Assembly (NCBI GenBank): GCA_963753345.1
Contig: CAVWBU010000021.1
Span: forward strand, 64,001-128,000
DNA length: 64,000 bases
Origin: an uncultured Fibrobacterota bacterium
GTDB lineage: Bacteria; Fibrobacterota; Chitinivibrionia; Chitinivibrionales; FEN-1185
Reading direction: 5' to 3'
Of the stretch, positions 1 through 64,000 are shown piece after piece. Position numbers and translations under genes: made by a program. The notes under the pieces were generated by a model that saw only the letters and a program-made list of their open reading frames with translations, had not been told where the DNA came from and made no database searches. Positions within the stretch are counted from its first letter, which is position 1. The number at the start of each line of letters is the position of its first letter.

Positions 1-548
1 CAGAAGGGCGGAAAACAGGGTACCGGTCACGATGCCGCACAGTACGAGCGTCAATGTCTTTTCGCCGCGCTTTCCGACAAACGCGGACAGCGTGACCGTG
101 GCAAACACCGAAACAAGGCCGAAGGCGAAAGAAAAAAGCTGGATCCCGATCACCCCGACCGAAAGCAGTATCGCCAAGGCTGCGCCGAAAGCCGATCCCG
201 CGGTGACGCCCAGCAGAGAAGGATCCACCATGGGGTTGCGGAATATACCTTGGTAGCACGCACCAGAACCCGACAGGGCCATGCCAACAAGAACGGCCGC
301 ACACATTCGTGGCAGACGGACATTGAACAAAACGGTGTGGCTTGCACCAAACGCCATGGTGTCATGGTGCCGCAGGGCGTTCCACACTAGGCGCAGCAGT
401 TCGCCGATACTGACGGGGTAACGTCCGACTGTCAGGGCGACCACGGAAATCACGCATAGTGCGATGGCCAGCCCCGCCAGGATCAGGGGTCCCTTCGCTC
501 CCGGGGAATTGACCGACTGATTTGTCTTGTCGCCGCCGGTTGCTTCAT
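1..548 (-). CDS. FecCD/BtuC-family (type II) ABC transporter permease, runs off window start; possible MolB-type molybdate permease
   Basis: Manual translation from ATG at 548 (absent from the ORF track): MKQPAATR...LTVGRYPVS...VLFNVRLPRMCAAVLVGMALSGSGACYQGIFRNPMVDPSLLGVTAGSAFGAALA. The RLPR and Q-G-I-F-R-N-P-x-V-D-P motifs are typical of FecCD permeases. Confidence 0.9.
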
Positions 549-665
549 GCATCTCTGCAGCTCGGGAAGTTGCCGATTGTGAATTCGCTGGGCCTGAGTC
601 GTGCCGAGGATCAGTCTTGACAGCCGGATCATGTGTCAAATTCTGGGTCATTTATTTTCGCCGTT

Positions 666-1211
666 TCAATTTACCGTGTAGTAGCTGCCCAACGAGCACG
701 CCATGCATACCGGCCCTTTTTTTCCGATTGTGTCCTTGCCGTCGAACACCCTTTCTCCGCACACAACGCAGGTGACAACCCGCTTGGGCTTGCCGGGCAT
801 CTCTTCGGGCCGCAGGTTGACCCTCACTTCCCGCCATGCGAGCATCTCCTCATCCGGGATGTAAAGCGCCTGCCGGACCGCGCTTTCGTCTTCATTGTTG
901 ATCGTGCGCTCCATGGCGATGTTCAGACGCCAGGAATGGTTCGTGGTCACATTCATGAATGTCGCGGCCATCCTCCCATAGTCCTTGAGTTTGAAGCTCC
1001 GCCGTCCCAGGCGAGTACCGGTGACCGTCTGGATTGCGTCGGCGATGCAGCGGTCGTTCTCCACCACGACGATCAGGTCTTTGTAGGTGGCCGGCGCCGC
1101 CAGCGACAAACCCTTGACGGCAAGGCGCACGCCCAGCACCTGCCCCATGCACAGGTGACCATGATAAGCTATGCATTTGTCAAGCAGCTCTTCGAGTTTG
1201 GGGTCTTTCAT
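666..1211 (-). CDS. FmdE-family protein with C-terminal zinc finger
   Basis: YHGHLCMGQVLGVR, ENDRCIADAIQTVTG motifs and C-terminal CxxC...CxxC; likely start MKDPK at 1211. Confidence 0.85.
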   Translation of the reverse strand: MKDPKLEELLDKCIAYHGHLCMGQVLGVRLAVKGLSLAAPATYKDLIVVVENDRCIADAIQTVTGTRLGRRSFKLKDYGRMAATFMNVTTNHSWRLNIAMERTINNEDESAVRQALYIPDEEMLAWREVRVNLRPEEMPGKPKRVVTCVVCGERVFDGKDTIGKKGPVCMACSLGSYYTVN

Positions 1212-1293
1212 GCCATCTCCTTTTTCATCTGTTAAAGGCTTAAATATTGATATGTGATGAAAATCAATATAAGAAAAACAGGCCAAGGATTTT

Positions 1294-1317
1294 CGCTATA
1301 TAAACTAATATACAACG
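1294..1317. promoter_or_regulatory. ModE operator (imperfect palindrome)
   Basis: CGCTATATA-AACTAA-TATACAACG closely matches the ModE consensus CGNTATATA-N6-TATATAACG; lies between divergent fmdE-like and tauE-like genes, ~2 kb from modE. Confidence 0.75.
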
Positions 1318-1512
1318 AAAGGAAAACAAAGGCAAACTCCTCCATTCCGGAGATAGCGGTCTAAGAGTCAGTAAGCCGATAAAGGACAAAGACCCTTTAC
1401 CAGTGTATCGATCGGCGTCTCTTATCTTTGGCTGCTGCCTTTTTATTTTTTATCCCTTTTTCATTTCCTTTGCGTAAATTATTTATTACTTTTCCCGAAA
1501 GGACTCCGCAGC

Positions 1513-2250
1513 GTGGATGTTACTATCCTCTGGTTGACACTCCTGTTTTTGATCGTCGCATTTCTGTTCAGTTCCGTCGGTCAGGGGGGTGCCTCGGGCT
1601 ATCTCGCGGTCATGGCGCTTTTCAGCGTTCCCGTGATCGAGATGAGGCCGATTGCGCTCGTATTGAACATCATCGTGGCATCCATAGCCACCTACAAATA
1701 CGTGAAAGCGAAACGGTTTTCGTTAAGAACGTTTCTCATTTTTGTGCTGCTTTCCATTCCTTTCTCGTTTGTCGGCGGGGCCATACGATTGCCCGGCAGA
1801 CAGATAAAAATCGTCATCGGCATTGTCCTTATCCTGTCTTCCTTCCTCATGTTGATGCGGGTATATCTCAGAAGTGAGTATGAGGTAAAAAAGGTCCCTG
1901 TCCCGGTGGGGTTCATCTGCGGCAGCATCATCGGATTTTTTTCCGGATTGACCTCAATCGGCGGCGGCATTTTCCTCAGCCCACTGCTGGTGTTCTTCAA
2001 ATGGTCGAGTGTCTGGAACGCATCGGGGATCGCGGCAGCGTTCATACTTGTCAATTCAATTTCAGGACTGCTGGGACAGTTGAGCCAGGGGGTAATCGTT
2101 AATGCGAGAATCTGGCCGTTTGCGGCGGCGGTCGTGGTGGGCGGCTATTTGGGATCGGATATCGGCAGCAGGAAATTGAACAATCGTGCCATAATACTGA
2201 TACTGTTTGTCGTTCTAATTATCGCCGCAATAAAGATAATTATAACATAA
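1513..2250 (+). CDS. Sulfite exporter TauE/SafE (TSUP) family membrane protein
   Basis: SSVGQGGASGY and SGLTSIGGGIFLSP duplicated motifs, ~8 TM segments. Confidence 0.9.
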   Translation: MDVTILWLTLLFLIVAFLFSSVGQGGASGYLAVMALFSVPVIEMRPIALVLNIIVASIATYKYVKAKRFSLRTFLIFVLLSIPFSFVGGAIRLPGRQIKIVIGIVLILSSFLMLMRVYLRSEYEVKKVPVPVGFICGSIIGFFSGLTSIGGGIFLSPLLVFFKWSSVWNASGIAAAFILVNSISGLLGQLSQGVIVNARIWPFAAAVVVGGYLGSDIGSRKLNNRAIILILFVVLIIAAIKIIIT

Positions 2251-2286
2251 GCTCATCTTGATTTTTATTGCAAAACCAAAAAGAGC

Positions 2287-2433
2287 TGGGCGTTCCCCTG
2301 CTTCGCAGGGGCGGCCCTCCTTCCGGTCTCGGCCGCCGGCCTCGGGCTGCCACCGCCCTATGCCTGACGGCGGGGTCGGGGCAGCATCCCGCTATAGCGG
2401 GACCATTTTTCCAGTCCGGCCTAACGCTTGGCA
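2287..2433 (+). repeat. Structured intergenic repeat, module A only (copy a)
   Basis: TGGGCGTT-hairpin-CTCCTTCCGGTCTCGGC...CCCTATGCC...TCCAGTC...CCTAACGC, shared with 6 other copies in the window. Confidence 0.85.
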
Positions 2434-2635
2434 TAAGTCAATTTCCATTCTTATTTTCTTCCGACACCATCGGTGCCACTATGCGCAACACAGGTTCCAA
2501 TAGCGCTTGGCAGTATTAGCCGGGGTGCAAGTGGAGAGCCCCACTAGACCCTCGCGGATCCGACTATTCAGCGATCAGATATTTTCATCATTTGTTGAAA
2601 AAGTGGAGTTTTTCCTTTAGTCAATGACCTATGCT

Positions 2636-3493
2636 TCAGCCACTCTTGCGGCGCTTTTCAATCTTGAACCCGAAATCCGCTGGCGGGCCGAAATAGACGC
2701 TTGAGGTCGCGATGACCTGCGCGCCGGAGCGTGCGTACGACTCGATATTGTCAAGGGTGATGCCGCCGGTTGCGATGATAAACGTACCCCGCGAATCCGC
2801 CGCGGCTTTTTTAACAATTTTTTTGATTTCACCGGGAGCCATTTTATCACATTGGACGCCGTCAACGCCGGCTTCAACCGCGCGCTCGGCGTCCCCCATA
2901 TTGTCAACTTCAACGACAAGCTTTTTCTCCGGACATTCGGCACGCAGCCGGGGAATAGCAGCAAGCAGCCGGGAAAATCCTCCGGACAAATCGTAATGTT
3001 CCCGGAAAAACAAAACGGTCTCCGCCAGGCCGAGCCGGTGGGGCATGGCGCCTCCCGCGTACACCGCCTTGACGGACAGGTCCCGCGTTCCGGGAATTGT
3101 TTTTCTGGTTGTGGTCAGCGAGATTGACGGATTGATGCGCCGCGCGGCATCGAGCAGCATCCTTGTTCTGGTCGCAATGCCGCTGCAAAAGCCGAGAATA
3201 CTCACCGATGTTTTCCATGCCGCATGCAGTATGCCTGCAGTACCTTCTGCCGTTAGGACGACGTGCCCTTTTTTCGCCTTTGTTCCATCCGTGAGACAGC
3301 CGTGAACCGACCCGCCCAGTTTGTGAATGATTCGTGATACTTCATCGGCCCCGCAGACAATGCAATCCTGGCGGGAGATGAAAGAGGCATGGGCGGGTGC
3401 ATCCTTTATATCCAGCAGCGCGGTGGTGAGGTCCCCGAAGCGAATGTCCTCGTCGAGAAAATTGTCAATGATTGAATCGCGGATGAAATACAT
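2636..3493 (-). CDS. modD: ModD protein (NadC/QPRTase-like, molybdenum-associated)
   Basis: EDIRFGDLTT, SGIATRT, TTRKTIPG, HRLGLAETVLFF, VQCDK motifs; directly downstream of modE; a separate nadC exists at 58 kb. Confidence 0.85.
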   Translation of the reverse strand: MYFIRDSIIDNFLDEDIRFGDLTTALLDIKDAPAHASFISRQDCIVCGADEVSRIIHKLGGSVHGCLTDGTKAKKGHVVLTAEGTAGILHAAWKTSVSILGFCSGIATRTRMLLDAARRINPSISLTTTRKTIPGTRDLSVKAVYAGGAMPHRLGLAETVLFFREHYDLSGGFSRLLAAIPRLRAECPEKKLVVEVDNMGDAERAVEAGVDGVQCDKMAPGEIKKIVKKAAADSRGTFIIATGGITLDNIESYARSGAQVIATSSVYFGPPADFGFKIEKRRKSG

Positions 3494-3522
3494 ACTGCCT
3501 TCTTAACAAATGGTGACGGTTT

Positions 3523-4365
3523 TTACTCGGTTACCGCAAGAATAACCTGTGAGGCGTTGAACAACGCGCACACATCACTGCCTTTAGATAGTTTCATGTC
3601 TTCCGCGCTTTGTTTTGTTATGGTGGCGACGACGGTCTTGCCGCCGCTCAGCTTTATTTTTATCTCATCGTTCACCGCGCCCGTGACGATGCCGGATACT
3701 TTACCGCTCAGGCGGTTCATGGCGCTCGTTTTGGTTTTTTCATCATCAACCATGAGGATCACTGCCGGTGCCTTGATAAGCGCCATCGCTTTCCCGCCCT
3801 TCAGGAGATTAAGCTCCCTGGCGCTTTCATTGGTGATCACCGCGGTTATGGTGTCCTTCTCGCTGATGCGTAAAACGACTTCGGCCGACACCGGACCGTG
3901 AATGACTTTTTCAATGATGCCGGAGAACTGATTGCGCGCGCTGGTCTTCAAGATAAGGCTCCTAGTAAAATCGGTGAAAAAAGCAAAATCATTTTCTTTC
4001 CCGGACAAGGTTTTTGTGAAAACTTCGAATTGCCCCTTGTGGTGATCATACTCATCGAGGATCCTTTTGCCATAGTCGGACAGCCTGCATCCGCCGCCGT
4101 GCCTGCCACCGGTGCTGGCGACAACGAGCGGTTTCGACGAAAGGTTGTTGAGCCTGTCGATAAGGTCCCAGGCGGTCTTGTAGCTGATGCCGGTTTCCTT
4201 GGCCGCCGACGTTATTGATCCGAGTTTGTCAATGCTCTTAATGAGTTCGAGCGCGTTTTTTTCGAGCAGGTGGCGCCCGCCGAACAGGAGCCAGAGGGGG
4301 CCGGAATAGGGGGAATGGTCTGCCATGCTTTTAAACCTTTTGAAGAATCCAAATGTCCTTTTCAA
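3523..4365 (-). CDS. modE: Molybdate-responsive regulator ModE (HTH + two TOBE/mop domains)
   Basis: GSITSAAKETGISYKTAW HTH, TGGRHGGG, KTSARNQFSG and TSAMNRLSG mop repeats; start may be 4327. Confidence 0.92.
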   Translation of the reverse strand: MKRTFGFFKRFKSMADHSPYSGPLWLLFGGRHLLEKNALELIKSIDKLGSITSAAKETGISYKTAWDLIDRLNNLSSKPLVVASTGGRHGGGCRLSDYGKRILDEYDHHKGQFEVFTKTLSGKENDFAFFTDFTRSLILKTSARNQFSGIIEKVIHGPVSAEVVLRISEKDTITAVITNESARELNLLKGGKAMALIKAPAVILMVDDEKTKTSAMNRLSGKVSGIVTGAVNDEIKIKLSGGKTVVATITKQSAEDMKLSKGSDVCALFNASQVILAVTE

Positions 4366-4457
4366 AGAAAATAGTCTTGTCCACGTTTCGAAACAATATC
4401 CGCAATGACAAACCGGGAAAGTTTCATAACGAAGACATGCAAAAAATGACAGACAGG

Positions 4458-5384
4458 TCAGCGGGAAATGATTTTCGAGCAGCTCTCCCTTACCGGATAG
4501 TTCAATTCCGTCAGGCTGTATCCCGCTTTGCTAAAAAAAACGTGAACATAATAGGGGTCATTTTGTGAAACTTCCTTGATTTTCCCCAGTAAATCTATTT
4601 CTCCGCCTTTCACCAGCGTTCCCGCTAATTTTGCCGCCTTGATCCTGATCACATAGCCGTTTTTCAAATCCCCGTACCCCATGCATTCGATGATGAATTC
4701 CTTCATCTCCTTTTTCATTTTTTCACCGGGCCTATTATTTGTCAGCAGATAATTTTCGTACATGTCCAGCATGCCGTACCTGGAATCCTTCTCAAGCATG
4801 TCGACGACGGATTCTCTCCCCGGATACAGGCAGCAGAACTTGCTTTCTATGTCCTTGAGCCGTCTTAAAGAAAAAGAAGCTAGTTCCTCGTTCATTGGTA
4901 TCATTTTAAGCATGTCCGGGTAACCGCGAAGGTAGAGGAAGGACCTTGCCATTGTCCGCCTCGCCATCTTGCTGTCCGTTTTCCCAAGTATGTGGAAAAG
5001 GGGAATGTAAATCCTTATATCGTCCTCGTTCTCTTCCGACCCTTCCGGGTTGTACCATCCCAGCAATCTCGAATCAATTATGTCGGCCGCGCTTCCGACC
5101 ACTTTTTGGTCACCGGATAATTTGTCAAATATGAATTGCGATTTTCCGTCGTCCTTCTTCAGCCCTTCAAGCGTTTTCAACAGTATGATGCATCCGGCAT
5201 CCTGCACCAAAGGATCTTCCGAAAGCAGGTCCTTTTTGACGGTTTCGATAATCGTATTGGCGTCAGCATGTTTGTAGGTTTCCAGAAGCCATATCTCGTC
5301 CTGCATTTGTTGTTGGCCGCTTAATACGTTTTGCAGGAACATAACAATAAAGAATAAAATTGAGCGCATAATATTTTTTGACAT
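4458..5384 (-). CDS. Hypothetical exported protein
   Basis: 308 aa ORF with N-terminal signal peptide; AT-rich; no recognised domain. Confidence 0.6.
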   Translation of the reverse strand: MSKNIMRSILFFIVMFLQNVLSGQQQMQDEIWLLETYKHADANTIIETVKKDLLSEDPLVQDAGCIILLKTLEGLKKDDGKSQFIFDKLSGDQKVVGSAADIIDSRLLGWYNPEGSEENEDDIRIYIPLFHILGKTDSKMARRTMARSFLYLRGYPDMLKMIPMNEELASFSLRRLKDIESKFCCLYPGRESVVDMLEKDSRYGMLDMYENYLLTNNRPGEKMKKEMKEFIIECMGYGDLKNGYVIRIKAAKLAGTLVKGGEIDLLGKIKEVSQNDPYYVHVFFSKAGYSLTELNYPVRESCSKIISR

Positions 5385-5637
5385 GCAATAGCCTCTTTGA
5401 TAAGTTTTATCCTAAACTTCGAGGTTCATAGTATATTAAAGCATGAGATGGATTAATCAATTTGGGGCAAAGAAAAATTCGCGAAATAAGAATAGGTGGA
5501 TTTGTGAAAACAGGAAGATTTCCCCTTATTTTTTGTTGCGCACTTTCTACGGATTTTTTGTTTTCAATCTGGATTCCGGCATTTGCTGAAAGTAATTCCC
5601 GATCGAAGAATCTGTATATAATAATCCTAAACAGCAC

Positions 5638-6320
5638 ACCAAGGAGAAGCTGGCTTCTGAATTAAGGAATATACATGATAGGTTTCAAACAGCTTTTGTT
5701 CACCTATCGCATAATTTTGAAGAGGTGGCACAGGTGGCGGACAGGGTCGCCCTTATGAAAACAGGTTCTGTTGAACAAATAGGCACCGTGAATGAAATAC
5801 TCAAGCATCCTGTCAGCAGGTATGCGGCTGAATTTACAAGGACAAAAAATATTTTTGAAGGGACATCTGATTTACTTGAAAATGGTCGAACAGCCATTTG
5901 CCTTGGGAACGGCATTTCATTGAATCCCACGCGAGCGCATTCCTCGAAGCTTGCTTCGGGGTTAGCGAGCGACTACAAAAATGTCTTATTCCATAGGGAT
6001 GGAAAGATTCCCCGCAGCTTGCTGCGGGCTCTTTCAATTCTTGCGTTGAATATACAGGCAAGGTTTTGGTCACCATTAGGCCCGAAGCAATATGCGTAAG
6101 CGACAAGCCCTATACGATGTCCGAAAACATGTTCAGGGGAAGAGTTTTGAAAACATGGAACATGGGAATCTTCACAAGGATAGATATTGACATCGGCATT
6201 GTGGTTTCCGCGTATATGCCAAATCATCCATGTAACGGAAATTTTGGAAAGAATGATGATATTGTTTATATACACATACCACCCGAATCGATAAATATGA
6301 TTAAATGCAGTCAGGGATGA
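5638..6320 (+). pseudogene. 5'-truncated, MITE-disrupted oxyanion ABC ATPase (WtpC/ModC-like, C-terminal TOBE)
   Basis: Reads TKEKLASELRNIHDRFQTAFVHLSHNFEEVAQVADRVALM (H-loop onward) with in-frame stops upstream and no Walker A/B; continues after the MITE in another frame as SCVEYTGKVLVTIRPEAI...SENMFRGRV. Confidence 0.8.
5919..6038 (+). mobile_element. ~120 bp MITE, copy 1
   Basis: ATTGAA...TTCAAT ends; internal hairpins CGAAGCTTGCTTCG and CCCGCAGCTTGCTGCGGG; near-identical to 23591-23711 and 25057-25177 but 1 nt shorter. Confidence 0.85.
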
Positions 6321-6411
6321 TTATTTTGTTTTTTGCGAATGCTTGAAAATAACTCTGCCGGAAATTATGTTTGGTCGCTATGCAAAGAAATTCCGCCTGC
6401 CGTTTTCAATC

Positions 6412-6675
6412 ATGCTGACCGAGCACGACGATCTTTCGCGACGATGCCCGATGCTGGGTCATGAAGTGCCTTTTTCATACTGCCGGCAGCCCGGTCAGGA
6501 AAATCCGTGCAGTAGGATGTTCGACTGCTGGTGGGAAGCGATTGACATCCGGACCTTCGTCGCGGATAACTACAGTGGAGATGTTCAGAACGCCATGATT
6601 CAGCCGCCCAAACCGAAAACGCTTTCAATTCTCGAACTCATCGAACAGGCGCGCAGAAGAAATTCGGAGCGCTAA
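6412..6675 (+). CDS. Small Cys-rich hypothetical protein
   Basis: RRCPMLGHEVPFSYCR...PCSRMFDCWWE pattern; start MLTEH at 6412. Confidence 0.65.
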   Translation: MLTEHDDLSRRCPMLGHEVPFSYCRQPGQENPCSRMFDCWWEAIDIRTFVADNYSGDVQNAMIQPPKPKTLSILELIEQARRRNSER

Positions 6676-6948
6676 GCGGTTTCGCGCGCATAGGCAACAA
6701 AATGTCGATGCCTTGTCGTGATCGCTTAATGGTACCCGTTGTGCTGGCATGCCTTGCTTGCATCAAGGACGGTAACGTTCTTTGCTTCATATTGTTTGAT
6801 CGCATGTCCCCCGCATCACTGAAGAATACTGCCGACCAAGCCTACGGAGGCAAGCCGGAATTTGCCAACAAGGTGATTACAATTATTGGAATTCATACAG
6901 CCGGAACATAATTTGATATTAGCATATGCCAGAAACTCAGGGAGCCCC

Positions 6949-7398
6949 ATGCCACGACCGTGCAAGGCAAGAAGAGTAATCTGCAACCCGCAGGCCAGCA
7001 GCTTTGGCCCGAGTGGGATTGCCAAACGGGAACTTGAATCGGTAACACTATCTCTGGACGAGTTTGAAGCAATACGCCTTGCAGATCATGAGAGGCTGTA
7101 CCAGGTGCAGGCGGCAAAGAAGATGAACGTTTCCCGCCAGACCTTCGGGAACATCGTTGCATCGGCGCACAGGAAAGTGGCGGACTTCCTCATCAATTCC
7201 AAGCGATTGTCCGTGGAGGGCGGGATTGTTGAAGTCGGAACATGCCGGTTCATCTGCGCAGCGTGCGGCCACGCGTGGTCGGTTGCGCGCGGCACGGGGA
7301 GACCGGACCGATGTCCGCAGTGTAAGGGAAAGGAGTTCTGTTGTGAGAAGAAAATCGGTAAAGGGAAAAATATTCAAACCTGCTGGAGGAGCCAATGA
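6949..7398 (+). CDS. DUF134 (UPF0251) HTH protein with C-terminal zinc ribbon
   Basis: MPRPCKARRV, DEFEAIRLAD, AAKKMNVSRQTF, CAACGHAW...CPQC. Confidence 0.9.
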   Translation: MPRPCKARRVICNPQASSFGPSGIAKRELESVTLSLDEFEAIRLADHERLYQVQAAKKMNVSRQTFGNIVASAHRKVADFLINSKRLSVEGGIVEVGTCRFICAACGHAWSVARGTGRPDRCPQCKGKEFCCEKKIGKGKNIQTCWRSQ

Positions 7399-7760
7399 AA
7401 ATCTGCATGCCGGTACTTGAGGACAAAGGGATGGAATCTGTCGTTTACGGTCATTTCGGCAGCGCGCCCTGCTTCGCACTGTACAATTCGGAAACGGGAA
7501 GCGTGATGTTTTCCACAAACAAGGAAAGCGAGCACGAGCATGGGAGCTGCATGCCTGTGAGCGCACTGAAAATCCTGGGTGCCGAAGCCGTGGTGTGCAG
7601 GGGCATGGGATTTAGGGCCGCGAACCATCTTGTGGCAGCCGGAATAAAGCCGTTTCTTGTAGAGGCGGAGACTGTTGCTCAAGCGATCGCCAAGTACGAC
7701 AGCGGGGACGTCAGGGTGCTTGACGAGAGCACCGCGTGCCATGTACATGACTGCCATTGA
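7395..7760 (+). CDS. NifB/NifX-family (FeMo-cofactor-binding-like) protein
   Basis: VYGHFGSAPCF, HEHGSC, CRGMGFRA motifs; overlaps DUF134 stop (ATGA). Confidence 0.88.
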   Translation: MKICMPVLEDKGMESVVYGHFGSAPCFALYNSETGSVMFSTNKESEHEHGSCMPVSALKILGAEAVVCRGMGFRAANHLVAAGIKPFLVEAETVAQAIAKYDSGDVRVLDESTACHVHDCH

Positions 7761-7954
7761 CATAGACTGACAATCATTGAAAAAACGTACATTTGTGCCT
7801 CTCAGGTAAAACGACAGGGGAGGGGGAATGCGGTATTTACAAGATAAAACAGGGCCGCGGCTGAGGGAAAAAAACCGCACGAGCGGAGCGAAAAACCGAT
7901 ATTATGAACGGGCTATTTCTTGAAAGTTCTATCAACCTAAACGAGGGGGCGATC

Positions 7955-8962
7955 ATGTACGTTTGCAGTTATTTCGGGAAGGTGGCGATTGCCGTAGGTG
8001 TTGCTGTCTGTGGAATGGGTTTTTGGGGAGCCGCGAGCGCGCAGGATACGGTGCAGGTCAACATCAAGTCCTTACTCAATGCCCGCTCCGTAACAACCTT
8101 TTCGAACGGTAAATTGTATACATGGACTCGAGGTATAGATAACAATGGGTATGGCGACGGATACGGGACACACTCCGCAGCCATGCATCTTACACCGCAG
8201 TATACCGGGCACACCCTGCCGGACAGTGCGCGGTATCCGGCCAATTTCAATCATCCATTGATGATATTGAATTTTTCCAATTCGGACAGCACAGGTTTCC
8301 AAACGCATTTCCTTTCCGGTTCGGATTCAGTCACAATTCCGGTATCTCAGGGAAATTACTCGGCGCTCTACTTTGCCTTAATGAGTTCGGAAGGTTCGAC
8401 AGCAATCAAGGTTGTACTCAACTATTCGGATGGTCCGGTGACTTCCACCTTCACGCTGAATGATTATGATCAACCTCTCGCTGCAGGTGTTTTTCATGTG
8501 GACTCCAACATGCAAAAGTGGAGCACTACGAATGTTCCGGTTGACAACTACGGTCATAATCTCGATGGTTTTTGCGTCCCGACGAATTCATTAAAGACTC
8601 TTGACAGCGTCAAGCTTGTAAAAACTACAGCGGGAAGCTACGTCACCCTCTGGGGCGTCACCGGCGTGGGCAGCAATATAACCACATCCGTATCGCAACC
8701 GGCCGTAAGAGCCTCATCTGACGAGGTTCACTTCCTTGGCGGCCGCGACGGCAGGATTCAATTCTCAAATGTTAAGGCGGGTGCGGAACTGTCGGTGTAC
8801 TCGCTGAGCGGCACAAGGGTCGCGCGTGCTGTGTGCTCCGGCCGAGGAACGTTCACTCTCGGCGACCATGGCTCCGACGCCAGGGTGTGTCCCGGCGTGT
8901 ATATCTGCGAATTGCGGCAGGGGCAACACATGCAATGGATGCAGGTCGTGGTGCCTCGCTAG
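7955..8962 (+). CDS. Secreted protein with Por/T9SS-like C-terminal sorting domain
   Basis: Signal peptide ending ASAQ; C-terminal VYSLSGTRVA...PGVYICELR motif; GAGGGGG RBS before ATG 7955. Confidence 0.7.
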   Translation: MYVCSYFGKVAIAVGVAVCGMGFWGAASAQDTVQVNIKSLLNARSVTTFSNGKLYTWTRGIDNNGYGDGYGTHSAAMHLTPQYTGHTLPDSARYPANFNHPLMILNFSNSDSTGFQTHFLSGSDSVTIPVSQGNYSALYFALMSSEGSTAIKVVLNYSDGPVTSTFTLNDYDQPLAAGVFHVDSNMQKWSTTNVPVDNYGHNLDGFCVPTNSLKTLDSVKLVKTTAGSYVTLWGVTGVGSNITTSVSQPAVRASSDEVHFLGGRDGRIQFSNVKAGAELSVYSLSGTRVARAVCSGRGTFTLGDHGSDARVCPGVYICELRQGQHMQWMQVVVPR

Positions 8963-8998
8963 GCGTCTGATATCTTGAAATCTACCTTTTGTTAATTG

Positions 8999-9032
8999 GA
9001 GCCCGGATGACTCATTCGGGCTCTGTTATTTT
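8999..9032 (+). terminator. Rho-independent terminator
   Basis: GAGCCCGGATGA-C-TCATTCGGGCTC hairpin followed by T-rich tail, downstream of the 7955 gene. Confidence 0.6.
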
Positions 9033-9242
9033 CCTTCAATAGCAGCTATTTGCCAATAGATTTAAAAACTGCTTCACGATGATTGAGCAGAATCTCCGCC
9101 CGCCGGTCTTCGCAACTGATCTCTTGGCAAGTTGTACGGGGTTAGCATAATTCCGGCAGTAGGTGCTTATACCATATATACTGCTTTCAAGGTGGTCAAA
9201 TAGCGGATAAGGCAAAAGGGCGTTAGAACCCCAGAGCCGGGT

Positions 9243-9656
9243 TCATGATGCGGCCGATTTCATCACAGCGGCAATCTGGATAGCAGGCGGCGCGGCCAGG
9301 TGCTTTTTGACTGGGCAGGATTCGGCCGCCCTCACAACCGCCGCACGGTATTTTTCGGGAAAATCCAGCGGCAGGCCGATGTCGATCGTAATTTTGTCAA
9401 CCATATGGGTCGTATCGTTCCTGTAAATCGTTTCCGTGATTTTTATTGAATCGGTAGGGATAGAACGTGATGCGCAGAACTCGCTGACATAGAACCCGGC
9501 GCACGTGCCGATCGATGCGAGGAAAAGATCGAACGGGGAAGGAGCGCTGTTTTCCCCGCCAGCGGAAACGGGTTGATCGGTGCAAATCGTAAAGCCCTTT
9601 ACCTTTGCATCCACTTTCTTGCGGGAACCAAGCACAATTTCAAATTTCTTTTCCAC
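9243..9656 (-). CDS. OsmC family protein
   Basis: TDQPVSAGGENSAPSPFDLFLASIGTCAG and ESCPVKKHL. Confidence 0.9.
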   Translation of the reverse strand: MEKKFEIVLGSRKKVDAKVKGFTICTDQPVSAGGENSAPSPFDLFLASIGTCAGFYVSEFCASRSIPTDSIKITETIYRNDTTHMVDKITIDIGLPLDFPEKYRAAVVRAAESCPVKKHLAAPPAIQIAAVMKSAAS

Positions 9657-9697
9657 AACAGCCTCGCTGTCAAATGCTGGTTTGTCCGCGGTCCTTG

Positions 9698-10342
9698 TCA
9701 GAACCCAAAGCCCAACATTCCCTTAAAGAAGATAAACCCTCCGAGCGCCACGAGGATCACCCCGCTCACGATATTCACAACAACCGGGAATTTCCCGATC
9801 TTCCTGAACCGCGTTCTGAAGAAATGCGATGCATAGCCTGCAACGAGCATGGGAAGGGCGAACCCGAGAGAATACACAAACAGCAGAAAGATGCCCGTTG
9901 CGACTTTGCCCTGGACGGCCACCATGGCGAGAACGCTTGACAAGATAGGACCAACGCATGGGATCCAGACCACGCCGAGGACAAGGCCGAGAAGAAACCC
10001 GCCGAACCTGCCCCCGTTCTTTCCGGCCAGGTTCGACACAAAGCTCAGGTGCTCGAAAAGGTTGACATTGAACATGAGCAACAGCCCCATCAATGCGATA
10101 ATGATTGCCGCGGTTTTTTCCACAACCACCGTTTTTCCTGCGAACACCGAGCCGAAGAGCGACGACACCACCCCCATGGCCATGAATGTTATGGCCAGCC
10201 CCGACACCACGAACACCGGCCGCATCCTGTGGTCGTCCGCCGATCCCGCCACGACGATCGGCACCACGGGCAGCACGCACGGCGACAGGACGCTGGCCAC
10301 GCCGGCGCCGAAAACGAGCGCGATGTTGAGGTTCCCGCTCAT
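9698..10342 (-). CDS. ccdA: CcdA/DsbD-beta transmembrane disulfide reductant carrier
   Basis: SVLSPCVLPVVP and WIPCVGPIL motifs, 6 TM segments. Confidence 0.88.
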   Translation of the reverse strand: MSGNLNIALVFGAGVASVLSPCVLPVVPIVVAGSADDHRMRPVFVVSGLAITFMAMGVVSSLFGSVFAGKTVVVEKTAAIIIALMGLLLMFNVNLFEHLSFVSNLAGKNGGRFGGFLLGLVLGVVWIPCVGPILSSVLAMVAVQGKVATGIFLLFVYSLGFALPMLVAGYASHFFRTRFRKIGKFPVVVNIVSGVILVALGGFIFFKGMLGFGF

Positions 10343-10773
10343 TTCGTCTTTCCGCTTAATGCCGCGAGAATGTTGTCAGCGCTCTGGATTCCCGGCGTGA
10401 ACCGTTTCAACTCTTTTCCGTCTTTGTCAACAATAATCAGGGAAGGCAGGCCGCGTATGCCGTACGTTTCAAAAGCGTCCTGGTCCTTTGGCTCGGTCGT
10501 TTTGATATAGGTTATCGTGGCAAGGGTTGCGAGTGAGTCCTTGATTTCTCCAAGAATCGCGTTCTGCATCTGGCAAGGATGGCCGTTTGGGTTCATAAAG
10601 AAAAGAATTTTTTTTGCAGGGAGTTGTTTTCCCGTTTTCGCCAGGGTGGTGGCATCCTTTTTGGTTTGATCATGATCCGTGCTTTTGTTTGCCGCTATAG
10701 CGCCCTGTTCGGCAAATACAAATAGACCTGCTGCCAGTATTGTAGCCAATGCGATTCTGAAATGTTTATTCAT
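10339..10773 (-). CDS. Exported thioredoxin-fold protein with single-Cys GxxC site
   Basis: Signal peptide; FFMNPNGHPCQ; YGIRGLPSLIIVDKDGKE cis-Pro region. Confidence 0.75.
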   Translation of the reverse strand: MNKHFRIALATILAAGLFVFAEQGAIAANKSTDHDQTKKDATTLAKTGKQLPAKKILFFMNPNGHPCQMQNAILGEIKDSLATLATITYIKTTEPKDQDAFETYGIRGLPSLIIVDKDGKELKRFTPGIQSADNILAALSGKTK

Positions 10774-10806
10774 GAAAATCCTCCCGAATAGTATTTGTAT
10801 TACAGT

Positions 10807-10989
10807 TCACTCGCCCCGGATCGCACCCATCGGGCATGTTTCTATGCATTTTCCGCACTCAATGCATTTGTCTTTGTCAACTACCGGTGCTTTGAAACCC
10901 TCCTGAACGAGCGCGCCCGTGGGACATACCCGAGCCGCCGGGCAGGGATGGTTTTGCGGGCATTGGCGCGAGACGACTGTTACGGACAT
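10807..10989 (-). CDS. Small 4Fe-4S ferredoxin
   Basis: CPQNHPCPAARVCP and CIECGKCIETCP; start MSVTVV at 10989. Confidence 0.88.
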   Translation of the reverse strand: MSVTVVSRQCPQNHPCPAARVCPTGALVQEGFKAPVVDKDKCIECGKCIETCPMGAIRGE

Positions 10990-11006
10990 GCTTTGCCTCC
11001 CTGCAA

Positions 11007-11171
11007 CTAAGTGCCGAAACCGGAAAGCAATGCACCAATTATCGCGCCGTACAGCGTGCTTACAAAGCGGTTGCCCGTTATCGGGCACGTGCCTGAAGCG
11101 CACCCTATGAATCTATAATATGCGAAACCGAACGCCGCTCCAACAACTATTCCAATGACAAGTTTGATCAT
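11007..11171 (-). CDS. Small membrane protein, DUF6132-like
   Basis: MIKLVIG...YYRFIGCASGTCPIT...LYGAIIG, 54 aa. Confidence 0.8.
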   Translation of the reverse strand: MIKLVIGIVVGAAFGFAYYRFIGCASGTCPITGNRFVSTLYGAIIGALLSGFGT

Positions 11172-11253
11172 TTTCCTTCTCCGTAATGACAACCTTTTGA
11201 AAACCGATAGCGGATTCATGATTGTTGGTTCTCTCTTTGGTGACTTTTCCTTT

Positions 11254-11267
11254 GCGCCGACCGGCGC
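11254..11267 (-). promoter_or_regulatory. Candidate bacterial SECIS hairpin
   Basis: GCGCC-GGUC-GGCGC stem-loop with G-first loop, starting 14 nt after the in-frame UGA at 11282-11284. Confidence 0.6.
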
Positions 11268-11272
11268 TGCCA

Positions 11273-11455
11273 TTATGCCGCTCATGTGAACCCCGGCTTT
11301 CCGCATGAGGAACCCGAACTCGCGCATGCGGAGATCTTGCGTTCCACGTCGTGCGATCCGCACCAGGGACACGCAGGAGCCTCCTGCGCGGAAAGGGGCA
11401 CCAGTTCCTCGTACTCCTTACCGCACGTTCTGCATCTGTACTCGTACATCGGCAT
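11273..11455 (-). CDS. FmdB-family zinc-ribbon protein, probable selenoprotein (C-terminal GFT-U-AA)
   Basis: Manual translation (not in ORF track): MPMYEYRCRTCGKEYEELV...CPWCGS...SSCGKPGFT-TGA-GCG-GCA-TAA, with a SECIS-like hairpin downstream. Ends at 11282 if the UGA is a stop. Confidence 0.8.
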
Positions 11456-11549
11456 GATCAATTCTTCCCTATAGGTTATGATATTTAGGTTCGGATTCCT
11501 GCACTACCGGCGGGGCGCGGCCTATGCCGCGCCTGCGGTATTATGGCAG

Positions 11550-11762
11550 TCAGTTTTTCGCCTGTCCTTTGTTGGTGGCAAGTCCGAACAGCGCATACAG
11601 CGCGCAAAAACCCACTGCGCCCGTAAGGAACACAATCCCCGCAACAGCTCCCACCGCGATTGCGGCTGCTCCGGTAACGATTTTGAGCGGTATCAACGCC
11701 GCGATTAGAAGCCCGAGAACGACCCTGATGATCCTGTCTGCTGCCGATTCGTTGGTTCTCAT
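11550..11762 (-). CDS. DUF2892 (YgaP-like) small membrane protein
   Basis: MRTNESAADRIIRVVLG...TGAVGFCALYALFGLAT. Confidence 0.88.
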   Translation of the reverse strand: MRTNESAADRIIRVVLGLLIAALIPLKIVTGAAAIAVGAVAGIVFLTGAVGFCALYALFGLATNKGQAKN

Positions 11763-11825
11763 TGTACCCTCCCTTGGTTGGTAATTGGTTAGGTTCTTCT
11801 TCTTTTCACTATTGTTCAATTCACT

Positions 11826-12140
11826 TCAAGTCACTTCAAGCGCACTAAGGTATACCGGTTCCTGCTGAACGCCCACGAGCATCTTGTCAACCGCGCCGCC
11901 CTTGAAAACAACCACCGTCGGTATGCCGGTTATTCCGTACAATCCCGCGGTCTGGGGATTCTCGTCCACGTTCAGCTTGTACACCTTTGCTTTTCCAATG
12001 GCCTTGATGCTCACCTGATCGATAATCGGACCGGCAATCTTGCAGGGGCCGCACCATGGTGCCCAGAAGTCGACAAGAACAGGGACCGTGGAATCCAGAA
12101 CATCCTGTTTGAAGTTCTGATCGGTTGTTTCAAGGGCCAT
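11826..12140 (-). CDS. trxA: Thioredoxin
   Basis: VLVDFWAPWCGPCK, KLNVDENP, GIPT. Confidence 0.95.
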   Translation of the reverse strand: MALETTDQNFKQDVLDSTVPVLVDFWAPWCGPCKIAGPIIDQVSIKAIGKAKVYKLNVDENPQTAGLYGITGIPTVVVFKGGAVDKMLVGVQQEPVYLSALEVT

Positions 12141-12188
12141 TTGATCCTCCTTTATGTTCCTGCTTTAATTGGTTCCTGTCGAGAAGAA

Positions 12189-12206
12189 TTGCAACGTGCG
12201 TGCCAG
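12189..12206 (-). promoter_or_regulatory. Sigma54 (-24/-12) promoter of the trxA operon
   Basis: Minus strand CTGGCACGCACGTTGCAA matches TGGCACG-N4-TTGCW, ~50 nt upstream of trxA and next to a GAFTGA activator gene. Confidence 0.85.
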
Positions 12207-12357
12207 TTTTGGAAAGGCATTATCAAAGTAAGTTTAATGATTCACAACATACTGATTATTAGTCAATTATGGGTTTCAATCAAGTAGCTCGCAAGATGTC
12301 CTTGACATTAATTATTGCCCGAAGCTACTTTCTTTTGTTGCAAACGTTTCAAGCCGA

Positions 12358-12371
12358 CGTTGCGTGCAACG
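12358..12371. promoter_or_regulatory. Candidate enhancer (UAS) palindrome for the sigma54 activator
   Basis: CGTTGC-GT-GCAACG inverted repeat ~150 nt upstream of the sigma54 site; related TGTTGCAAAC nearby. Confidence 0.45.
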
Positions 12372-12408
12372 CTTGCAAGGCTTTCTGCAACAAAAGAAGG
12401 GAATTACC

Positions 12409-13803
12409 ATGGTCTGTTTTGACCCTGAAAAAGGTTTGGCCAAGGAATGTTTTGAAACCATTCTTCAAACCATCGCCGAAGGAATCTTTATAATTGACAC
12501 TTCGGGAGTCATCAAGTTTTGCAATCGGGGCCTCGAAAGCATGACGGGGCTGCCAGCCGAGACAATCACCGGCAAACGATGCCGCGACATCATGGTATGT
12601 GCCTGCGGGTCGATGAATGAGTGCAGTCTGCTCTCCGGCGCTTCTGCCAGCAATCTCGAATGTCAATTGATGCGCGCCGACGGGACAAGGGTGCCGGTGC
12701 TCAAGAACGGCAGGCCTATGAAATCGGCCCATGGCGATATCATCGGCGCTGTGGAGACCCTCACCGACATTTCGGCACTCAGGCAGGCCGAGCGAAAAAG
12801 CGCGGCGCTCGAGGAGACTATCGAACGAGAAGGAGGGAAGTTCCATCTGCTCGTGGGAAAGAGCAGGCCCATGCAGGACGTGTTCGAGCTTATCGAGCTT
12901 GCCGCCGCGTCAAGCGCGACCGTGCTTATCACCGGCGAAACCGGCACGGGCAAGGAGCTTGCCGCGCGCACCATCCACGAGCGCAGCGGCCGGAAAAACG
13001 GCCCACTGGTGAAGGTCAACTGCTCGGCCCTCACTGAATCGCTCCTCGAAAGCGAGCTGTTTGGCCACGCAAAAGGTGCCTTTACCGGTGCAATCCACGA
13101 TAAGATCGGCCGCTTCGAGCTCGCTGATGGAGGCTCCCTGTTCCTTGACGAGATCGGCGACGTGTCGCCGTACATCCAGGTCAAGCTCCTTCGGTTCCTG
13201 CAGGAGCGCGAATTCGAGCGGGTCGGGGAGAGTGAGGTGCGCAAGGCTGACGTGCGCATCATTGCCGCGACAAACAGGGATCTGCGCGACCTGGCGAGAA
13301 ACGGAGATTTTCGCGAAGACCTGTACTACCGGCTCAAGGTTTTTCCTGTGCACATGCCGCCGCTGCGCGACCGCAAGGAGGACATCGGGCTCCTTATTGA
13401 CCATTTTATTGACAAATTCAACAAACAAACCGGTAAAAAGATTGACGGCCTCTCCTCGGATGCCGCACTCACCATGATGGACTACTGTTGGCCGGGAAAT
13501 ATCCGGGAGCTTGAAAACGCCATTGAGCACGCCTTTGTCACCTGCCGCGAAAAGGAAATCGGCATTTTCGATCTGCCTTTGGAGATCCGTCACGTGGAAC
13601 TAAGGTCGACAATATGCCTTCCAAGGGAAATGCACGCTTCTCCAGAGGAATCGACGAAAGGCAAAAAAAGGGAAATCACAAAGGGTTTATTGGTTGAGGT
13701 ATTAGAAGAAAATAAAGGCAACCGGCTGGCAGTTTCCAGGGCGCTTGGCATTGACCGCACTACATTGTGGAGGTATATGAAACGCTGGGGAGTTAAAGGC
13801 TGA
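12409..13803 (+). CDS. PAS-domain sigma54-dependent transcriptional activator
   Basis: GETGTGKE, ESELFGHAKGAFTGA, LFLDEIGD, WPGNIRELEN, Fis-type HTH; Cys-rich PAS; start MVCFD at 12409. Confidence 0.95.
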   Translation: MVCFDPEKGLAKECFETILQTIAEGIFIIDTSGVIKFCNRGLESMTGLPAETITGKRCRDIMVCACGSMNECSLLSGASASNLECQLMRADGTRVPVLKNGRPMKSAHGDIIGAVETLTDISALRQAERKSAALEETIEREGGKFHLLVGKSRPMQDVFELIELAAASSATVLITGETGTGKELAARTIHERSGRKNGPLVKVNCSALTESLLESELFGHAKGAFTGAIHDKIGRFELADGGSLFLDEIGDVSPYIQVKLLRFLQEREFERVGESEVRKADVRIIAATNRDLRDLARNGDFREDLYYRLKVFPVHMPPLRDRKEDIGLLIDHFIDKFNKQTGKKIDGLSSDAALTMMDYCWPGNIRELENAIEHAFVTCREKEIGIFDLPLEIRHVELRSTICLPREMHASPEESTKGKKREITKGLLVEVLEENKGNRLAVSRALGIDRTTLWRYMKRWGVKG

Positions 13804-14045
13804 TACCCAAAAAAAGAAGCGGCAATCCACCATTTTGCTATATTATACTCATGATGAGAAACAAGATTACATCGGACCATATTGGTATCGCCGCGGTTGG
13901 AAAACCCGACGGCGGGTGTTGTAGAAGACGTGCACTCTGTTACCGCATCCTGTGCAGCCGGGGAAATAGCTGCAAATTGCATACGAAAAGAAGATTGATA
14001 AAGTGGAATTCATATTCATCGCACCTCAAAGAACGTGAGGGTCAC

Positions 14046-16115
14046 ATGAAAAAGTTCTTGGCATGGCTTGCGGTAGGCGGTGGTTTGCTGGTGTTATGTT
14101 CGCATACGGTAAGCGCTCAATGGGTGCAGACAAATGGACCGCAGGGTGGGAATATTCGCGCTCTTGCCGTGAGCGGCAGCAACATCTTTGCCGGGACTGA
14201 TGGCGGCGTTTTTCTCTCCACCAATAACGGGACAAGCTGGACTGCGGTCAATGCCGGCCTGCCTCTGAATCCCCAGATCCAATCTCTTGCCGTGAGCGGC
14301 GGCAGCATCTTTGCCGGGACTAGCGGCGGTGTTTATCTCTCCACCAATAGCGGGACAAGCTGGACTGCGATCGACTCCGGCCTCACGGTCACTCGTGTCT
14401 TAGCTTTTGCCGTGAGCGGCAGCAGCATCTTTGCCGGGACTGGTGGTGGTGTTTTTCTCTCCACCAATAGCGGGACAAGCTGGACTGCGGTCGACTCGGG
14501 CCTCACGGATATGCAAGTCCAGGCACTTGCCGTGAGCGGCAACAATATCTTTGCCGGGACTTCAACCGGTATTTTTCTCTCCACCAATAGCGGGACAACC
14601 TGGACTGCGGTCGACTCCGGCCTGCCTCAGAATTCTTTTGTCTATTCTCTTGCCGTGAGCGGCAGCAACATTTTCGCCGGGACCAATAATGGCGTCTTTC
14701 TGTCCATAAATAAAGGAGCAAGCTGGACTGCGGTCAGCTCCGGCCTGTCTGATTCTACTCTCCATTCTTTTGCCGTGAGCGGCAGCAACATCTTTGCCGG
14801 GACTCCAACCGGCATTTTTCTCTCCACCAATAACGGGACAAGCTGGACTGCGGTCAACTCCGGCCTCACGAGTACTGATGTCTTGTCTCTTGCCGTGAGC
14901 GGCAGCAGCATCTTTGCCGGCACTAATGGCAGGGGGGTTTTCCTCTCCGCCAATAGCGGGACAAGCTGGACCGCGGTCAACTCCGGCCTCACGAGTACTG
15001 ATGTCTTTTCTCTTGCCGTGAGCGGCAGCAGCATCTTTGCCGGGACTGATGAAGGGGGTGTTTTCCTCTCCGCCAACAGCGGGACAAGCTGGACTGCGGT
15101 CAACTCCGGCCTCACGAGTACCATGGTCATGGCTCTTTTCGTGAGCGGCGGCAGCATCTTTGCCGGGACTGATGGTGGTGTTTTTCTCTCCACAAACGGC
15201 GGGACAAGCTGGACTGCGGTCAACTCCGGCCTGCCTGCGAATACGGGGTTCAGTTGTCTTGCGGTGAACGGCAGCAACATATTTGCCGGGACTAATTATT
15301 ATGGTGTTTTTCTTTCCACCAACAGCGGGACAAGCTGGACTGCGGTCAACTCCGGCCTGCCTGAGAATACTAATGTCATGTCTCTTGCCGTGAGCGGCAG
15401 CAACATCTTTGCCGGAACTCCCTATGGTATTTTTCTCTCCGCCAATAACGGGACAAGCTGGACTGAGGTCGACTCCACGATTACCGATGTCATGTCTCTT
15501 GTTGTGAGCGGCAGCAGCATCTTTGCAGGGACCGGCGTTGGTGTTTTTCTCTCAACCAATAACGGAACAACCTGGACTGAGGTCGACTCCGGCCTCACGG
15601 ATCACTATACCCAGTGTCTTGCCGTAAGCGGCAGTAACATATTTAGCGGGAGTGATTATGGTGTTTTTCTCTCCACCAACAGCGGGACAACCTGGACTGA
15701 GGTCGACTCCGGCCTCATGATTACTGATGTCGCGTCTCTTGTCGTGAGCGGCGGCAACATCTTTGCCGGGACTTGGGGTGGCGGGGTTTGGAGCAGTCCT
15801 CTTTCAGAATTGATAGGAGCAATCAAGCCTTTTTTGCAGGGAGTGAAGGTATATCCAGTTAATTTTGACATCCGCTCCCCGAGCCGCACCAACCCTAACG
15901 CAACCATTGAATTCTCTCTTTCTCATTCAGATCAGGTGTCGGTGAAGGTTTATACTCTGTCCGGCCGTGAAATAGCTACGCTTGTCAATAGGAAACTTGG
16001 GGCCGGTTCGTACAGTTTGCCCTGGGATACCCGGAACATGGCCACAGGTTGTTATTTAGTGAGAATGCAAGCAGGATCGAATGCTTATATGAAGAGCATT
16101 CCGATTTTCCGATAA
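14046..16115 (+). CDS. Secreted 14-blade Asp-box-like beta-propeller protein with Por/T9SS-like C-terminal domain
   Basis: Signal peptide; 14 repeats of SLAVSGSxIFAGTxxGVFLSTNxGTSW; C-terminal VYTLSGREIATLV...GCYLVRM. Confidence 0.88.
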   Translation: MKKFLAWLAVGGGLLVLCSHTVSAQWVQTNGPQGGNIRALAVSGSNIFAGTDGGVFLSTNNGTSWTAVNAGLPLNPQIQSLAVSGGSIFAGTSGGVYLSTNSGTSWTAIDSGLTVTRVLAFAVSGSSIFAGTGGGVFLSTNSGTSWTAVDSGLTDMQVQALAVSGNNIFAGTSTGIFLSTNSGTTWTAVDSGLPQNSFVYSLAVSGSNIFAGTNNGVFLSINKGASWTAVSSGLSDSTLHSFAVSGSNIFAGTPTGIFLSTNNGTSWTAVNSGLTSTDVLSLAVSGSSIFAGTNGRGVFLSANSGTSWTAVNSGLTSTDVFSLAVSGSSIFAGTDEGGVFLSANSGTSWTAVNSGLTSTMVMALFVSGGSIFAGTDGGVFLSTNGGTSWTAVNSGLPANTGFSCLAVNGSNIFAGTNYYGVFLSTNSGTSWTAVNSGLPENTNVMSLAVSGSNIFAGTPYGIFLSANNGTSWTEVDSTITDVMSLVVSGSSIFAGTGVGVFLSTNNGTTWTEVDSGLTDHYTQCLAVSGSNIFSGSDYGVFLSTNSGTTWTEVDSGLMITDVASLVVSGGNIFAGTWGGGVWSSPLSELIGAIKPFLQGVKVYPVNFDIRSPSRTNPNATIEFSLSHSDQVSVKVYTLSGREIATLVNRKLGAGSYSLPWDTRNMATGCYLVRMQAGSNAYMKSIPIFR
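14160..15790 (+). repeat. Intragenic tandem repeat, ~14 units of ~120-126 nt
   Basis: Recurrent tcttgccgtgagcggcagcaacatctttgccgggact and gggacaagctggactgcggtcaactccggcct. Confidence 0.95.
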
Positions 16116-16364
16116 ATCGCTGTTCGCAGGATCCCCGGTAAAGAGCGGATGGAAAGACTTGGAAAATTGGGAACGGTTACACTTTTCGGCAGCTGTAAAC
16201 GTATTTTAAATTTGATTGACGAGCACAGGCTGATCGAGCAGATATTGTGCCTTGGTCTCGACCCACAAGGATCTATGCTTCTCCAGGGACGGTGCCCGGC
16301 AAAAGTGATTCCGCGGATGCAACACAAGGACAGAAACAACTCTAAAAAGTAAAGGATTCGCTCC

Positions 16365-17741
16365 ATGCCTAGCGCAAAATCGGAAATTTCGAAACTTTTT
16401 TCGTGCTGGCTGTCGCTCGTTGCGGCGGCGGTCTTCTTCACCCTCCAGCCTACTCCGGCCATTGCCAAGCTTCCCCAGCACGTTCTCCTCGTGGAGAACC
16501 ACAGCGAAGTTCTTGTGCCCTGGATCCAAACCGGAGTCAAAGGCGCGGTCGTGGTGAACGTGGACGCCCATCCCGACTGTACTCCGATCACACCGGAGCA
16601 GATCGGCAGGCTCAAGCGCCTCTTCGCAGCCGGCGATCTGTCTGCGATCAGGCGGGCGGATGGCGTCGCAGACTCGGGTCTGTACAACATAGCCGATTTC
16701 ATCACTGCTGCCTATGCCCTCGGCATCGCCCGTGAGGCAGTGTGGGCCGCGCCCCTGCCTGACGATCTGAGCAGAGTATTTACACACCTTCCGTTCCGGA
16801 CGTGGCCCATAGACTCTCTCTCCGCGCTCAGGCTCCAGGGACCTGTAATCCTCACTGTGGACGCGGACGTCGTGAACCATTTCGCCAACTACCGGTGCAT
16901 AAACCTGGTCGAGGCCGTGCGCCGGATCGCGGCAACCCTCCGGGCCCTGCCCTGGGACGTGGTGCATTTGAGCGTGACCTTCTCCTGCGACGGGGGATAT
17001 CTCCCCATAAATATCCGCTGGGTAGGGAATGCCATGGTGGAGGCGCTTGAGGGGAAGGACCTGTCCCGGCCGCAGGCGCCCTGGCTCACACTTGTCAAAG
17101 TGGAGGATTGGCGCCGCAGTCTCCTGCCAAGCGAAGTCGTCAAGCGGGTTCGGCCGCTGGTGCTCCGGCAACCGGCCAATCCATGGCTCCATGTCTACCT
17201 CAGCGAGGCCCTTTTCAGGGCCGGTGACGCACCCGGCGCCCTGGCTGAAGGCAAGAAGGCGGCGCGCCTCGACCTTGGCTGCTGCCGCATCCTGCCGGAG
17301 CTTGGCAGCCAACTGGCCAGCGCGGGCCGCCTTGACGAGGCGGAGCGTTTCCTCGCGGCGGCCCCCGCCGTGGTGAACTCCAGTGCCGAGTTCACTCTGG
17401 CCCAGTGCTTGGACCGGGCCGGAAACACGGCCAAGGCAATCGAGCACTACTCTCGGATCAGGAAGGAGGCGGCCAACTACAGCGCCGATCTGTTGATCGG
17501 ATACGGGTACGAGCGTCTCGGCGATACTGCCCGGGCGCGACAACATTACTTGAGCGCGGTCGTACTGCTCGCCAGACCCGTGAGCGAGATGGCCGGCTTC
17601 GCGGACCTTACCGAGCCTGTTGCAGCCGCCGAGCGTTTCTTTCGAACCACCGGGGACCTTGCGTCTGCGCAGGCTCTTCGCCGGGATTCCCGGCTCGTCA
17701 ACTATTTCGACAAAGACGCAGGGGGAGCCTCCGGTCGCTAG
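16365..17741 (+). CDS. Exported protein, UPF0489/arginase-like N-terminal domain plus TPR repeats
   Basis: LVENHSE, VNVDAHPD, ILTVDAD motifs; C-terminal TPR-like helices. Confidence 0.6.
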   Translation: MPSAKSEISKLFSCWLSLVAAAVFFTLQPTPAIAKLPQHVLLVENHSEVLVPWIQTGVKGAVVVNVDAHPDCTPITPEQIGRLKRLFAAGDLSAIRRADGVADSGLYNIADFITAAYALGIAREAVWAAPLPDDLSRVFTHLPFRTWPIDSLSALRLQGPVILTVDADVVNHFANYRCINLVEAVRRIAATLRALPWDVVHLSVTFSCDGGYLPINIRWVGNAMVEALEGKDLSRPQAPWLTLVKVEDWRRSLLPSEVVKRVRPLVLRQPANPWLHVYLSEALFRAGDAPGALAEGKKAARLDLGCCRILPELGSQLASAGRLDEAERFLAAAPAVVNSSAEFTLAQCLDRAGNTAKAIEHYSRIRKEAANYSADLLIGYGYERLGDTARARQHYLSAVVLLARPVSEMAGFADLTEPVAAAERFFRTTGDLASAQALRRDSRLVNYFDKDAGGASGR

Positions 17742-17832
17742 GCAGGGGTATCATTGGGCCGGAATCCGGGTGCGGCGAGGAAAAAAATCCGCGGGGAAGG
17801 CCTGCAAGGGCCGGCCCCAAAGCTTGAAAGTC

Positions 17833-18450
17833 CTACCGGAAATATTCGTACACCAGCAGTCCTGCCAGAACCAGAAACCAGACGCTTACGGCAAGTGCTC
17901 CCCATCGTGCTATTGAGCGAAAAAGCTTCCGCTCGCCGAGCAATCCGAATGCAGCTATCGGCATCAGAAAGAGCGATGTGCCGACAAAGAATGCCGCAAA
18001 AAGCGTTGCGCCTGCAGCCGGTCCGGACCCTTGAAAGGCTTTTGTCAATGCCAGGAGAAAGGGAGGGCAAATATTGATGCCCGTAAGAATTCCCAGAACC
18101 AGCGGCCGGTCTATGATTCCCGCCCAACGGCCGACATGGCAATGCTGGTCGCGCCGGTACGTTCGAAAGGCAGTGACCAGCAGAAAAACGGAGAACAGGC
18201 AGTAGCCTGCTGCGGTGATGAGTCCTTTTCCTTCAAAGTGAACCTGCCTTCCCAGAAGCCCGGCGGCCGCGCCCACAGCAAGGTAAGAAAAAAACCTGCC
18301 GGCCGAAAGTTCAAGAATTGCGAGCAGACTTTTTAGCAAGGTCCGGTCGTATTGCATCAGGTAGGGCGCATAAACCGGTCCGCACGTGGCCAGGCAGGTA
18401 GTTCCGGTCGCAAGGCCGAGAAGAAAACCTTGAAGCAAGGTTGCGGTCAT
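17833..18450 (-). CDS. DsbD_2/TauE-like membrane protein
   Basis: GFLLGLATGTTCLATCGP, GRFFSY, GILTGINICPP motifs. Confidence 0.7.
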   Translation of the reverse strand: MTATLLQGFLLGLATGTTCLATCGPVYAPYLMQYDRTLLKSLLAILELSAGRFFSYLAVGAAAGLLGRQVHFEGKGLITAAGYCLFSVFLLVTAFRTYRRDQHCHVGRWAGIIDRPLVLGILTGINICPPFLLALTKAFQGSGPAAGATLFAAFFVGTSLFLMPIAAFGLLGERKLFRSIARWGALAVSVWFLVLAGLLVYEYFR

Positions 18451-18465
18451 GGCAGAAAAGCGCAG

Positions 18466-19221
18466 TTAGTTTCTATTTTTCACCAACCTGACCGGATACC
18501 CGCATGTCTTGAGCCAGTTGCGTTCGTACTTTATGAGATAATCAACGCAGAAGCCCAGTCCATAAACGGCTGCGATTGATTCTGTGACCTCGGTGGCGCT
18601 CCACCACGCAGCCCTGTGGCCAAGGGCCCAAAACATAGAAATAGAATGCCAGGTAATGGAATCCCGCGAGTCATAGCGGAAACCGGCGGCAAAGCCTGAA
18701 AAACCGCTTCTATTGTTGTCTTTCATATTATTTCCGGGCATGCCTTCGATGCCGAACGGTTTCCAACCGCTCCGGGCTGCCAGGGATTTTGCTATTCTGT
18801 TATCCCTTCTCTCGTTGTCCCAATTGTATCCATGTTTGATCAGGTAATTCTGCAATGTATCCCAATCATCATCCGTGGGGACATGCCATCCCGGCGGAGT
18901 AAATTTTTTCGAATCAACGCAGTACCAATTGTAAAGGGCCCCGAGTCTTTTGATAGTGTCGGCATTGTTCGTATTCCCATAGTAACAATAACCGGGCGTA
19001 GTAAGAGAATGCCACGCGACGCTATCGGGCACATGCGGAATGGGGGAGCCGTCGCTCCACTTTGTGGTCCGGAAATTCTCAACAGTCCAGATTTGTTTCC
19101 CGATTTTGACCGTATGGTATGTGTTTCCGTCTGCGTCGGTTACCGTATTCCGCGTACAAAACGAAAACAAGAGTAACAACATGCTGCCTGTCAACAGTAA
19201 TGGTTTCATAAAATCCTTCAA
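18466..19221 (-). CDS. FISUMP-domain (Fibrobacter succinogenes major paralogous) lipoprotein
   Basis: DADGNTYHTVKIGKQIWTVEN, GALYNWY, PPGWHVPT, SGFSGFAAG, WWSATE, GYPVRLVK. Confidence 0.9.
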   Translation of the reverse strand: MKDFMKPLLLTGSMLLLLFSFCTRNTVTDADGNTYHTVKIGKQIWTVENFRTTKWSDGSPIPHVPDSVAWHSLTTPGYCYYGNTNNADTIKRLGALYNWYCVDSKKFTPPGWHVPTDDDWDTLQNYLIKHGYNWDNERRDNRIAKSLAARSGWKPFGIEGMPGNNMKDNNRSGFSGFAAGFRYDSRDSITWHSISMFWALGHRAAWWSATEVTESIAAVYGLGFCVDYLIKYERNWLKTCGYPVRLVKNRN

Positions 19222-19497
19222 TCAGTTTAGAAATATTTTAGTCTGTGAGTGATTTGAAAATACAACCTGCCTTATGCTTCCTTAATCCAAAATCCAAATA
19301 CCATGCAGTTGTTTTGATGGGATCCCTTCCGATGCCTCAAATCGCGGACTCATCTTTGATATGTTTCTTATTAATATTGTAATCCGACAACCTGAAGAAA
19401 CCCCTATCATGGCAGTGTTTTCACTGCCTATCAGAGCCATAGGTGATTTGTCCGGTATCAAGACTTGCTCAAGATCGTAACTGGCTGTTTTATCATA

Positions 19498-19521
19498 CGT
19501 TATATAATTCTTTATATAACG
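19498..19521. promoter_or_regulatory. ModE operator (perfect palindrome)
   Basis: CGTTATATA-ATTCTT-TATATAACG, an exact match to the ModE consensus. Confidence 0.8.
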
Positions 19522-19658
19522 TAAATATTAAAATAACTAGCATTTTTTTCCTATTAGTTATATATTGTATTGGAATCAAAATACCGAAGGACGGGTTTCG
19601 GCTATTATCTTAGTTTATTTTTTATTTAAACCATTAAATAATTGAAGGAGGGGGTCCA

Positions 19659-21074
19659 ATGAAAAAGTCCCGTATTTTTAAGTGGACCGGCTATGGTGTG
19701 CTCGCGGTACTGTTGCTGGGCGTTGCGATGTTTCTTTTTCTTAACAGAACCTCTTCATCAAAAATAGTTCTGGCTGATGAGGTTAAAGAGCATAGTATTA
19801 TGCTCCACAATGCGAACGGCGATCATGCGTGCGACTGTTTCCAGCCATGGATCTCGAAGGTTACGATTTCGAACATAACCTGTAATTCTATTGATGTCTC
19901 GTGGGCAAGCGGCACCTATGAAAACACGGCGGGTCCTGCAACCTATCAGGTGACATATGGTACAACTTCGGCCAAGGCCAGTATCTACCCGACTACACTG
20001 CCCACTACTGCGTATACCCAGTATACTGTTACCGTGCCAAACCTGACTGCCGGCACCCTCTATCACCTCGGAGTAAAAGGCTGTTGTTTGAGCAACTGTG
20101 ACAGAGGCGGCGGTCCTACCTACTGCAAAACAAGGGAGCAGAGTTCCGGCACGACTGATTGGACAGCCACCACCTTGGCGTCGTGCTCGGGCCATACCAT
20201 ATCAGGCATTGTCGGCACAACCGCATCCGGAAAACGCTTGGCAAAAACGGCCACGGGAATTACCGGGGTCCTCGTTACGTTGTCGGGCGGCGCTTCAAAA
20301 ACGATGACCACGGCGGCCGACGGGTCATACTCGTTTGCTGGTCTGGCACTGGGTACCTATACCGTTACCCCGACTAAAACCGGCATGATATTCACTCCTC
20401 CGAGCAAAACCTTTACCGCTTTGAATGCGGACTCGACCGGCAAGAACTTTATGGGAGTGGCGACAGCCGTACTGAACCCGGTATCGGAAACTGCCGTCAT
20501 GTCGGAAGTTGAAGCGGCGAAAATCACGGCATCAGACGTGACCGTCACCTGGAAGACGAACATACCCGCAGCCTCTTTGGTCGAATACGGTTTGACCAAG
20601 GACTATGGAATGAAAAGCGGAGTGAACGCAGAGCTGGTCTATAATCATTACATTCAATTGTTCGAACTCCAGAAAGGTGCCACGTATCATGCCCGGGCTG
20701 TTTCCTATGCGGAAGGCAATCCAACGGCAGTCTCGTACTCGTCGGATTTTACCTTCACCGTACCGTCAACCGAAAACAGAATATCGGATAGAACGCGCAT
20801 TTTGACTGAGCCCAATCCGGCTGCCCGCTGGACCATGTTCACGTACTATCTCTACCAGCCGGTCAAGAGCGTGAACATAGAAGTCCTTACGCTTTCGGGG
20901 AAACTTGTGGCGACCCTGGAAAGCCCTTCGAGCTCTCTGGCTGGAGGCTGGAACAAAGTAAGGTGGGACAACATCAATCTTTCAAATGGTCTGTATGTGT
21001 ACAGGATGGTATTTAAAACCCCCACCAATCTTCAAGAGCAATACAGCTTCTCCAACTTGAGGATAGAAAAATAA
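19659..21074 (+). CDS. Secreted FN3 / carboxypeptidase-regulatory-like (SdrD-B type) protein with C-terminal sorting domain
   Basis: N-terminal TM/signal; FN3-like VSW...YQVTYGTT...NLTAGTLYH; TTAADGSYSFAGLALGTYTVTP; second FN3; EPNP...LSGKLVATL...NGLYVYRM. Confidence 0.75.
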   Translation: MKKSRIFKWTGYGVLAVLLLGVAMFLFLNRTSSSKIVLADEVKEHSIMLHNANGDHACDCFQPWISKVTISNITCNSIDVSWASGTYENTAGPATYQVTYGTTSAKASIYPTTLPTTAYTQYTVTVPNLTAGTLYHLGVKGCCLSNCDRGGGPTYCKTREQSSGTTDWTATTLASCSGHTISGIVGTTASGKRLAKTATGITGVLVTLSGGASKTMTTAADGSYSFAGLALGTYTVTPTKTGMIFTPPSKTFTALNADSTGKNFMGVATAVLNPVSETAVMSEVEAAKITASDVTVTWKTNIPAASLVEYGLTKDYGMKSGVNAELVYNHYIQLFELQKGATYHARAVSYAEGNPTAVSYSSDFTFTVPSTENRISDRTRILTEPNPAARWTMFTYYLYQPVKSVNIEVLTLSGKLVATLESPSSSLAGGWNKVRWDNINLSNGLYVYRMVFKTPTNLQEQYSFSNLRIEK

Positions 21075-21107
21075 CCCGTGTAGGTTGCACAACAATACGC
21101 GTGCAGT

Positions 21108-21142
21108 TCCCCCTCGACTTCCTGTCGAGGGGGATTTTTTTT
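21108..21142 (+). terminator. Rho-independent terminator
   Basis: TCCCCCTCGAC-TTCCT-GTCGAGGGGGA followed by T8. Confidence 0.85.
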
Positions 21143-21186
21143 ACCGAAGTCGAAGCATGAAACGTCTGCTTTGACAGGGGCGAATA

Positions 21187-21588
21187 TCAAGCGGGGGAAT
21201 TGATGCGCTGGCGGATAAAATCGCTGATGAGGTCCTCGGCGCTGTTGTCGATAGTGACAAACGAGAGGCCGAACGTGACCGTGGTCGCCTTTGACGATGT
21301 CGCGCCGCGCAGGAAATAGGCGATGGTGGCGGTCGCGGCGATGGCCTTTGGGGTACCGGGAAGCTGGCACGAGAATTCGATGAGTATGTACTGGTCCACC
21401 AGCGTCTCAACCTGCGCCTCCGGCATCGGCGCGGTGACCTTCACGCCGCCCATGCTTAGATCGGCTGTGGAGCCGTTAATCCAGTCTGTTAGCGGTTTCG
21501 AAGTCTTTTCCTCGATCAATCGGAACCGGGCCGGTGCAACAACCTCTATCCTGAAGAACTTCCTGCGCTCTGCATTCGTCATCGCCAT
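21187..21588 (-). CDS. PilZ-domain protein
   Basis: ERRKFFR and DLSMGG c-di-GMP-binding motifs. Confidence 0.88.
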   Translation of the reverse strand: MAMTNAERRKFFRIEVVAPARFRLIEEKTSKPLTDWINGSTADLSMGGVKVTAPMPEAQVETLVDQYILIEFSCQLPGTPKAIAATATIAYFLRGATSSKATTVTFGLSFVTIDNSAEDLISDFIRQRINSPA

Positions 21589-21690
21589 AGGTGGTGCCCT
21601 TCTAAAATTGAAAAGCTACTGTTTCTTTGATTATATGAAAATGGGCTCGTGAAGTCAAGCCGATACCATTTACCACTTCTTTACCGCGCT

Positions 21691-21810
21691 ATTGAAGAAC
21701 CCCGCCCCAAGTGGCGGGGATTCTTCCATAGCTAAGGAAATAGAATAACAAATATTCGCCCGCTAACCGCGCGCCAAGTCGCGGGGAATGCGCGGGCTGT
21801 GCTATTCAAA
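21691..21810 (-). mobile_element. ~120 bp MITE, diverged copy (copy 4)
   Basis: ATTGAAGAACCCCGC...GCGGGGATTCTTCC...ATTCGCCCGCTAACC...GGGGAATGCGC...TTCAA is colinear with the reverse complement of the other copies; its end supplies the last codons and stop of the 21802 gene. Confidence 0.75.
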
Positions 21811-22794
21811 CAGTTCCTTCATTACATCGCCTTTTGCATACGGGGTAGGAATGTTGAAGAGAGTTCCCACGGTTCGACAGATATCGATAAGGGTTCTTTC
21901 TTTATTGGAAACGAAATTCTTCTTGATCCCAGGCCCGATTGCCAGGAGAAAAAGTTCCGTGCACCCCCGGCACTTGTCCCCATAGCCGTGGTAATCGTCG
22001 GTGTGCCTTCCGTGGACGCTCATTACCAGAAAAACCGTCTTGTCCTTATAGACGTCCACTTTCTGAATCCGGTCCCAGAGATCCCAGGTAATCTGATCCA
22101 TAAGGATTATCGACTCGTAGTAGGCATTCAGGCCAGCGGCACCGCCGCATGCATCCTTCTGACCCTTCAATGGGCATTCGGCAGCAAGTTCCTTCTCCGG
22201 TGTGAGCGTGCCGCCCCCGCCATTAAGGCTGAGATACACGAAAGCAGGGTGTTTTTCCATGATATGGGGCAGCGCCTTCTCATAGATCGCGTTTTCGTTT
22301 TCATCCTCCTTCTTGCTGGACTCAAATACCGGCGCATACTTTGCCCCGAACTCGGCGTGATCACTGCAGGTTAGAATTTCGAATGTAGACTTGCATGAGG
22401 CGAAATAACAGGGATTGCCGGGTTCCTTCTTGGCGCTGTTCCAGTATTCAAACAGGGTCGGGAAGGCGGGACGAATGGTTTCGCTGAACGGATTTTTAAA
22501 AACATGCCACACGCCGGTAAGAAGGCTCATCTGCGCCGGAATGGGCAGGGTGAGTTCGCGATTCTCGAACTTGGTGCAGATTGTCCCCAGAGGCCGGAGT
22601 TTGTTCCAGATATTGTCGATGTACAGGTGGTTCTTGTCGCCGAACGCATCGGAGTAGCGCGCGCCGTTCATCACGATGATGAACAGATTTTTGGCCTGGG
22701 ATTTCGCCGGAATGGACTGGTCGCCGGCGTTCGACGGCATGGCCGTTACAAGGAACGTCGCAATGAAAGGGAATAGTATTTTGGAGGGGATCAT
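21802..22794 (-). CDS. Exported alkaline-phosphatase/sulfatase-superfamily protein (paralog 2)
   Basis: Signal peptide; KNLFIIVMNGARYSD, PTLFEY, YKDKT...SVHGRH, LAIGPGIK, IDICRTV. Confidence 0.65.
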   Translation of the reverse strand: MIPSKILFPFIATFLVTAMPSNAGDQSIPAKSQAKNLFIIVMNGARYSDAFGDKNHLYIDNIWNKLRPLGTICTKFENRELTLPIPAQMSLLTGVWHVFKNPFSETIRPAFPTLFEYWNSAKKEPGNPCYFASCKSTFEILTCSDHAEFGAKYAPVFESSKKEDENENAIYEKALPHIMEKHPAFVYLSLNGGGGTLTPEKELAAECPLKGQKDACGGAAGLNAYYESIILMDQITWDLWDRIQKVDVYKDKTVFLVMSVHGRHTDDYHGYGDKCRGCTELFLLAIGPGIKKNFVSNKERTLIDICRTVGTLFNIPTPYAKGDVMKELFE

Positions 22795-22796
22795 AT

Positions 22797-23729
22797 TTAT
22801 TTGTTCTTGGTGAATATGGCCACTTCGGTTATTCTGTTTCTTCCGTCCTTTACTTTCAAGAGAATATCCTTGGTGAGAATGGGCTTTTCCAGGTCGAAGG
22901 TGATATGGTCGTCATGCCCGCTGTTTTCCACCTTGCCGGCCCATTGCAGCCTGTCGAACTGGTCGGTATACCCTAGTTCGCAATTGAACATAACGTTCTT
23001 CTTTTTCAAGCTGTCCGCCACGGTATACACTGTTACCCTGTAGATATCCTGCAGTTTCGGCAAGGTAATTTCAGCCATGAGCAGGGCGACCGGTTTCGTC
23101 GTCACATCTCGCTCAAATATCTCGCCGAAATAGGTGGTGTTGTCAGCGGTGTCGGCTTCTGTTTTCCCGTCAATAATCTGTTTTATGCGCAGCTTGTCTG
23201 TCCTGTTGGTGGTATTGACCGTAATACAGTCTGCACTTCTCATATTGTCACAGCAGAGGCAATGTCCTCCGACCACGTATTCACCCCACCCGGTGGCGCG
23301 GATTTTTTTGTCCGTCAAAACGATATTCGTCAACCCCTTCATATCAACGCCGGGGTTCGTTGGAGGTGATTCTTTTTGAACGACGGTTTTGTTTTTTGAG
23401 AGCGAATCCCCTTGAGCCGGCATGCCTTCCTTTGCAGTCGAATCGCTCGCGGCCATGAGTTTTATTTTCGAAAGCGAATCCTCCTGGGCCGCGACCCCTG
23501 CACAGAAAAACCAAAGGAACACGGCAAACGAGGCCGCCGCGAGCAATGAGACGGGTGCCGCGGGCTTAAGCGTGCAACCAACCTCCGGCGATTGAATCCC
23601 ACAGCGAGCGCATTCCCCGAAGGTTGCTTCGGGGTTAGCGAGCGAATACAAATATTTCTTCTTCCATAGGGATGGAAGGATTCCCCGCAGCTTGCTGAGG
23701 GGACCTTCAATAAGTGAAAATGTTTTCAC
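22797..23729 (-). CDS. Exported hypothetical protein with in-frame MITE-derived N-terminal insert
   Basis: GTG start with AAGGA RBS immediately after the upstream stop; hydrophobic signal segment follows the insert; HCLCCD motif. Confidence 0.65.
   Translation of the reverse strand: MKTFSLIEGPLSKLRGILPSLWKKKYLYSLANPEATFGECARCGIQSPEVGCTLKPAAPVSLLAAASFAVFLWFFCAGVAAQEDSLSKIKLMAASDSTAKEGMPAQGDSLSKNKTVVQKESPPTNPGVDMKGLTNIVLTDKKIRATGWGEYVVGGHCLCCDNMRSADCITVNTTNRTDKLRIKQIIDGKTEADTADNTTYFGEIFERDVTTKPVALLMAEITLPKLQDIYRVTVYTVADSLKKKNVMFNCELGYTDQFDRLQWAGKVENSGHDDHITFDLEKPILTKDILLKVKDGRNRITEVAIFTKNK
23591..23711 (+). mobile_element. ~120 bp MITE, copy 2 (inside CDS, frame preserved)
   Basis: ATTGAA...TTCAAT, 121 nt span; translated as IEGPLSKLRGILPSLWKKKYLYSLANPEATFGECARCGIQ. 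Confidence 0.88.
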
Positions 23730-23731
23730 TA

Positions 23732-25195
23732 TTACAGTTCCTTTTTTTGAGATCCCCAGTCCTCCCAGGTCGCCCCATTATCCCTGCTTGTTTTTAAGAA
23801 TATCCTTGACCATTCGGTTTTGTCTTTCGGTACATCAAACCAGAATACATGCAATAATCCGGAAGCGGTCCTCGTTATGATGGGATTATTATGGCTTCCG
23901 ACATCCGAGGTAAGTTCCTTTTTTTCCTTGAGGACATTTCCTGCGGGATCGATCTCGCCGTAGGAGACAATCGACTCGCCTCCCAAAAAGCTTGCCCACG
24001 TAAAATGGAGATTGCCGTCTTTGTCAAACACCACCGACGGGCGTTTCGGGGACCTCTTCTCCAGAGGATAGAGGTTCCTCCCGGTGATGGGACATTTGTC
24101 CGTTGCGGGATCGAACCGGGCGTAAAAAATCTCGCCGAGCTGTATATTGCGCCTGTCAAGCCAGAAAAGGTAGGACAGGGAACCGTCCGAAAGCATTATG
24201 GGATTGTCAATTTCCTCTTTGGTTTCCTTGGCGACCTTGGTCTTCGATACAATCTGCTCGTCACCCCAGCTGCGGCCGTTGTCATTGCTCTTCCGAAGCA
24301 CAACGGAAGAAACCATATCCTCATTGCCCTTCCAGAGCCCGACCCCGTTCCACCCCAAACTCAGTCCCTTTTTATCCTCCTTGAAATCGGTCCACACCAC
24401 GACCAGTTCATTGCCGGTGCATGCAATGGCCGGCGGATAGCAATAGCATGAATGCTTGCCCACTTTTCCCAGAAGCATCTCTTTTTCCCAGGTTAAACCC
24501 CGGTCGCGGCTGGCCTTGAAATAAACCTTGTTTTCTACGTCCTGCCATATCAGATACACATTGTCTTCCTTGCAGGCAAGCAACGGATAACGCGCGCTGT
24601 TGGCATCGGTGATGAGGATGCGGTTCTTTTCCCATGTTGCTCCTCTGTCAAGACTTCGGGAGTAGTAGAGCTCCCCGTCCACCCTTTCGCCGTAATCCAC
24701 CCATGCCACGTGTACAATACCCGAATTCACTGCCATTGCAGGAGGATAACAATCCGCCTTTTCATTGCTTAACTTCCGGGCGCTTGTCCATTCTTTTCCC
24801 TCGTCGGCGCTCCGCCGGTAATAGATGCTTGCCGTCACTCCCTCCGTAACAACCCATGTCATGTGGATGTTATTTCCCTCCGAGACGACGGCGGGGTATC
24901 TGCAGTCTCCGGCCATGGAAATAAAGGCCGAGGCTGAGTCGGTTTTTTTCGCAGGTAGGGAGGCGGAGGCCGAATCGGCTCTTTTCATGGATGCCAAGGC
25001 TGAAGCGGAGTCTGCCGCCAGGCAGATGACGGCCAAGACCATGATCAGGAAACAGGTTTCAATCCCACAGCGAGCGGATTCCCCGAAGCTTGCTTCGGGG
25101 TTAGCGAGCGAATACAATTTATTCTTCTTCCCTAGGGATGGAAGGATTCCCCGCAGCTTGCTGCGGGGTCCTTCAATACAGGTCCGAAATCTCAT
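23732..25195 (-). CDS. Exported BNR/Asp-box (sialidase-like) beta-propeller protein with in-frame MITE insert
   Basis: SADEGKEW, SLDRGATW, SRDRGLTW, SNDNGRSW, SRDNGATW Asp-boxes; HSCYCYPP motif. Confidence 0.8.
   Translation of the reverse strand: MRFRTCIEGPRSKLRGILPSLGKKNKLYSLANPEASFGESARCGIETCFLIMVLAVICLAADSASALASMKRADSASASLPAKKTDSASAFISMAGDCRYPAVVSEGNNIHMTWVVTEGVTASIYYRRSADEGKEWTSARKLSNEKADCYPPAMAVNSGIVHVAWVDYGERVDGELYYSRSLDRGATWEKNRILITDANSARYPLLACKEDNVYLIWQDVENKVYFKASRDRGLTWEKEMLLGKVGKHSCYCYPPAIACTGNELVVVWTDFKEDKKGLSLGWNGVGLWKGNEDMVSSVVLRKSNDNGRSWGDEQIVSKTKVAKETKEEIDNPIMLSDGSLSYLFWLDRRNIQLGEIFYARFDPATDKCPITGRNLYPLEKRSPKRPSVVFDKDGNLHFTWASFLGGESIVSYGEIDPAGNVLKEKKELTSDVGSHNNPIITRTASGLLHVFWFDVPKDKTEWSRIFLKTSRDNGATWEDWGSQKKEL
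25057..25177 (+). mobile_element. ~120 bp MITE, copy 3 (inside CDS, frame preserved)
   Basis: 121 nt span; translated as IEGPRSKLRGILPSLGKKNKLYSLANPEASFGESARCGIE; ACAGGT direct repeat at 25052-25057 and 25178-25183. Confidence 0.88.
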
Positions 25196-26276
25196 TATTA
25201 ACCTCAGGCAATTTGCCGTTCTTATTAAGAAATCTTTCCAGCAACTCGTTCTCTCTCATGGTATACATACCATGCTCTTCGAATCGGAAGAAACGGGCCT
25301 TTTCCACGGATTTATATTTTTCGTGCAGGTCCTTGCGTATATTGTCGGCGCCTCGAATATAAATTATCTCCTGCTTTTCGTCGAACAGCTGGTAGACGCC
25401 ACTCACTTCGGGAACTTTTTTAATATTCTCTTCGGTTAATGCAAGGTCATCCTCCGGCGGCAGTATGACAGGCGCGAGCTTCAGTTCCGCTTTCTTTTTC
25501 CATGCCAGCCCTTTGTCCATCAGAGCGCCTGTAGGGCAAACTACAACGCAGGCGCCGCAGAACACGCACCCTGATTCCTTATGGGAAGGACCCAAAGTCC
25601 CCATAGCAAACTCGCCGTTATGAAAGGTGAAGCCAATGACCCGTTTTCCCTGCATCTTCTCGCACGCACGAACACAACGGGCGCATCCTATGCAGAGATT
25701 GCCGTTGTTGGAAAAAAAAGGTGTGTCCACGACAGGAACTTTCTTGAACACGTATTGCGAAACATCTTCTTTGATGGTAACATATTCACACACGCTCTGG
25801 AATTCACAATCATCGAATTTGGAACAGCATCGGCCTTGCATTTCTACGCCCATGGAGCACTCTTCCCGCTCACAGCCTTCCCTTTCTGCGCAAAGAAGAC
25901 ATGCATGAGGATGAAGAGAGAGTATTCGCTCCAGGTTATCTCTTCTTATTTCTTTTACCGCAGCGGTGTTTGAATAAATTACCATGCCATCTTCAACGAG
26001 CGTGGCGCAGGATGGAGAAGGACCTCTCCCCTTGATCTCGACGATGCAGATATTGCATCCATCATATGTTTGGTGATTTTCATTCCTGTCCGCGATGATT
26101 CCACCGTTCCGAAATACCCTGGCGTCGGCCTTTGTTCCCGGCCCTGGCGGTAAATCCGGATGATAACAAAGTCGGGGAATGTAGATCCCCGCTACATCTG
26201 CCGCCTCGATAATCGAAGCCCCCTCTTGGGTATGGACTTCATGATTATCAATTGATATGGTTATTTCTTTTCCCAC
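25173..26276 (-). CDS. NuoG-N-like 2Fe-2S/4Fe-4S protein with GIY-YIG-like C-terminal domain (BzdV-like, lacking flavin domain)
   Basis: YIPRLCYHP, GCNICIVE, HPHACLLC, CIGCARCVRAC, CVFCGACVVVCP; C-terminal VPEVSGVYQLFD...IIYI. Confidence 0.75.
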   Translation of the reverse strand: MGKEITISIDNHEVHTQEGASIIEAADVAGIYIPRLCYHPDLPPGPGTKADARVFRNGGIIADRNENHQTYDGCNICIVEIKGRGPSPSCATLVEDGMVIYSNTAAVKEIRRDNLERILSLHPHACLLCAEREGCEREECSMGVEMQGRCCSKFDDCEFQSVCEYVTIKEDVSQYVFKKVPVVDTPFFSNNGNLCIGCARCVRACEKMQGKRVIGFTFHNGEFAMGTLGPSHKESGCVFCGACVVVCPTGALMDKGLAWKKKAELKLAPVILPPEDDLALTEENIKKVPEVSGVYQLFDEKQEIIYIRGADNIRKDLHEKYKSVEKARFFRFEEHGMYTMRENELLERFLNKNGKLPEVNNEISDLY

Positions 26277-26545
26277 GTGGCGACAATAGCCCCTTTTTTA
26301 CAGGATTGCGCACAATGGATTTCTTTCTTCTGGTGACAGGAGGCGCAGGTATATTGGATTTTCTTCCGATGCTCCTCATGGACCACGGCCACCTGCTTAT
26401 CCTCTATATCAATCATCACCGTATCGATTTTCAGCGCATTTTGAGGACATTTCTCAATACAGATTTTACACGCATCGCATTTTTCGGCGTCGATGCTTAC
26501 ATAATACTTGCCCGAACCGTCTTGATATCCGTAATGAATAATCAT
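26261..26545 (-). CDS. 4Fe-4S ferredoxin (type I recall from bzd-type benzoyl-CoA reductase clusters)
   Basis: MIIHYGYQDGSGKYYVSIDAEKCDACKICIEKCP...YTCASC...CAQSC. Confidence 0.8.
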   Translation of the reverse strand: MIIHYGYQDGSGKYYVSIDAEKCDACKICIEKCPQNALKIDTVMIDIEDKQVAVVHEEHRKKIQYTCASCHQKKEIHCAQSCKKGAIVATWEKK

Positions 26546-26566
26546 ACGAACTACGCTTCCCTTTTG

Positions 26567-28291
26567 TTATGCTTTCTGTTCTTTTTCGTACAGCGCCTTG
26601 GAAAAGAGGGCAGCCCCGATGGCGCCTGCCGACTGAGGATCCAATTCACGGCTCTTATTCGGCAGCGGGAGGCAATTGAAACCATTGAGCTTTTCTATCC
26701 TCTTTACAATCCCCACATTCTTGGATTGACCGCCGGTGATGACAAAATCCGGTTCGATACCTACCTTGTTCAGCAATTCATGCATTCTTTGAGACATGGC
26801 ATTACAATACGATGCCAGTACCATTTCCTTGGTCCATCCCTTTCGCAAAAGCGATACCGCCTCGGACTTGGCAAAGACGACGCAGGTCGAACTCACCGGA
26901 GGCGGATCTTTCTCGACCATCAAAGAGTGCGCACCAACTTCCTGGATAGGCACGGATAAAAGGTCTGCAATTACTTCCATTCCTCTTCCCGTACCTGCCG
27001 CGCATTTATCATTCATAAGAAACGAGGTTATCTTGCCCTTTTCGTCAATACGGATGGCTTTGATATCCTGGCCGCCCACATCCAATACGGTCTTCACCGA
27101 AGGTCCCCAGATATATGACGCACCCCTTCCATGGCAGGCGATTTCCGTGATCGCCTTTTTTGCCATGGGGACATTTACTCTTCCATACCCTGTTCCCACG
27201 ATATAGTGGATATCTTTTTCCGTAAGTCCGGTGCCCTCCAAAGCCCAGTTCAATACGTTCCTTGCACTGTCGGGGCTGTTTGAACCTGTCCGCATTACGC
27301 TCCAGGTATAGAGCTCTCCATCGAGCATGACCGCGGCCTTGGAACCCACCGAACCAACATCAATCCCTGCGGTGATCACCTTGGCCTTTTTGGGATCCAT
27401 TCCCTCTACGGTTTTTCTGTATTCCGGCCATCTCCAATATTCTTTTTTTACCCCTTTTCCATTGTCACCATCACCAAGCTCTACCTTGGGCAACGAAATA
27501 ACACGGTCTTCAATATGCTCCAAGGACGAGGAAAGCGCTGCCCCCAATGCCGAAGCAAACTCCGGTTCTTCCGGAATGAACAGGTCTACCCCTAATTTTT
27601 TCTTAAGAGAACTGACCAGGCCAACGTCTTTGGCTACTCCTCCCATGAGTACAACATCAGGATTTATGCCTAACCTTCTGACCATGGAAGAGATTCTATC
27701 GGACATGGCGTCGTAGACAGCCCTCGCAATATCTTCTTTTGCAGTTTTTTGATGAATCAAGGTTACAACCTCAGATTCACCGAAGATAACACACTGGGCA
27801 TTCATGGGGATCGCCTTGTCCGACTTGAGCGAGAGTGCACCCATTTCTTCCAGCTTAAGCTCAAGCGCCCTGGTCATGGCCTCGATGAATGCACCTGCGC
27901 CCGCCGCGCAGCGGTCATTTGCCACGAAATCCGCTATATTCCCTTTCTCATCGCACTTGACCGCTCTCGCATCCTCTGCGCCCACATCGATCACAGTTCT
28001 CGCCTTTGGGAATAAATAGGTGCCTGCCTTGGCCATGGCGCGCACCATGCTCACCTTTCCCGTGGCATGCGAGGTCATTTCGGCGTTGACGCCGGTGGCA
28101 ATGATTTGTTTTATATCGGATTCCGCCAGGCCGCCCTGCGCTATGGCCTTGCGTATCGCATCACTGGCGGAGACCGACGGATCGAACCCGGTGGGTACCA
28201 CGCTCTTGGCAACGATTTTTCCATCATTGACAATCACTACCTTTACGTTTCTTGCACCTACATCGATTCCCGTGCTGATCATTGTAATCAA
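26567..28291 (-). CDS. Tandem-fused ASKHA ATP-dependent activase (BadF/BadG/BcrA/BcrD family; BzdP-like + BzdQ-like)
   Basis: Two modules: GIDVGA/DVGAED/NDRCAAG/CVIFGESE and GIDVGS/GTGYGR/DVGGQD/NDKCAAG/CVVFAKSE; EYWRWPE at start of module 2. Confidence 0.9.
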   Translation of the reverse strand: MITMISTGIDVGARNVKVVIVNDGKIVAKSVVPTGFDPSVSASDAIRKAIAQGGLAESDIKQIIATGVNAEMTSHATGKVSMVRAMAKAGTYLFPKARTVIDVGAEDARAVKCDEKGNIADFVANDRCAAGAGAFIEAMTRALELKLEEMGALSLKSDKAIPMNAQCVIFGESEVVTLIHQKTAKEDIARAVYDAMSDRISSMVRRLGINPDVVLMGGVAKDVGLVSSLKKKLGVDLFIPEEPEFASALGAALSSSLEHIEDRVISLPKVELGDGDNGKGVKKEYWRWPEYRKTVEGMDPKKAKVITAGIDVGSVGSKAAVMLDGELYTWSVMRTGSNSPDSARNVLNWALEGTGLTEKDIHYIVGTGYGRVNVPMAKKAITEIACHGRGASYIWGPSVKTVLDVGGQDIKAIRIDEKGKITSFLMNDKCAAGTGRGMEVIADLLSVPIQEVGAHSLMVEKDPPPVSSTCVVFAKSEAVSLLRKGWTKEMVLASYCNAMSQRMHELLNKVGIEPDFVITGGQSKNVGIVKRIEKLNGFNCLPLPNKSRELDPQSAGAIGAALFSKALYEKEQKA

Positions 28292-28303
28292 TGCTCCTTT
28301 GGA

Positions 28304-29641
28304 TTAATAGAGGTCATCGGTTGAAGTTTTTGTCGCCAGCATCTCAAGAAAGGCCTCGATTCGGGTCTTCATCTGACCGCTGTCTTCGCGGCTGTATTCC
28401 GTATCGAGGTAGTATATCGGAATGTGCTCTTTTTCGAACAGACGCTTGAGGCGCAGATATTCCATGGCATACAGATGACAACCGCGTATGACATGATAGA
28501 TCACGCCGCTGATCTTGTAGTCCTTTACCAGGGTTTGCAGCTTGTCGATCCTGTCCTGGTTCCCGTCTTCCGAGGTGAAACAGGGGCAGGTGCACGGCAG
28601 AATATATCGTTCCGCAATTGCCTTCAGCATATCACCGGCTGACCCTTCATCAACCCCTACGGGATCGTAGAATATCCGGTCGCCGGAGCAGAATTCATCC
28701 GCAACAATCAAACCCTGCGGTTTTGATTCTTCAATCAGATTGGGAATTTTCCAGCAATCCGGCCAAATCATCGGAGAACCGGTGAGGAGAATCCTTGGTG
28801 TGTCCAGCGGAGCAACGTATGCCTTTTCGGCAGCTTTCTTTTCGAGTTCGTCACAAAGCTGGTTGGTCTTTTCCGTCCATCTCGCAAGATCGTCAAAATA
28901 GCTCATCTGGTCCACCAGCATCGCATCCCTTCCGGAAATGAGAGGAGCGCCTTTCCGTAAATCCAGTAATCGGCGAGATGCCGCTGTTGCCGCCAGGGTC
29001 GTTTTTATTGCAGTACGCATTGCTTTTCTGGTTATCGATTTGCCCGTGAGCTTTTCTATCTTTTCCTTTACCTCTTTTACCTGGTCCAGCCAATAGCGTT
29101 TCGCCTGCGGAGTATCCTTTACTCTGGGCACATTCATCTCCCATACGGGAAACGCATCGGTCAAAATCTCGCACACCTTTGTCTTTCCGTCGCACGTATT
29201 CGGGGAGATGATGACGTCACACATTTCAAGATAGGGATACAGATCCGCCATTGCCAGACCGATCATGGATCTGACGACGGGGCAGACCTCCACCGGAACG
29301 ATTCTATCGCCTATCTTGCTCGGCGTGTAGAATCCCGAATCAATGCGAACAGGAATGGCGCCTGCGGCCAGGATAAGTTCAACGGGCGCCAACATGCAGG
29401 CAAAGCCGATCACCTTGCCTCCCTGCGCTTTAAAATCACGGATTTCTTTTTCCCTTTGGCCGAAAAAATCCGCCGCCTGGTCGAAATATTCCATGGCTTT
29501 GGGCCGGTTCGGGACAAGTCTCATCTTCTCAATATTTTCAGCGACGGTCTTCTGAACACCGGCCTTGAATGCCTTTTGCAGCTCGTCCTTCTCTTCTGGG
29601 GCAAGCGTAGGAAGATATTTTGGATCGTTGTTGGTTTTCAC
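28304..29641 (-). CDS. 2-hydroxyacyl-CoA-dehydratase-family protein, double-cubane-cluster (DCCP)-like
   Basis: PNRPKAMEYFD, FACM, EVCP, TCDGK, YFDD, LCDELE, PRILLTG, EFCSG, CTCPCFT, GCH, GQMKTRIEAFLEM; Cys sets in both halves. Confidence 0.8.
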   Translation of the reverse strand: MKTNNDPKYLPTLAPEEKDELQKAFKAGVQKTVAENIEKMRLVPNRPKAMEYFDQAADFFGQREKEIRDFKAQGGKVIGFACMLAPVELILAAGAIPVRIDSGFYTPSKIGDRIVPVEVCPVVRSMIGLAMADLYPYLEMCDVIISPNTCDGKTKVCEILTDAFPVWEMNVPRVKDTPQAKRYWLDQVKEVKEKIEKLTGKSITRKAMRTAIKTTLAATAASRRLLDLRKGAPLISGRDAMLVDQMSYFDDLARWTEKTNQLCDELEKKAAEKAYVAPLDTPRILLTGSPMIWPDCWKIPNLIEESKPQGLIVADEFCSGDRIFYDPVGVDEGSAGDMLKAIAERYILPCTCPCFTSEDGNQDRIDKLQTLVKDYKISGVIYHVIRGCHLYAMEYLRLKRLFEKEHIPIYYLDTEYSREDSGQMKTRIEAFLEMLATKTSTDDLY

Positions 29642-30640
29642 CGAGACTTCTCCTTTTGCAATTTAGGTACTTTCACCGCACTTGACTGTAAAAATCTCTT
29701 GTATTTTGACCGAGCGATCGGAAACTTAAAGAGACCGACTTTCAATGCGTCTTTCTCCGGGCACATTTCAACACAGCGGAAACATAAGGTACAATCAGAG
29801 GAGGCTATCTTCTCTTTCTCTTTTTCTTCGTACACCTCCGTGACCTGTACGGGGCAGCTCCTTTGGCAAACACCGCACTTGGTACAGCGTTTCCCTTCCT
29901 TGCGCAGTGAAAGAAAAGAAAACCTGTTGAATAATCCGAGGACAGCCCCCATGGGACAAAGCCTGCACCACATCCTTCGTATAAAAGAGGTGGTGAGCAG
30001 ATAAAAAATAAAAACGCCAATTGCCAGGTAGGACATCACGGTGGACAAGGAACTGATGGTATCCACCGTCAACATTTCCTTGAATCTTCCTTCAACAAAA
30101 GGGGAAGATTTGCTTGCTCGGGCAGATTTGACAAAAAGGGGTAATGAGGTCGGCTTGATAGGCCTTTAAGAAAAAATGCGGAATACCAATGCCCACAGCG
30201 ATACAAACGAGGGCAATTACAAAGAACCATTTAACAAATACTGATGACAGTTTCAAATTATCCGATAAGTTGTAATAGCCTATTCTCAGATATTTTCGAA
30301 TGCGGATGAACAAATCCTGTACGAATCCCAACGGGCAGACCCAGGAGCACCATGCGCGCCCAAAGATCAAGCCGAGAATTATCAAGAGTAGTAAAGGGGC
30401 GAGCAAATCGATATAATGGGTCTTCCACCCTGCGGCAAACCCCTCCTGCAGGGAACGTAAAAAGCATTGGGCTATCCGGTGATTTGTATAGTAACAGCTC
30501 AACGTGGGAATTACCAGGGTGATGCTTTTCCACGCGATCTCTCTTACCCCCAAATAGCCAAGGTAAACAATAAGGAAGAAAAAGATTACCTGAGCAGCAA
30601 ATTTCAACCTTGTTATTTTAAGCATATCAGTTACCGCCAT
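29638..30640 (-). pseudogene. Membrane-bound 4Fe-4S protein (NapH/MauN/YccM-like) split by a +1 frameshift (real or assembly error)
   Basis: GRAWCSWVCPLG and FCQICP in the first ORF; RMWCRLCPMG, CTKCGVCQRSCP and CTLCFRCVEMCP in the second. Removing one base of CCCCTTTT (~30097-30104) gives IFPFVEGRFKEMLT. Confidence 0.85.
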
Positions 30641-31553
30641 TCAGGAAGAAATCATCTATCATTGTTGCATCCTTATCCACCCGCGGGGTGGGGAAGCCGA
30701 GAATCTTGCCCACCGTCGGGCAGACATTAATCTGTCGCCATTTGTTTTCCGTCGAATAATTTTTCTTGATATCGGGACCTAACGCCACTATAACCAGATA
30801 CCTTTTACATTCGTCATCACAATCCTGCTGCAAAAGAATATCGCCATGGTCATTGAGAAAGAAAAAATCCGTTTTATCCTTGTAGACCGGATCCGCCTGG
30901 ACCGCCATCCAGATTCTGTATATGTGATCATCCATCTCCTTGAGCTGCCTCCGATAGCGGACCATATCTTCCGGCACCTGCTTCTTGTTAAAGCTGTGTG
31001 CGCCGCCCAGAATGACAAAGACAAGCTGGGGATGGTTCGCTTTCATATATGCGGTGAGTTTGGTATAGAGTTCTTCATCATTGTTTTTTTCTTTTGTGAA
31101 TTCGGCGGTGGCGCCAAAATTTTCACCATACTCTTCACTGTTGCTGTACGTCAGGAAATTAAGCTCTTGCTTGCTGGTGATGAAATAGCATGATTTCTTG
31201 TCCTTCCCCAGGCCTTTACGAAAGTACTCAAATATAGTAGGTTGATCCGGAATGTCATCCTGGTTTGAACGCCGGAGATCTTTCCAGGAACCGGTGATTA
31301 TGGCCAGATGAACCAGGGCCATGTAGGAAGGATTCCCATAGAAGGTGACACAGCGACTGGCGTTCGGAACCATGTCGTTCCAGAGATGAGGCACATATTG
31401 GTGGGTCTTGTCGCCAAAGGATTCATCATGCCGGAATTGGTCGCCGACTACAATAAAAACATTCTTCGCTTTAAACTCGCCATATGCATAATTTCCATTT
31501 ATAAGAAGAAAAGGCAATAGTAAAAGTAAAAAGCGTTTGATCGTCACCCTCAT
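30627..31553 (-). CDS. Exported alkaline-phosphatase/sulfatase-superfamily protein (paralog 1)
   Basis: Signal peptide; KNVFIVVGDQFRHDE, PTIFEY, YKDKT...LNDHG, ALGPDIK, INVCPTV. Confidence 0.65.
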   Translation of the reverse strand: MRVTIKRFLLLLLPFLLINGNYAYGEFKAKNVFIVVGDQFRHDESFGDKTHQYVPHLWNDMVPNASRCVTFYGNPSYMALVHLAIITGSWKDLRRSNQDDIPDQPTIFEYFRKGLGKDKKSCYFITSKQELNFLTYSNSEEYGENFGATAEFTKEKNNDEELYTKLTAYMKANHPQLVFVILGGAHSFNKKQVPEDMVRYRRQLKEMDDHIYRIWMAVQADPVYKDKTDFFFLNDHGDILLQQDCDDECKRYLVIVALGPDIKKNYSTENKWRQINVCPTVGKILGFPTPRVDKDATMIDDFFLNGGN

Positions 31554-32410
31554 TTCTTTCCCTTCTGCTGTTGATTGGTTTTTACTGCCAGCGGGATGAA
31601 TGCCGGTCTATGATATTTTTCTATGCCGAACTCGCCGATGTATTTCTGAACGTCGGGAGAAGTCAAAAAGCCGATGAACTGCATCGCCGTCACATAATTC
31701 GCTTTTGGGAATCTCTCAGGATTTATCGCCATGACGTCGTAATTCGTGAACAGTTTCGTGGTATCCTCCACCATGACCGCCAGATCGATCGTCTCCAGCA
31801 TCTCTTTGTAAGAAGCCCATTGGGAAATAGTGTAGGCCTTTTTCCTCGCAGCAATGTTCAATGTCTCCGAGGTCCCTACCTTGGTCTTGATATACCAGTC
31901 ACCCTCGGGGTTTATTTTGGCCATCTTCCACATCCTCATTTCCAAACCGTGGGTGCCGGATGAATCCGCCCGTGAACAAAAGTTTGATTTTGTTGCAGCG
32001 ATCCGTTGTAGAGCTTTCAGTATATCCTTCATGCCTTTAATCTTTGCCGGATCATCCGCCGGTCCTACAAGGACAAAGTCGGAATAACAAACCGGGCGGA
32101 GATTTACCGCAAATCCATCTTTTATAAATTGTGCTTCCTCGTCAGGCTCATGCCCCATCATGACATCAATATCCTCGATACCTTCATGGTCTTTTATAAA
32201 ATGAATGGCATCCCCTGTGCACAGGGAGATTACCTTGACGGGTATCTTGTATTGCGTTTCAAACAGCTTGGCCAATCCATTGGCCAAACCGGGAGAAACG
32301 CAGGTCACGGGGAAAATGGCCTTAAGCTCCCGTGGAGCATTCTCCTGTGCCTGTACGCTCTGCGGCCATACGAGGAATAAACAAAAAAGAATCGAGAACA
32401 TTATTTTCAC
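31550..32410 (-). CDS. TupA-like periplasmic substrate-binding protein (variant)
   Basis: DFVLVGPADDPAKIKG, SRADSSGTH, W...WY, NYDVMAINPE; canonical TTTS motif is replaced. Confidence 0.8.
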   Translation of the reverse strand: MKIMFSILFCLFLVWPQSVQAQENAPRELKAIFPVTCVSPGLANGLAKLFETQYKIPVKVISLCTGDAIHFIKDHEGIEDIDVMMGHEPDEEAQFIKDGFAVNLRPVCYSDFVLVGPADDPAKIKGMKDILKALQRIAATKSNFCSRADSSGTHGLEMRMWKMAKINPEGDWYIKTKVGTSETLNIAARKKAYTISQWASYKEMLETIDLAVMVEDTTKLFTNYDVMAINPERFPKANYVTAMQFIGFLTSPDVQKYIGEFGIEKYHRPAFIPLAVKTNQQQKGKK

Positions 32411-32434
32411 AGCCGAACTTTCCTTCTTTAACTC

Positions 32435-34828
32435 TTAGAATCCGCAATGGACCTGGAGGAATAAATAGTATGAATTGATATTGTCTGTTATCTCGAATCC
32501 CCCGTACGGATTACTGTATGGATCAGGAGCCATCGGATCATTGTATGGATGATGAACCGTTCCCGAGGAATTGTAAAAAACGTAATTATATAAGGAGACG
32601 CCCGTCGTCAATATCACATTTAGGCCGGCATACCTGTCCTTAATCATTAATTGAAAGGTTCCATTATTATGATAATAGTTCTGTAGAGGATCAAAGAAGT
32701 CATTGAACAGTTCGAATTGATAGCCAATGGAAATCGAAGTTTTGGGGGTGAACTTCCAGTCGTATACCAAATAGGCGTTATTTGCCATGGTATTATGATG
32801 ATATTTATAGTCCATAAGTGAGTCCGATCTGGGGCCGTAATCGTCCCATTCATAGATGTTTTTATATTTGGGGGTTAAAAACATGTCTTTTAAAAATGGG
32901 AGAGCCCAGATATATTCGCATTTGTTTACGAGGACCAACGAAGAAATGTTTTCTTCGGTGTAGTTGAACTCGAGGTGAGGAAGATGTTTGGTAAATTCCC
33001 ATTTACCTCTCGTGGTGAAATTGAAGCCGCGGTTCCTGTAAATGTCATACTGCGCAACCAACATTTCGACCAGCGCATCGCGGTAATCCAACGGATCCAC
33101 GTGGGTAGTGTAATTCACAGCATCCGTATGCAGGTTGAGATTATAGCCCACGGTGGAGGTCAGCCAATGGTTGGGGATGTTGTCCTGCACGTAGCGGAGA
33201 TAATTTTTAAGGGTGAGCTTTTTGTCATCCGCGAAATTATGCTGGTACCCAATCAAGGAGTACAGGTCGATGTCCTTTTCGGGGGCATATATATAACCGA
33301 CCGGTTGCCCATTCTGATACGTCATTTGAAAGGAATTCATCTCACTTCTCTCGGCTATCCCGCCCAGGGCAAGATTAAGTTTTGGAAGGAAATCATATTC
33401 GCCATACAGATGTAAACCATCGAGCCCCTTGCTCACCTGACGTTCCATGTTAAAACTGATATCGGCAGAATCCTGCACAACATCATCAATCCATTTGCCG
33501 GACCTGTCATCCTGCCGCAGGTATCGTTCGCCGGAAAGATAGTAACCGGGCACGTGAGGATAATCCGGATACGCGTCGTCTTCTACTTCATCCGGAACTC
33601 CATTGTTGTTTCGGTCGAAATACACGTCCGACTTGGGAGGATCACAATCGTAGCTCAAAAAATCTTCTTCCCAATCATATATGCCATTTTTGTTCTTATC
33701 ATATTTTATTGGGATCACCCCGTCCCAATCACCTCCCCCGTACGGAAGGAAATTTACCTTGCCTTCTTGGCCGTTTTCCGGAAATTGGTCCTTATCGTCG
33801 TTGTCTTCAACAAGTTGATACAGGTATTTTTGGCTTGACAGGTCTCCTTGGGGAAAAGCGGGGTCGTAAAACGTCGTCTTATAATTGTGATTGACAATAT
33901 ACCCTTCGCCGCCCAATTTCAATTTGTCGAAAATGTTGCCCACGGCACTAAGGTCAACTATATTTCCCGGCTTCGGTCTGAAATTACCGTCAATCACCTC
34001 CTGGCTTTGGGCCCATTCGACGTTCGCCTTCAGCCTTGGAAGGTTACAATCGGCGTTAAGCCCGTAGATTTGCAGCGCGGTCGGGGTATTTGGAAAGAGA
34101 GAGTCGTACGTGCCGTCCAGAGAGCCGGACAGGCCGTTCACTTGATTGCGCTCATCTATCAAGGTACCCCCGATATCAAAAAGGCCCTTGATATTCTTAT
34201 TCGCGTGAATTCCATGGAGCCAGTCTGCGCCGGGCATTATTTCGTAATCCTCCATGTACATTCCGTAAATTCCCGTATTTGAGATTCGTGAATTGATGAT
34301 TGACAGCGAGTTCATCCCGTAGAGCAAATCAAAGAATATGTCGATGCGCGCGCCGCAAAACAAGCTCTGATTAAACGTATAGGGCGTAAATTTGGTTGCC
34401 ACCCTGTCGCCAACCAGGGCCATGATCCCGCGGTTATCGGCCATGTCGCCGACCTGCACCATGCCATTCAACCACTTTTTCAGAATGGGAGAGAGAGCGA
34501 TGTCGGATTGCTCGCGATTCGAATTTCCGTTCATCGACATATCAAAAAGATTGAATCCTTCGACGAGATGATTGCCGAAAATGTCATAGTAGTTCCATTC
34601 GGGGACTTCGCCAACCCAGGTAGGGTTCAAATAGGAACCCTTCTGGGCGTAATTGGCATAGTATTCGGGAGGCATCTCCAAGGATAAATTGTTGAAGCCG
34701 TCGGGTATGTAGTTTAATGCCGGCGCCTCGGCCGCAAAAAAAAGGAGCGCCGTTGAAAACAGGCAAGCCCGATTGAGCGTCTTCATGGCGCGCAAGCTCC
34801 TTGACTGGTGCACATAGGCAATGCTCAT
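32435..34828 (-). CDS. Probable outer-membrane beta-barrel protein with Asp-rich Ca-binding-like insert
   Basis: Signal peptide, aromatic-rich amphipathic strands, C-terminal YLFLQVHCGF, DNDDKDQFP/DKNKNGIYD/DRNNNGVPD repeats; start may be MKTLN further downstream. Confidence 0.65.
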   Translation of the reverse strand: MSIAYVHQSRSLRAMKTLNRACLFSTALLFFAAEAPALNYIPDGFNNLSLEMPPEYYANYAQKGSYLNPTWVGEVPEWNYYDIFGNHLVEGFNLFDMSMNGNSNREQSDIALSPILKKWLNGMVQVGDMADNRGIMALVGDRVATKFTPYTFNQSLFCGARIDIFFDLLYGMNSLSIINSRISNTGIYGMYMEDYEIMPGADWLHGIHANKNIKGLFDIGGTLIDERNQVNGLSGSLDGTYDSLFPNTPTALQIYGLNADCNLPRLKANVEWAQSQEVIDGNFRPKPGNIVDLSAVGNIFDKLKLGGEGYIVNHNYKTTFYDPAFPQGDLSSQKYLYQLVEDNDDKDQFPENGQEGKVNFLPYGGGDWDGVIPIKYDKNKNGIYDWEEDFLSYDCDPPKSDVYFDRNNNGVPDEVEDDAYPDYPHVPGYYLSGERYLRQDDRSGKWIDDVVQDSADISFNMERQVSKGLDGLHLYGEYDFLPKLNLALGGIAERSEMNSFQMTYQNGQPVGYIYAPEKDIDLYSLIGYQHNFADDKKLTLKNYLRYVQDNIPNHWLTSTVGYNLNLHTDAVNYTTHVDPLDYRDALVEMLVAQYDIYRNRGFNFTTRGKWEFTKHLPHLEFNYTEENISSLVLVNKCEYIWALPFLKDMFLTPKYKNIYEWDDYGPRSDSLMDYKYHHNTMANNAYLVYDWKFTPKTSISIGYQFELFNDFFDPLQNYYHNNGTFQLMIKDRYAGLNVILTTGVSLYNYVFYNSSGTVHHPYNDPMAPDPYSNPYGGFEITDNINSYYLFLQVHCGF

Positions 34829-35412
34829 TATTGCCCTCCTGCAGCGTGGGGATCGGCCAGTTGTATGGTGTCAATCGGGTATTGGAGGAGCGTATCCAAT
34901 TTGTGCAGGGAGGTATCAGGATCAGGCGTGAGTTGAATCATCGTCACAAAGAGCCGGGTGCTTGCGGCGAGTATCACCCCGGATGCTTGAGAAACGGCTA
35001 TTGGCACAGTGTCAAGGAATCCGCCGACGCTGTCGAAGGCAAGGTGCACGATACCCGGTACGCTGCCGGTATGTGTCTCGACCGCCAAATCAAGGTAGTT
35101 TTGCGTGATATCCACAGGGGACCCTGGGTTAGTGGTGATGGTTCCATAGAGGGTTCGTCCCGTGAATGTTGAATCATGCCCGTTAAAAATGATGCTCGCG
35201 CGTGTGCCTCCTCCAGAGGGGAAGTCGTATACCCATTCTACCGTATCGGCGTAGAGATGAAAGGTATACGGAGAGAAATTGTATTGTGTGTCGATAGGGG
35301 CGACTACTGTTTCCATCCTCCCATTGAGGACATCAAGGGATACACTGGTACTGCACTGCATTATCAACACAACGATGCTTACCAGCAACGTCACCATGGT
35401 TACTTGCCGCAT
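34828..35412 (-). CDS. Hypothetical lipoprotein
   Basis: MRQ-hydrophobic-IMQC lipobox-like; stop overlaps the barrel gene start. Confidence 0.6.
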   Translation of the reverse strand: MRQVTMVTLLVSIVVLIMQCSTSVSLDVLNGRMETVVAPIDTQYNFSPYTFHLYADTVEWVYDFPSGGGTRASIIFNGHDSTFTGRTLYGTITTNPGSPVDITQNYLDLAVETHTGSVPGIVHLAFDSVGGFLDTVPIAVSQASGVILAASTRLFVTMIQLTPDPDTSLHKLDTLLQYPIDTIQLADPHAAGGQ

Positions 35413-35435
35413 AGCGCCTCCACTGGCCGATAAGA

Positions 35436-35490
35436 ATTGAATAGCACAGCCCGCTCAAACCCCGCGCCATTTGGAGCGGGGTTCTCCAAT
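35436..35490 (+). mobile_element. Internally deleted MITE (55 bp, copy 5)
   Basis: ATTGAATAGCACAGCCCGC...GCGGGGTTCTCCAAT matches both ends of copy 4 in inverted orientation. Confidence 0.7.
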
Positions 35491-35788
35491 GTTCCGAGGT
35501 GTTTGTTTATCCGCTTTAATAAGAGCGTCCCATGGCCGCTTTCCGACCTTCGCGCCGCCTAAGACCAACCAAAATACTTCATTAAGATTGAGAGAGGCAA
35601 GCAGAGAAATTCTCATCCGTTGAATGGAAAAAATTATGTTGAACCGTCAGGAATTATCAGCAGATTTCAGGGTTGCGGCATGAAGATCGGGCACGGATAC
35701 CAATCTCATTGGATCGTGTTGGCCCAAGTTATTTTAGGGAACAGAGAGCCTGTCGGTTTCACGCACAATTCTCCCACAAGGAACTATC

Positions 35789-36913
35789 ATGAAGAACACC
35801 ATTTCCCGCCGGTCATTCGTCAAGCAGGTCGGCGCAGCCGGCATTACCGCGGGCATCGCGGGCATTTCCATCAAGGCTGCGGAAACAAAACCCGTAGCGG
35901 ACCCGGCAACGGAAAAAATCCGCAATTACAAACCCACAATGGCGTATCGGACCATCGGAACCACAGGCATTGCCGCCTCGGTGTTCTCTCTTGGCACCGG
36001 CAATGTCAAGGCCGATATTCTTTCCGCGGCCATCGATAGGGGGGTGAATTTCATTCACACGTCTTTTCATTACATGAACGGTCAATCCCTCGGGGTGGTG
36101 GGCAAAGCGATCAGTGGAAAAACCGACAAGGTGTACATCGCGCTCAAAGACGATTTCCCCTCCATCGAAGAAGCGTTGAAAGCGCTCGGGGTGACCTCGG
36201 TTGACTTCCTGATGTTCAACCGGCACAATGCCGGCGACCTGAAAAAGGAGTTGCCCGCGATCAAGGAGAAATTCATTGCGTGGCGCGACAAGGGGCTTGT
36301 CAAATTCGCAGGCCTCACGGTTCACAAGGACACCGCGGCCGTGCTTGACGTGGCGGCCGACGCCGGTTTCTTCTCCTGCGTCATGCCCGCCTATCCGCCA
36401 AACCAGGTGGAGGAACTCGCCGCCCAGCGCGACAAATTGCGCCAGAAGAACATCTCGCTTCTTGCAATGAAATCAAAGGGGGAATTGAACGCGGATGATT
36501 ACGTGGCTCACATCCCGAAGGTCCTTGCCGATAAAACCGTCAGCACGATCATAAAAGGGGTGGGCTCGCTTGACGAACTAAAGGCATGGTCTGCAGCCGC
36601 GGTATCAGCAAGAACCGGCCTGCTTCACCGTATCATGAATGGGTATGGAACGGCTGCCTACAGCGGCTGCAACATGTGCGGACAGTGTGAGCAGGAATGC
36701 CCGGCGGGAATCGCCACGTCAGACATCATGCGATGCATCAGGTATTATCACGACAGTGAGCGCCTGCCGCAGATGGCTGCCTCGGAATTCCGCGCTATGG
36801 GCCTTGCGCAAGCGGCGCTGCGATGCGATGGCTGCGGCAAATGCGAAGCGGCATGCCCGCAGGGCTTGGGGATCATTGAGGACATCAAGCGCGCGCAGAG
36901 CACGCTCGCATGA
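35789..36913 (+). CDS. Aldo/keto reductase with Tat-like signal and C-terminal 4Fe-4S dicluster
   Basis: ISRRSFVK; YRTIGTTG...SLGT, GVNFIHTS...Y; CNMCGQCEQECP and CDGCGKCEAACP. Confidence 0.85.
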   Translation: MKNTISRRSFVKQVGAAGITAGIAGISIKAAETKPVADPATEKIRNYKPTMAYRTIGTTGIAASVFSLGTGNVKADILSAAIDRGVNFIHTSFHYMNGQSLGVVGKAISGKTDKVYIALKDDFPSIEEALKALGVTSVDFLMFNRHNAGDLKKELPAIKEKFIAWRDKGLVKFAGLTVHKDTAAVLDVAADAGFFSCVMPAYPPNQVEELAAQRDKLRQKNISLLAMKSKGELNADDYVAHIPKVLADKTVSTIIKGVGSLDELKAWSAAAVSARTGLLHRIMNGYGTAAYSGCNMCGQCEQECPAGIATSDIMRCIRYYHDSERLPQMAASEFRAMGLAQAALRCDGCGKCEAACPQGLGIIEDIKRAQSTLA

Positions 36914-36934
36914 CGGGAAACAACAAGGGCAATA

Positions 36935-37657
36935 ATGCTTAAATTGACAACCAGGATGATCGGTTTCGTACTTGCCGCAATGATGGCCGTGCTTTCGTGT
37001 GCGATATCCATGCCTGGGCTGGTCGGCCAGGACGCGCTTCGCAACAGCGCGGTGGAAATGAAGGTGAGCGGCCGGTCAAGCTTGAAATTTAGGCAATCGG
37101 TCGTCTACGGGCCGTTTCATACGGACACCTTTAGCACCGGGGCCGTAAAAGTCAATCACGACAGGCCCCGGCGCAGCCCTATGGGCGATGACATCTCGAT
37201 ATACACGAACGCGACCCAGGGTTTCCACTTCACCCAGTACGATTCGGCGGGCGATACCATCGGCGTGGAATGCCTTGACACCATACATGCCAAGACCACT
37301 CAGTACGGCAGTCTAGTGCCCGATGAAGTTTCAAACAGCCACTATGAGTTACATTTATCAAAAAACGACAGCGAAAAAGTGTTCCTCATGTATGTAAAAG
37401 GAAAACCGCTCGCTATTCCCTTCGGTAAAGATACCATAAAGATGACCGACGAGGACAAATACGATGCGAAAGAAAAAATGGTGTTTCAGGGCATTCTTTT
37501 TACCAAGTCGGGGGAAACAATAGCGGCCGCCAGCCTGATGAACGAGGGAGCGGTATGGATCAAAAAGGACCTGGACAGCGCATGCAAATTGCTGATCGCC
37601 GCACTATCGACGGCGATGCTTGTGCAGCCCAACCTTGAAAATGCATCAAGGCGGTAG
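36935..37657 (+). CDS. Hypothetical lipoprotein
   Basis: Signal ending AVLSC; 240 aa. Confidence 0.6.
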   Translation: MLKLTTRMIGFVLAAMMAVLSCAISMPGLVGQDALRNSAVEMKVSGRSSLKFRQSVVYGPFHTDTFSTGAVKVNHDRPRRSPMGDDISIYTNATQGFHFTQYDSAGDTIGVECLDTIHAKTTQYGSLVPDEVSNSHYELHLSKNDSEKVFLMYVKGKPLAIPFGKDTIKMTDEDKYDAKEKMVFQGILFTKSGETIAAASLMNEGAVWIKKDLDSACKLLIAALSTAMLVQPNLENASRR

Positions 37658-37799
37658 GCTTGGCAGGTTGCCTTGACCTTTGGCTTTTTCAACAGCAGTG
37701 TCAGGGGAAAAATCTCAACAGATGTACTTGTCAAGTTCTTTGTCTCGCAGGCCCCATGTACTCCAATGCCTGGGCGGCACGCCGCCCCGTAACGTTCCC

Positions 37800-40397
37800 T
37801 CATCCCAAACTTCCGAACTTCCTCAACCAAATGCTTGGCTCCCCAGATGCCCGCGACTTGACAAGATCCACTTCAAACTCCAGCACCCAATCGTTGGTTC
37901 CCTCCGGATCAACCAGCATTTGTTGCACCCGCCAGATCCCTTTTTCCGGAAGGGGCGCTACATAGGTGTGGCGGATGTTCCGCGCGTCCGGGTCGAGGCA
38001 AATGGCGTGGTGGTCCGAAAGATAAGTTTCTAGAGTCTGTTGAAGCTTTGCAGGTGTCCAGGAAGGATCGGCAGTTATTGAGTTATCATAATCAGCAATG
38101 ACGCCTTCTTCCGTAATGGAGGATGGATTGACCCGATTTATAATTTCGACCGCCGCCTCAAAATCTCTTTTGATGACCGCGGAAATAAAGGTGAAGATTT
38201 TGGCTCTTATCAGTGAAGTGAATTTCTTAGCGTCCCGGGTGATGTCCTGTTCCGCGGCATCGGCGCCGGGAGGCCGGACTTCTCGCAGTATCGGCCGCCA
38301 GGTAGGATGGATCGCGCATCTTCTCCCATTCGTCAAGCAGGCTGGAGTCCACCTGCCTTATCATGGTGCCGAGATACACTTCCATTTCATCGACGACGTC
38401 GTTCTTGGCGGCGCTGGGCACCGTTTGCACAAGGACCTTGTAGACCCCGTTGACGTGGCGCAAAAGCAATCCTTCAACGCGCTCGAGATCGTACGAACGG
38501 ACATAATCGGCAAACGAGCTGTAGGTCTCGAACATTTCCCTCACGATCGATTTGGGCCGGATGTTTTCCTGGCCCAACCAGGGGTGGCGGTCCGAAAAGT
38601 CGTTGAACGTGGAATACACGAAGTCGCGGTCGGGTTTGGGGTATTCCAGCTTGTCAAGCTCTTCGATGCGCTCGTCGAACGGAATGCCCTGCATTTTCAT
38701 CTCGGCCATTTTCTGCGTTTTGAGTTTGTCCAGTTGTTTGCGCAGAATGGAGTCGGGGTCCTCAAGGATGGACTCGATAAGGGTGAGGAGCCGGAACGGA
38801 TACTCGGGCGCCTGCGCGTCGAGAAGCGGCAGCGTTTCCAGAAGGTACAGCGACAGGGTCTGGTCCATGGAAAAATCGTCCTGTAATTCAAGGTTGACGC
38901 GGACCTTCGCGCCGCCAGGCGTTTGGCCGGTGAACTCGATTATGTGGCGGTTGACAAGCGATCGGAAGAGCTGCCATGCCCGCGTGACATGTGCCTCCTT
39001 TTGCTTCGCACTTTCGTGACAGCGGGCGACAAGGTCGCGCATAGCGGCGCATCCGTCGGTGTCGCGGCTCAGAACGTTGAGCAGCATGCCGTGGGAAACC
39101 TGGAAACGCGACACGAGCTGTTCGGGCTTTGCCGCCACAAGGCGGTTGAAGGTGGCAATGTCCCAGTTGACAAAGTTTCTTTCCGGCGGTTTGCGCTTGA
39201 CGAATTTCCTGCCGCCCTGCGACCGCTTCTCTTCGAGCGCGCGTTTTCTATGGTGTGTTCGGGCGCCTGCGCCACGACCCATCCGCAGTCGTCGAACCCT
39301 TTGCGGCCTGCGCGGCCGCATATCTGATGGAAGTCCCGCGCGCTCAAAATCGCGGTCTTCTGGCCGTCGTATTTGCAAAGGCGGGTGAGCAGCACCGTGC
39401 GGATGGGAACGTTGATGCCCACGCCGAGAGTATCGGTTCCGCAGATGATTTTGAGCAGCCCCTGCTGCGCCAACTGCTCGGCAAGCACCCGGTACTTTGG
39501 CAGCAGCCCTGCATGGTGGATTCCGATGCCCTGGCGCAGCCATCGCTTGATGTCCGGGCCATAGGGGCTGTTGAACTTGAAACCCGAAACTGCCTTGGCA
39601 AGCGCGTCTTTTTCTTCACGCGTGCAAATGTTAAGGCTCGTGAAATTCTGCGCATTCTGTGCCGCCTCGAGCTGGGTGAAATGCACCACATAGACCGGGC
39701 TCTTGCCTTCCGCGACAAGCGATTCAACCGTTGCGGACAGCAGCGTGACGGCATAAGAATATACCAGCGGGACGGGCCGGTCGCCGGATACCACGCTCAC
39801 CGTGGGGCGGGACGTGAGGCGCGTGAGCTCTTCTTCGAAAAACGACGTTTCTCCCAGCGTTGCAGACATCAGAAGGAACCGGGCCTGCGGAAGCGTGAGC
39901 AGCGGCACCTGCCAGGCCACGCCGCGTTCGCGGTCCGCGTAGTAGTGGAACTCGTCCATCACCACGTCCTGGACATTCGCCTTTTCCCCTTCGCGCAACG
40001 CTATGTTGGCGAGGATTTCCGCAGTGCAGCAAAGGATGGGCGCGTCATGGTTGACTGTTGCGTCTCCGGTGCACAGCCCCACGTTGTCGGGCCCGAACTC
40101 GCGGCACAGGGCGAGCCACTTCTCATTGACCAGCGCCTTGACCGGGCAGGTGTACACCGAACGTTTGCCCTGCCCAAGAGCCTTGAAATGCGCCGCCATT
40201 GCAACCAGTGATTTTCCCGACCCGGTGGGAGTGTTCAGAATCACATTCTTCTCTTCGAACAATTCCAGGATCGCGGATTCCTGCGCAGGATACAGGTGAA
40301 GATGCCGGTCCTCCACATAGGCGAGGAACCGCCCCAGCAATTCGTTATTGTCGGGTTTGTCGCATTTGGCAAGCTGTTCGTACAGTGTGGGGAGCAT
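37800..40397 (-). pseudogene. Ski2/HelY-like DEAD/DEAH helicase with DUF3516-like C-terminus, two frameshifts
   Basis: [39 protein letters not shown]; continues across three frames with shifts near 39237 and 38285. Confidence 0.85.
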
Positions 40398-40584
40398 TGG
40401 GGTAATTATAAACAATCAATGTTTGGATGATAAGGCGCGGTTGCTTTCACTAGGCTATTAAGATACGTCAAGAAACAGGATCGTGTGAGCGTAAGAAAAG
40501 CAATCGCTGCCGGGAAGCCATGAACCGGGGACCGCAATTTTCGCATTCATCCTGCCGTAGTAAATAGGGAGGAGGGAGGGCAAC

Positions 40585-41643
40585 GTGAAATATGCGACAT
40601 TTATAGGAGCAATTATTATGGGCGCATTTCTTGTAGAATCGGATGCAGCGGGAGCGACGGCGATTGCAACCTTTGCCGGCGGATGCTTCTGGTGCATGCA
40701 GCCGCCGTTCGATTCGCTTCCGGGCGTGGCGAGCGTCACCGTGGGCTACACCGGCGGCACGGTAAAAAACCCCACGTACGAACAGGTGTGCACAGGCACA
40801 ACCGGCCATTACGAGGCGGTGCAGGTTGCGTACGATCCCGCGAAAATATCCTTTGACAAGCTGCTTGACGTGTACTGGAGGAGCATAGACCCCACGGATG
40901 CGGGCGGCCAGTTCGCCGACAGGGGACGGCAGTATCAGACCGCCATCTTCTACCACTCACCGGAGCAAAAGATGCTTGCGGAACAGTCAAAAGCTGCGCT
41001 TGAATCGTCGCACCTGTTCAACAAACCGATCGTCGTCGCGATCCTTGCGGCGTCGGAGTTTTACAAAGCGGAAGAGTACCACCAGAAGTACTACTGCAAA
41101 TCGCCTGCGCATTTCAAGGCCTACGAGAAAGGGTCGGGCCGCGAAAAATATCTGGAGTTGCACTGGGATTTTCCGCAGCCGACCTCGGTTGCGCCGTCGC
41201 CGCAGTACCGCAAGCCTTCCGACAGCGATTTGAAGAAAATCCTCACACGCGAGCAATACAATGTGACTCAGCAATGCGGGACTGAGCCGCCGTTTGCAAA
41301 CGAATATTGGAACAACCACCGTCAGGGTATTTATGTTGACGTGACCACAGGGGAGCCGCTGTTCTGTTCAACGGACAAATTCGAATCAGGCACGGGCTGG
41401 CCCAGCTTCACAAAGCCCATATCGTCCGGTGCCGTGAAAGAGAAAAACGACGCCTCGGATGGAATGCTCAGGACCGAAGTCCGCAGCACCACCGGCAACG
41501 CCCACCTCGGTCATGTTTTCAACGACGGCCCTGCGTCGGCCGGAGGCCTGCGTTACTGCATCAATTCTGCTTCGCTCCACTTCATTCCGCGGGAAGACTT
41601 GGTGAAAGAGGGGTACGGAGAGTATGAGAAGATGTTCAGATAA
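40585..41643 (+). CDS. msrAB: Bifunctional methionine sulfoxide reductase MsrA/MsrB, with signal peptide
   Basis: [41 protein letters not shown]. Confidence 0.95.
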
Positions 41644-41677
41644 TTCTCTCGTGTAAATTAAGAAGAAGAAGGTCTAA

Positions 41678-42153
41678 GGGGGGATGTTTCCCCCTCGCTT
41701 CGGCCTCCTCGGCCTTTGGCCTGCGGTGTCCTCCGCTACCCCCTCCTGGGTAGCCGCCTTGACAAAGCAGTTGCCAGACCACACATTGTTGTGGCGGCAC
41801 CCGAGAAGAGTAGTTGAGAAGTTGAGGAGTTGAGAAGCTAACGCGTAGACGCGTTAACACGGTTACGTACTCATATTTTGGATGCCGATTGGCGCGAGAA
41901 GAAGTACTTGACAGAATAGACTTCCTTTGCCGCGCGCCAGGCCGGAACGGAGGCCGCGTTAGAACGTGGTGCCGCCCGGACCCGCCTTTTGTAGAGACGC
42001 AGCGGCGCTGCGTCTCTACAAAAGGAATAGGGCCGTGGCGGCCCGAGGCTGGAGGCCGACGACCCTTGGAAGCACCCGAAGGGGTGGACCGGAAGGAGAA
42101 CCGACCTCGGGTAAAGCCGCAAGGCATTGCGGCTTTACCCGAGGGAACGCCCA
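41678..42153 (-). repeat. Structured intergenic repeat, full length A+B (copy b)
   Basis: TGGGCGTT...CGCGCGGCA...TTCTCGCGCCAATCGGCAT...TCAAC repeats...ACCCAGGAGGGGGTAGCG...AGCGAGGGGGAAACATCCCCC. Confidence 0.9.
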
Positions 42154-42234
42154 ATCTCATTTGTATCTCTTAAAGTTCAAGAAACAATCCAACCTTTTCC
42201 CCGCTCCCAAATCTAATATTATAAGGGCCGGTAT

Positions 42235-43941
42235 ATGGAATATCATCCTTTCTCGAATAACGGCGACGATTCCGCCGAATACCTCGCGCCGGACGAACCG
42301 GAAGGCAGGCTGCTTTCCGACGGCGAGTATGCACAGGCATTGACAGACCGTAACGATGTCTTTGCCATCGCAGGCGGGCACAGGCTGGCTGCAATCGAAG
42401 CGGTGGCATTGGCGGCGGGTGTGTTTTTTGGTCTGTGGCTCCACGCACAGCGGCTGAAAACTGTTGCACCGGATTTTCTCAGCTCAACGCAGAAAGAATG
42501 GACCGCGAGGCTGTTGCGCAGTAGGGAGATACAATTGCCGTCTCAGGCACTTGAGCAGGAAATGCCGGCGAGGGAAACTGCGGAGCTTGCAGCACCTGCT
42601 CTGCGATACGCGGACCGTGAGGCGATGAAGCGCGAGGTCCGACTGCCCAAGCCGGCTGCAATGCGCACTGCCGTAAAAGAATTGAAGTCCTCTTTGTCTA
42701 CAGAGCTCAAATCCGTAAGGGTCTCTGCGGTCGCCCGCCGGGAGCACGACACAGTGCAGGCGCTCCTGGAGAAAACAGTTGCAGAAAACGGGACTGCCAA
42801 TAATCAAGACACCGCACTTCCCGTGGGAGAGATAAGCAAGCTTATTGACCGGGGCAATGCCGTAAAGAAGTACGGCAACCGCGCAGAGGCGTTTAGCGCG
42901 TTCAGGCGGGTCTTGGCACATGATCCGCACAACGCCGCGGCTCTGGCCGGCGTCGGTGATTTATTTCTCTACACCGGCATCCTTGACTCATCGGCCGCGT
43001 TTTACAAGGCGGCAATTGCGGCAAACCCGCGCAATGCGGCCGCGCACAACGGGCTTGGTTCGGCGCTGTATTTCAACTCCACGCTTGTAACCAATCCGAA
43101 TTATGCCCGGCGCATGAACATTGCCGACCCCGAGCGGTACGCAAGAGCGCAGTACGACAGTGCGATTGCCGAATACACCGCCGCGATTTCTCTCGACAGT
43201 TCGCAGGTCCAGGCTCTCACCAACCGCGGCGTGCTTCGGGACATTAATGGCGACCGCCGGGCCGCGATTGAGGACTACACGCTCGCCCTGCGAATCAACC
43301 CGAAATGCGCCGATGCCTACAGCAAGAGGGCGGCCACCCTGAAGGCGCTGGGGAAATACAAGGACGCAATCGCCGATTACACCGCGGCAATCAATCTTGA
43401 CACCAGCTCGTACGAGTTCGACCCGAAAACCCACTTTGCAAATGCATACTTCGGCCGGGGGGTCGTGTTCTACAGGTCCGGCGACCTCGGCAGGGCGATA
43501 CGCGATTTTGACAGCGCTCTTGTGATCTCGCCGGACCATTCCCTTGTTATGATCAACCGGGCCGTCGCCTTGATTGACGAGAAGAAGTACGACGCTGCCG
43601 TTGCGGACCTTACCCGCGCGATTGCCCTGCTTTCGCCTCTTGAGTACGGCGGCGCACAGTATCTTGCCTGTTTACAACGGGGGAACGCGTATAAGGCGCT
43701 CGGTCAGTACGACAAGGCGATCGCCGATTACAATGCCGCTCTCGTGTCGAAGAATCTGGCCGCCCGGGCCTGCTGGAGGATCGCCGAATGTTTCTCACTC
43801 AAGAACGATGCCGATTCCGCCATTGCCTGGCTCAGAAAGTCCGCGGCGGCCGGGTTCAATGATTTTGGCGCCTGGCAAAGAGACAAAGCGCTTTCCCCAC
43901 TCTGGAACGCCAGGGAATTCAAGGAAATTGCCGGACAATAA
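42235..43941 (+). CDS. Membrane-anchored TPR-repeat protein
   Basis: One TM segment, then multiple AIADYTxAI / NRG TPR units. Confidence 0.88.
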   Translation: MEYHPFSNNGDDSAEYLAPDEPEGRLLSDGEYAQALTDRNDVFAIAGGHRLAAIEAVALAAGVFFGLWLHAQRLKTVAPDFLSSTQKEWTARLLRSREIQLPSQALEQEMPARETAELAAPALRYADREAMKREVRLPKPAAMRTAVKELKSSLSTELKSVRVSAVARREHDTVQALLEKTVAENGTANNQDTALPVGEISKLIDRGNAVKKYGNRAEAFSAFRRVLAHDPHNAAALAGVGDLFLYTGILDSSAAFYKAAIAANPRNAAAHNGLGSALYFNSTLVTNPNYARRMNIADPERYARAQYDSAIAEYTAAISLDSSQVQALTNRGVLRDINGDRRAAIEDYTLALRINPKCADAYSKRAATLKALGKYKDAIADYTAAINLDTSSYEFDPKTHFANAYFGRGVVFYRSGDLGRAIRDFDSALVISPDHSLVMINRAVALIDEKKYDAAVADLTRAIALLSPLEYGGAQYLACLQRGNAYKALGQYDKAIADYNAALVSKNLAARACWRIAECFSLKNDADSAIAWLRKSAAAGFNDFGAWQRDKALSPLWNAREFKEIAGQ

Positions 43942-43988
43942 TTCTGTTGTAATAAGGCCGTTCCCCGCGTAATAGGAGACATCTAAGT

Positions 43989-44423
43989 GGGGGAAGTTTC
44001 CCCCTCGCTCCGGCCCGGCCGCGCAGCTTTACATACCGGTATTTTGGATATGCGCGGCCGGTCCTTCGCTACCCCCTCCTGGGTGCACCCCGAGAAAGTT
44101 GATTTGCGAGAAAGGTGCCTCGGTTGGGGGGCACCCGCGAAAAGCAGTTGAGAAGTTGAAATGAAGAAACGTTGAAAAGTAGGAAGAAGCCCGACCGATT
44201 TCTTGCGAATGCCGATTGGCGCAAGAAGAAGTGATTGACTGAATAGATCTCCTTTGCCGCGCGTTAGGGGCGACTGGAGGTCCCGCCATAGCGGGATGCC
44301 GCCCGGACCCGGCCCTGCGGGCCATAGGGCCGTGGTGGCCCGAGGCCAAAGGCCGAGACCGGAAGGAGAACCGCCCTCGGGAGGGGCCGCAATGCATTGC
44401 GGCCCCTCCCGAGGGAACGCCCA
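43989..44423 (-). repeat. Structured intergenic repeat, full length A+B (copy c)
   Basis: Same ordered conserved blocks as copies b, d, f. Confidence 0.9.
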
Positions 44424-44581
44424 ATCTTTGTAATTAATCTCACGTTTGAAATATCTAATAAGTTTCGAGAAGCCCACACCGCTGCCAAAATTGTATATTG
44501 GTGCGTACCGGCCTTTCGCCGGTCAGTACAATTCTCGGGGCAGAGGGGGGCAAAAGACCCTTATCCAAGAAGGAATGACGC

Positions 44582-45886
44582 ATGAACAGCTCCGGTCCAT
44601 CACTAGACAAACGCAATCTCTACCGTTTTCCCTGGTCGCTTAACGACAATCCGCAGGGCTGGGTCGAGATAACCGATATCTGCAACCTCAAGTGCCAGGG
44701 ATGCTACCGCCAGCGGCTCGAAGGCCACAAGCCACTTGATGCGATCAAGGAAGAAATTGCATTCCTCAAGAAGTGGCGCAACGTCGACAATATCACCCTT
44801 GCCGGAGGAGAGCCCATCCTCCATCCTCAAATCGTCGACATCGTCGCCCACATCGCGCAACAGAAGCTCAAACCGTTTATGCTCGGCAACGGCGTGGCGC
44901 ACACAAAGCCCATGCTTTCCGAACTGCGAAATGCGGGCCTCGTTGGGGTCGGCCTTCATGTCGACATGCACCAGAACCGTCCCGGATGGGAAGGCAAGAA
45001 CGAACTTGACTTGTGCGCACTCCGCGGGGAGCTTGCCGAGCTTGTCTGGCAGGTGGGCGGCCTCTCGTGCAACTTCAACAGCACCGTGTACCGCGATTCC
45101 ATCCAGTACGTCCCCGATCTCGTCAAGTGGACGATCCGCAACAGCAGGAAGGTGCAGGGATACACCTTCATGACCTATCGCGGCGCGCTTATCGACGGAA
45201 GCAGTGAGTATCTGGTGAAAGGCAGGAAGGTGCGGCTCGACGAGGAATCGCTCGGGTATGCGCTCCAGCAGCAGACCGGGGAGGATTTCTCCATCATGTC
45301 AACCGACGTCTACGCTGCTATCAAGGCGGCGGTGCCGGAATACGCGCCGTGCGTGTATCTGGGCGGCACAAAAAAGCACACGTCGTTCAAATGGCTCGCC
45401 GGCATGACGCTGTGCTGCAACGGCAGGCCGCTCGGGTCGCTCGGCAAAAAAGCGATGGAATTCATCCAGACCATGCATCATCTGCTTTTCGGAACGTATG
45501 TGCTGTACCTCAGGAATAAGAGCACCGGCCGGATTGTTTTGTTGTTGTCGCTTTTCGACAAGGGTATCAGAAACGCCCTGCTGTGCTACCTTCGAAACCC
45601 CCTCAACATCTTCCGGCAGGTGAACTCGGTCGGGATCGCCATCGTCCAGGCGCCCGATGCGCTGGACGGCGATGTTGACATGTGCGAGAGCTGCCCCGAC
45701 ATCACGGTCTTTGAAGGCAGGCTCGTCAATTCGTGCAGGCTCGACGAATACCGCAAGTTCGGCGACGCGCTCGTTCCGTCGCTACGGAAGACCGACGACC
45801 CCGCCCTGTTGATCGCCGAAGTGCAGTCCGGCGTCCGCACGCAGGCTACCGCGGGCGAGCGGCGGGCACCAGCAGGAGCGGCGTAA
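44582..45886 (+). CDS. Radical SAM protein of unknown function
   Basis: CNLKCQGC, GGEP; C-terminal MCESCPD...NSCRLDE. Confidence 0.88.
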   Translation: MNSSGPSLDKRNLYRFPWSLNDNPQGWVEITDICNLKCQGCYRQRLEGHKPLDAIKEEIAFLKKWRNVDNITLAGGEPILHPQIVDIVAHIAQQKLKPFMLGNGVAHTKPMLSELRNAGLVGVGLHVDMHQNRPGWEGKNELDLCALRGELAELVWQVGGLSCNFNSTVYRDSIQYVPDLVKWTIRNSRKVQGYTFMTYRGALIDGSSEYLVKGRKVRLDEESLGYALQQQTGEDFSIMSTDVYAAIKAAVPEYAPCVYLGGTKKHTSFKWLAGMTLCCNGRPLGSLGKKAMEFIQTMHHLLFGTYVLYLRNKSTGRIVLLLSLFDKGIRNALLCYLRNPLNIFRQVNSVGIAIVQAPDALDGDVDMCESCPDITVFEGRLVNSCRLDEYRKFGDALVPSLRKTDDPALLIAEVQSGVRTQATAGERRAPAGAA

Positions 45887-46748
45887 CGGTCTGGGCGAAT
45901 ACCCGCGGCGTCACGCTTCCCTCCCACAGGGCCGCAATGCCGGAATTCCCGTGCGTGGCCATTACGATCACCCCAGCGCGCGATTCTTTTGCGTCAAGAG
46001 CGATCATCCGGCCGGGATCGCCGCGAAGCACCGCGGCCTCCGCGGCCGTGCCTTTTTCGCGCAGCGCCGTTGCCGCGCCTTCGATAAACTGTTGTAAACC
46101 GTCGGCCTCGGTATCGAGCATCTCGGCGGTGGCGCCGGGAAGCAGGCGTCCCACCTGAGACCATTTTCCCGCGATGGTGTCCGAAGTCGGAACCACGGCA
46201 ATGAGCCTGACCGCGGCGTCGCAGCATGCGGCGAATTCCCCGGAAAACCCCAGAATGTCCCCGTGCTCCTCCCTTCCGTCAAGTGGAAGCAGAATTGTGT
46301 TGCACGAAAACGGTTGGGCGTTCCCCGATGTCGCGTGAACCGCGAGCACGGGAACGGTGCCCGCCGCGACCACCCGCTGCGCGATGCTGCCCTGCGCGAA
46401 GCGCAGCGCCCCGGCTGCGCCGTGTGCACACATCACGACAAGGTCGGCATGCAGCTCGGTTGCGCCGTGCTCCGCAATGCTTTGTCCCACGCGGCTCACT
46501 TCCTGGTCGTGAACGTGGATGTCGGCGACCCCCGGCGGGAACGAGGCGGCCACCCGCGTTAGATAGTCACGGGCCTGGTTTGCATCGTGTAAATGCGGCT
46601 GTTCGTGCACGGTGCGGGGCCGGCCCTTTTCGATGAGGTGCACGAGCGAGACGCGGCCGCCGCATTTCTGCGCGAGGAACCGCGCGGCGGGAAGCGCGGC
46701 CTCGGCAAGCTCCGATCCGTCAAGTGGGACAAGCAGACGTTTGAACAT
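45846..46748 (-). CDS. Tandem universal stress protein (UspA x2)
   Basis: LLVPLDGSELAE, DLVVMCAHG, GSIAQRV; second ILLPLDG, VMATHG, GSVT. Confidence 0.92.
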   Translation of the reverse strand: MFKRLLVPLDGSELAEAALPAARFLAQKCGGRVSLVHLIEKGRPRTVHEQPHLHDANQARDYLTRVAASFPPGVADIHVHDQEVSRVGQSIAEHGATELHADLVVMCAHGAAGALRFAQGSIAQRVVAAGTVPVLAVHATSGNAQPFSCNTILLPLDGREEHGDILGFSGEFAACCDAAVRLIAVVPTSDTIAGKWSQVGRLLPGATAEMLDTEADGLQQFIEGAATALREKGTAAEAAVLRGDPGRMIALDAKESRAGVIVMATHGNSGIAALWEGSVTPRVFAQTVTPLLLVPAARPR

Positions 46749-46752
46749 GGCG

Positions 46753-48060
46753 CTATCCCCTTATGGTAAGGACAACGAGATACGCGTTGAGCGCGAGTAC
46801 GGCGGCCGTGATTGCGCTCAACGCCGCGGTGGTCGGCCCGCGGTTGACCAGCGGCCCCATCAACCTCTGGTTTGCGGTGAACAGCAGGAGCGGCACCAAG
46901 GCGAACGGCAGGCCGAAACTGAGCACTACTTGACTGATGACAAGCGTGCGGGTCGGGTCGAACCCTGCCGCGATGACCGCGAGCGACGGCGCCACCGTAA
47001 CGAGCCGCCGCACCCACACCGGTATTTTCCGCCGCACAAACCCCTGCATGATCACCTGGCCCGCGGCCGTGCCCACGGTGGACGACGAAAGCCCGGACGC
47101 GAGCAGGGCCACGGCGAACAGCACGCCCGCCGCTCTTCCCAGCAGGGGCTCGAGCGTTCGGTGCGCGTCCTGAATGGTTGCCACCTGCGCAAGCCCGCGG
47201 CCGTGAAAGGTCGCCGCGGCCATGACGAGCATTGCCATATTGACAAGGCCGGCGATGCTCATGGCCGCGGTGACGTCGATGGTCTCGAACCTGAACAGGC
47301 GGCGCATCCGCTCCTTGCCGGCGGCAACGATGCGTCCCTGGGTGAGCGCGGAGTGCAGGAAGATCGCATGCGGCATCACGGTGGCGCCCAGGATGCCCGC
47401 GGCCAGCAGCACGCTTTCGCGTCCGGAAAGGCGCGGGATCGCCGCGCCCGCAAGGGCTGCGCCGAAATCCGGGACGCCGAGAATCGTTTCGGCGCCGTAG
47501 CAGGCCGCGATTATGCCGACCATGGCCGCAATCACCGCCTCAAACGGCCTGAACCCGAACCGCTCCAGCCCGAGGATGAGGAACGTGGCGATTGCGGTGA
47601 GCCCGCCGCCGGCAAGCAGGGGTATTCCGAAAAGTAAATTGAACCCGATCGCCGCGCCCACAAACTCCGCAAGGTCGGTGGCCATGGCCACCAGCTCCAT
47701 AAGCACCCACATGGAGGCCGCGACCCATCGCGGGAACCGGAGGCCGCACAGCTCGGCGAGGTTATGCCCCGTTGCGATGCCGAGCTTTGCGGAGAGGGTC
47801 TGGATGAGCATTGCCATAAGGCTGCTCGCCAGCACCACCCATAAAAGCATGTATCCGAATTCGGAGCCGGCCTGAATGTTGGTGGCGAAATTTCCCGGGT
47901 CGACATACGCGACGCTCGCGACGAACGCCGGCCCCAGAAACGGGAGTATCCGGCCCATGCCGCGCCTGCCGCGTCCGTCAAGCGCGCGTCCGGCGGCGTC
48001 CACCGTGCCCCGGTCCATGGGGCGGACGGCGCGAGGCGGAGGCCCGGCCGTGGCGGTCAT
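46753..48060 (-). CDS. mntH: Nramp divalent metal transporter MntH
   Basis: AYVDPGNFATN, GATVMPHAIFLHS, SQVVLSFG. Confidence 0.93.
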   Translation of the reverse strand: MTATAGPPPRAVRPMDRGTVDAAGRALDGRGRRGMGRILPFLGPAFVASVAYVDPGNFATNIQAGSEFGYMLLWVVLASSLMAMLIQTLSAKLGIATGHNLAELCGLRFPRWVAASMWVLMELVAMATDLAEFVGAAIGFNLLFGIPLLAGGGLTAIATFLILGLERFGFRPFEAVIAAMVGIIAACYGAETILGVPDFGAALAGAAIPRLSGRESVLLAAGILGATVMPHAIFLHSALTQGRIVAAGKERMRRLFRFETIDVTAAMSIAGLVNMAMLVMAAATFHGRGLAQVATIQDAHRTLEPLLGRAAGVLFAVALLASGLSSSTVGTAAGQVIMQGFVRRKIPVWVRRLVTVAPSLAVIAAGFDPTRTLVISQVVLSFGLPFALVPLLLFTANQRLMGPLVNRGPTTAALSAITAAVLALNAYLVVLTIRG

Positions 48061-48091
48061 GCGCTGGTCCTTTCGTGCGGGGAGGGGAGCG

Positions 48092-50263
48092 TCAGGATGC
48101 CTCGCCGTCGACTGCCTGGACAATGGATTGCATCAGCACATCAAGCGAGAACGGTTTCTGGACGTATCCCCTGATGCCCGGCATCCGGAAAATCGCAGCG
48201 GTGTCGCCCACCATGAATCCCGTGGAGAACAGCGCTTTTGCCTGGGGATTTATCTTGCGCAGGGCCGCAAAACAGGCCTTGCCGTCCATCACGGGCATGT
48301 TCATGTCGAGCACAATGCAGTCGACATCGGCGAACGACGTCCGGTACCATTCCACCGCTTCCTGGGGGTCGGTGAACGCGGTGGCGCGATGTCCTTCCGA
48401 AACAAGATACTCCTTTACAAAATCACAAATCATGGATTCGTCGTCCACGATGAGCACATGCAGGGCGCGGCCGGGCGCGGCGGCGTGCGGCGCAGGAGCT
48501 GCGACCGCGGCCGTGGACGCGGCCTGAGGCAGGTAGAAGGTCATGGCCGTTCCTTTGCCTTTACTCGATTCCGCCTCGATGAACCCTCCGTGCCGCTTGA
48601 CCGTTCCGAACACGCTGGCAAGCCCGAGCCCCGTTCCCTTGCCGGGTTCCTTTGTTGTAAAGAACGGCTCGTAGAGGTGTTCCCTTGCCCTGTCGTCCAA
48701 CCCAACGCCGGTGTCGGCGACGGCGACGGCGACGTAACTCCCGGGCGCGGCGGACCGCGACCGCGGGTCCGCGGACTGCTTGTCAAACACGACGCTCCGG
48801 GTGGAAAAGGTGAGCGTTCCGCCGTCGGGCATGGCGTCGCGGGCGTTGATGGCGAGGTTGAGCAGCGCGCTCTGCAGGAGCGCCTGGTCTCCCGAAACGA
48901 CCGGGTTGAGCGCGGTGAGCGCCTTTGCAATGGTGATGCGTTTATCGATGCTGTGCGACAGAAGCGTCGTCACCTCGTCGATGAGCGCGTGCACGTTGAC
49001 CGGTTTCTCCTCGTAGGACCCCTGGCGGGAAAAAGCCAGCAGCTTCCGCACAAGGTCGGTGGCGCGCTCGCTCGCCCTCAGGACCGCCGAAATCTGTTCG
49101 TCGAGCCTTATGCCGAACGCATCCTTTTCCCTGGCGGCATTCTGGGCCTTGATGAGCGTCGCGTAGCCGAAAATGCCCGACATGATGTTGTTGAAATCGT
49201 GCGCCACGCCGCCCGCCAGCAGCCCCACCGATTCCATCTTCTGCGACTGCCGGTACTGCTCCTCGAGGGTCTTCTGCTCCGTTATGTCAACAAGGCACAT
49301 GCGCAGGCCCGCGACCGAGCCCTTCGACCACACGTGGTCGCATTGAAGGAGGGTTCTGAGCGTTTTCCCGTCTTTGCGAACGATCCGATACTCCTGGAGG
49401 GGCAGATGGTCGCCCGAAAGCGTTCGGGAGAATTCATCCCGCGCACGCGGCGTGTCGCCGGGATGAATGAGGTCGAGCACGGTGTGGCCGGGGCCGAGCT
49501 CGCCCTGGCTATACCCGGTGAGTGCGAGGCCGGCCCGGTTGACAAAAGAAATTGAAAGGTCGCTGCCCGTCTCGCAGATCATCACCGGCAGCATGTCGGC
49601 GGTTTCGAAGAAACGGCTTTCACTTGCCTTCTTTTCCGCGTCGGACTTCTCAATGGCTTTGCGGTATCCCCGGTGGAGTACCAGGACAAAGGTGACGGTG
49701 AGAATCGTTGCCATCAAGAAGGAGGCGGCAACGTCTGTCAACCGCTCCGTTTCTGAGGCATACCCGATGATCATGTTCGGGTTTGAATGTTCCAGCGTAA
49801 AGAGAAGGACAACCAGCAAAGCGTAAATGCCGATGAGGATGATGCGGCCCGCGCCACGCGAGAACACCGAGAAGATGAGGGGGGCAACAAGCAGGAAAAA
49901 ATTCGCACCGCCGCTGCTTCCGGCATTGAAAATCCATGCAATAGAAACGAGAATGATAAAACCGATTGCCGCTGGATAAATGAGTAGTGAAAATGATTTT
50001 CCGCGTCTTGCAAATAGCCAGAGTACGGCAAATCCAAGCGCTATTGCAACCGTTACAAATTGGAGAGGGAGATTGAACCCGAGGATGCAATTTTCAGTGA
50101 AGGTCGATACTCCCGCACACGCGCTGAGAAACATGACCGTCGTAAAAAGTCGCTGTTCAAGGGCCCTATTCAGGTTGAGAGGACCGGCAACAAATTGAGA
50201 TGCTTTTTGGAAGATCGTCATGTGATGATTTTTCTTTTCAAACAGAAGGCGCGATCCGCTCAT
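48092..50263 (-). CDS. Hybrid sensor histidine kinase (TM-PAS-HisKA-HATPase-REC)
   Basis: GGVAHDFNN, NLAINARDAM, FFTTKEPGKGTGLGL, VDDE...LDMNMP...KPF. Confidence 0.95.
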   Translation of the reverse strand: MSGSRLLFEKKNHHMTIFQKASQFVAGPLNLNRALEQRLFTTVMFLSACAGVSTFTENCILGFNLPLQFVTVAIALGFAVLWLFARRGKSFSLLIYPAAIGFIILVSIAWIFNAGSSGGANFFLLVAPLIFSVFSRGAGRIILIGIYALLVVLLFTLEHSNPNMIIGYASETERLTDVAASFLMATILTVTFVLVLHRGYRKAIEKSDAEKKASESRFFETADMLPVMICETGSDLSISFVNRAGLALTGYSQGELGPGHTVLDLIHPGDTPRARDEFSRTLSGDHLPLQEYRIVRKDGKTLRTLLQCDHVWSKGSVAGLRMCLVDITEQKTLEEQYRQSQKMESVGLLAGGVAHDFNNIMSGIFGYATLIKAQNAAREKDAFGIRLDEQISAVLRASERATDLVRKLLAFSRQGSYEEKPVNVHALIDEVTTLLSHSIDKRITIAKALTALNPVVSGDQALLQSALLNLAINARDAMPDGGTLTFSTRSVVFDKQSADPRSRSAAPGSYVAVAVADTGVGLDDRAREHLYEPFFTTKEPGKGTGLGLASVFGTVKRHGGFIEAESSKGKGTAMTFYLPQAASTAAVAAPAPHAAAPGRALHVLIVDDESMICDFVKEYLVSEGHRATAFTDPQEAVEWYRTSFADVDCIVLDMNMPVMDGKACFAALRKINPQAKALFSTGFMVGDTAAIFRMPGIRGYVQKPFSLDVLMQSIVQAVDGEAS

Positions 50264-50477
50264 TCATATGTCGCGGTGCCGGAGGGCCGGCAGCAATAAG
50301 ATTGTACCTTTGTGAAGGCGCATTTTCAAGCATGGAAGGGACAAAATCAAAGAGAGGAAAGGACTTCACCATTCCAAAAGCGACGGCCGGGCTTTTTCAA
50401 GAATCTTGGGACGGCGCAGTCGCGAATAAATTGGTGGTGAAAGGGCCTGGAAGAAAAGGTATATTTTCTGATCCACC

Positions 50478-51242
50478 ATGCTTCCCGTCGACTTCCATTC
50501 CCACACGCTTTTCTCCAAATGCGGCCTGCACACCATTGTCGAGATGTTGACGGAAGCAAAGGCCCGCGGGCTTGCCGCGCTGGCCGTCACCGACCACGGT
50601 CCCGTGCTCGGCGCCGGACCGCCCACCACGTTCTGGGACAGGCTCGCAAATCCCGTTGAAGGCATCCGCCTGCTCAAGGGGCTTGAAAGCAACATCGCCT
50701 CGGACAACGGCGCCATCGACTTCCCGCAAAAGATGCTCGCTTACGCCGACATCGTGCTTCTGGGGCTGCACCCGCATCTTCCGGCGGGAAAAGCGACCGG
50801 CCATAACACGAGGCTCCTTGTGGCCGCGCTCGAAGCAAACCCGTTCGTTGACATCGTGACGCATCCCGAGGACGTCCAGTACCCGGTGGATTTCGACGTG
50901 CTTGCCGCGTTTGCGTCGGCGCGCGGCATCGCGCTGGAATGCAACAACTCCAAGGTCCTTAACAAACGCGTGTCTCCGGAACGGATGCTCGCATTTCTCG
51001 GCGCATGCAAGCGGGCCGGCTGCCGTGTGGCCGTCAACTCCGATGCGCACGCGCTCAACGAAGTCGGCCTCGACGATTCGGTGCGGCCTCTGCTAAGCCA
51101 AGTGGGAATTCTTTCCCGGCTGATTGTCAATGAAACGGCAGCGTCGGCGTTTGCGTTTATGGAGGAACGGAGAAAGGAAAAAATGGAGTACCTGGCGGGG
51201 AAGGGGAGACCGCAAAAGAGGAATGCAGAAGACAGAATGTAA
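50478..51242 (+). CDS. PHP-domain phosphatase (YcdX-like)
   Basis: DFHSHT, AVTDHG, VTHP, NSDAH. Confidence 0.9.
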   Translation: MLPVDFHSHTLFSKCGLHTIVEMLTEAKARGLAALAVTDHGPVLGAGPPTTFWDRLANPVEGIRLLKGLESNIASDNGAIDFPQKMLAYADIVLLGLHPHLPAGKATGHNTRLLVAALEANPFVDIVTHPEDVQYPVDFDVLAAFASARGIALECNNSKVLNKRVSPERMLAFLGACKRAGCRVAVNSDAHALNEVGLDDSVRPLLSQVGILSRLIVNETAASAFAFMEERRKEKMEYLAGKGRPQKRNAEDRM

Positions 51243-51344
51243 AATACAGAATAAGCTCGGTATAACCAAATTCCACCATCTTCAACCCATTCACTCGTCC
51301 ACCCATCATCCGGTTACTTTCAACCTCCAACCTTCCACTTTCAA

Positions 51345-51885
51345 CTAAATAAGGTTATACGATTGTTCAATCGTATGCACCGCTCCTGCGGGCATGAGCA
51401 CGCTCGAGTACAGGTGGAACTCGTTCACCGCCACGTTCTCAGCGGCAAACAGGTTGTTCGCGGAAAGAAAGCCCGTTATTTTCGCAAGCGGCGCCTCGGG
51501 CCGCAGTCTCGCAAGCGTCAGGTGCGGGTGGTATTTCCGTTCCTCAGGCTCAAGCCCGAGCTCCGCCAAAAGTTTCTCGATCGAATCGCGCAGCGCCGCA
51601 AGCGGCTCGCACGGTTCGATGCCCACCCATAGAACGTTCGGCTTTCTTCTCGGCGGGAAATATCCCACGCCCCGAAGCGCGAGCGAAAAACAGGACGCGT
51701 TGACATTGTGCAATATGTCCGCGACGTCGGCAAACAAATGTTCGTCGGCGTCGCCGATGAACCTGAGCGTGAGGTGGAGTTGGTCCTTGGACACCCATTT
51801 CGCCCCGGGCACGCCGAAGCACATGTTGGCGAGGGATTCTCGAACGTCGTCGGGGAAGATCTATGGCTATGAAGAGGCGGTGCAT
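51345..51885 (-). pseudogene. thpR: RNA 2',3'-cyclic phosphodiesterase ThpR with +1 frameshift near the 5' end (real or error)
   Basis: MHRLFIAIDLP from 51885 joins DDVRESLANMC if one C of CCCC (51852-51855) is removed; two HLTL motifs. Confidence 0.85.
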
Positions 51886-51943
51886 ATTTGATAATATAAA
51901 AGATGCTTGGTGGGGGCACCGCTTTGTAAAGCGAGATAGAAGC

Positions 51944-52406
51944 TGGACGTTGCCTTCGCTGCGCTCAGGCCGGTCTCCTTCCGGGCTCGGCTGTTCGCCT
52001 CGTTGCCGGACCGCCCTATGCCTAACGGCCGGGTCGGCCGGCAATGCGCTCTAGCTCACCCTCCAGTCCACCTAACGCGCGGCATAGGAAATCTATTCAG
52101 TCAATAAACATTTCTTGCGCCAATCGGTATCCAAAACACACTTCTTACCTCCTAAACTTCTCAACCTCTCAACTACTCTTCTTGGGTGTCGCCACAGGAA
52201 GAAAGTTACAAAGTGACAAAGGGACAAAGAAAGAAAATTGCCCGGTACAACTACTCTCCAAGGGTGCCCTCACATGGGTGATTGATTCCTGCAACCAGCC
52301 TCACTTGGGGTGCACCCAGGAGGGGGTAGCGGAGGACTGGCGCGTGATTGAAAGTGAACAACAAATCAAAGGTGCGCCGGGCCGGAGCGAGGGGGAAACT
52401 TCCCCC
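51944..52406 (+). repeat. Structured intergenic repeat, full length A+B (copy d)
   Basis: TGGACGTT...CCTAACGCGCGGCA...TTCTTGCGCCAATCGG...CACCCAGGAGGGGGTAGCG...GGGGGAAACTTCCCCC. Confidence 0.9.
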
Positions 52407-52512
52407 GCCAAGTGTATCGTTATATCTATCCACCCATTTGACTCCTCCTCGATTCATACTATATTATTGAATACAAATACCACCCAGGAATTAATAAGGT
52501 AAAGGACTTTAC

Positions 52513-54051
52513 ATGATCCCAATTCTAACTACAGCCCAAATGCGGAAAATTGACAAAGCAGCAATCGGCGGAAACACGGCCGCCGGGTACTCGCTGATGA
52601 CGGAGGCGGGCGCGGGCCTGTTCGACGAAGCGCGAAGGCTCGTGATCACCCCCCGCAGCGGCGACATCACGGTGGTGTGCGGCGGCGGAAACAACGGCGG
52701 CGACGGGTTCGCCGCGGCCAGGCTGCTTCTTGAGGCGGGCTACAAGGTGATGTGCTTTGGACTTTGTCAACCGGACGACCTGTCCGGCGAGGCCAGGCTC
52801 GCCTACGATGCTTACGCAGGCCGCGAAGGTAATTTTCTGTTCCTCGACGACGTAGACGACCTTGGCAATTTGCACTCGTGCAGCCTCGTCATCGACGCCA
52901 TGCTCGGCACGGGAACCAAGGGCGATCCCCGCGGCCTGTACGCCGAGGTCATTGAGGCCGTCAACGCCGCGCAGGTGCCGGTGCTTTCGGCCGACACGCC
53001 GTCGGGCCTGGACAACGACCTCGGCACGGCCGGAACGCCGTGCGTGAAGGCAACGGTCACCGTCGCCATGGGGTTTCCGAAAATAGGGCAGTATTTCTAT
53101 CCGGGGAAATCGTTCGTCGGTTCGCTTCGTGTCAAGCCTCTCGGGTATCCGCCGGAAATTGTAGAGAAGAATTCGTCGCGCCTGTTTCTTCCCGAGGTTG
53201 ACGACCTCAGGAAAATGCTGCCGCCGCGCAAACCCGGCGGCTCCAAGTTCGACCACGGCGTGGTGCTCATGCTTGCCGGCTCGGCAGGCATGACCGGCTC
53301 GGCCGCGCTCGCGTCGGTTGCGGCGCTCCGCACCGGCTGCGGCATGGTGCACTGTGCGTCTCCCGCAAGCGCGGTCCCGGTGCTTGGCGCAAAGCTCACC
53401 GAGGTGGTGCTCCACCCGCTGCCGGAGACGAAGTCCGGAAGCGCGGCGCTTTCCGGATCGGAATGGCTGCTTTCCAAGGCCGCGACCTGCCAAGCGCTGT
53501 GCATCGGTCCCGGCCTTTCCCACGACGATGAAACGTCGGCCCTGGTGCGCAGGATGGTGACCAAGAGCCCGGTGCCCGTGGTGCTCGACGCGGACGGCAT
53601 CAATGCGTTCAAGGGCAAGAGCAACGAGCTTGCGTCACGCGCCGCGCCGCTGCTCATCACCCCGCACGCGGGCGAGTGGGCGCGGCTGTTTGCCGAAATG
53701 CCGAAAAGCCCGGTTGAGATTGTTGAAGAGCTGAGGAAAAAGGCAGCGGAATACTCGATGACCATTCTTTACAAAGGCAACCCGACCATCATCGCAGCGC
53801 CCGACGGCGCGGTGTTCCTCTCGCCGTACGGCAATTCGGGCATGGCAACCGCGGGATCGGGCGACGTTCTGAGCGGCATAATCACGTCGCTCGTGGCGCA
53901 GGGTTGCACCGTGACCGATGCGGCCATCCTTGGCGCATACCTTCATGGAAAGGCCGGCGATGCCGCGGCACAGGAGCTGGGCGAGTATTCGATGATTGCC
54001 GGCGACATTGAGAGGAATATTTACAAGGCGATACAAAAGTTGAAGAGTTGA
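52513..54051 (+). CDS. nnr: Bifunctional NAD(P)HX epimerase/dehydratase
   Basis: GGGNNGGDG, DAMLGTG, DTPSG; GPGL, LDADG, TPHAGE, ATAGSGDVL. Confidence 0.95.
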   Translation: MIPILTTAQMRKIDKAAIGGNTAAGYSLMTEAGAGLFDEARRLVITPRSGDITVVCGGGNNGGDGFAAARLLLEAGYKVMCFGLCQPDDLSGEARLAYDAYAGREGNFLFLDDVDDLGNLHSCSLVIDAMLGTGTKGDPRGLYAEVIEAVNAAQVPVLSADTPSGLDNDLGTAGTPCVKATVTVAMGFPKIGQYFYPGKSFVGSLRVKPLGYPPEIVEKNSSRLFLPEVDDLRKMLPPRKPGGSKFDHGVVLMLAGSAGMTGSAALASVAALRTGCGMVHCASPASAVPVLGAKLTEVVLHPLPETKSGSAALSGSEWLLSKAATCQALCIGPGLSHDDETSALVRRMVTKSPVPVVLDADGINAFKGKSNELASRAAPLLITPHAGEWARLFAEMPKSPVEIVEELRKKAAEYSMTILYKGNPTIIAAPDGAVFLSPYGNSGMATAGSGDVLSGIITSLVAQGCTVTDAAILGAYLHGKAGDAAAQELGEYSMIAGDIERNIYKAIQKLKS

Positions 54052-54169
54052 AGCGTTGAAAAGTTGAAGCGTTGAGGAGTTGATGCGCGGATGCGTAAAT
54101 GCGTTTAGGGTTTGAACAGCGGCAGGGAGGATAGAATACACGCAGGTTGACAGGAAGGAAACGACGACC

Positions 54170-54829
54170 TTAATACAGACTGTCAATCATGGCAATTCCA
54201 TTCTTCCTGTATTTCTGCAGGACCTTTTCGCGGTTCTTTTCATTCATCAGTCCGATGCCGCTTTCGATAATTGTCGTTTTATAGCCCCGGTTGACCGCGC
54301 CCCGGGCGGTAAGCATGACGCAGAATTCCGCGTCAACACCTGTGACGTACAATTCATCGATCCTGTTGATTCTCAGGTAGCGGTCCAGGTCCGGGTTTGC
54401 AAATGCGTCGCCCTTGGGTTTGGGAAACGTTGTTGCCATCGGGGCGACCACCCTGGCGTCGGTTTTTGCGCCGGGCGCTCCCCGCATCAAACGGCCGCCG
54501 AGGAACATCTTCGACCAGAGTGTCCCCAGCAAGCCGCCAAATTCCTGATCCACGATAACCACCGGCATGTGCATGGAATCTGCGCGATGGATTGCGGTGT
54601 TGATGGCTGCGATCAATGCCGCGGAATTCTTGTACGGATACGGCGGCGCGGACAGGGAGCCGGTCAATGCTTCCTGGATGTCAATTATCATGAGCGCCGC
54701 GCGGGGATGTTCGTATTTACTGATGTGTTTGGCGGAAGTGGGTGAGGCCATGTAGAGGGCCCAGAGGAAGAGGGCGACAATGAGAAGACTTACGGCAATA
54801 CTGGTGACGATGAGAAATTTTTTCAACAT
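54170..54829 (-). CDS. Isochorismatase-family cysteine hydrolase with N-terminal TM anchor
   Basis: ALMIIDIQ, K...DAF, GVDAEFCV...TARGA. Confidence 0.88.
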   Translation of the reverse strand: MLKKFLIVTSIAVSLLIVALFLWALYMASPTSAKHISKYEHPRAALMIIDIQEALTGSLSAPPYPYKNSAALIAAINTAIHRADSMHMPVVIVDQEFGGLLGTLWSKMFLGGRLMRGAPGAKTDARVVAPMATTFPKPKGDAFANPDLDRYLRINRIDELYVTGVDAEFCVMLTARGAVNRGYKTTIIESGIGLMNEKNREKVLQKYRKNGIAMIDSLY

Positions 54830-55112
54830 GGTTTTATGCCTTCAACGGTTAGAGCGTATTGATATGGCATTCACCTGAGAATCGACTTTTGTAATTGATA
54901 AATGAAGAATAGAAATGCCTTTGGGAGCTTCGCGGGGTGCAGCGTGGTTGGGCCTGTGGCAAGACCGAAACACCCGTTGCGCGCACCCTTGAAGCGGCAG
55001 TTGTGAAGCAAAAGATGTTATGTCTGTTCATGAGTATAATCCTGTACTGATTTTTTAATCTTCAAAGTATCAAGAAACAAATCGGTGAATTAATGGACAT
55101 CTCAACCTTGTA

Positions 55113-55958
55113 CTATTTTGACTCGATCTCTTTCAGTGGCTTACCATTTTTGTCTTTCCAGGCAATCAAGCCGTTTGCGGAACCACCGTGAACTACGGCT
55201 GCGGCAGCACTCGGACTGGAAAACTCTTCGTCGCGGGTGAACACGAGATGATCCTTTTTCAAAGATAGAACGCCCTCATCCTTGAGCCGTTGACGCATGT
55301 TTATCGGCCAAGGATACTTTTGTGATGATTTCCGCTCAACCAGTACGGCTTGAGACCCTTCCATGACAAGAAATCCATTTGGGGTAAGATGCCCTTGCGC
55401 AATTAAGCCCTTTATTTCGCAGTACAACATTCCTTCTTTTCTATCTATTCCTGTTTTCCCAATGGAAGTTACCAGTAATTCATTTCCAAGAACGGGCAAT
55501 AGTTGATTTATCTTTTCTAGAAAAACCTCCATGTCTTCACGATCCGATTCGGGCAGTTTTGCACCACTGCTTTGACTGTTTATTACAATTGCACGTCCAG
55601 CGTGTTGCGCTTGCTCGATGAGTCTTCCTTCTAGATAGCGTATATGAGCCTTAGTAAGGTTCTCATCTTTACTTATGAAATAAATCATCTGATTCCAGAA
55701 ATCCTTGTCTAAATGGGACTTTACGCGGTCCTTGATGTTTTCCGCTTCGCCAATATATATCGCTGGCTTGCCTGTTTCAGGATCGATTCCGCTAAGGAGG
55801 TAAATGCCAGAATTATTGCCTTCTTCCCTACGAACAACTTCTTCAAATTCGCTGCGCGGGCCAGCAACAGCTTTTCCGGTCCAGTTTGACAATTCGGCCG
55901 TACGCAGACGCTTGGGATCTCCGTGAACGAGAAAGATTCTAATTGTTGCACTTGCCAT
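55113..55958 (-). CDS. GIY-YIG nuclease-family protein with DUF4357-like C-terminus
   Basis: GIYLL...IYIGEAE, YLEGRLI, FSSPSAAAAVVHGGSANGLIAWK. Confidence 0.85.
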   Translation of the reverse strand: MASATIRIFLVHGDPKRLRTAELSNWTGKAVAGPRSEFEEVVRREEGNNSGIYLLSGIDPETGKPAIYIGEAENIKDRVKSHLDKDFWNQMIYFISKDENLTKAHIRYLEGRLIEQAQHAGRAIVINSQSSGAKLPESDREDMEVFLEKINQLLPVLGNELLVTSIGKTGIDRKEGMLYCEIKGLIAQGHLTPNGFLVMEGSQAVLVERKSSQKYPWPINMRQRLKDEGVLSLKKDHLVFTRDEEFSSPSAAAAVVHGGSANGLIAWKDKNGKPLKEIESK

Positions 55959-56141
55959 TATGTGACCCTCCGGTGGCTACATGTCAACGAATATCTTTTT
56001 GAGAAGGCAACGTTTTCCGTTCTATCTCCTTACAGGTAGAAAAATCCTAAATTCATTTCCCGCTCCTCAGCCCTTCTCTTCACTGTCAACCGCCAACCGT
56101 CAACTGTCAACTTCGATCCTCTCAACTCTCAATTCCAACTC

Positions 56142-56918
56142 TCAACTTTCAACTTTCAAAAACAACGCTGTTCCAACCAACGTCATCTCCTTCACATATT
56201 CATACTCAAACCCCACCAATTTCTCCACATGCCTCCATGCCCCTCCCGTCGCCATCACCAAAGCATCTTTCCCGAATTGTTCTTTGTACCGCGCCACGAC
56301 AAACGAGAGCGCGCCCGCGGTCCCGTAGACCACGCCGGTCGTCATGGCCGATTTTGTGGACCTGCCCGGAAACTCTGTTGCCGATTCGTCAAGCTCCACC
56401 GCCGGGAGCGCAGCGGCGTGCTCGTGCAGGCTCGAAAGCTGGGTGGAGATGCCCGGCATTATAGTTCCGCCGCTGAATTCGTTGCCGTTTTTGAGAAAGT
56501 CCACGGTGACGGCCGTGCCCGCGTCGATGATGACCTGGCTTCTTCCCGGATGTGCGGTGCAACAGTACAGGCAGTCGGCAAGGCGGTCGGGCCCGAGCGA
56601 GGCTGCGTTGTCGTAGGAGACTTTGATCGGAAAGCGCGGCGTGTGTTCGAACCAGACCGGCGGATTGCAGCCGGCCTCGGCGATGGCGCCGGCAACGGCG
56701 CTGCGGCCGATTGTGACAACAGAGCACACCACAACGGGAAGGGACATTGCGCCGCCGACTGCGGAAGCCAGATCCTTGAGCGAGCCGCCGAGACGCCGGA
56801 CCGCGTCCTTAGTGGGGAACACGTCGGACCGCAGGCAGGAAAGCTTGCCGCAGTCGATCACTCCTGCATGCGTATTGGTGTTGCCGATGTCAATTGCAAG
56901 AACGAGGGTATTTGCCAT
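56142..56918 (-). CDS. coaX: Type III pantothenate kinase
   Basis: LAIDIGNTN, LGPDR, IDAGTAVTVD, GGTIMPG, ATGG. Confidence 0.93.
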   Translation of the reverse strand: MANTLVLAIDIGNTNTHAGVIDCGKLSCLRSDVFPTKDAVRRLGGSLKDLASAVGGAMSLPVVVCSVVTIGRSAVAGAIAEAGCNPPVWFEHTPRFPIKVSYDNAASLGPDRLADCLYCCTAHPGRSQVIIDAGTAVTVDFLKNGNEFSGGTIMPGISTQLSSLHEHAAALPAVELDESATEFPGRSTKSAMTTGVVYGTAGALSFVVARYKEQFGKDALVMATGGAWRHVEKLVGFEYEYVKEMTLVGTALFLKVES

Positions 56919-56949
56919 ACAACAAAAATATATGGGGACGTGCCGGCCG

Positions 56950-57705
56950 TCACAGCCGGCTTGGGAACCGTACTGGTCCAGTAGACAGGAGGAGCTCCTT
57001 GTGCCCGGCAAAAAGCCGCATTCTTCCGTCTTCGAGCACGCCGGTGAAAATTCCTTTTGTGCCGTGCACTTCGCAGAAGGACCCCTGTCCGTAAAGACGG
57101 TTCGCATACAGCAGGTGCGCGGCGCCCGCGTCAAGCGGCAGATATTTCCAGAACCGCTTGAGAATGGCGCAGAGCAGGCCGCCGATTGCGTGCCGTTTCT
57201 TCGTCTCCATGAGAAGCGACGTCGCGACGCGGCTTACATCGGGCGGAAAGGTACTGGCCGCAATGTTGACGTTGATGCCGAACCCAATCACGATGAAGCC
57301 CGGGCGGGAAGGCACGGTTTCCAGAAGGATGCCGCAGATTTTCCTGTCGCCCCAGTAGATGTCGTTGGGCCACTTGACGCTAAGCGCAGCCTTGGGCGCG
57401 AGGGCCTTTATCCCGTCGAAAATCGCAAGGCTCATCGAACGGTTCAAGGAGAAATGCGATGAAAGGTCCTTGAGGGGACACACCACGCTCGCGTACAGCC
57501 CGCCATTTACTTCAGAGAAAAACGTGTTCTGGCGCTGTCCCCGGCCCGCGGTCTGCCTGGTTGCCCAGACGACGACGATGCCCTTTTCCGGATAGGCCGG
57601 CAGGTTCTTGGCAAACGCATTGGTGGAATCGAGGACGTCAAAGTGGTGAAGATGCTCGACAAAGGGGAGGGAGCGAATGGTAGATAAATGGTCGGATGTG
57701 CTCAT
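56950..57705 (-). CDS. birA: Biotin--[acetyl-CoA carboxylase] ligase
   Basis: DSTN, QTAGRGQR, KWPNDI, KICGILLE, IGFGINV; likely start MSTSD at 57705. Confidence 0.92.
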   Translation of the reverse strand: MSTSDHLSTIRSLPFVEHLHHFDVLDSTNAFAKNLPAYPEKGIVVVWATRQTAGRGQRQNTFFSEVNGGLYASVVCPLKDLSSHFSLNRSMSLAIFDGIKALAPKAALSVKWPNDIYWGDRKICGILLETVPSRPGFIVIGFGINVNIAASTFPPDVSRVATSLLMETKKRHAIGGLLCAILKRFWKYLPLDAGAAHLLYANRLYGQGSFCEVHGTKGIFTGVLEDGRMRLFAGHKELLLSTGPVRFPSRL

Positions 57706-57783
57706 GGGTGATGCAATTCCTCCGGCATCAGGGTCGGCGCTGATTCCAACAGTTGAGGAAACTTTTTGTACGATTCGTTCTAA

Positions 57784-57817
57784 CCTCACCCCCGTCCCCT
57801 CTCCGATCGGAGAGGGG
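57784..57817. repeat. REP-like palindrome (CCTCACCCC...CCCTCTCC-GGAGAGGG type)
   Basis: CCTCACCCCCGTCCCCTCTCCGATCGGAGAGGGG, adjacent to copy e. Confidence 0.55.
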
Positions 57818-57841
57818 TGGCAGGATTGGCCAGCACTCCTC

Positions 57842-58011
57842 TGCGCCGCGTTAGGCCGGAACGGAGGCCGCGCTGGAGCGTGGTGCTGCCTGACCACGGC
57901 CCGGAGGGCCATCGTGGCAGGCAGCCCGAGGCCGAAGGCCGAGACCGGAGCGAGGGCCGACCCTTTGGTAGAAGCGAAATATATTTCGCCTCTACCAAAG
58001 GGTAACGCCCA
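57842..58011 (-). repeat. Structured intergenic repeat, module A only (copy e)
   Basis: TGGGCGTT-hairpin-TCGGCCCTCGCTCCGGTCTCGGC...CCTAACGC. Confidence 0.85.
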
Positions 58012-58027
58012 AGTCATTCTTATCTCT

Positions 58028-58888
58028 TCATTCAATTACCAGATGCATGTCAACGATCGCCGCGCTGTGGGTTATCGCGCCGACCGAAATGAAATCCACG
58101 CCTGTTTCGGCGATGGCGACAATGGTGTCTACAGTCACATTGCCACTTGCCTCAAGCTCAATCCCCGGCGCCGAAGCCCGCGCGCGTTTTACGCACGCAG
58201 CCGTGTCGGCGATGTTCATGTTGTCAAGCATTATCCTGTCGGGCGCGCAGGCGAGCGCCTCCTCGAATTCGTGCAGCGTCTGCGTTTCGGCCTCGATCTT
58301 CACGGCAAGGCCGGACTCCTTGACAAATGCCTGCGCCTTGCGCACGGCGGCCGCCACGCCGGCCGCGGCCTTCACGTGCGTGTGCTTTACAAGGATCATG
58401 TCGAACAGGCCGAAACGGTGGTTGAGGCCGCCGCCGTGGACCACAGCCTCCTTCTCGAGCGCCCGGAGAAGGGGAGTGGTCTTGCGTGTGTCAAGCAGCT
58501 TCGCCCGCGTGTGGGCGATTTCGGCTGCGAGGAGCCGCGTGGCGGTCGCCACGCCGCTCAGGTGCTGGAGAAAGTTGAGCGCAACGCGCTCGCCCGCAAG
58601 GATGGGGTGCACGGGCCCGCTCAGCGCGCAGATGCGCGAATCGGGCTCGAGCGAGGCCCCGCTTTCACACAGCATAGTGACCGATATTGATTTGTCAAGA
58701 GAATGAAAGAGTGGCTCAAGGAGCTTTATGCCCGAAAGAACGCCGCTCGCCTTGCTTTTTATCGCCGCGTTTGCGCGCGCTCCTTTGCCGAATATTGCCT
58801 GCGACGTTATGTCGCCGCGCTGCCCGAGGTCTTCGGCCAGTGCCTGGCGGATCAGGGAGTCAAGTGACGCGTCGCCTGCAAACGTCAT
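58028..58888 (-). CDS. nadC: Nicotinate-nucleotide diphosphorylase (quinolinate phosphoribosyltransferase)
   Basis: EDLGQRGDITS, ERVALNFLQHLSGVAT, DTRKTTP, NHRFGLFD, IMLDN, EASG, DFISVGAITHS. Confidence 0.95.
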   Translation of the reverse strand: MTFAGDASLDSLIRQALAEDLGQRGDITSQAIFGKGARANAAIKSKASGVLSGIKLLEPLFHSLDKSISVTMLCESGASLEPDSRICALSGPVHPILAGERVALNFLQHLSGVATATRLLAAEIAHTRAKLLDTRKTTPLLRALEKEAVVHGGGLNHRFGLFDMILVKHTHVKAAAGVAAAVRKAQAFVKESGLAVKIEAETQTLHEFEEALACAPDRIMLDNMNIADTAACVKRARASAPGIELEASGNVTVDTIVAIAETGVDFISVGAITHSAAIVDMHLVIE

Positions 58889-61017
58889 AGGAACCCGTAG
58901 CGCAGCCCGAGGTAGAATTCCACGACATTGTCGCCGGGATCGATCCTGTTGTTGGAGTTCATGTCGAGAAGATACCACGACATCCCGCCGCACAGGCCCA
59001 CACCGAAGATAATCGGGTTGGTCACGATGTCGAGGCCGGCGTGCAATCCCCACGAGGGAATCACCGCGCCGCGTGGATACAGGCCGCCGTGCGTCTCTTC
59101 CACGTACGCGGCGCCGTACCGTATGGGGCGCCACAAGCTGTCGTTTACGGAAACGGAAAGACCGAAGGACAGGTCCGGGTCGGCGTAGTTCGTGTCCAAA
59201 AGGAGCGCGCAGTTTTCGAAAATGTTCTGTTTATACATAAGGGAAAACGACAGGCCCCTCAGGGGATTCATCCCGTAGAACAGTTCGAGCTTCGTGCCGA
59301 GTCTTCTGGTGTTGAGAACCGAATTCTGGGTGACCAGCGTGTCCTGGGCGGCCGCGGTGTCGAAAAGCATTTCGCGGTTTGCCATGTACGAGGAATTGAA
59401 CTGGCCCTCAACGATCCTGCCCTGCTGTATGGTGAGGTTAAGTTTGAAGCACATGGAATTCATCCGCGCTTCCACTGTGGGGACCCGCAGGAGGAACCCG
59501 TCGGTGCGGTTGGGGACCAGTTTCTGGGCGAAGGCCATGCCGAACGCGAGTACCTGGTCGTAGGTGGATATGGCCGCGGCGTTGAAATCGACCTGATACA
59601 TGTAGGCCGCTGCGGAGGGGTCGAGCCTGACCGTGGCGGAGCCGGCGCGGGGAAGGTTAACAAAGCGGAAACCAGTCGAGTCGGCGGATTCCACATACTC
59701 CATGTTGCGGTCGAAGAAGAACCCTGCCCCGAGATGGAACATTTCCGGCTCGAACGACAGGTAGGCGCCGCCCGGCGAAGGCGCGGCGACGTCGCCGAGG
59801 AATGCCTTGAGGCCGAAGTCGCCGAGCTGGCCCTGGGCAATAAGCCCCAGCGGGTGGAATATCGAATACGGGTTGCAGTTGTTGTATCCGTCAACCAACA
59901 GGCCGTCGCCGAGCGTGTAGTTCCGCACCGGGCCGAATTTGACAAAATTGGAATCGGAAAAAGGGCCGATGGTGATGTGATCGACAAGGTCGAGGTATCC
60001 CGAAAGGGATTTTGTATCGTAGAAAAACGGCCGGCCGGTGTAGTTCGCCGCAATGGGGAGCCTGAGCCCTGCGCCGAACATGCCGCTCGAATACGAAGGA
60101 ATAAAGGAATACGATTGAAACAACCGGCCGCCGGCCATGGCAAGATCATTTGTTTCCTGCACGACAATCTTCCGTTCCGTCGAAACGTCCGGCGGCAGAA
60201 AGGGCGCGAAACTGAGTTCTTCTTTGTCGCGGTCGGTCATGATGGACGCCCAGAGCCTGTTCTCGCTGAATTCCCGTTTGTATCCCATGCCGCCGGCGCC
60301 GCCGTACTGCTGCGGAGCACCGGCCGTCGCAGGCCCGACGCCGGCTTCCTCCTCTGCAGGCCTCACGCCGGCGGCGCCGAGCTCGCGGTCTATGCGGTCG
60401 TCGCCGAAGATCTGCTTGAGTTCGACGATCTCCCGCACCGTGACGGCATAGGGGGCCAAGGGCTCCCTTCCGGGGAAAATCGAGGTGGTCTGTCCGGACG
60501 CAAGCGTGGTTTCCTCTTTCTGGGAAATGTTTCTGGTTTTCATCGATCCGGCCAGCGACTTGAACCCGGTTTCCCCGGTCTTTGGATCAACGACCGCGGA
60601 AAATGATCCGCCCTGCGTTTCCCCCACCGCGTCCGACGTGAACACGCTGACGCGGCAGTTGGAAACCGCTTTCACAAAACAGCCGCCGCCGAAAAGGGTA
60701 AGGTTCACTTCGGAGAGCACGGCGCCGTTGTCGGATTTCCGGTCGCGGACATTGAACAGCACCTTGGAATTTGGTCCGAGCACCACCGCGTTGCCCGAGC
60801 CGAACTGCACCACGAGCCTGGTCTGGAAATAGGTTTCAACCATGTCGTTGTCGCGCAGGCGGGAATCGACCGTCAGCTTTTCCCATTTCTTCTTCGAGAC
60901 ATGCTGGACTTTTGCGCTTCCGTCAAGCGAAACGACGTTGAACTCAGGCTGCGTAAACGCGGGGGCCGCGGCGCACAGGAGTGCAAGGATTGCGAGCGAT
61001 GCCGGGAGCGGTTTCAT
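58885..61017 (-). CDS. Exported FecR-domain protein with beta-barrel-like C-terminal region
   Basis: Signal peptide; FecR-like N-terminus (LDGSAKVQ...W...D.VET...LGPNSKV); C-terminal FYLGLRYGFL. Confidence 0.6.
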   Translation of the reverse strand: MKPLPASLAILALLCAAAPAFTQPEFNVVSLDGSAKVQHVSKKKWEKLTVDSRLRDNDMVETYFQTRLVVQFGSGNAVVLGPNSKVLFNVRDRKSDNGAVLSEVNLTLFGGGCFVKAVSNCRVSVFTSDAVGETQGGSFSAVVDPKTGETGFKSLAGSMKTRNISQKEETTLASGQTTSIFPGREPLAPYAVTVREIVELKQIFGDDRIDRELGAAGVRPAEEEAGVGPATAGAPQQYGGAGGMGYKREFSENRLWASIMTDRDKEELSFAPFLPPDVSTERKIVVQETNDLAMAGGRLFQSYSFIPSYSSGMFGAGLRLPIAANYTGRPFFYDTKSLSGYLDLVDHITIGPFSDSNFVKFGPVRNYTLGDGLLVDGYNNCNPYSIFHPLGLIAQGQLGDFGLKAFLGDVAAPSPGGAYLSFEPEMFHLGAGFFFDRNMEYVESADSTGFRFVNLPRAGSATVRLDPSAAAYMYQVDFNAAAISTYDQVLAFGMAFAQKLVPNRTDGFLLRVPTVEARMNSMCFKLNLTIQQGRIVEGQFNSSYMANREMLFDTAAAQDTLVTQNSVLNTRRLGTKLELFYGMNPLRGLSFSLMYKQNIFENCALLLDTNYADPDLSFGLSVSVNDSLWRPIRYGAAYVEETHGGLYPRGAVIPSWGLHAGLDIVTNPIIFGVGLCGGMSWYLLDMNSNNRIDPGDNVVEFYLGLRYGFL

Positions 61018-61107
61018 CTAAGGGTAAAATAATATCCACAAACGGGCAAGTGTCACCAATACGGCGGCGTGGCGGAATCGTTTGACCGGCAAGAATAGAA
61101 TAGGATT

Positions 61108-61560
61108 TGGGCGTTTCCCCGGCTATGTAGAGGCGTAGCGCGCTACTCCTCTACATAGCCGGGGTCGGTCTCCTTCCGGGCTCGGCTATCCGCCTCGTTG
61201 CCGGACCGCCCTATGCCTAGAGACGCAGCACCGCTGCGTCTCTACCGGCCGGGGTCGGCCGGCAATTCGCTCTGGCTCACCCTCCAGTCCACCTAACGCG
61301 CGGCAACCGTTATTATCATCAGTCAACTACTTATTCTTGCGCCAATCGGAATGCTCAAAATATCATGTAGTGTCTTTCCAGTCACTTCTCAACTTCTAAA
61401 CCTTTCAACTACTCTCCGTGGGTGCCGCCACAACAATGCATGGTCTTGCAACTACTTTGTCAAGGCGGTCACCCAGGAGGGGGTAGCGAAGGACCGGCGC
61501 GGAAAAAGATGAACTCTGAAAATATGAGTGCCGGGCCGGAGCGAGGGGGAAACTTCCCCC
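61108..61560 (+). repeat. Structured intergenic repeat, full length A+B (copy f)
   Basis: Same conserved blocks; two nested (G)TAG...CTAC hairpins. Confidence 0.9.
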
Positions 61561-61581
61561 GCAAAAAAGAATTTCTCTTCT

Positions 61582-62922
61582 CTATATTACTTCATCCCCT
61601 TTTTTTATCACCCATAATCCGCCCACCTTCTCATGGAACTTGTCAAGCGGCAGCTTGGTCTTGAGCACGCAGTTGAAGAAGTTGTACTTTGCAAGGTCGA
61701 AATCGATGATGTCCTTTTTGAGGTCGCTAAAGAGCTGCGTGCCAGGCATGGGCGTGAGGATGGTGTACCCCGCATAGGTGACCCGTTGCAAGGACGCGTA
61801 GTCGGCAAGCGCGTCGAAATCTTCGTCGGTGTAATCGGGTGGCACAACGTAGTTGCCCCGCACCGATATGCCGTTGTCGTGAAACACCGAAATCGCCTGT
61901 TTGATGAGCGTGGCGTCGAGCCGCTTGTTGTATAAAGCAAGCTCGCTCTGGCGGAACGATTCGAAGCCGCAGATCACCACCTTGAGCCCAGCCCTGGCCA
62001 TCTGTGCTATCAATTTCGGATTCTTTGCCGCCGTGTCCGCCCGAATGTCCATCACGAATTCCTTGTCGAGCCGTTCCTCTTCGATGCGCGAGAAGAGCCG
62101 CGCCGAATACTCCTCCTCGATCACCGAATTCGCGTCTGCAAAGCGCACGATGCCGTACTCGGAAAGCGTACGCAATTCGGCGACAACGCTTTCGATGTCG
62201 CGCAGGTAGTATTTGCCGTCCCACTGCGGCCATATTGAGCAGAACGAGCATTTGAACGGGCACCCGAGCGACGTGTTGACGTAGGTGATGTTCTTGTCGT
62301 TGTGCGGCAGGCGGTAGGCAGTGATCCACCTGCGGATAAAGGATCGGTCGGGCAAAATGTATCCGTCTTTGCCGTAATCCTTTGCAAGCGGCGCGGGCGC
62401 GGAGCACGTAAACCCGTCCGGTGAGTTTGTAAAAATTCCGGCCACGTTCCGGTAGTCGCCGCCCGCAGCCTTTGCGCTCACGATCTCGCGGAACGCGTGC
62501 GCGGCCTGGCCCACGGCAACGATGTCGGCCGCGGTCCCTTTAAAATCTTCGGGACACAGCGAGGCATGGAGGCCGCCCGCAACCGTAAGGACGCCAGCCT
62601 TCCATTGCTTTACCGACGCGAGTATCCGCGTACAGGCGGGGAATTCCGACGCGATGCAGGTGATGCCCACGATGTCGGGCCGCAGGTCTTCGCAGTACTT
62701 TCTGACAAGCTCCTCGGGCGACGGCGCCTGGGGGTTCAGGTCGTATTCGGCCTTCATGTCGAGCACGGTAACGTTATGGCCGCGCACCGCAGATGCCACG
62801 GTGAGCAGCCCCAGCGGCGGGCCCACGAGTTTCTTGTGAACGAACGGTTTCGCCGCTTCGGGCGCGTGCGCAAGGATCGCGTTTTCGGGGGAGCGGGGCG
62901 GATTGACAAGAAGGATGTTCAT
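61582..62922 (-). CDS. Cobalamin-binding radical SAM protein
   Basis: ILLVNPP, PPLGLL, VAGGLHAS, GCPFKCSFC, LTPMPGT. Confidence 0.92.
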   Translation of the reverse strand: MNILLVNPPRSPENAILAHAPEAAKPFVHKKLVGPPLGLLTVASAVRGHNVTVLDMKAEYDLNPQAPSPEELVRKYCEDLRPDIVGITCIASEFPACTRILASVKQWKAGVLTVAGGLHASLCPEDFKGTAADIVAVGQAAHAFREIVSAKAAGGDYRNVAGIFTNSPDGFTCSAPAPLAKDYGKDGYILPDRSFIRRWITAYRLPHNDKNITYVNTSLGCPFKCSFCSIWPQWDGKYYLRDIESVVAELRTLSEYGIVRFADANSVIEEEYSARLFSRIEEERLDKEFVMDIRADTAAKNPKLIAQMARAGLKVVICGFESFRQSELALYNKRLDATLIKQAISVFHDNGISVRGNYVVPPDYTDEDFDALADYASLQRVTYAGYTILTPMPGTQLFSDLKKDIIDFDLAKYNFFNCVLKTKLPLDKFHEKVGGLWVIKKGDEVI

Positions 62923-63326
62923 GCCGCGCCCAGGAGGTAGACCACGGCCGTGACATGGCCTTGCACGGGCCTCAGGATTTTTGCGACAGGCACGGCGCCC
63001 CGCAGGTCCAGGGCCAGGCGGCGCGAGACGGCAAGCGAGCCTGACGCCCGGCCGCGGCCGGGAAGGAATTCGCAGTCGGTGAAGTTATACGGCCGGCCAA
63101 TCGCCTTGTACAATGCTTCTTTGACGCAGAACGCGGCGCAGAGCCCTGCCGCCGGGTCGGAAAGCCGCCTGCAGCGGCTGCGTTCCTTTCTTGTAAACAC
63201 GAACGGCATAAAGGCCGAGCCGTCCCTGCTCCATCGCCGGAACCGGCCGACGCGCTCCGCATCGATGCCGCAGGAAACAAGGCGGCAGCAGGAGCTAAAC
63301 GTCCACGTTGACGATGTCGTCGCCAT
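62919..63326 (-). CDS. acpS: Holo-ACP synthase (AcpS-type phosphopantetheinyl transferase); start uncertain
   Basis: CGIDAERV, VFTRKE, FCVKEALYKAIG. Confidence 0.8.
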   Translation of the reverse strand: MATTSSTWTFSSCCRLVSCGIDAERVGRFRRWSRDGSAFMPFVFTRKERSRCRRLSDPAAGLCAAFCVKEALYKAIGRPYNFTDCEFLPGRGRASGSLAVSRRLALDLRGAVPVAKILRPVQGHVTAVVYLLGAA

Positions 63327-63603
63327 ATCGCACGATTTTGAGGGTGAGGTCCACCACCTGGCCGATGGTGCTCGCGGGCTTTTTCATGAGGTGTTTGCCG
63401 AGGGTCTTGAGCTCTATCTTGAGGCCGTACTTCTTGCGCACGATTTCCAGCAGGGATAAAAGCATGAGCGAATCGCCCTCCAGCTCCTCGATGATGTTGG
63501 TGGCGTCGGTGAGCTTCGACGAATCGATGTCGCATTCATCGGCGAAAAAGCCGTACACGAGCGTGCGGATGTCGGATTCCTGCTGTGCGGTCAGGTCGGG
63601 CAT
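63295..63603 (-). CDS. Acyl carrier protein
   Basis: ELEGDSLMLL phosphopantetheine attachment motif, acidic, 102 aa. Confidence 0.88.
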   Translation of the reverse strand: MPDLTAQQESDIRTLVYGFFADECDIDSSKLTDATNIIEELEGDSLMLLSLLEIVRKKYGLKIELKTLGKHLMKKPASTIGQVVDLTLKIVRYGDDIVNVDV

Positions 63604-63707
63604 GTATAAAGGGCTCCTGGTCTTGATGGGTTAGGTAAAATACTATGTAGTAATATGAGATAAGTCGTGATTATTGGTGGGGGAGGTGGAGCCAATAAAA
63701 AAAGAGA

Positions 63708-64000
63708 TGGGCGTTCCCCTCCCCCTCGACAAGCTCGGGGTCGGGTCGGCCCTCCCTCCGGTCTCGGCCTTCGGCCTCGGGCCGCCTCGGCCCTATGGCC
63801 CACAGGGCCGGGTCCGGGCGGCACCGCGCTCCAGCGCGGCCTCCAGTCCTGCCTAACGCGCGGCAACGATGTTCTTATCAGTCAATTACCTATTCTCGCG
63901 CCAATCGGCATCTGCAACAAATTAGTAAGGGCTTCATCTTTGCATTTTCTACTCTTCAACGTTTCAACTATTCAACTTTTCAACGCTCTTTCTTCTCAAC
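63708..64000 (+). repeat. Structured intergenic repeat (copy g), cut by window end
   Basis: Module A, linker TTCTCGCGCCAATCGGCAT and TCAAC repeats present; module B would lie beyond 64000. Confidence 0.88.

Follow-up and report, generated by a model that had tools for sequence, protein, structure and literature searches.

A covarying repeat of a Fibrobacterota genome that appears related to Flavo-1 and is probably not an RNA

The window, a stretch of 64,000 nucleotides from a Fibrobacterota genome, contains seven copies of a structured intergenic repeat, which we call module A. Their coordinates and strands agree with the original prediction at all seven starts, their lengths range from 135 to 220 nt, and the observation of seven structured repeats is confirmed. 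The strand on which they had been described is not the folding strand; the fold is on the reverse complement. A second module, D, which the prediction had missed, lies inside the window for four of the seven copies and just beyond the window end for a fifth. The features are listed below, with the strand of A and D given as the GNA folding strand.

2287..2427, minus strand: module A copy a, no D partner found
41676..41807, minus strand: module D partner of copy b, hairpin with a loop of about 30 nt, GNA/GNA helix, candidate purine triplex
41808..41933, no strand: spacer of copy b, box B (GTCAA about 21 nt from A on the strand first described) and TCAAC-rich short repeats
41934..42153, plus strand: module A copy b, nested GTAG double-foot palindrome at about 41991-42019, 27-nt mini-insert at about 42060-42086
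43986..44141, minus strand: module D partner of copy c
44142..44260, no strand: spacer of copy c, box B and TCAAC repeats
44261..44423, plus strand: module A copy c, P1 tip a long palindrome
51944..52078, minus strand: module A copy d, older F-type end remnant about 35 nt outside
52079..52256, no strand: spacer of copy d, box B, TCAAC repeats and a broken D start
52257..52409, plus strand: module D partner of copy d
57784..57817, minus strand: BoxC/PIT-like triplex motif near copy e, replacing D (coordinates hand-counted from the sequence)
57848..58011, plus strand: module A copy e, P1 tip with GTAG double-foot palindrome at about 57968-57995
61108..61299, minus strand: module A copy f, GTAG palindrome in the P1 tip at about 61127-61154, second palindrome in the P3 tip
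61300..61414, no strand: spacer of copy f, box B and TCAAC repeats
61415..61563, plus strand: module D partner of copy f
63708..63859, minus strand: module A copy g, older D end remnant about 30 nt outside
63860..64000, no strand: spacer of copy g, whose module D starts 24 nt beyond the window end

The short sequence blocks that had been presented as fixed are conserved but not invariant: CTCCTTCCGG is present in five of the seven copies, CCCTATG in five and CCTAACGC in six, with copy b ending in CCTGGCGC instead. Between these blocks the stems are interchangeable, as described, and the proposed long-range closing stem (5' GCGTT with 3' AACGC) covaries: of the 339 two-ended copies, 225 have TT/AA and 95 have CC/GG. 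In line with the prediction, the 51 ORFs scanned in the window, of the 171 listed, included no transposase or RT family. No Rfam family was matched at gathering level in the window, and relaxed thresholds applied to 22.5 kb gave hairpin-level noise only.

A search of the 4.5-Mb genome with a profile built from the seven copies gave 405 matches at 399 loci, well above what chance would produce, and a refined profile gave 402 matches. Module A is present in about 400 copies, and the family makes up about 2% of the genome's DNA. Strong covariation was found, covering 43 of 46 pairs, with double changes in 403 cells and single changes in 30 (summed from the table), and the three inner hairpins, which form a four-way inner junction, each covary. 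Our analyses support both a repeat family and selection on a single-stranded fold, as had been proposed, and the multi-helix fold of module A is maintained on a single defined strand. Linkage persists between arms separated by about 130 nt (NMI 0.80), the inner P3 varies independently of them (0.02-0.03), and the 196 parsed copies show 119 module combinations.

The neighbours of module A are ordinary genes of normal GC, and both orientations relative to them are common. No neighbour gene family was enriched in this genome (G000), among 52 of the 69 ORFs adjoining distant members, or at 80 metagenome loci. An IHF-like site in the spacer was rejected (11 of 339 copies vs 5.4 when shuffled). Patterns for A and D had no matches in viral contigs or plasmids and two weak partial matches in phages. 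Among other genomes, A is carried by G022 and G001, while G003 (same genus, 99% complete) has neither A nor D.

Module D (281 copies, 120 to 150 nt long) lies about 120 nt from A and folds on the opposite strand. Among the 339 copies of A, 168 have D within 330 nt and 49 an inverted A within the same distance; in most cases A has a back-to-back partner, which is D, an inverted A or, more rarely, another type, and which folds on the other strand. Within 250 nt of A, D was on the expected strand in 185 cases and on the wrong strand in none. Spacers have preferred lengths, with 150 of the 185 close A-D spacers at 80-159 nt and 38 of the 54 close A-A spacers at 120-139 nt. The long A-D and A-A spacers, where an autonomous copy was sought, contain unrelated genes and no shared enzyme, and unpaired A and D have no replication-strand bias.

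Mirror covariation in module D was concordant in 185 + 15 copies, discordant in 3 and of another kind in 3 (n = 206), the triplex variant with 15 copies possibly being one lineage. This pattern fits a purine triplex, and since the available text of PMC4666352 states that purine-motif triplexes do not form in RNA, it points to a DNA-type fold; from its sequence, D is a candidate purine triplex. D resembles BoxC/PIT elements in its mirror symmetry (200 of 206 concordant) and in combining a putative purine third strand, a purine strand and a pyrimidine strand. It differs in that the third strand comes first and is joined via a long GNA/GNA helix, and in that D is usually paired with A. BoxC/PIT sites are described in the same source as varying between genomes.

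Further DNA-type motifs lie on the folding strand. C(GNA)G triloops number 492 on this strand and 17 on the other, and UUCG is absent from it, but GNRA tetraloops, which count against the DNA reading, also favour it (47 vs 4); the copies are related, so these loop counts are not independent events. The 2x2 internal loop is GA/GA in 251 of 254 parsed cases, and in P4 GA/GA (60) alternates with Watson-Crick GC/GC (44). With the loop letters left free, a 3x3 loop having GNA on each side was seen in 235 of 298 parsed copies of A and in 116 of 119 of D. The accessible part of PMC13037366 describes GNA mini-hairpins as a DNA motif whose RNA hairpin counterparts are less stable, and GGA/GGA is given as the DNA guanine zipper in that of PMC11014236. 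Energy models did not separate the DNA and RNA folds, and telling single-stranded DNA from RNA motifs by computation is called hard in the accessible sections of PMC5737381. The proposal of an RNA molecule, or of spread through RNA, is unsupported, the strand first described having pyrimidine loops and the opposite strand the DNA-type motifs. The repeat is probably not an RNA, and an RNA reading is disfavoured by the sequence evidence.

The suggested resemblance to Flavo-1 is borne out and looks like true kinship. The Flavo-1 model (RF01705) gave no match of at least 42 bits in the window or in 150 of the 456 genome candidates, with positive controls at 59.2 and 51.6 bits. Nevertheless, the two share ends and strand (GCGT-T/G-AGG ... 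CCGACC), with intermediates in L131, L178 and L180; a long irregular helix with a GNA/GNA loop (235 of 298 in A, 57 of 78 in Flavo-1-like elements); a variable hairpin after CCGACC followed by ACGCCC closing back on the 5' end; and a multi-copy, intergenic distribution. In Flavo-1 this hairpin and ACGCCC form an extension outside the Rfam model, present in all 7 published rows examined and in 66 of 80 metagenome matches. Two Flavo-1 loci that score above threshold are matched by the A model over their full length (about 20 bits, E about 0.008), and the same loop bias is seen in full-length Flavo-1. The inner domain of A, however, is a four-way junction where Flavo-1 has one variable hairpin, and A is 135-220 nt long, is found in Fibrobacterota and has D as its partner, whereas Flavo-1 is catalogued as RNA. 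Module A appears to be a larger relative of Flavo-1, and Flavo-1 itself may be a DNA element, a reading not found in the accessible text of literature mentioning Flavo-1, subscription papers and bioRxiv supplements aside.

Comparison of orthologous sites revealed rapid turnover. Module A cores at these sites have a similarity of 0.72, compared with 0.71 for random copies and 0.94 for the best non-ortholog, while the flanking genes are 88.8% identical. Since A is as unlike at orthologous sites as between random copies, with flanks about 89% identical, it is replaced in place: at a given site, A is swapped for other variants far faster than the surroundings diverge. Module D and the spacer retain orthology at the same sites. 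Layer-by-layer retention was not seen at orthologous sites, the outer P1 being scrambled too. In 38 of 339 cases A lies just inside a truncated older end, and the short A-rich linkers at these remnant junctions give them the look of non-homologous joining. No target-site duplication rose above the shuffled control in 143 A-D pairs, no precise empty site was resolved in 17 junction alignments, and no fixed cleavage word was found outside the ends. A MITE of a DDE transposon was rejected, as there is no target-site duplication and the ends share only TGGG/CCCA.

Taken together, module A is probably, though by no means certainly, a chromosomal repeat belonging to the Flavo-1 superfamily, non-coding and non-autonomous, that works as folded single-stranded DNA. 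The fold would form when its strand is exposed by a replication fork or transcription, a strand-specific single-stranded DNA enzyme acting in trans would recognise and nick it, and a donor module, together with a short stretch of its outer flank, would be joined or copied over the resident copy. If only correctly folded copies served as donors, hundreds of variants would stay paired. By analogy with REPINs and BIMEs, the likeliest enzyme class may be an HUH/Y1 transposase (TnpA-REP/RAYT-like), which we put forward tentatively.

The likeness to REPs, REPINs and BIMEs lies in hundreds of intergenic copies, inverted doublets with preferred spacing, mosaic partners, one active strand, no target duplication, and RAYT genes in the genome. 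In contrast to these, A and D are far larger, branched, without the GTAG guide and as a rule paired with a module of another kind, and they do not flank RAYT genes. The RAYT genes of this genome have in-gene REPs of the GTAG double-foot palindrome type, and true REPs lie in A tips: all 24 such palindromes in the genome scan sit in A. The GTAG guide is absent from the A and D consensus and occurs only in these nested palindromes. The linked RAYT/HUH or RT genes that the original prediction had suggested seeking did not materialise. Y1 loci were located by tblastn (Pfam Y1_Tnp gave no match in G000), and A is near 2 of 34 of them, D near none. RAYTs do not track the element: 26 of 41 genomes have relatives, among them G003, where neither module occurs, and this query recovered none from G022 or G001, both of which carry A. 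No RAYT subclass 2.6 REP was seen as Flavo-1 among the 19 subclass-2.6 rows listed. The RT family PF00078 was found in two of five genomes and not in G000 (94% complete) or G005; a retro-element derived from a group II intron or retron was rejected, RT not being found in the genome. Tyrosine recombinases, IS91-like genes and four-helix-bundle genes had no consistent link to A.

Alternatively, A could be a host-functional single-stranded DNA site (for protein binding, as a priming signal, or as a transcription or replication barrier), under selection at each copy separately and reshuffled through ordinary RecA-type gene conversion without an enzyme of its own. This would account for the DNA-type fold, the absence of a linked enzyme and the position between ordinary genes. 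GNA mini-hairpins are described at priming sites and the N4 promoter in the accessible part of PMC13037366, and 119 combinations among 196 parsed copies fit recombination. We consider it unlikely, however, in view of the absence of both modules from G003, the remnant junctions that look non-homologous, and the arms that stay linked (NMI 0.80) where random conversion tracts would unlink them.

Less likely again is a structured ncRNA or UTR element (such as a stabiliser, terminator or ribozyme) that spread as a repeat, as first proposed but read from the opposite strand. The covariation is as strong as in RNAs, but one-sided pair changes are few, UUCG is lacking, and GNA triloops and the purine-triplex pattern are present. 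Where the surrounding genes run in tandem, the folding strand is sense in 105 cases vs 60, yet both gene orientations are common, and no RT was found in the genome for spread through RNA. The T-rich tail after A on the folding strand (57% T, with a TTTT run no more than 12 nt away in 113 of 339 copies) is not retained in Flavo-1-like elements (A 0.39, T 0.35; n = 67). Flavo-1 is listed among transcribed regions in the available text of a Leptospira preprint (10.1101/2023.03.29.534852), whereas in that of a Flavobacterium transcriptome study (PMC9723704) its matches fall without distinction in sense or antisense orientation or beyond the transcribed regions.

An unusual integron attC-like site or IS91/ISCR element end is highly improbable. 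As in attC, the DNA is structure-selected, single-stranded and strand-specific; A has the core-like word GTTAGG, and the genome contains an integron integrase with D and then A after it, as well as an IS91-like gene. The core of A is not invariant, however, its closing pair being CC/GG in 95 of 339 copies, and the fold is branched and outside cassette arrays. The order of the attC boxes is opposite to the GTT/AAC of A, which also counts against this reading. Neither A nor D occurs at the four integron-integrase loci examined in relatives, two of which show ordinary attC-like sites on visual inspection; no module lies closer than about 5 kb to the IS91-like gene, and the neighbours of A are ordinary genes in both orientations. 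Least credible is misassembly of repeats in metagenome bins as the source of the apparent in-place swapping. The genome has duplicated stretches and 4.8% contamination, but none of 80 sampled copies shares 100 exact bases with a non-identical copy, so ordinary reads span the copies; the paired arms stay matched, D and the spacer keep their orthology, and the repeat and its fold would be left unexplained.

More broadly, and as a doubtful extension, bacteria may hold a class of large DNA folds that overwrite resident copies by a non-RAYT single-stranded DNA reaction, some of them filed as RNAs (Flavo-1, perhaps Acido-Lenti-1), with the folded DNA possibly a catalyst or protein aptamer. If true, such folds would contain guanine zippers, purine triplexes and multi-way junctions, and the reaction would be of a kind not described before. 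Structures beyond a simple hairpin are said to be rare among natural single-stranded DNAs in the accessible sections of PMC5737381, and the family offers hundreds of covarying natural examples in one genome. For Flavo-1, an abundant Rfam family with no known function, it provides a new and testable interpretation as well as extended boundaries, and in-place replacement at fixed sites is a directly testable mode of spread. GNA triloops, GNA/GNA loops, mirror covariation and few wobble pairs are suggested as criteria for sorting DNA from RNA orphan motifs. The Acido-Lenti-1 model (RF01687) had no match to A or D themselves, but it reached 23-28.5 bits (gathering 37) just 5' of A-like modules in G022, in the partner position.

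All seven intergenic elements of the original prediction, here called module A, were found in the window where they had been placed, with lengths of 135-220 nt. A profile built from these copies gave 405 matches at 399 loci in the genome (402 matches with a refined profile), so the window holds a sample of a genome-wide repeat. Both ends were present at 339 of the 399 loci (325 distinct sequences). Five of the 339 overlapped a called ORF, the others being intergenic according to gene calls from a simple purpose-made script. The adjoining genes have ordinary GC content and, where a gene terminates at the outer end of the module, the median distance from its stop codon is 25 nt. Database records with the module A pattern carried Fibrobacterota or Chitinivibrionales titles. 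BLAST detected the module in four of five genomes of the genus, and a covariance model, with 27 candidates scored per genome, in at least 17 of 121 genomes of the phylum.

In an alignment of 62 distinct module A sequences, whose model fitting biases it toward structure, 90% of the pairing cells were paired and 43 of 46 pairs showed double changes. None of 500 shuffles equalled this pairing, slid controls dropped to 35-45%, and the tabulated pair changes summed to 403 double versus 30 single. The closing stem, scored independently of the model, was TT/AA in 225 and CC/GG in 95 of the 339 copies. Among 196 parsed copies, NMI was 0.80 between the two closing-stem arms and 0.68 and 0.73 for two further long-range pairs; between the closing stem and the inner P3, one arm of which parsed unreliably and was left out, it was at the shuffled level (0.02-0.03). 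Linkage within module A tracks pairing, not distance. Helix names (P0-P5) and module letters are labels introduced here. Our analyses argue, with moderate confidence, that module A belongs to the Flavo-1 superfamily, acts as folded single-stranded DNA, has a triplex-like partner and is replaced in place.

Gene ends concentrate 250-350 nt past module A because a second module comes next. Within 330 nt of the 339 A copies this was module D in 168 cases, an inverted A in 49 and other repeat types in 24, with 98 copies lacking any partner. Module D has 281 loci in the genome and folds on the strand opposite to that of A (C(GNA)G triloops, 69 vs 0), so that A and D each point outward when read on the strand that folds. 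A GNA/GNA loop was present in 116 of 119 parsed main-type copies. The upstream purine tract of D mirrors the terminal hairpin and covaries with it (185 + 15 concordant, 3 discordant, 3 other), which fits a purine-motif triplex, a structure that RNA does not form (PMC4666352). Of 41 genomes of the order, 20 contain D, in many cases with nothing but its triplex core; A and D are therefore separate families, paired in this genus. Further structured repeat families, E and F, were seen on contigs such as C15, C16, C26, C31 and C32 of the genome containing the window (G000). F repeats share the triplex core with D, and E, F and about 120 BoxC/PIT-like matches occupy the same intergenic sites as A and D. 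By eye, the loop of a D subtype (for example window 61425-61460, opposite strand) is sigma-70-promoter-like (TTGACA, 17 nt, TRCATT) and aimed at A. A 27-nt mini-insert (window about 42060-42086; 83 genome matches) is found at various places within A (60) and in the last hairpin of D (13), its GAA loop always on the folding strand of the host module.

In 21 orthologous comparisons (one site repeated), identity of the A core was 0.72, against 0.71 for random copies and 0.94 for the best non-orthologous copy, and flanking matches had a median identity of 88.8%. Module A carried no positional signal (median ranks 0.48 and 0.67, 16 pairs); the spacer and D retained one (0.26 and 0.11, 12 pairs). 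At one site D and an inverted A substitute for each other, and some sites are taken by other repeat types. In 38 of 339 cases A lies just inside a truncated older end, and where that end was itself an A the closing-stem type differed in 18 of 20, as would be expected if same-type replacements were scarless. No target-site duplication was found in 143 A-D pairs, and 17 junction alignments resolved no exact empty site at the observed divergence. A host DNA site undergoing gene conversion is a rather unlikely account of the repeat, and we favor in-place replacement of a folded single-stranded DNA element.

The strand on which the original prediction had read the fold proved to be the wrong one, with 17 C(GNA)G triloops versus 492 on its reverse. 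No C(UUCG)G occurs on the folding strand. The 2x2 loop is GA/GA in 251 of 254 parsed copies, the 3x3 loop is GNA/GNA in 235 of 298 when its letters are left free, and P4 alternates between tandem GA/GA (60) and GC/GC pairs (44). Internal loops are mainly GGA and hairpin loops mainly GAA. In DNA, GGA opposite GGA makes the guanine zipper, and GNA favors the duplex form when its middle base is G and the hairpin form with any other base (PMC11014236). According to PMC13037366, mini-hairpins with GNA loops are known from DNA, and the RNA hairpin given there as their counterpart is far less stable. Some observations speak against an unqualified DNA reading: GNRA tetraloops are also commoner on the folding strand (47 vs 4), a T-rich tail lies 3' of the module on that strand, the copies are kin, and energy models did not discriminate DNA from RNA. 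On balance we consider an RNA element quite improbable and retain the single-stranded DNA reading.

The suspected resemblance of the ends to the Flavo-1 RNA motif was borne out: both ends of the published alignment (PMC2864571, supplement 5 part 49) look like those of A on its folding strand. In all seven rows read with their flanks (supplement 4 part 327), the sequence goes on to a variable hairpin followed by ACGCCC, and the latter can pair with the element's own 5' end. The same extension was present in 66 of 80 metagenome Flavo-1-like matches, gathered by pattern, of which 5 were confirmed against RF01705 (Flavo-1 in Rfam), 2 above threshold; 20 further Flavo-1-like matches gave no gathering-level Flavo-1 match. 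Among 79 distinct elements, GNA/GNA occurred in 57 of 78 and C(GNA)G counts were 33 vs 2, with no UUCG on the A-like strand. RF01705 gave no match to module A in the window or among the 150 of 456 genome candidates scored, and A's own covariance model aligned over the full length of the two above-threshold Flavo-1 loci with about 20 bits, the pattern that collected such loci itself resembling the 3' end of A; A is thus likely a homologue of Flavo-1, not a member by score. Shorter A/Flavo-1 intermediates are present in other families of the order. In one transcriptome (PMC9723704), Flavo-1 matches were indistinctly sense, antisense or untranscribed. A complete viral contig (L362, viral record G131) has two above-threshold Flavo-1 copies between genes and no evident transposase among the ORFs inspected by eye. 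Subthreshold Acido-Lenti-1-like matches lie immediately 5' of A-like modules at two loci (L145:1628-1681 and L180:1349-1381), and a Y1 gene at locus L008 is, by eye, flanked by similar palindromes, so the Acido-Lenti-1 motif may itself belong to the REP-type DNA elements.

By analogy, TnpA-REP-type chemistry would fit: this enzyme cleaves a single strand to either side of its hairpin and is able to join the ends (PMC8266576), and doublets of REPs have been proposed as the units of replication (PMC3116915). No RT was found in the genome. A Pfam Y1_Tnp scan had missed Y1 genes, and tblastn located four RAYT-like loci.

RAYT/TnpA-REP-like genes in G000 (tblastn)
C35:162288-162764, RAYT/TnpA-REP-like gene
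C27 about 259560-260450, RAYT/TnpA-REP-like gene
C32 about 21860-22640, RAYT/TnpA-REP-like gene with an A module ~120 nt after it
C48 start, RAYT/TnpA-REP-like gene

Two of the four have a full open frame into which REPs are inserted in frame, a feature that PMC6006769 gives as the mark of RAYT subclass 2.4; the genes fall under the NCBIfam cut-off (50 vs 80 bits). The search for GTAG double-foot palindromes gave 24, every one inside an A module, so the tips of A take up REP DNA. Across 41 genomes the distribution of RAYTs does not follow that of A or D, and their genes are rarely flanked by either. At locus L197 (about 1900-2500), a RAYT gene of another genome (G002) is broken by an E-type module.

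That the modules are attC sites or IS91 ends is highly improbable, since neither the integron integrase nor the IS91-like gene showed consistent linkage to A/D. The integrase (TIGR02249, 454 bits; L046, C18:29885-33487) is directly followed by D and A, and attC-like repeats, of about 20-25 copies, occur elsewhere in the genome. An IS91-like Y2 transposase gene (L150, C26:285280-286656) adjoins an attC-like site and is unrelated to A or D. An assembly artefact is very unlikely: among 80 sampled A copies, none has a stretch of 100 exact bases in common with any copy that differs from it. A 3.2 kb duplicate of 99.9% identity (C54 and C32:48989-52172) is probably assembly redundancy, and a small number of repeat copies there enter the counts twice.

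Elsewhere in the window, two overlapping frames at 38227-40415 (-) encode a DEAD-box helicase domain and DUF3516, which could reflect a frameshift, a disrupted gene or an error of assembly. Quinolinate phosphoribosyltransferase-family genes are located at 2636-3493 (-), adjoining a TOBE-domain regulator, and at 58028-59134 (-).

What the first reader, a model, noticed from the sequence alone, without database searches (positions are those of the whole stretch)
21802..35412. Envelope-to-cytoplasm operon built around a double-cubane (DCCP-like) ATP-driven reductase
Seen: 11 co-oriented genes (one split by a frameshift) with overlapping or <25 nt junctions. In order: lipoprotein, OM barrel, TupA-like binder, AlkP-like, membrane 4Fe-4S protein, HgdAB-family protein, tandem activase, ferredoxin, NuoG-N-like Fe-S protein, Asp-box propeller, exported unknown, second AlkP-like. 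Known: DCCP of Carboxydothermus hydrogenoformans carries an [8Fe-9S] double cubane, is reduced by an ATP-dependent activase and reduces small molecules such as acetylene in vitro; its physiological substrate is unknown. The 28304 protein shares the motifs I recall from it (PNRPxAMxYFD, TCDGK, FDD, LCDELE, CxCFT, GQxKTRIEAFLEM) and has Cys in both halves. Inference: uptake and periplasmic processing genes coupled to a low-potential reductase, with no CoA ligase/transferase or beta-oxidation genes, suggest an undescribed pathway. Such a pathway could reveal a natural DCCP substrate, possibly an oxyanion or a metal-cofactor-related compound given the Mo/W-rich neighbourhood.
Basis: partly seen in the sequence, partly recalled or inferred. 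Interest (0 to 1): 0.85.

Follow-up and report, generated by a model that had tools for sequence, protein, structure and literature searches.

The report
Envelope-wired double-cubane reductase gene cluster
A peat-dwelling Fibrobacterota bacterium carries a conserved gene cluster that ties an ATP-powered, very-low-potential iron-sulfur reductase of unknown natural job to membrane and cell-surface proteins, which gives a testable clue to what this enzyme class does.

Summary
The 445-aa protein is a double-cubane (DCCP) class protein. All six cluster-ligand Cys are present; the seventh, non-ligand Cys is Asp. It scores far above BzdN and HadC.

Corrections:
- The "activase" is a fused BzdP/Q-type ATPase.
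- The frameshift in the NapH-like gene is one extra T, absent from a near-identical public contig.
- Two junctions hold a 121-nt genome-wide repeat.
- Both AlkP-like proteins have lost the catalytic Thr.
- The TupA-like binder is dispensable.
- The Mo/W genes lie about 12 kb or more from the cluster.

The refutation test fails. Searching with the exported unknown alone recovered 20 metagenome loci. In all 13 that reach far enough, reductase-side genes sit beside it, including one rearranged, distant version.

The core (NapH-like, DCCP, ATPase) recurs in archaea and other phyla with other exported partners. The cluster extends to a DsbD_2 gene at 17833.

Most likely the envelope proteins capture a thiol-loving, hard-to-reduce species, and the engine reduces it at or across the membrane. 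The substrate is unknown. This scan found the same kind of module before on other DNA.

The parts
34828..35412 (-). 194-aa protein with N-terminal hydrophobic segment (putative lipoprotein), first gene
   Evidence: no Pfam/NCBIfam family; 58-63% identical orthologues in L002 and L027
32435..34828 (-). 797-aa putative outer-membrane barrel with Asp-rich repeat region
   Evidence: no family; orthologues at 59-83% and at 33% in L060; a 77% paralogue elsewhere in the genome beside GH2/GH3 genes
31550..32410 (-). TupA-like periplasmic binding protein, accessory
   Evidence: PBP_like_2; TupA 131.9 bits vs cut-off 400; PDB 3LR1 E 8.5e-44, with its STTTSTQDSGL stretch aligned to IFPVTCVSPGL here; absent in L002, L047, L060 and a remnant in L049
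30627..31553 (-). 308-aa exported alkaline-phosphatase-fold protein, catalytic Thr lost
   Evidence: family profile hits sulfatases, phosphonate monoester hydrolase, NPP and iPGM in PDB; motif columns
29638..30640 (-). NapH-like four-helix Fe-S membrane protein, split here by one extra T near 30094-30100
   Evidence: intact in L002, L027 and the X1 contig; two extra loop Cys pairs absent from E. coli NapH
28304..29641 (-). six-Cys double-cubane-class protein (DCCP-like), 445 aa
   Evidence: NF040772 344.2 bits, BzdN 110.9, HadC 99.2; PDB 7YYL/6ENO 272 bits, BzdN 105, HadC 57.5; Cys 82, 120, 150, 318, 352, 388; tree
26567..28291 (-). fused two-domain BzdP/Q-type ATPase (electron-activating 'archerase')
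   Evidence: two BcrAD_BadFG halves; BzdQ 499 bits over 2 stretches vs cut-off 380.2; Cys 128/167 and 430/470; 55% identical to split BzdP+Q of a true Bzd cluster
26261..26545 (-). 94-aa 2x[4Fe-4S]-type ferredoxin
   Evidence: conserved after the ATPase in L003-L006
25173..26276 (-). 367-aa NuoG-N-terminal-like Fe-S protein with C-terminal DUF7508
   Evidence: same architecture in L060; homologous part fused to a GltD-like NAD(P)H module in a true Bzd cluster
25058..25178 (.). 121-nt dispersed repeat copy between NuoG-like and BNR genes
23732..25051 (-). Asp-box (BNR) beta-propeller, exported; the ORF runs on to 25195 through the repeat
   Evidence: BNR_2; orthologues 49-89%, duplicated in L051, L056, L060
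23592..23712 (.). 121-nt dispersed repeat copy between BNR and exported-unknown genes
22797..23590 (-). exported protein: low-complexity linker plus Cys-rich CBM32/discoidin-like beta-sandwich
   Evidence: 94 homologues at 45-91%; conserved Cys 94, 96, 97, 105, 187; model pLDDT 79.3; Foldseek hits to CBM32 and F5/8 type C domains; Atlas lead
21802..22794 (-). 330-aa exported alkaline-phosphatase-fold protein; catalytic Thr lost; Cys-bearing insertion at the former metal site
21187..21588 (-). PilZ-domain protein, variable neighbour
   Evidence: directly after the AlkP-like gene in L046, elsewhere in L047 and L049
19659..21074 (+). 471-aa fn3 / SdrD_B / CarboxypepD_reg surface protein, co-varies with the cluster
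   Evidence: next to the cluster in L002, L027, L044-L047, L049, L053; present in G062 and G064, not found in G063, G065, G066; homologous domains inside the L060 operon
18466..19221 (-). Fib_succ_major-domain protein, conserved neighbour
17833..18450 (-). DsbD_2 membrane protein, co-varies with the cluster
   Evidence: conserved neighbour; present in G062 and G064, not found in G063, G065, G066 at E<=1e-10; DsbD_2 inside the L060 operon and beside NapH-DCCP in L006, L009, L010, L011
35437..35490 (.). partial inverted copy of the dispersed repeat upstream of the first gene
   Evidence: pairs I2, I3
21691..21809 (.). inverted copy of the dispersed repeat just downstream of the last operon gene
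   Evidence: pairs I1-I3

Best explanation
This is one conserved, envelope-spanning system of about 16 genes (window 17833-35412).

Cytoplasmic engine (by homology). Ferredoxin and a NuoG-N-like Fe-S protein pass electrons to a fused BzdP/Q-type ATPase. ATP hydrolysis drives them onto the [8Fe-9S] site of a six-Cys DCCP-class protein.

Link to the membrane (by conserved adjacency). The engine is tied to a NapH-like four-helix Fe-S protein and a DsbD_2 membrane protein. The NapH-like protein carries two extra Cys pairs in the loops predicted to face outward.

Outside the cytoplasm. There are no recognisable enzymes, only binding-type proteins, several with conserved Cys clusters:
- two AlkP-fold proteins that have lost the catalytic Thr;
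- a CBM32-like protein;
- an Asp-box propeller;
- an fn3/CarboxypepD_reg protein;
- an outer-membrane barrel with a putative lipoprotein.

Inferred mechanism. The envelope proteins capture a thiol-loving, hard-to-reduce species: a chalcogen, a metal or metalloid, or a metal-bearing compound. The engine supplies very-low-potential electrons at or through the inner membrane to reduce it for assimilation. The system does not act on CoA esters. The substrate and the direction of electron flow are not shown.
For: DCCP class:
- NF040772 scores 344.2 bits; the next family is BzdN at 110.9.
- PDB 6ENO/7YYL score 272 bits over residues 43-435; BzdN scores 105.
- Five ligand Cys are invariant in 17 of 17 aligned proteins. 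The sixth is present in all 16 readable rows.
- The spacing fits the published motif (passages of PMC7317905).

One unit:
- The same order is found in G062 and G064.
- A search with the exported unknown alone gave 20 metagenome loci. Reductase-side genes are in the cluster in 13 of the 13 that reach at least 2.5 kb upstream. This includes L060, which is rearranged and only 33-50% identical.
- Within the genus the AlkP-like, barrel, exported-unknown, DCCP, fn3 and DsbD_2 genes are all found in G000, G062 and G064. None is found in G063, G065 or G066.

Membrane link:
- A NapH-like gene is adjacent to the DCCP gene in 8 of 9 distant loci.
- The gene upstream of it encodes a membrane-anchored or exported protein in L003, L006, L008, L009, L010 and L039.
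- The extra loop Cys pairs are present in 9 of 10 NapH-like proteins and absent from E. coli NapH.

Non-catalytic envelope proteins.

No importer and no cytoplasmic follow-on enzyme are encoded in the window or in L060.
Against: - No experiment exists; every function is inferred by homology or context.
- DCCP has its own substrate channels (passages of PMC7317905), which fits a cytoplasmic substrate as well.
- No periplasmic electron carrier is encoded. I saw no CXXCH haem motif when reading the translations, and no Fe-S protein carries an export signal.
- The outward-facing topology of the loop Cys pairs rests on a hydropathy count and on NapH topology that I recall, not on a test.
- The envelope families occur elsewhere in Fibrobacterota in glycan-type contexts.
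- The NapH-like gene is frameshifted in this assembly.
- All 8 genomes of the family have SelD whether or not they have the cluster, so the selenium lead is not discriminated.
Confidence: 0.5

Rival explanations
1. A small solute crosses the barrel, is handled in the periplasm, enters the cytoplasm, and is reduced there in the DCCP active site. The NapH-like protein only anchors the engine or feeds it electrons from the membrane.
For: DCCP of C. hydrogenoformans reduces small molecules through narrow channels (passages of PMC7317905 and PMC9351452). The window protein keeps the N-terminal region aligned to residues 36 onward of 6ENO. A TupA-like binder is present here. DsbD_2 could serve as a transporter; the relation of that family to transporter families is recalled, not tested.
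Against: No permease or ABC genes are in the cluster. The binder is missing or decayed in 4 of 6 distinct versions. No cytoplasmic enzyme is encoded to use a product. A soluble ferredoxin and a NuoG-like wire already supply electron input.
Confidence: 0.25
2. Reductive activation or repair. The engine keeps a metal or thiol centre of one of the exported proteins in a reduced, active state. NosR is thought to do this for nitrous-oxide reductase (recalled).
For: Conserved Cys clusters in the exported CBM32-like protein and in the 330-aa AlkP-fold protein. A NapH/NosR-type membrane protein is present. Lineage-specific exported partners sit beside the same core in other phyla.
Against: No exported protein here resembles a known redox enzyme. 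The AlkP-fold proteins look catalytically dead for hydrolysis. There is no flavin-binding outer domain like the one I recall in NosR.
Confidence: 0.12
3. Two unrelated gene sets share one transcript by accident: a surface glycan or ester-scavenging set and a horizontally acquired reductase cassette.
For: AlkP-like homologues in 14 other Fibrobacterota genomes are not next to DCCP genes. The barrel paralogue lies beside GH2/GH3 genes. The DCCP groups with archaeal sequences. Envelope families are absent from distant NapH-DCCP loci.
Against: Envelope genes flank the redox genes on both sides with overlapping stops and starts. Both sets are kept together in 13 of 13 informative loci and after rearrangement in L060. 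Both sets are present together or absent together in the 6 genomes of the genus.
Confidence: 0.08
4. The cluster encodes a benzoyl-CoA reductase or 2-hydroxyacyl-CoA dehydratase variant for aromatic or amino-acid fermentation.
For: Pfam HGD-D 329.9 bits. The C-terminal ATPase half passes the BzdQ cut-off. The ATPase, ferredoxin and NuoG-like triad is homologous to that of a true Bzd cluster.
Against: BzdN scores 110.9 against a cut-off of 453.8 and HadC 99.2 against 700. There is no second (alpha or O-type) subunit. There are no CoA ligase, hydratase, Had or Oah genes, all of which are present in the true Bzd cluster L040. The tree places BzdN and BzdO outside.
Confidence: 0.04

Closest known systems
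DCCP / DCCP-R of Carboxydothermus hydrogenoformans (PDB 6ENO, 7YYL)
   Same: Single chain with two homologous halves. All six Cys ligands of the [8Fe-9S] cluster align, and the quoted motifs are shared. An ASKHA-type ATPase partner is encoded next to it.
   Different: The seventh conserved Cys is Asp101. The score lies 5.8 bits under the curated cut-off. The ATPase is a fused, two-different-halves BzdP/Q type rather than a homodimer (homodimer per PMC9351452 passages). The cluster also encodes a dedicated ferredoxin, a NuoG-like wire, a NapH-like membrane protein and an envelope gene set.
Six-Cys DCCP operons of Bathyarchaeia/Thermoproteota (loci L003-L006, L011)
   Same: 57-59% identical DCCP. 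Shared insertions (WPDxWKIPNLIEESKPQG; SxDGN) and loss of the seventh Cys. Sister clades with 100/99 support. Same order NapH-like, DCCP, two ATPase units, ferredoxin.
   Different: The ATPase is two genes in the archaea and one fused gene here. The archaeal loci have other surface proteins (CARDB) and none of the barrel, AlkP-fold, BNR or CBM32-like set.
Bzd-type class I benzoyl-CoA reductase (BzdNOPQ with ferredoxin; example L040 in another Fibrobacterota genome)
   Same: The ATPase is 55% identical over its full length. The ferredoxin and the NuoG-N-like Fe-S domain are homologous.
   Different: The catalytic part here is one DCCP-class chain, not BzdN+BzdO. The NuoG-like protein lacks the NAD(P)H/GltD-like part. 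There are no dearomatisation or beta-oxidation genes.
NapH of the periplasmic nitrate reductase system (E. coli b2204)
   Same: Four predicted helices, two cytoplasmic CxxxCP/CxxCP motifs and two C-terminal [4Fe-4S] motifs.
   Different: TIGR02163 scores 32 and 68 bits for the two halves against a cut-off of 213. There are no NapG/A/B/C genes. Two extra conserved Cys pairs lie in loops 1 and 3, which E. coli NapH lacks.
SAO locus with adjacent double-cubane proteins (Haft preprint 10.1101/2022.07.06.499078)
   Same: A DCCP-class enzyme linked by genome context to uptake-type and Cys/Sec-rich proteins. A thiophilic or organometallic substrate is proposed (passages).
   Different: No sao-type genes, no ABC transporter and no MerB-like protein are present here. 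The SAO link is statistical and variable in position; here the genes form one operon.

Membership tests
DCCP (double-cubane cluster protein, NCBIfam NF040772) | Score at or above the curated family cut-off (350 bits) | tested here: inconclusive
   344.2 bits, which is 5.8 under the cut-off but 233 bits above the next family. Orthologues score 338.6-349.
DCCP (double-cubane cluster protein, NCBIfam NF040772) | Six Cys that ligate the [8Fe-9S] cluster, with published spacing | tested here: met
   C82, C120, C150, C318, C352, C388. Spacers of 29, 167 and 33 fit the motif. The last spacer is 35 because of a 3-residue insertion (motif from PMC7317905 passages).
DCCP (double-cubane cluster protein, NCBIfam NF040772) | Seventh conserved, non-ligand Cys (Cys94 of the C. 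hydrogenoformans protein) | tested here: not met
   Asp101 is at that column. It is also lost in the Bathyarchaeia clade and kept in the other clades. The review describes a six-Cys 'class III', but that class is fused to its reductase, which this protein is not.
DCCP (double-cubane cluster protein, NCBIfam NF040772) | Adjacent ATP-dependent reductase with two cluster-binding Cys per ATPase unit | tested here: met
   The 574-aa protein has two BcrAD_BadFG halves, with Cys 128/167 and 430/470.
DCCP (double-cubane cluster protein, NCBIfam NF040772) | An [8Fe-9S] cluster and ATP-dependent reduction of small molecules | not testable with these tools
   Needs anaerobic purification, Fe/S analysis, EPR and assays.
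Bzd-type benzoyl-CoA reductase | BzdN and BzdO catalytic subunits above cut-off, with dearomatisation pathway genes | tested here: not met
   BzdN 110.9 vs 453.8 and BzdO 23.8 vs 448.6. Only the ATPase half passes BzdQ (499 bits over 2 stretches vs 380.2). Pathway genes are absent here and present in the true cluster L040.
2-hydroxyacyl-CoA dehydratase | Alpha/beta heterodimer (HadB/HadC type) with a catalytic activase | tested here: not met
   HadC 99.2 vs 700 and HadB 19.6 vs 750. PDB 3O3M_B scores 57.5 bits. No second subunit gene is present.
NapH quinol dehydrogenase subunit | Family score above cut-off and a NapG/NapA context | tested here: not met
   TIGR02163 scores 32.3 and 67.6 vs 213.05. 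No nap genes are in the cluster. The motif architecture is shared, but extra Cys loops are present.
TupA tungstate-binding protein | Equivalog score, anion-binding motifs, and TupB/TupC partners | tested here: not met
   131.9 bits vs 400. The stretch STTTSTQDSGL of 3LR1 aligns to IFPVTCVSPGL, while SRxDxSGTH is kept; the role of these motifs is recalled. No permease or ATPase genes are in the cluster.
Alkaline phosphatase superfamily (sulfatase / NPP / phosphomutase) | Superfamily fold by profile similarity | tested here: met
   A profile of 17 family members hits sulfatases, phosphonate monoester hydrolase, iPGM, phosphopentomutase and NPP (best E 4.7e-11). Homologues pass Pfam Sulfatase, Metalloenzyme and Phosphodiest.
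Alkaline phosphatase superfamily (sulfatase / NPP / phosphomutase) | Catalytic nucleophile (Thr/Ser/Cys) and full set of metal ligands | tested here: not met
   The Thr four residues before the conserved His is present in 8 of 8 canonical relatives. It is Met in 4 of 4 AlkP-308-type proteins and Pro in 9 of 9 AlkP-330-type proteins. The D..GH and DHGRH motifs are partly lost. Assigning that Thr as the nucleophile rests on recalled NPP structures.

The most novel reading that the evidence does not exclude
An ATP-driven double-cubane engine pushes ultra-low-potential electrons out of the cytoplasm. They travel through a NapH-like protein with outward-facing Cys pairs, and through DsbD_2, to Cys-rich surface proteins. 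There they mobilise an otherwise inaccessible element, for example elemental or organically bound selenium reduced to selenide. The very negative potential of that couple is recalled, not tested. This would be the first physiological role for the double-cubane class and the first ATP-boosted reduction outside the cytoplasm.
Probability: 0.12. Interest if true: 0.9.

Novelty: new variant of a known kind. Interest (0 to 1): 0.62.

Why it matters
According to the passages read in two papers from the laboratory that solved the structure, no physiological function of the double-cubane proteins was known as of 2020 and 2022. Here the enzyme sits in a fixed genetic frame. Every other non-redox gene encodes an envelope protein, and that frame survives rearrangement. 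This narrows the search to something handled at the cell surface rather than a cytoplasmic metabolite.

The cluster also names concrete proteins to purify and to test for bound ligands: the CBM32-like Cys-rich protein, the Cys-remodelled AlkP-fold protein, and the NapH-like protein with extra Cys loops.

I did not check that claim. The scores here argue against reading this clade as a benzoyl-CoA reductase.

None of four library searches returned a paper linking DCCP to NapH-like or envelope proteins. This scan has met the same core module before on other DNA, so the core idea is not unique to this window.

Tried and rejected
Direct docking remains open.
- Rfam at gathering thresholds: 0 matches in the window, so no riboswitch was seen.
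- Sigma-54 promoter pattern: 74 matches against 73 expected, and none convincing upstream of the operon.
- SelD: found in 8 of 8 genomes of the family, so it does not separate genomes with and without the cluster.
- AlkP-308 alone against PDB: no hit at E<=1. The family profile was needed.
- AlkP-308 against the protein upstream of NapH-like in L008: no similarity.
- Profiles of the exported-unknown and AlkP families, and single-sequence searches with the other envelope proteins, against ORFs of 18 distant DCCP loci: no hit except one weak AlkP-like match (E 1.6e-4, L010).
- AlkP-like homologues in 14 other Fibrobacterota genomes: none lies near a DCCP gene.
- Canonical Fibrobacterota DCCP loci L032-L036 and L042: DCCP plus one activase, with no NapH-like gene.
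- RNA-library contigs of runs X19 and X20, 92-95% alike, lie on pieces of 8 of the 12 genes. Two of them span gene junctions (table 8). The tool warns that such contigs do not prove transcription, so this is only a weak hint. Parts without cover mean nothing.
- Base composition: the operon has somewhat lower G+C than its flanks. I did not use this as evidence of transfer.
- The second structure job, the representative-protein search and the second Atlas call were not used.

Full report
**What is there.** The minus strand from 35412 to 21802 carries 13 ORFs that make 12 genes.
- a 194-aa protein with a hydrophobic N-terminus;
- a 797-aa protein without a family that ends in ...HCGF;
- a PBP_like_2 binder (TupA model 131.9 bits, cut-off 400);
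- a 308-aa protein without a family;
- a NapH-like Fer4_5 protein in two pieces;
- an HGD-D protein of 445 aa;
- a 574-aa protein with two BcrAD_BadFG halves;
- a 94-aa ferredoxin;
- a 367-aa NuoG-N-terminal-like Fe-S protein with DUF7508;
- a BNR propeller;
- a 310-aa ORF without a family;
- a 330-aa protein with a weak Sulfatase hit.

The closest genome locus bears the title of a Fibrobacteres MAG from a fen (L002, 93% identical DCCP). Public runs that hold the stretch are labelled peat, freshwater sediment and soil metagenomes.

**Corrections to the observation.** The split NapH-like gene differs from two intact orthologues by one extra T in a C4T4 run. A 2977-nt contig of run X1, with 9 other differences, lacks that letter (table 4). 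The frameshift is therefore either an assembly error or a strain variant.

Two junctions are not tight. A 121-nt repeat lies at 25058-25178 and at 23592-23712, with inverted copies at both ends of the operon. It has 43 matches in the genome. The BNR and exported-unknown ORFs read through it, which explains their shared odd N-termini. In orthologue L027 the same junctions are tight.

Mo/W-type genes (FmdE, ModD-like, TOBE/ModE-like, FecCD) lie only at window 1-5400.

**The reductase.** The 445-aa protein scores as follows.

| Model or structure | Bits |
|---|---|
| NF040772 double_cubane | 344.2 |
| BzdN (NCBIfam) | 110.9 |
| HadC (NCBIfam) | 99.2 |
| BcrC (NCBIfam) | 67.4 |
| DCCP, PDB 7YYL/6ENO | 272 |
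| BzdN, PDB | 105 |
| HadC, PDB | 57.5 |

Its Cys 82, 120, 150, 318, 352 and 388 align with six Cys of the published seven-Cys motif (motif and ligand count from passages of PMC7317905). In an alignment of 17 DCCP-class proteins five of them are invariant, and the sixth is present in all 16 readable rows. The seventh, non-ligand Cys is Asp101.

A tree of 19 rows, with none dropped, puts the window clade (100/100) as sister to a Thermoproteota/Bathyarchaeia clade (100/99). It lies apart from the canonical Fibrobacterota DCCP clade and from BzdN and BzdO. BzdN and BzdO are long branches and the root is only a midpoint. Two shared insertions back the archaeal link. In the phylum, 27 of 296 genomes have a DCCP-family match, but the window type (339-349 bits) occurs only in G000, G062 and G064.

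**The electron supply is Bzd-like.**
- The C-terminal ATPase half passes the BzdQ cut-off.
- The whole protein is 55% identical to the split BzdP and BzdQ of locus L040. There, BzdN, BzdO, Had, Oah, hydratases and ETF genes mark a true benzoyl-CoA pathway.
- The ferredoxin and the NuoG-like protein also have homologues in L040. In L040 the NuoG-like part is fused to a GltD-like NAD(P)H module that is missing in the window.
- Each ATPase half has two Cys at the spacing expected for a bridging [4Fe-4S] cluster (C115/C152 in DCCP-R per PMC9351452 passages).

**Is the envelope set really coupled?** Three lines of evidence say yes.
1. G062 and G064 have the same order.
2. I searched with the most specific envelope gene alone. 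The exported unknown has 94 homologues at 45-91% identity. A scan of metagenome contigs with their alignment gave 20 loci. In all 13 whose contig reaches at least 2.5 kb upstream, NuoG-like, ferredoxin, ATPase or DCCP genes are in the cluster. The other 7 are too short to tell. Two of the 13 (L044, L045) look like the G062 and G064 genomes again. The DCCP gene itself is seen in 5 loci; the rest are cut inside reductase-side genes. L060 is the most distant (33-50% identity) and is rearranged, yet it keeps ATPase, ferredoxin, NuoG-like, barrel, AlkP-308-like, NapH-like, two BNR genes, fn3/CarboxypepD_reg proteins, the exported-unknown domain, DsbD_2 and AlkP-330-like on one strand.
3. Within the genus, the AlkP-like, barrel, exported-unknown, DCCP, fn3 and DsbD_2 genes are all found in G000, G062 and G064. 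None is found in G063 (73% complete), G065 or G066.

**What is lineage-specific.**
- AlkP-like homologues in 14 other Fibrobacterota genomes are not near DCCP genes.
- The barrel has a 77% paralogue beside GH2/GH3 genes.
- Profiles of the envelope families find nothing in 18 distant DCCP loci, apart from one weak hit.
- The TupA-like binder is intact in 2, a remnant in 1 and absent in 3 of the 6 distinct versions. Its first anion-motif region is not kept (the motif's role is recalled).

**What is general.**
- A NapH-like gene sits directly before the DCCP gene in 8 of 9 distant loci. Two of those loci are near-duplicates. An ATPase lies nearby in 7 of 9.
- DsbD_2 is a neighbour in L006, L009, L010 and L011.
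- The gene before NapH-like encodes a protein with an N-terminal hydrophobic segment, often with a C-terminal anchor too, in L003, L006, L008, L009, L010 and L039.
- Earlier notes of this scan report the same core with other exported partners in several phyla. I used them as leads only.

**New details on the parts.**
- *NapH-like protein.* The intact protein has four predicted helices. One Cys pair lies in loop 1 and another in loop 3. These pairs are present in 9 of 10 DCCP-linked homologues and absent from E. coli NapH, which shares only the two CxxxCP-type motifs and the two cluster motifs. If the Fe-S tail is cytoplasmic, as I recall for NapH, these loops face outward.
- *AlkP-fold proteins.* Both belong to the superfamily by profile. 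Both lack the Thr four residues before the conserved His: Met in 4 of 4 and Pro in 9 of 9 orthologues, against Thr in 8 of 8 canonical relatives. They have also lost other ligand positions. The 330-aa type instead carries an insertion with two conserved Cys next to a CxxC.
- *Exported unknown.* It has a disordered linker and a beta-sandwich (mean pLDDT 79.3). The sandwich matches CBM32 and F5/8 type C domains (Foldseek E about 4e-6, TM by target 0.5-0.66). It has five nearly invariant or invariant Cys.

**Reading.**
- *Shown by homology:* an ATP-driven DCCP-class reductase with its own ferredoxin chain.
- *Shown by conserved context:* it works together with a special NapH-like membrane protein, DsbD_2 and a set of envelope proteins.
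- *Inferred:* apart from a PilZ-domain gene that is a variable neighbour, every non-redox gene encodes an envelope protein. None of these looks catalytic, several carry conserved Cys clusters, and no importer or follow-on enzyme is encoded. The working end is therefore at or beyond the inner membrane, and the target is likely thiophilic and hard to reduce.

Direction of electron flow, substrate and docking are open. The Haft preprint links DCCP to SelD statistically (passages). Here SelD is in 8 of 8 family genomes, so this gives no test.

**Literature.**

| Paper | What I saw |
|---|---|
| PMC7317905, PMC9351452, 10.1101/2022.07.06.499078, PMC7306483 | passages |
| PMC11971306, PMC12176620 | search listing only |

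None of four searches returned a paper that ties DCCP to NapH-like or envelope proteins.

Noticed in passing
window 23592-23712, 25058-25178, 21691-21809, 35437-35490; 43 matches in G000: A dispersed repeat of about 120 nt with two GC-rich hairpins (CCCCGCAGCAAGCTGCGGGG type). It lies inside and at both ends of the operon. It translates into a shared pseudo-N-terminus on two ORFs. It is absent from the same junctions in G064.
   Followed up: partly
G069:C76:12493-13575, G071:C13:19813-20904, G072:C452:4546-5634: Three DCCP-family genes of other Fibrobacterota score 395-409 bits and carry one in-frame TGA each. This may be selenocysteine.
   Followed up: no
L040 (G048:C14:29500-49499): A complete Bzd-type benzoyl-CoA reductase cluster (BzdN, O, P, Q, ferredoxin, NuoG::GltD fusion, Had, Oah, hydratases, ETF) in a Fibrobacterota genome.
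   Followed up: partly
G000:C19:155684-158047 (L029 9679-12102): A 77% identical paralogue of the 797-aa barrel. It stands alone beside GH3, GH2, pectate-lyase-like and FGE-sulfatase genes.
   Followed up: partly
window 1-5400: FecCD permease end, FmdE-domain protein, TauE, a ModD-like QRPTase and a TOBE+HTH (ModE-like) regulator. This is the only Mo/W-type gene group in the window.
   Followed up: no
window 12191-12205 (minus strand): A perfect match to the sigma-54 -24/-12 consensus, next to a PAS/sigma-54 activator gene (12364-13803) and a 754-aa Sortilin/BNR-like protein (13851-16115).
   Followed up: no
L049 2068-2241: A 58-residue remnant of the TupA-like binder lies between the barrel and AlkP-308 genes. 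It shows the binder decaying in one lineage.
   Followed up: partly
G062:C37:242611-244965: The barrel orthologue of G062 is reported with one in-frame TAG.
   Followed up: no
window 35789-36913 (+): A divergently oriented 374-aa protein with a weak aldo/keto reductase hit and 4Fe-4S motifs. It is 92% conserved beside the operon in G062 but not found in G064.
   Followed up: partly
L039 (G046:C64) 6202-9135: A second, very divergent NapH-like + DCCP-like + activase set in another Fibrobacterota genome. It groups with the Desulfovibrionales and Lentisphaerae versions in the tree.
   Followed up: partly
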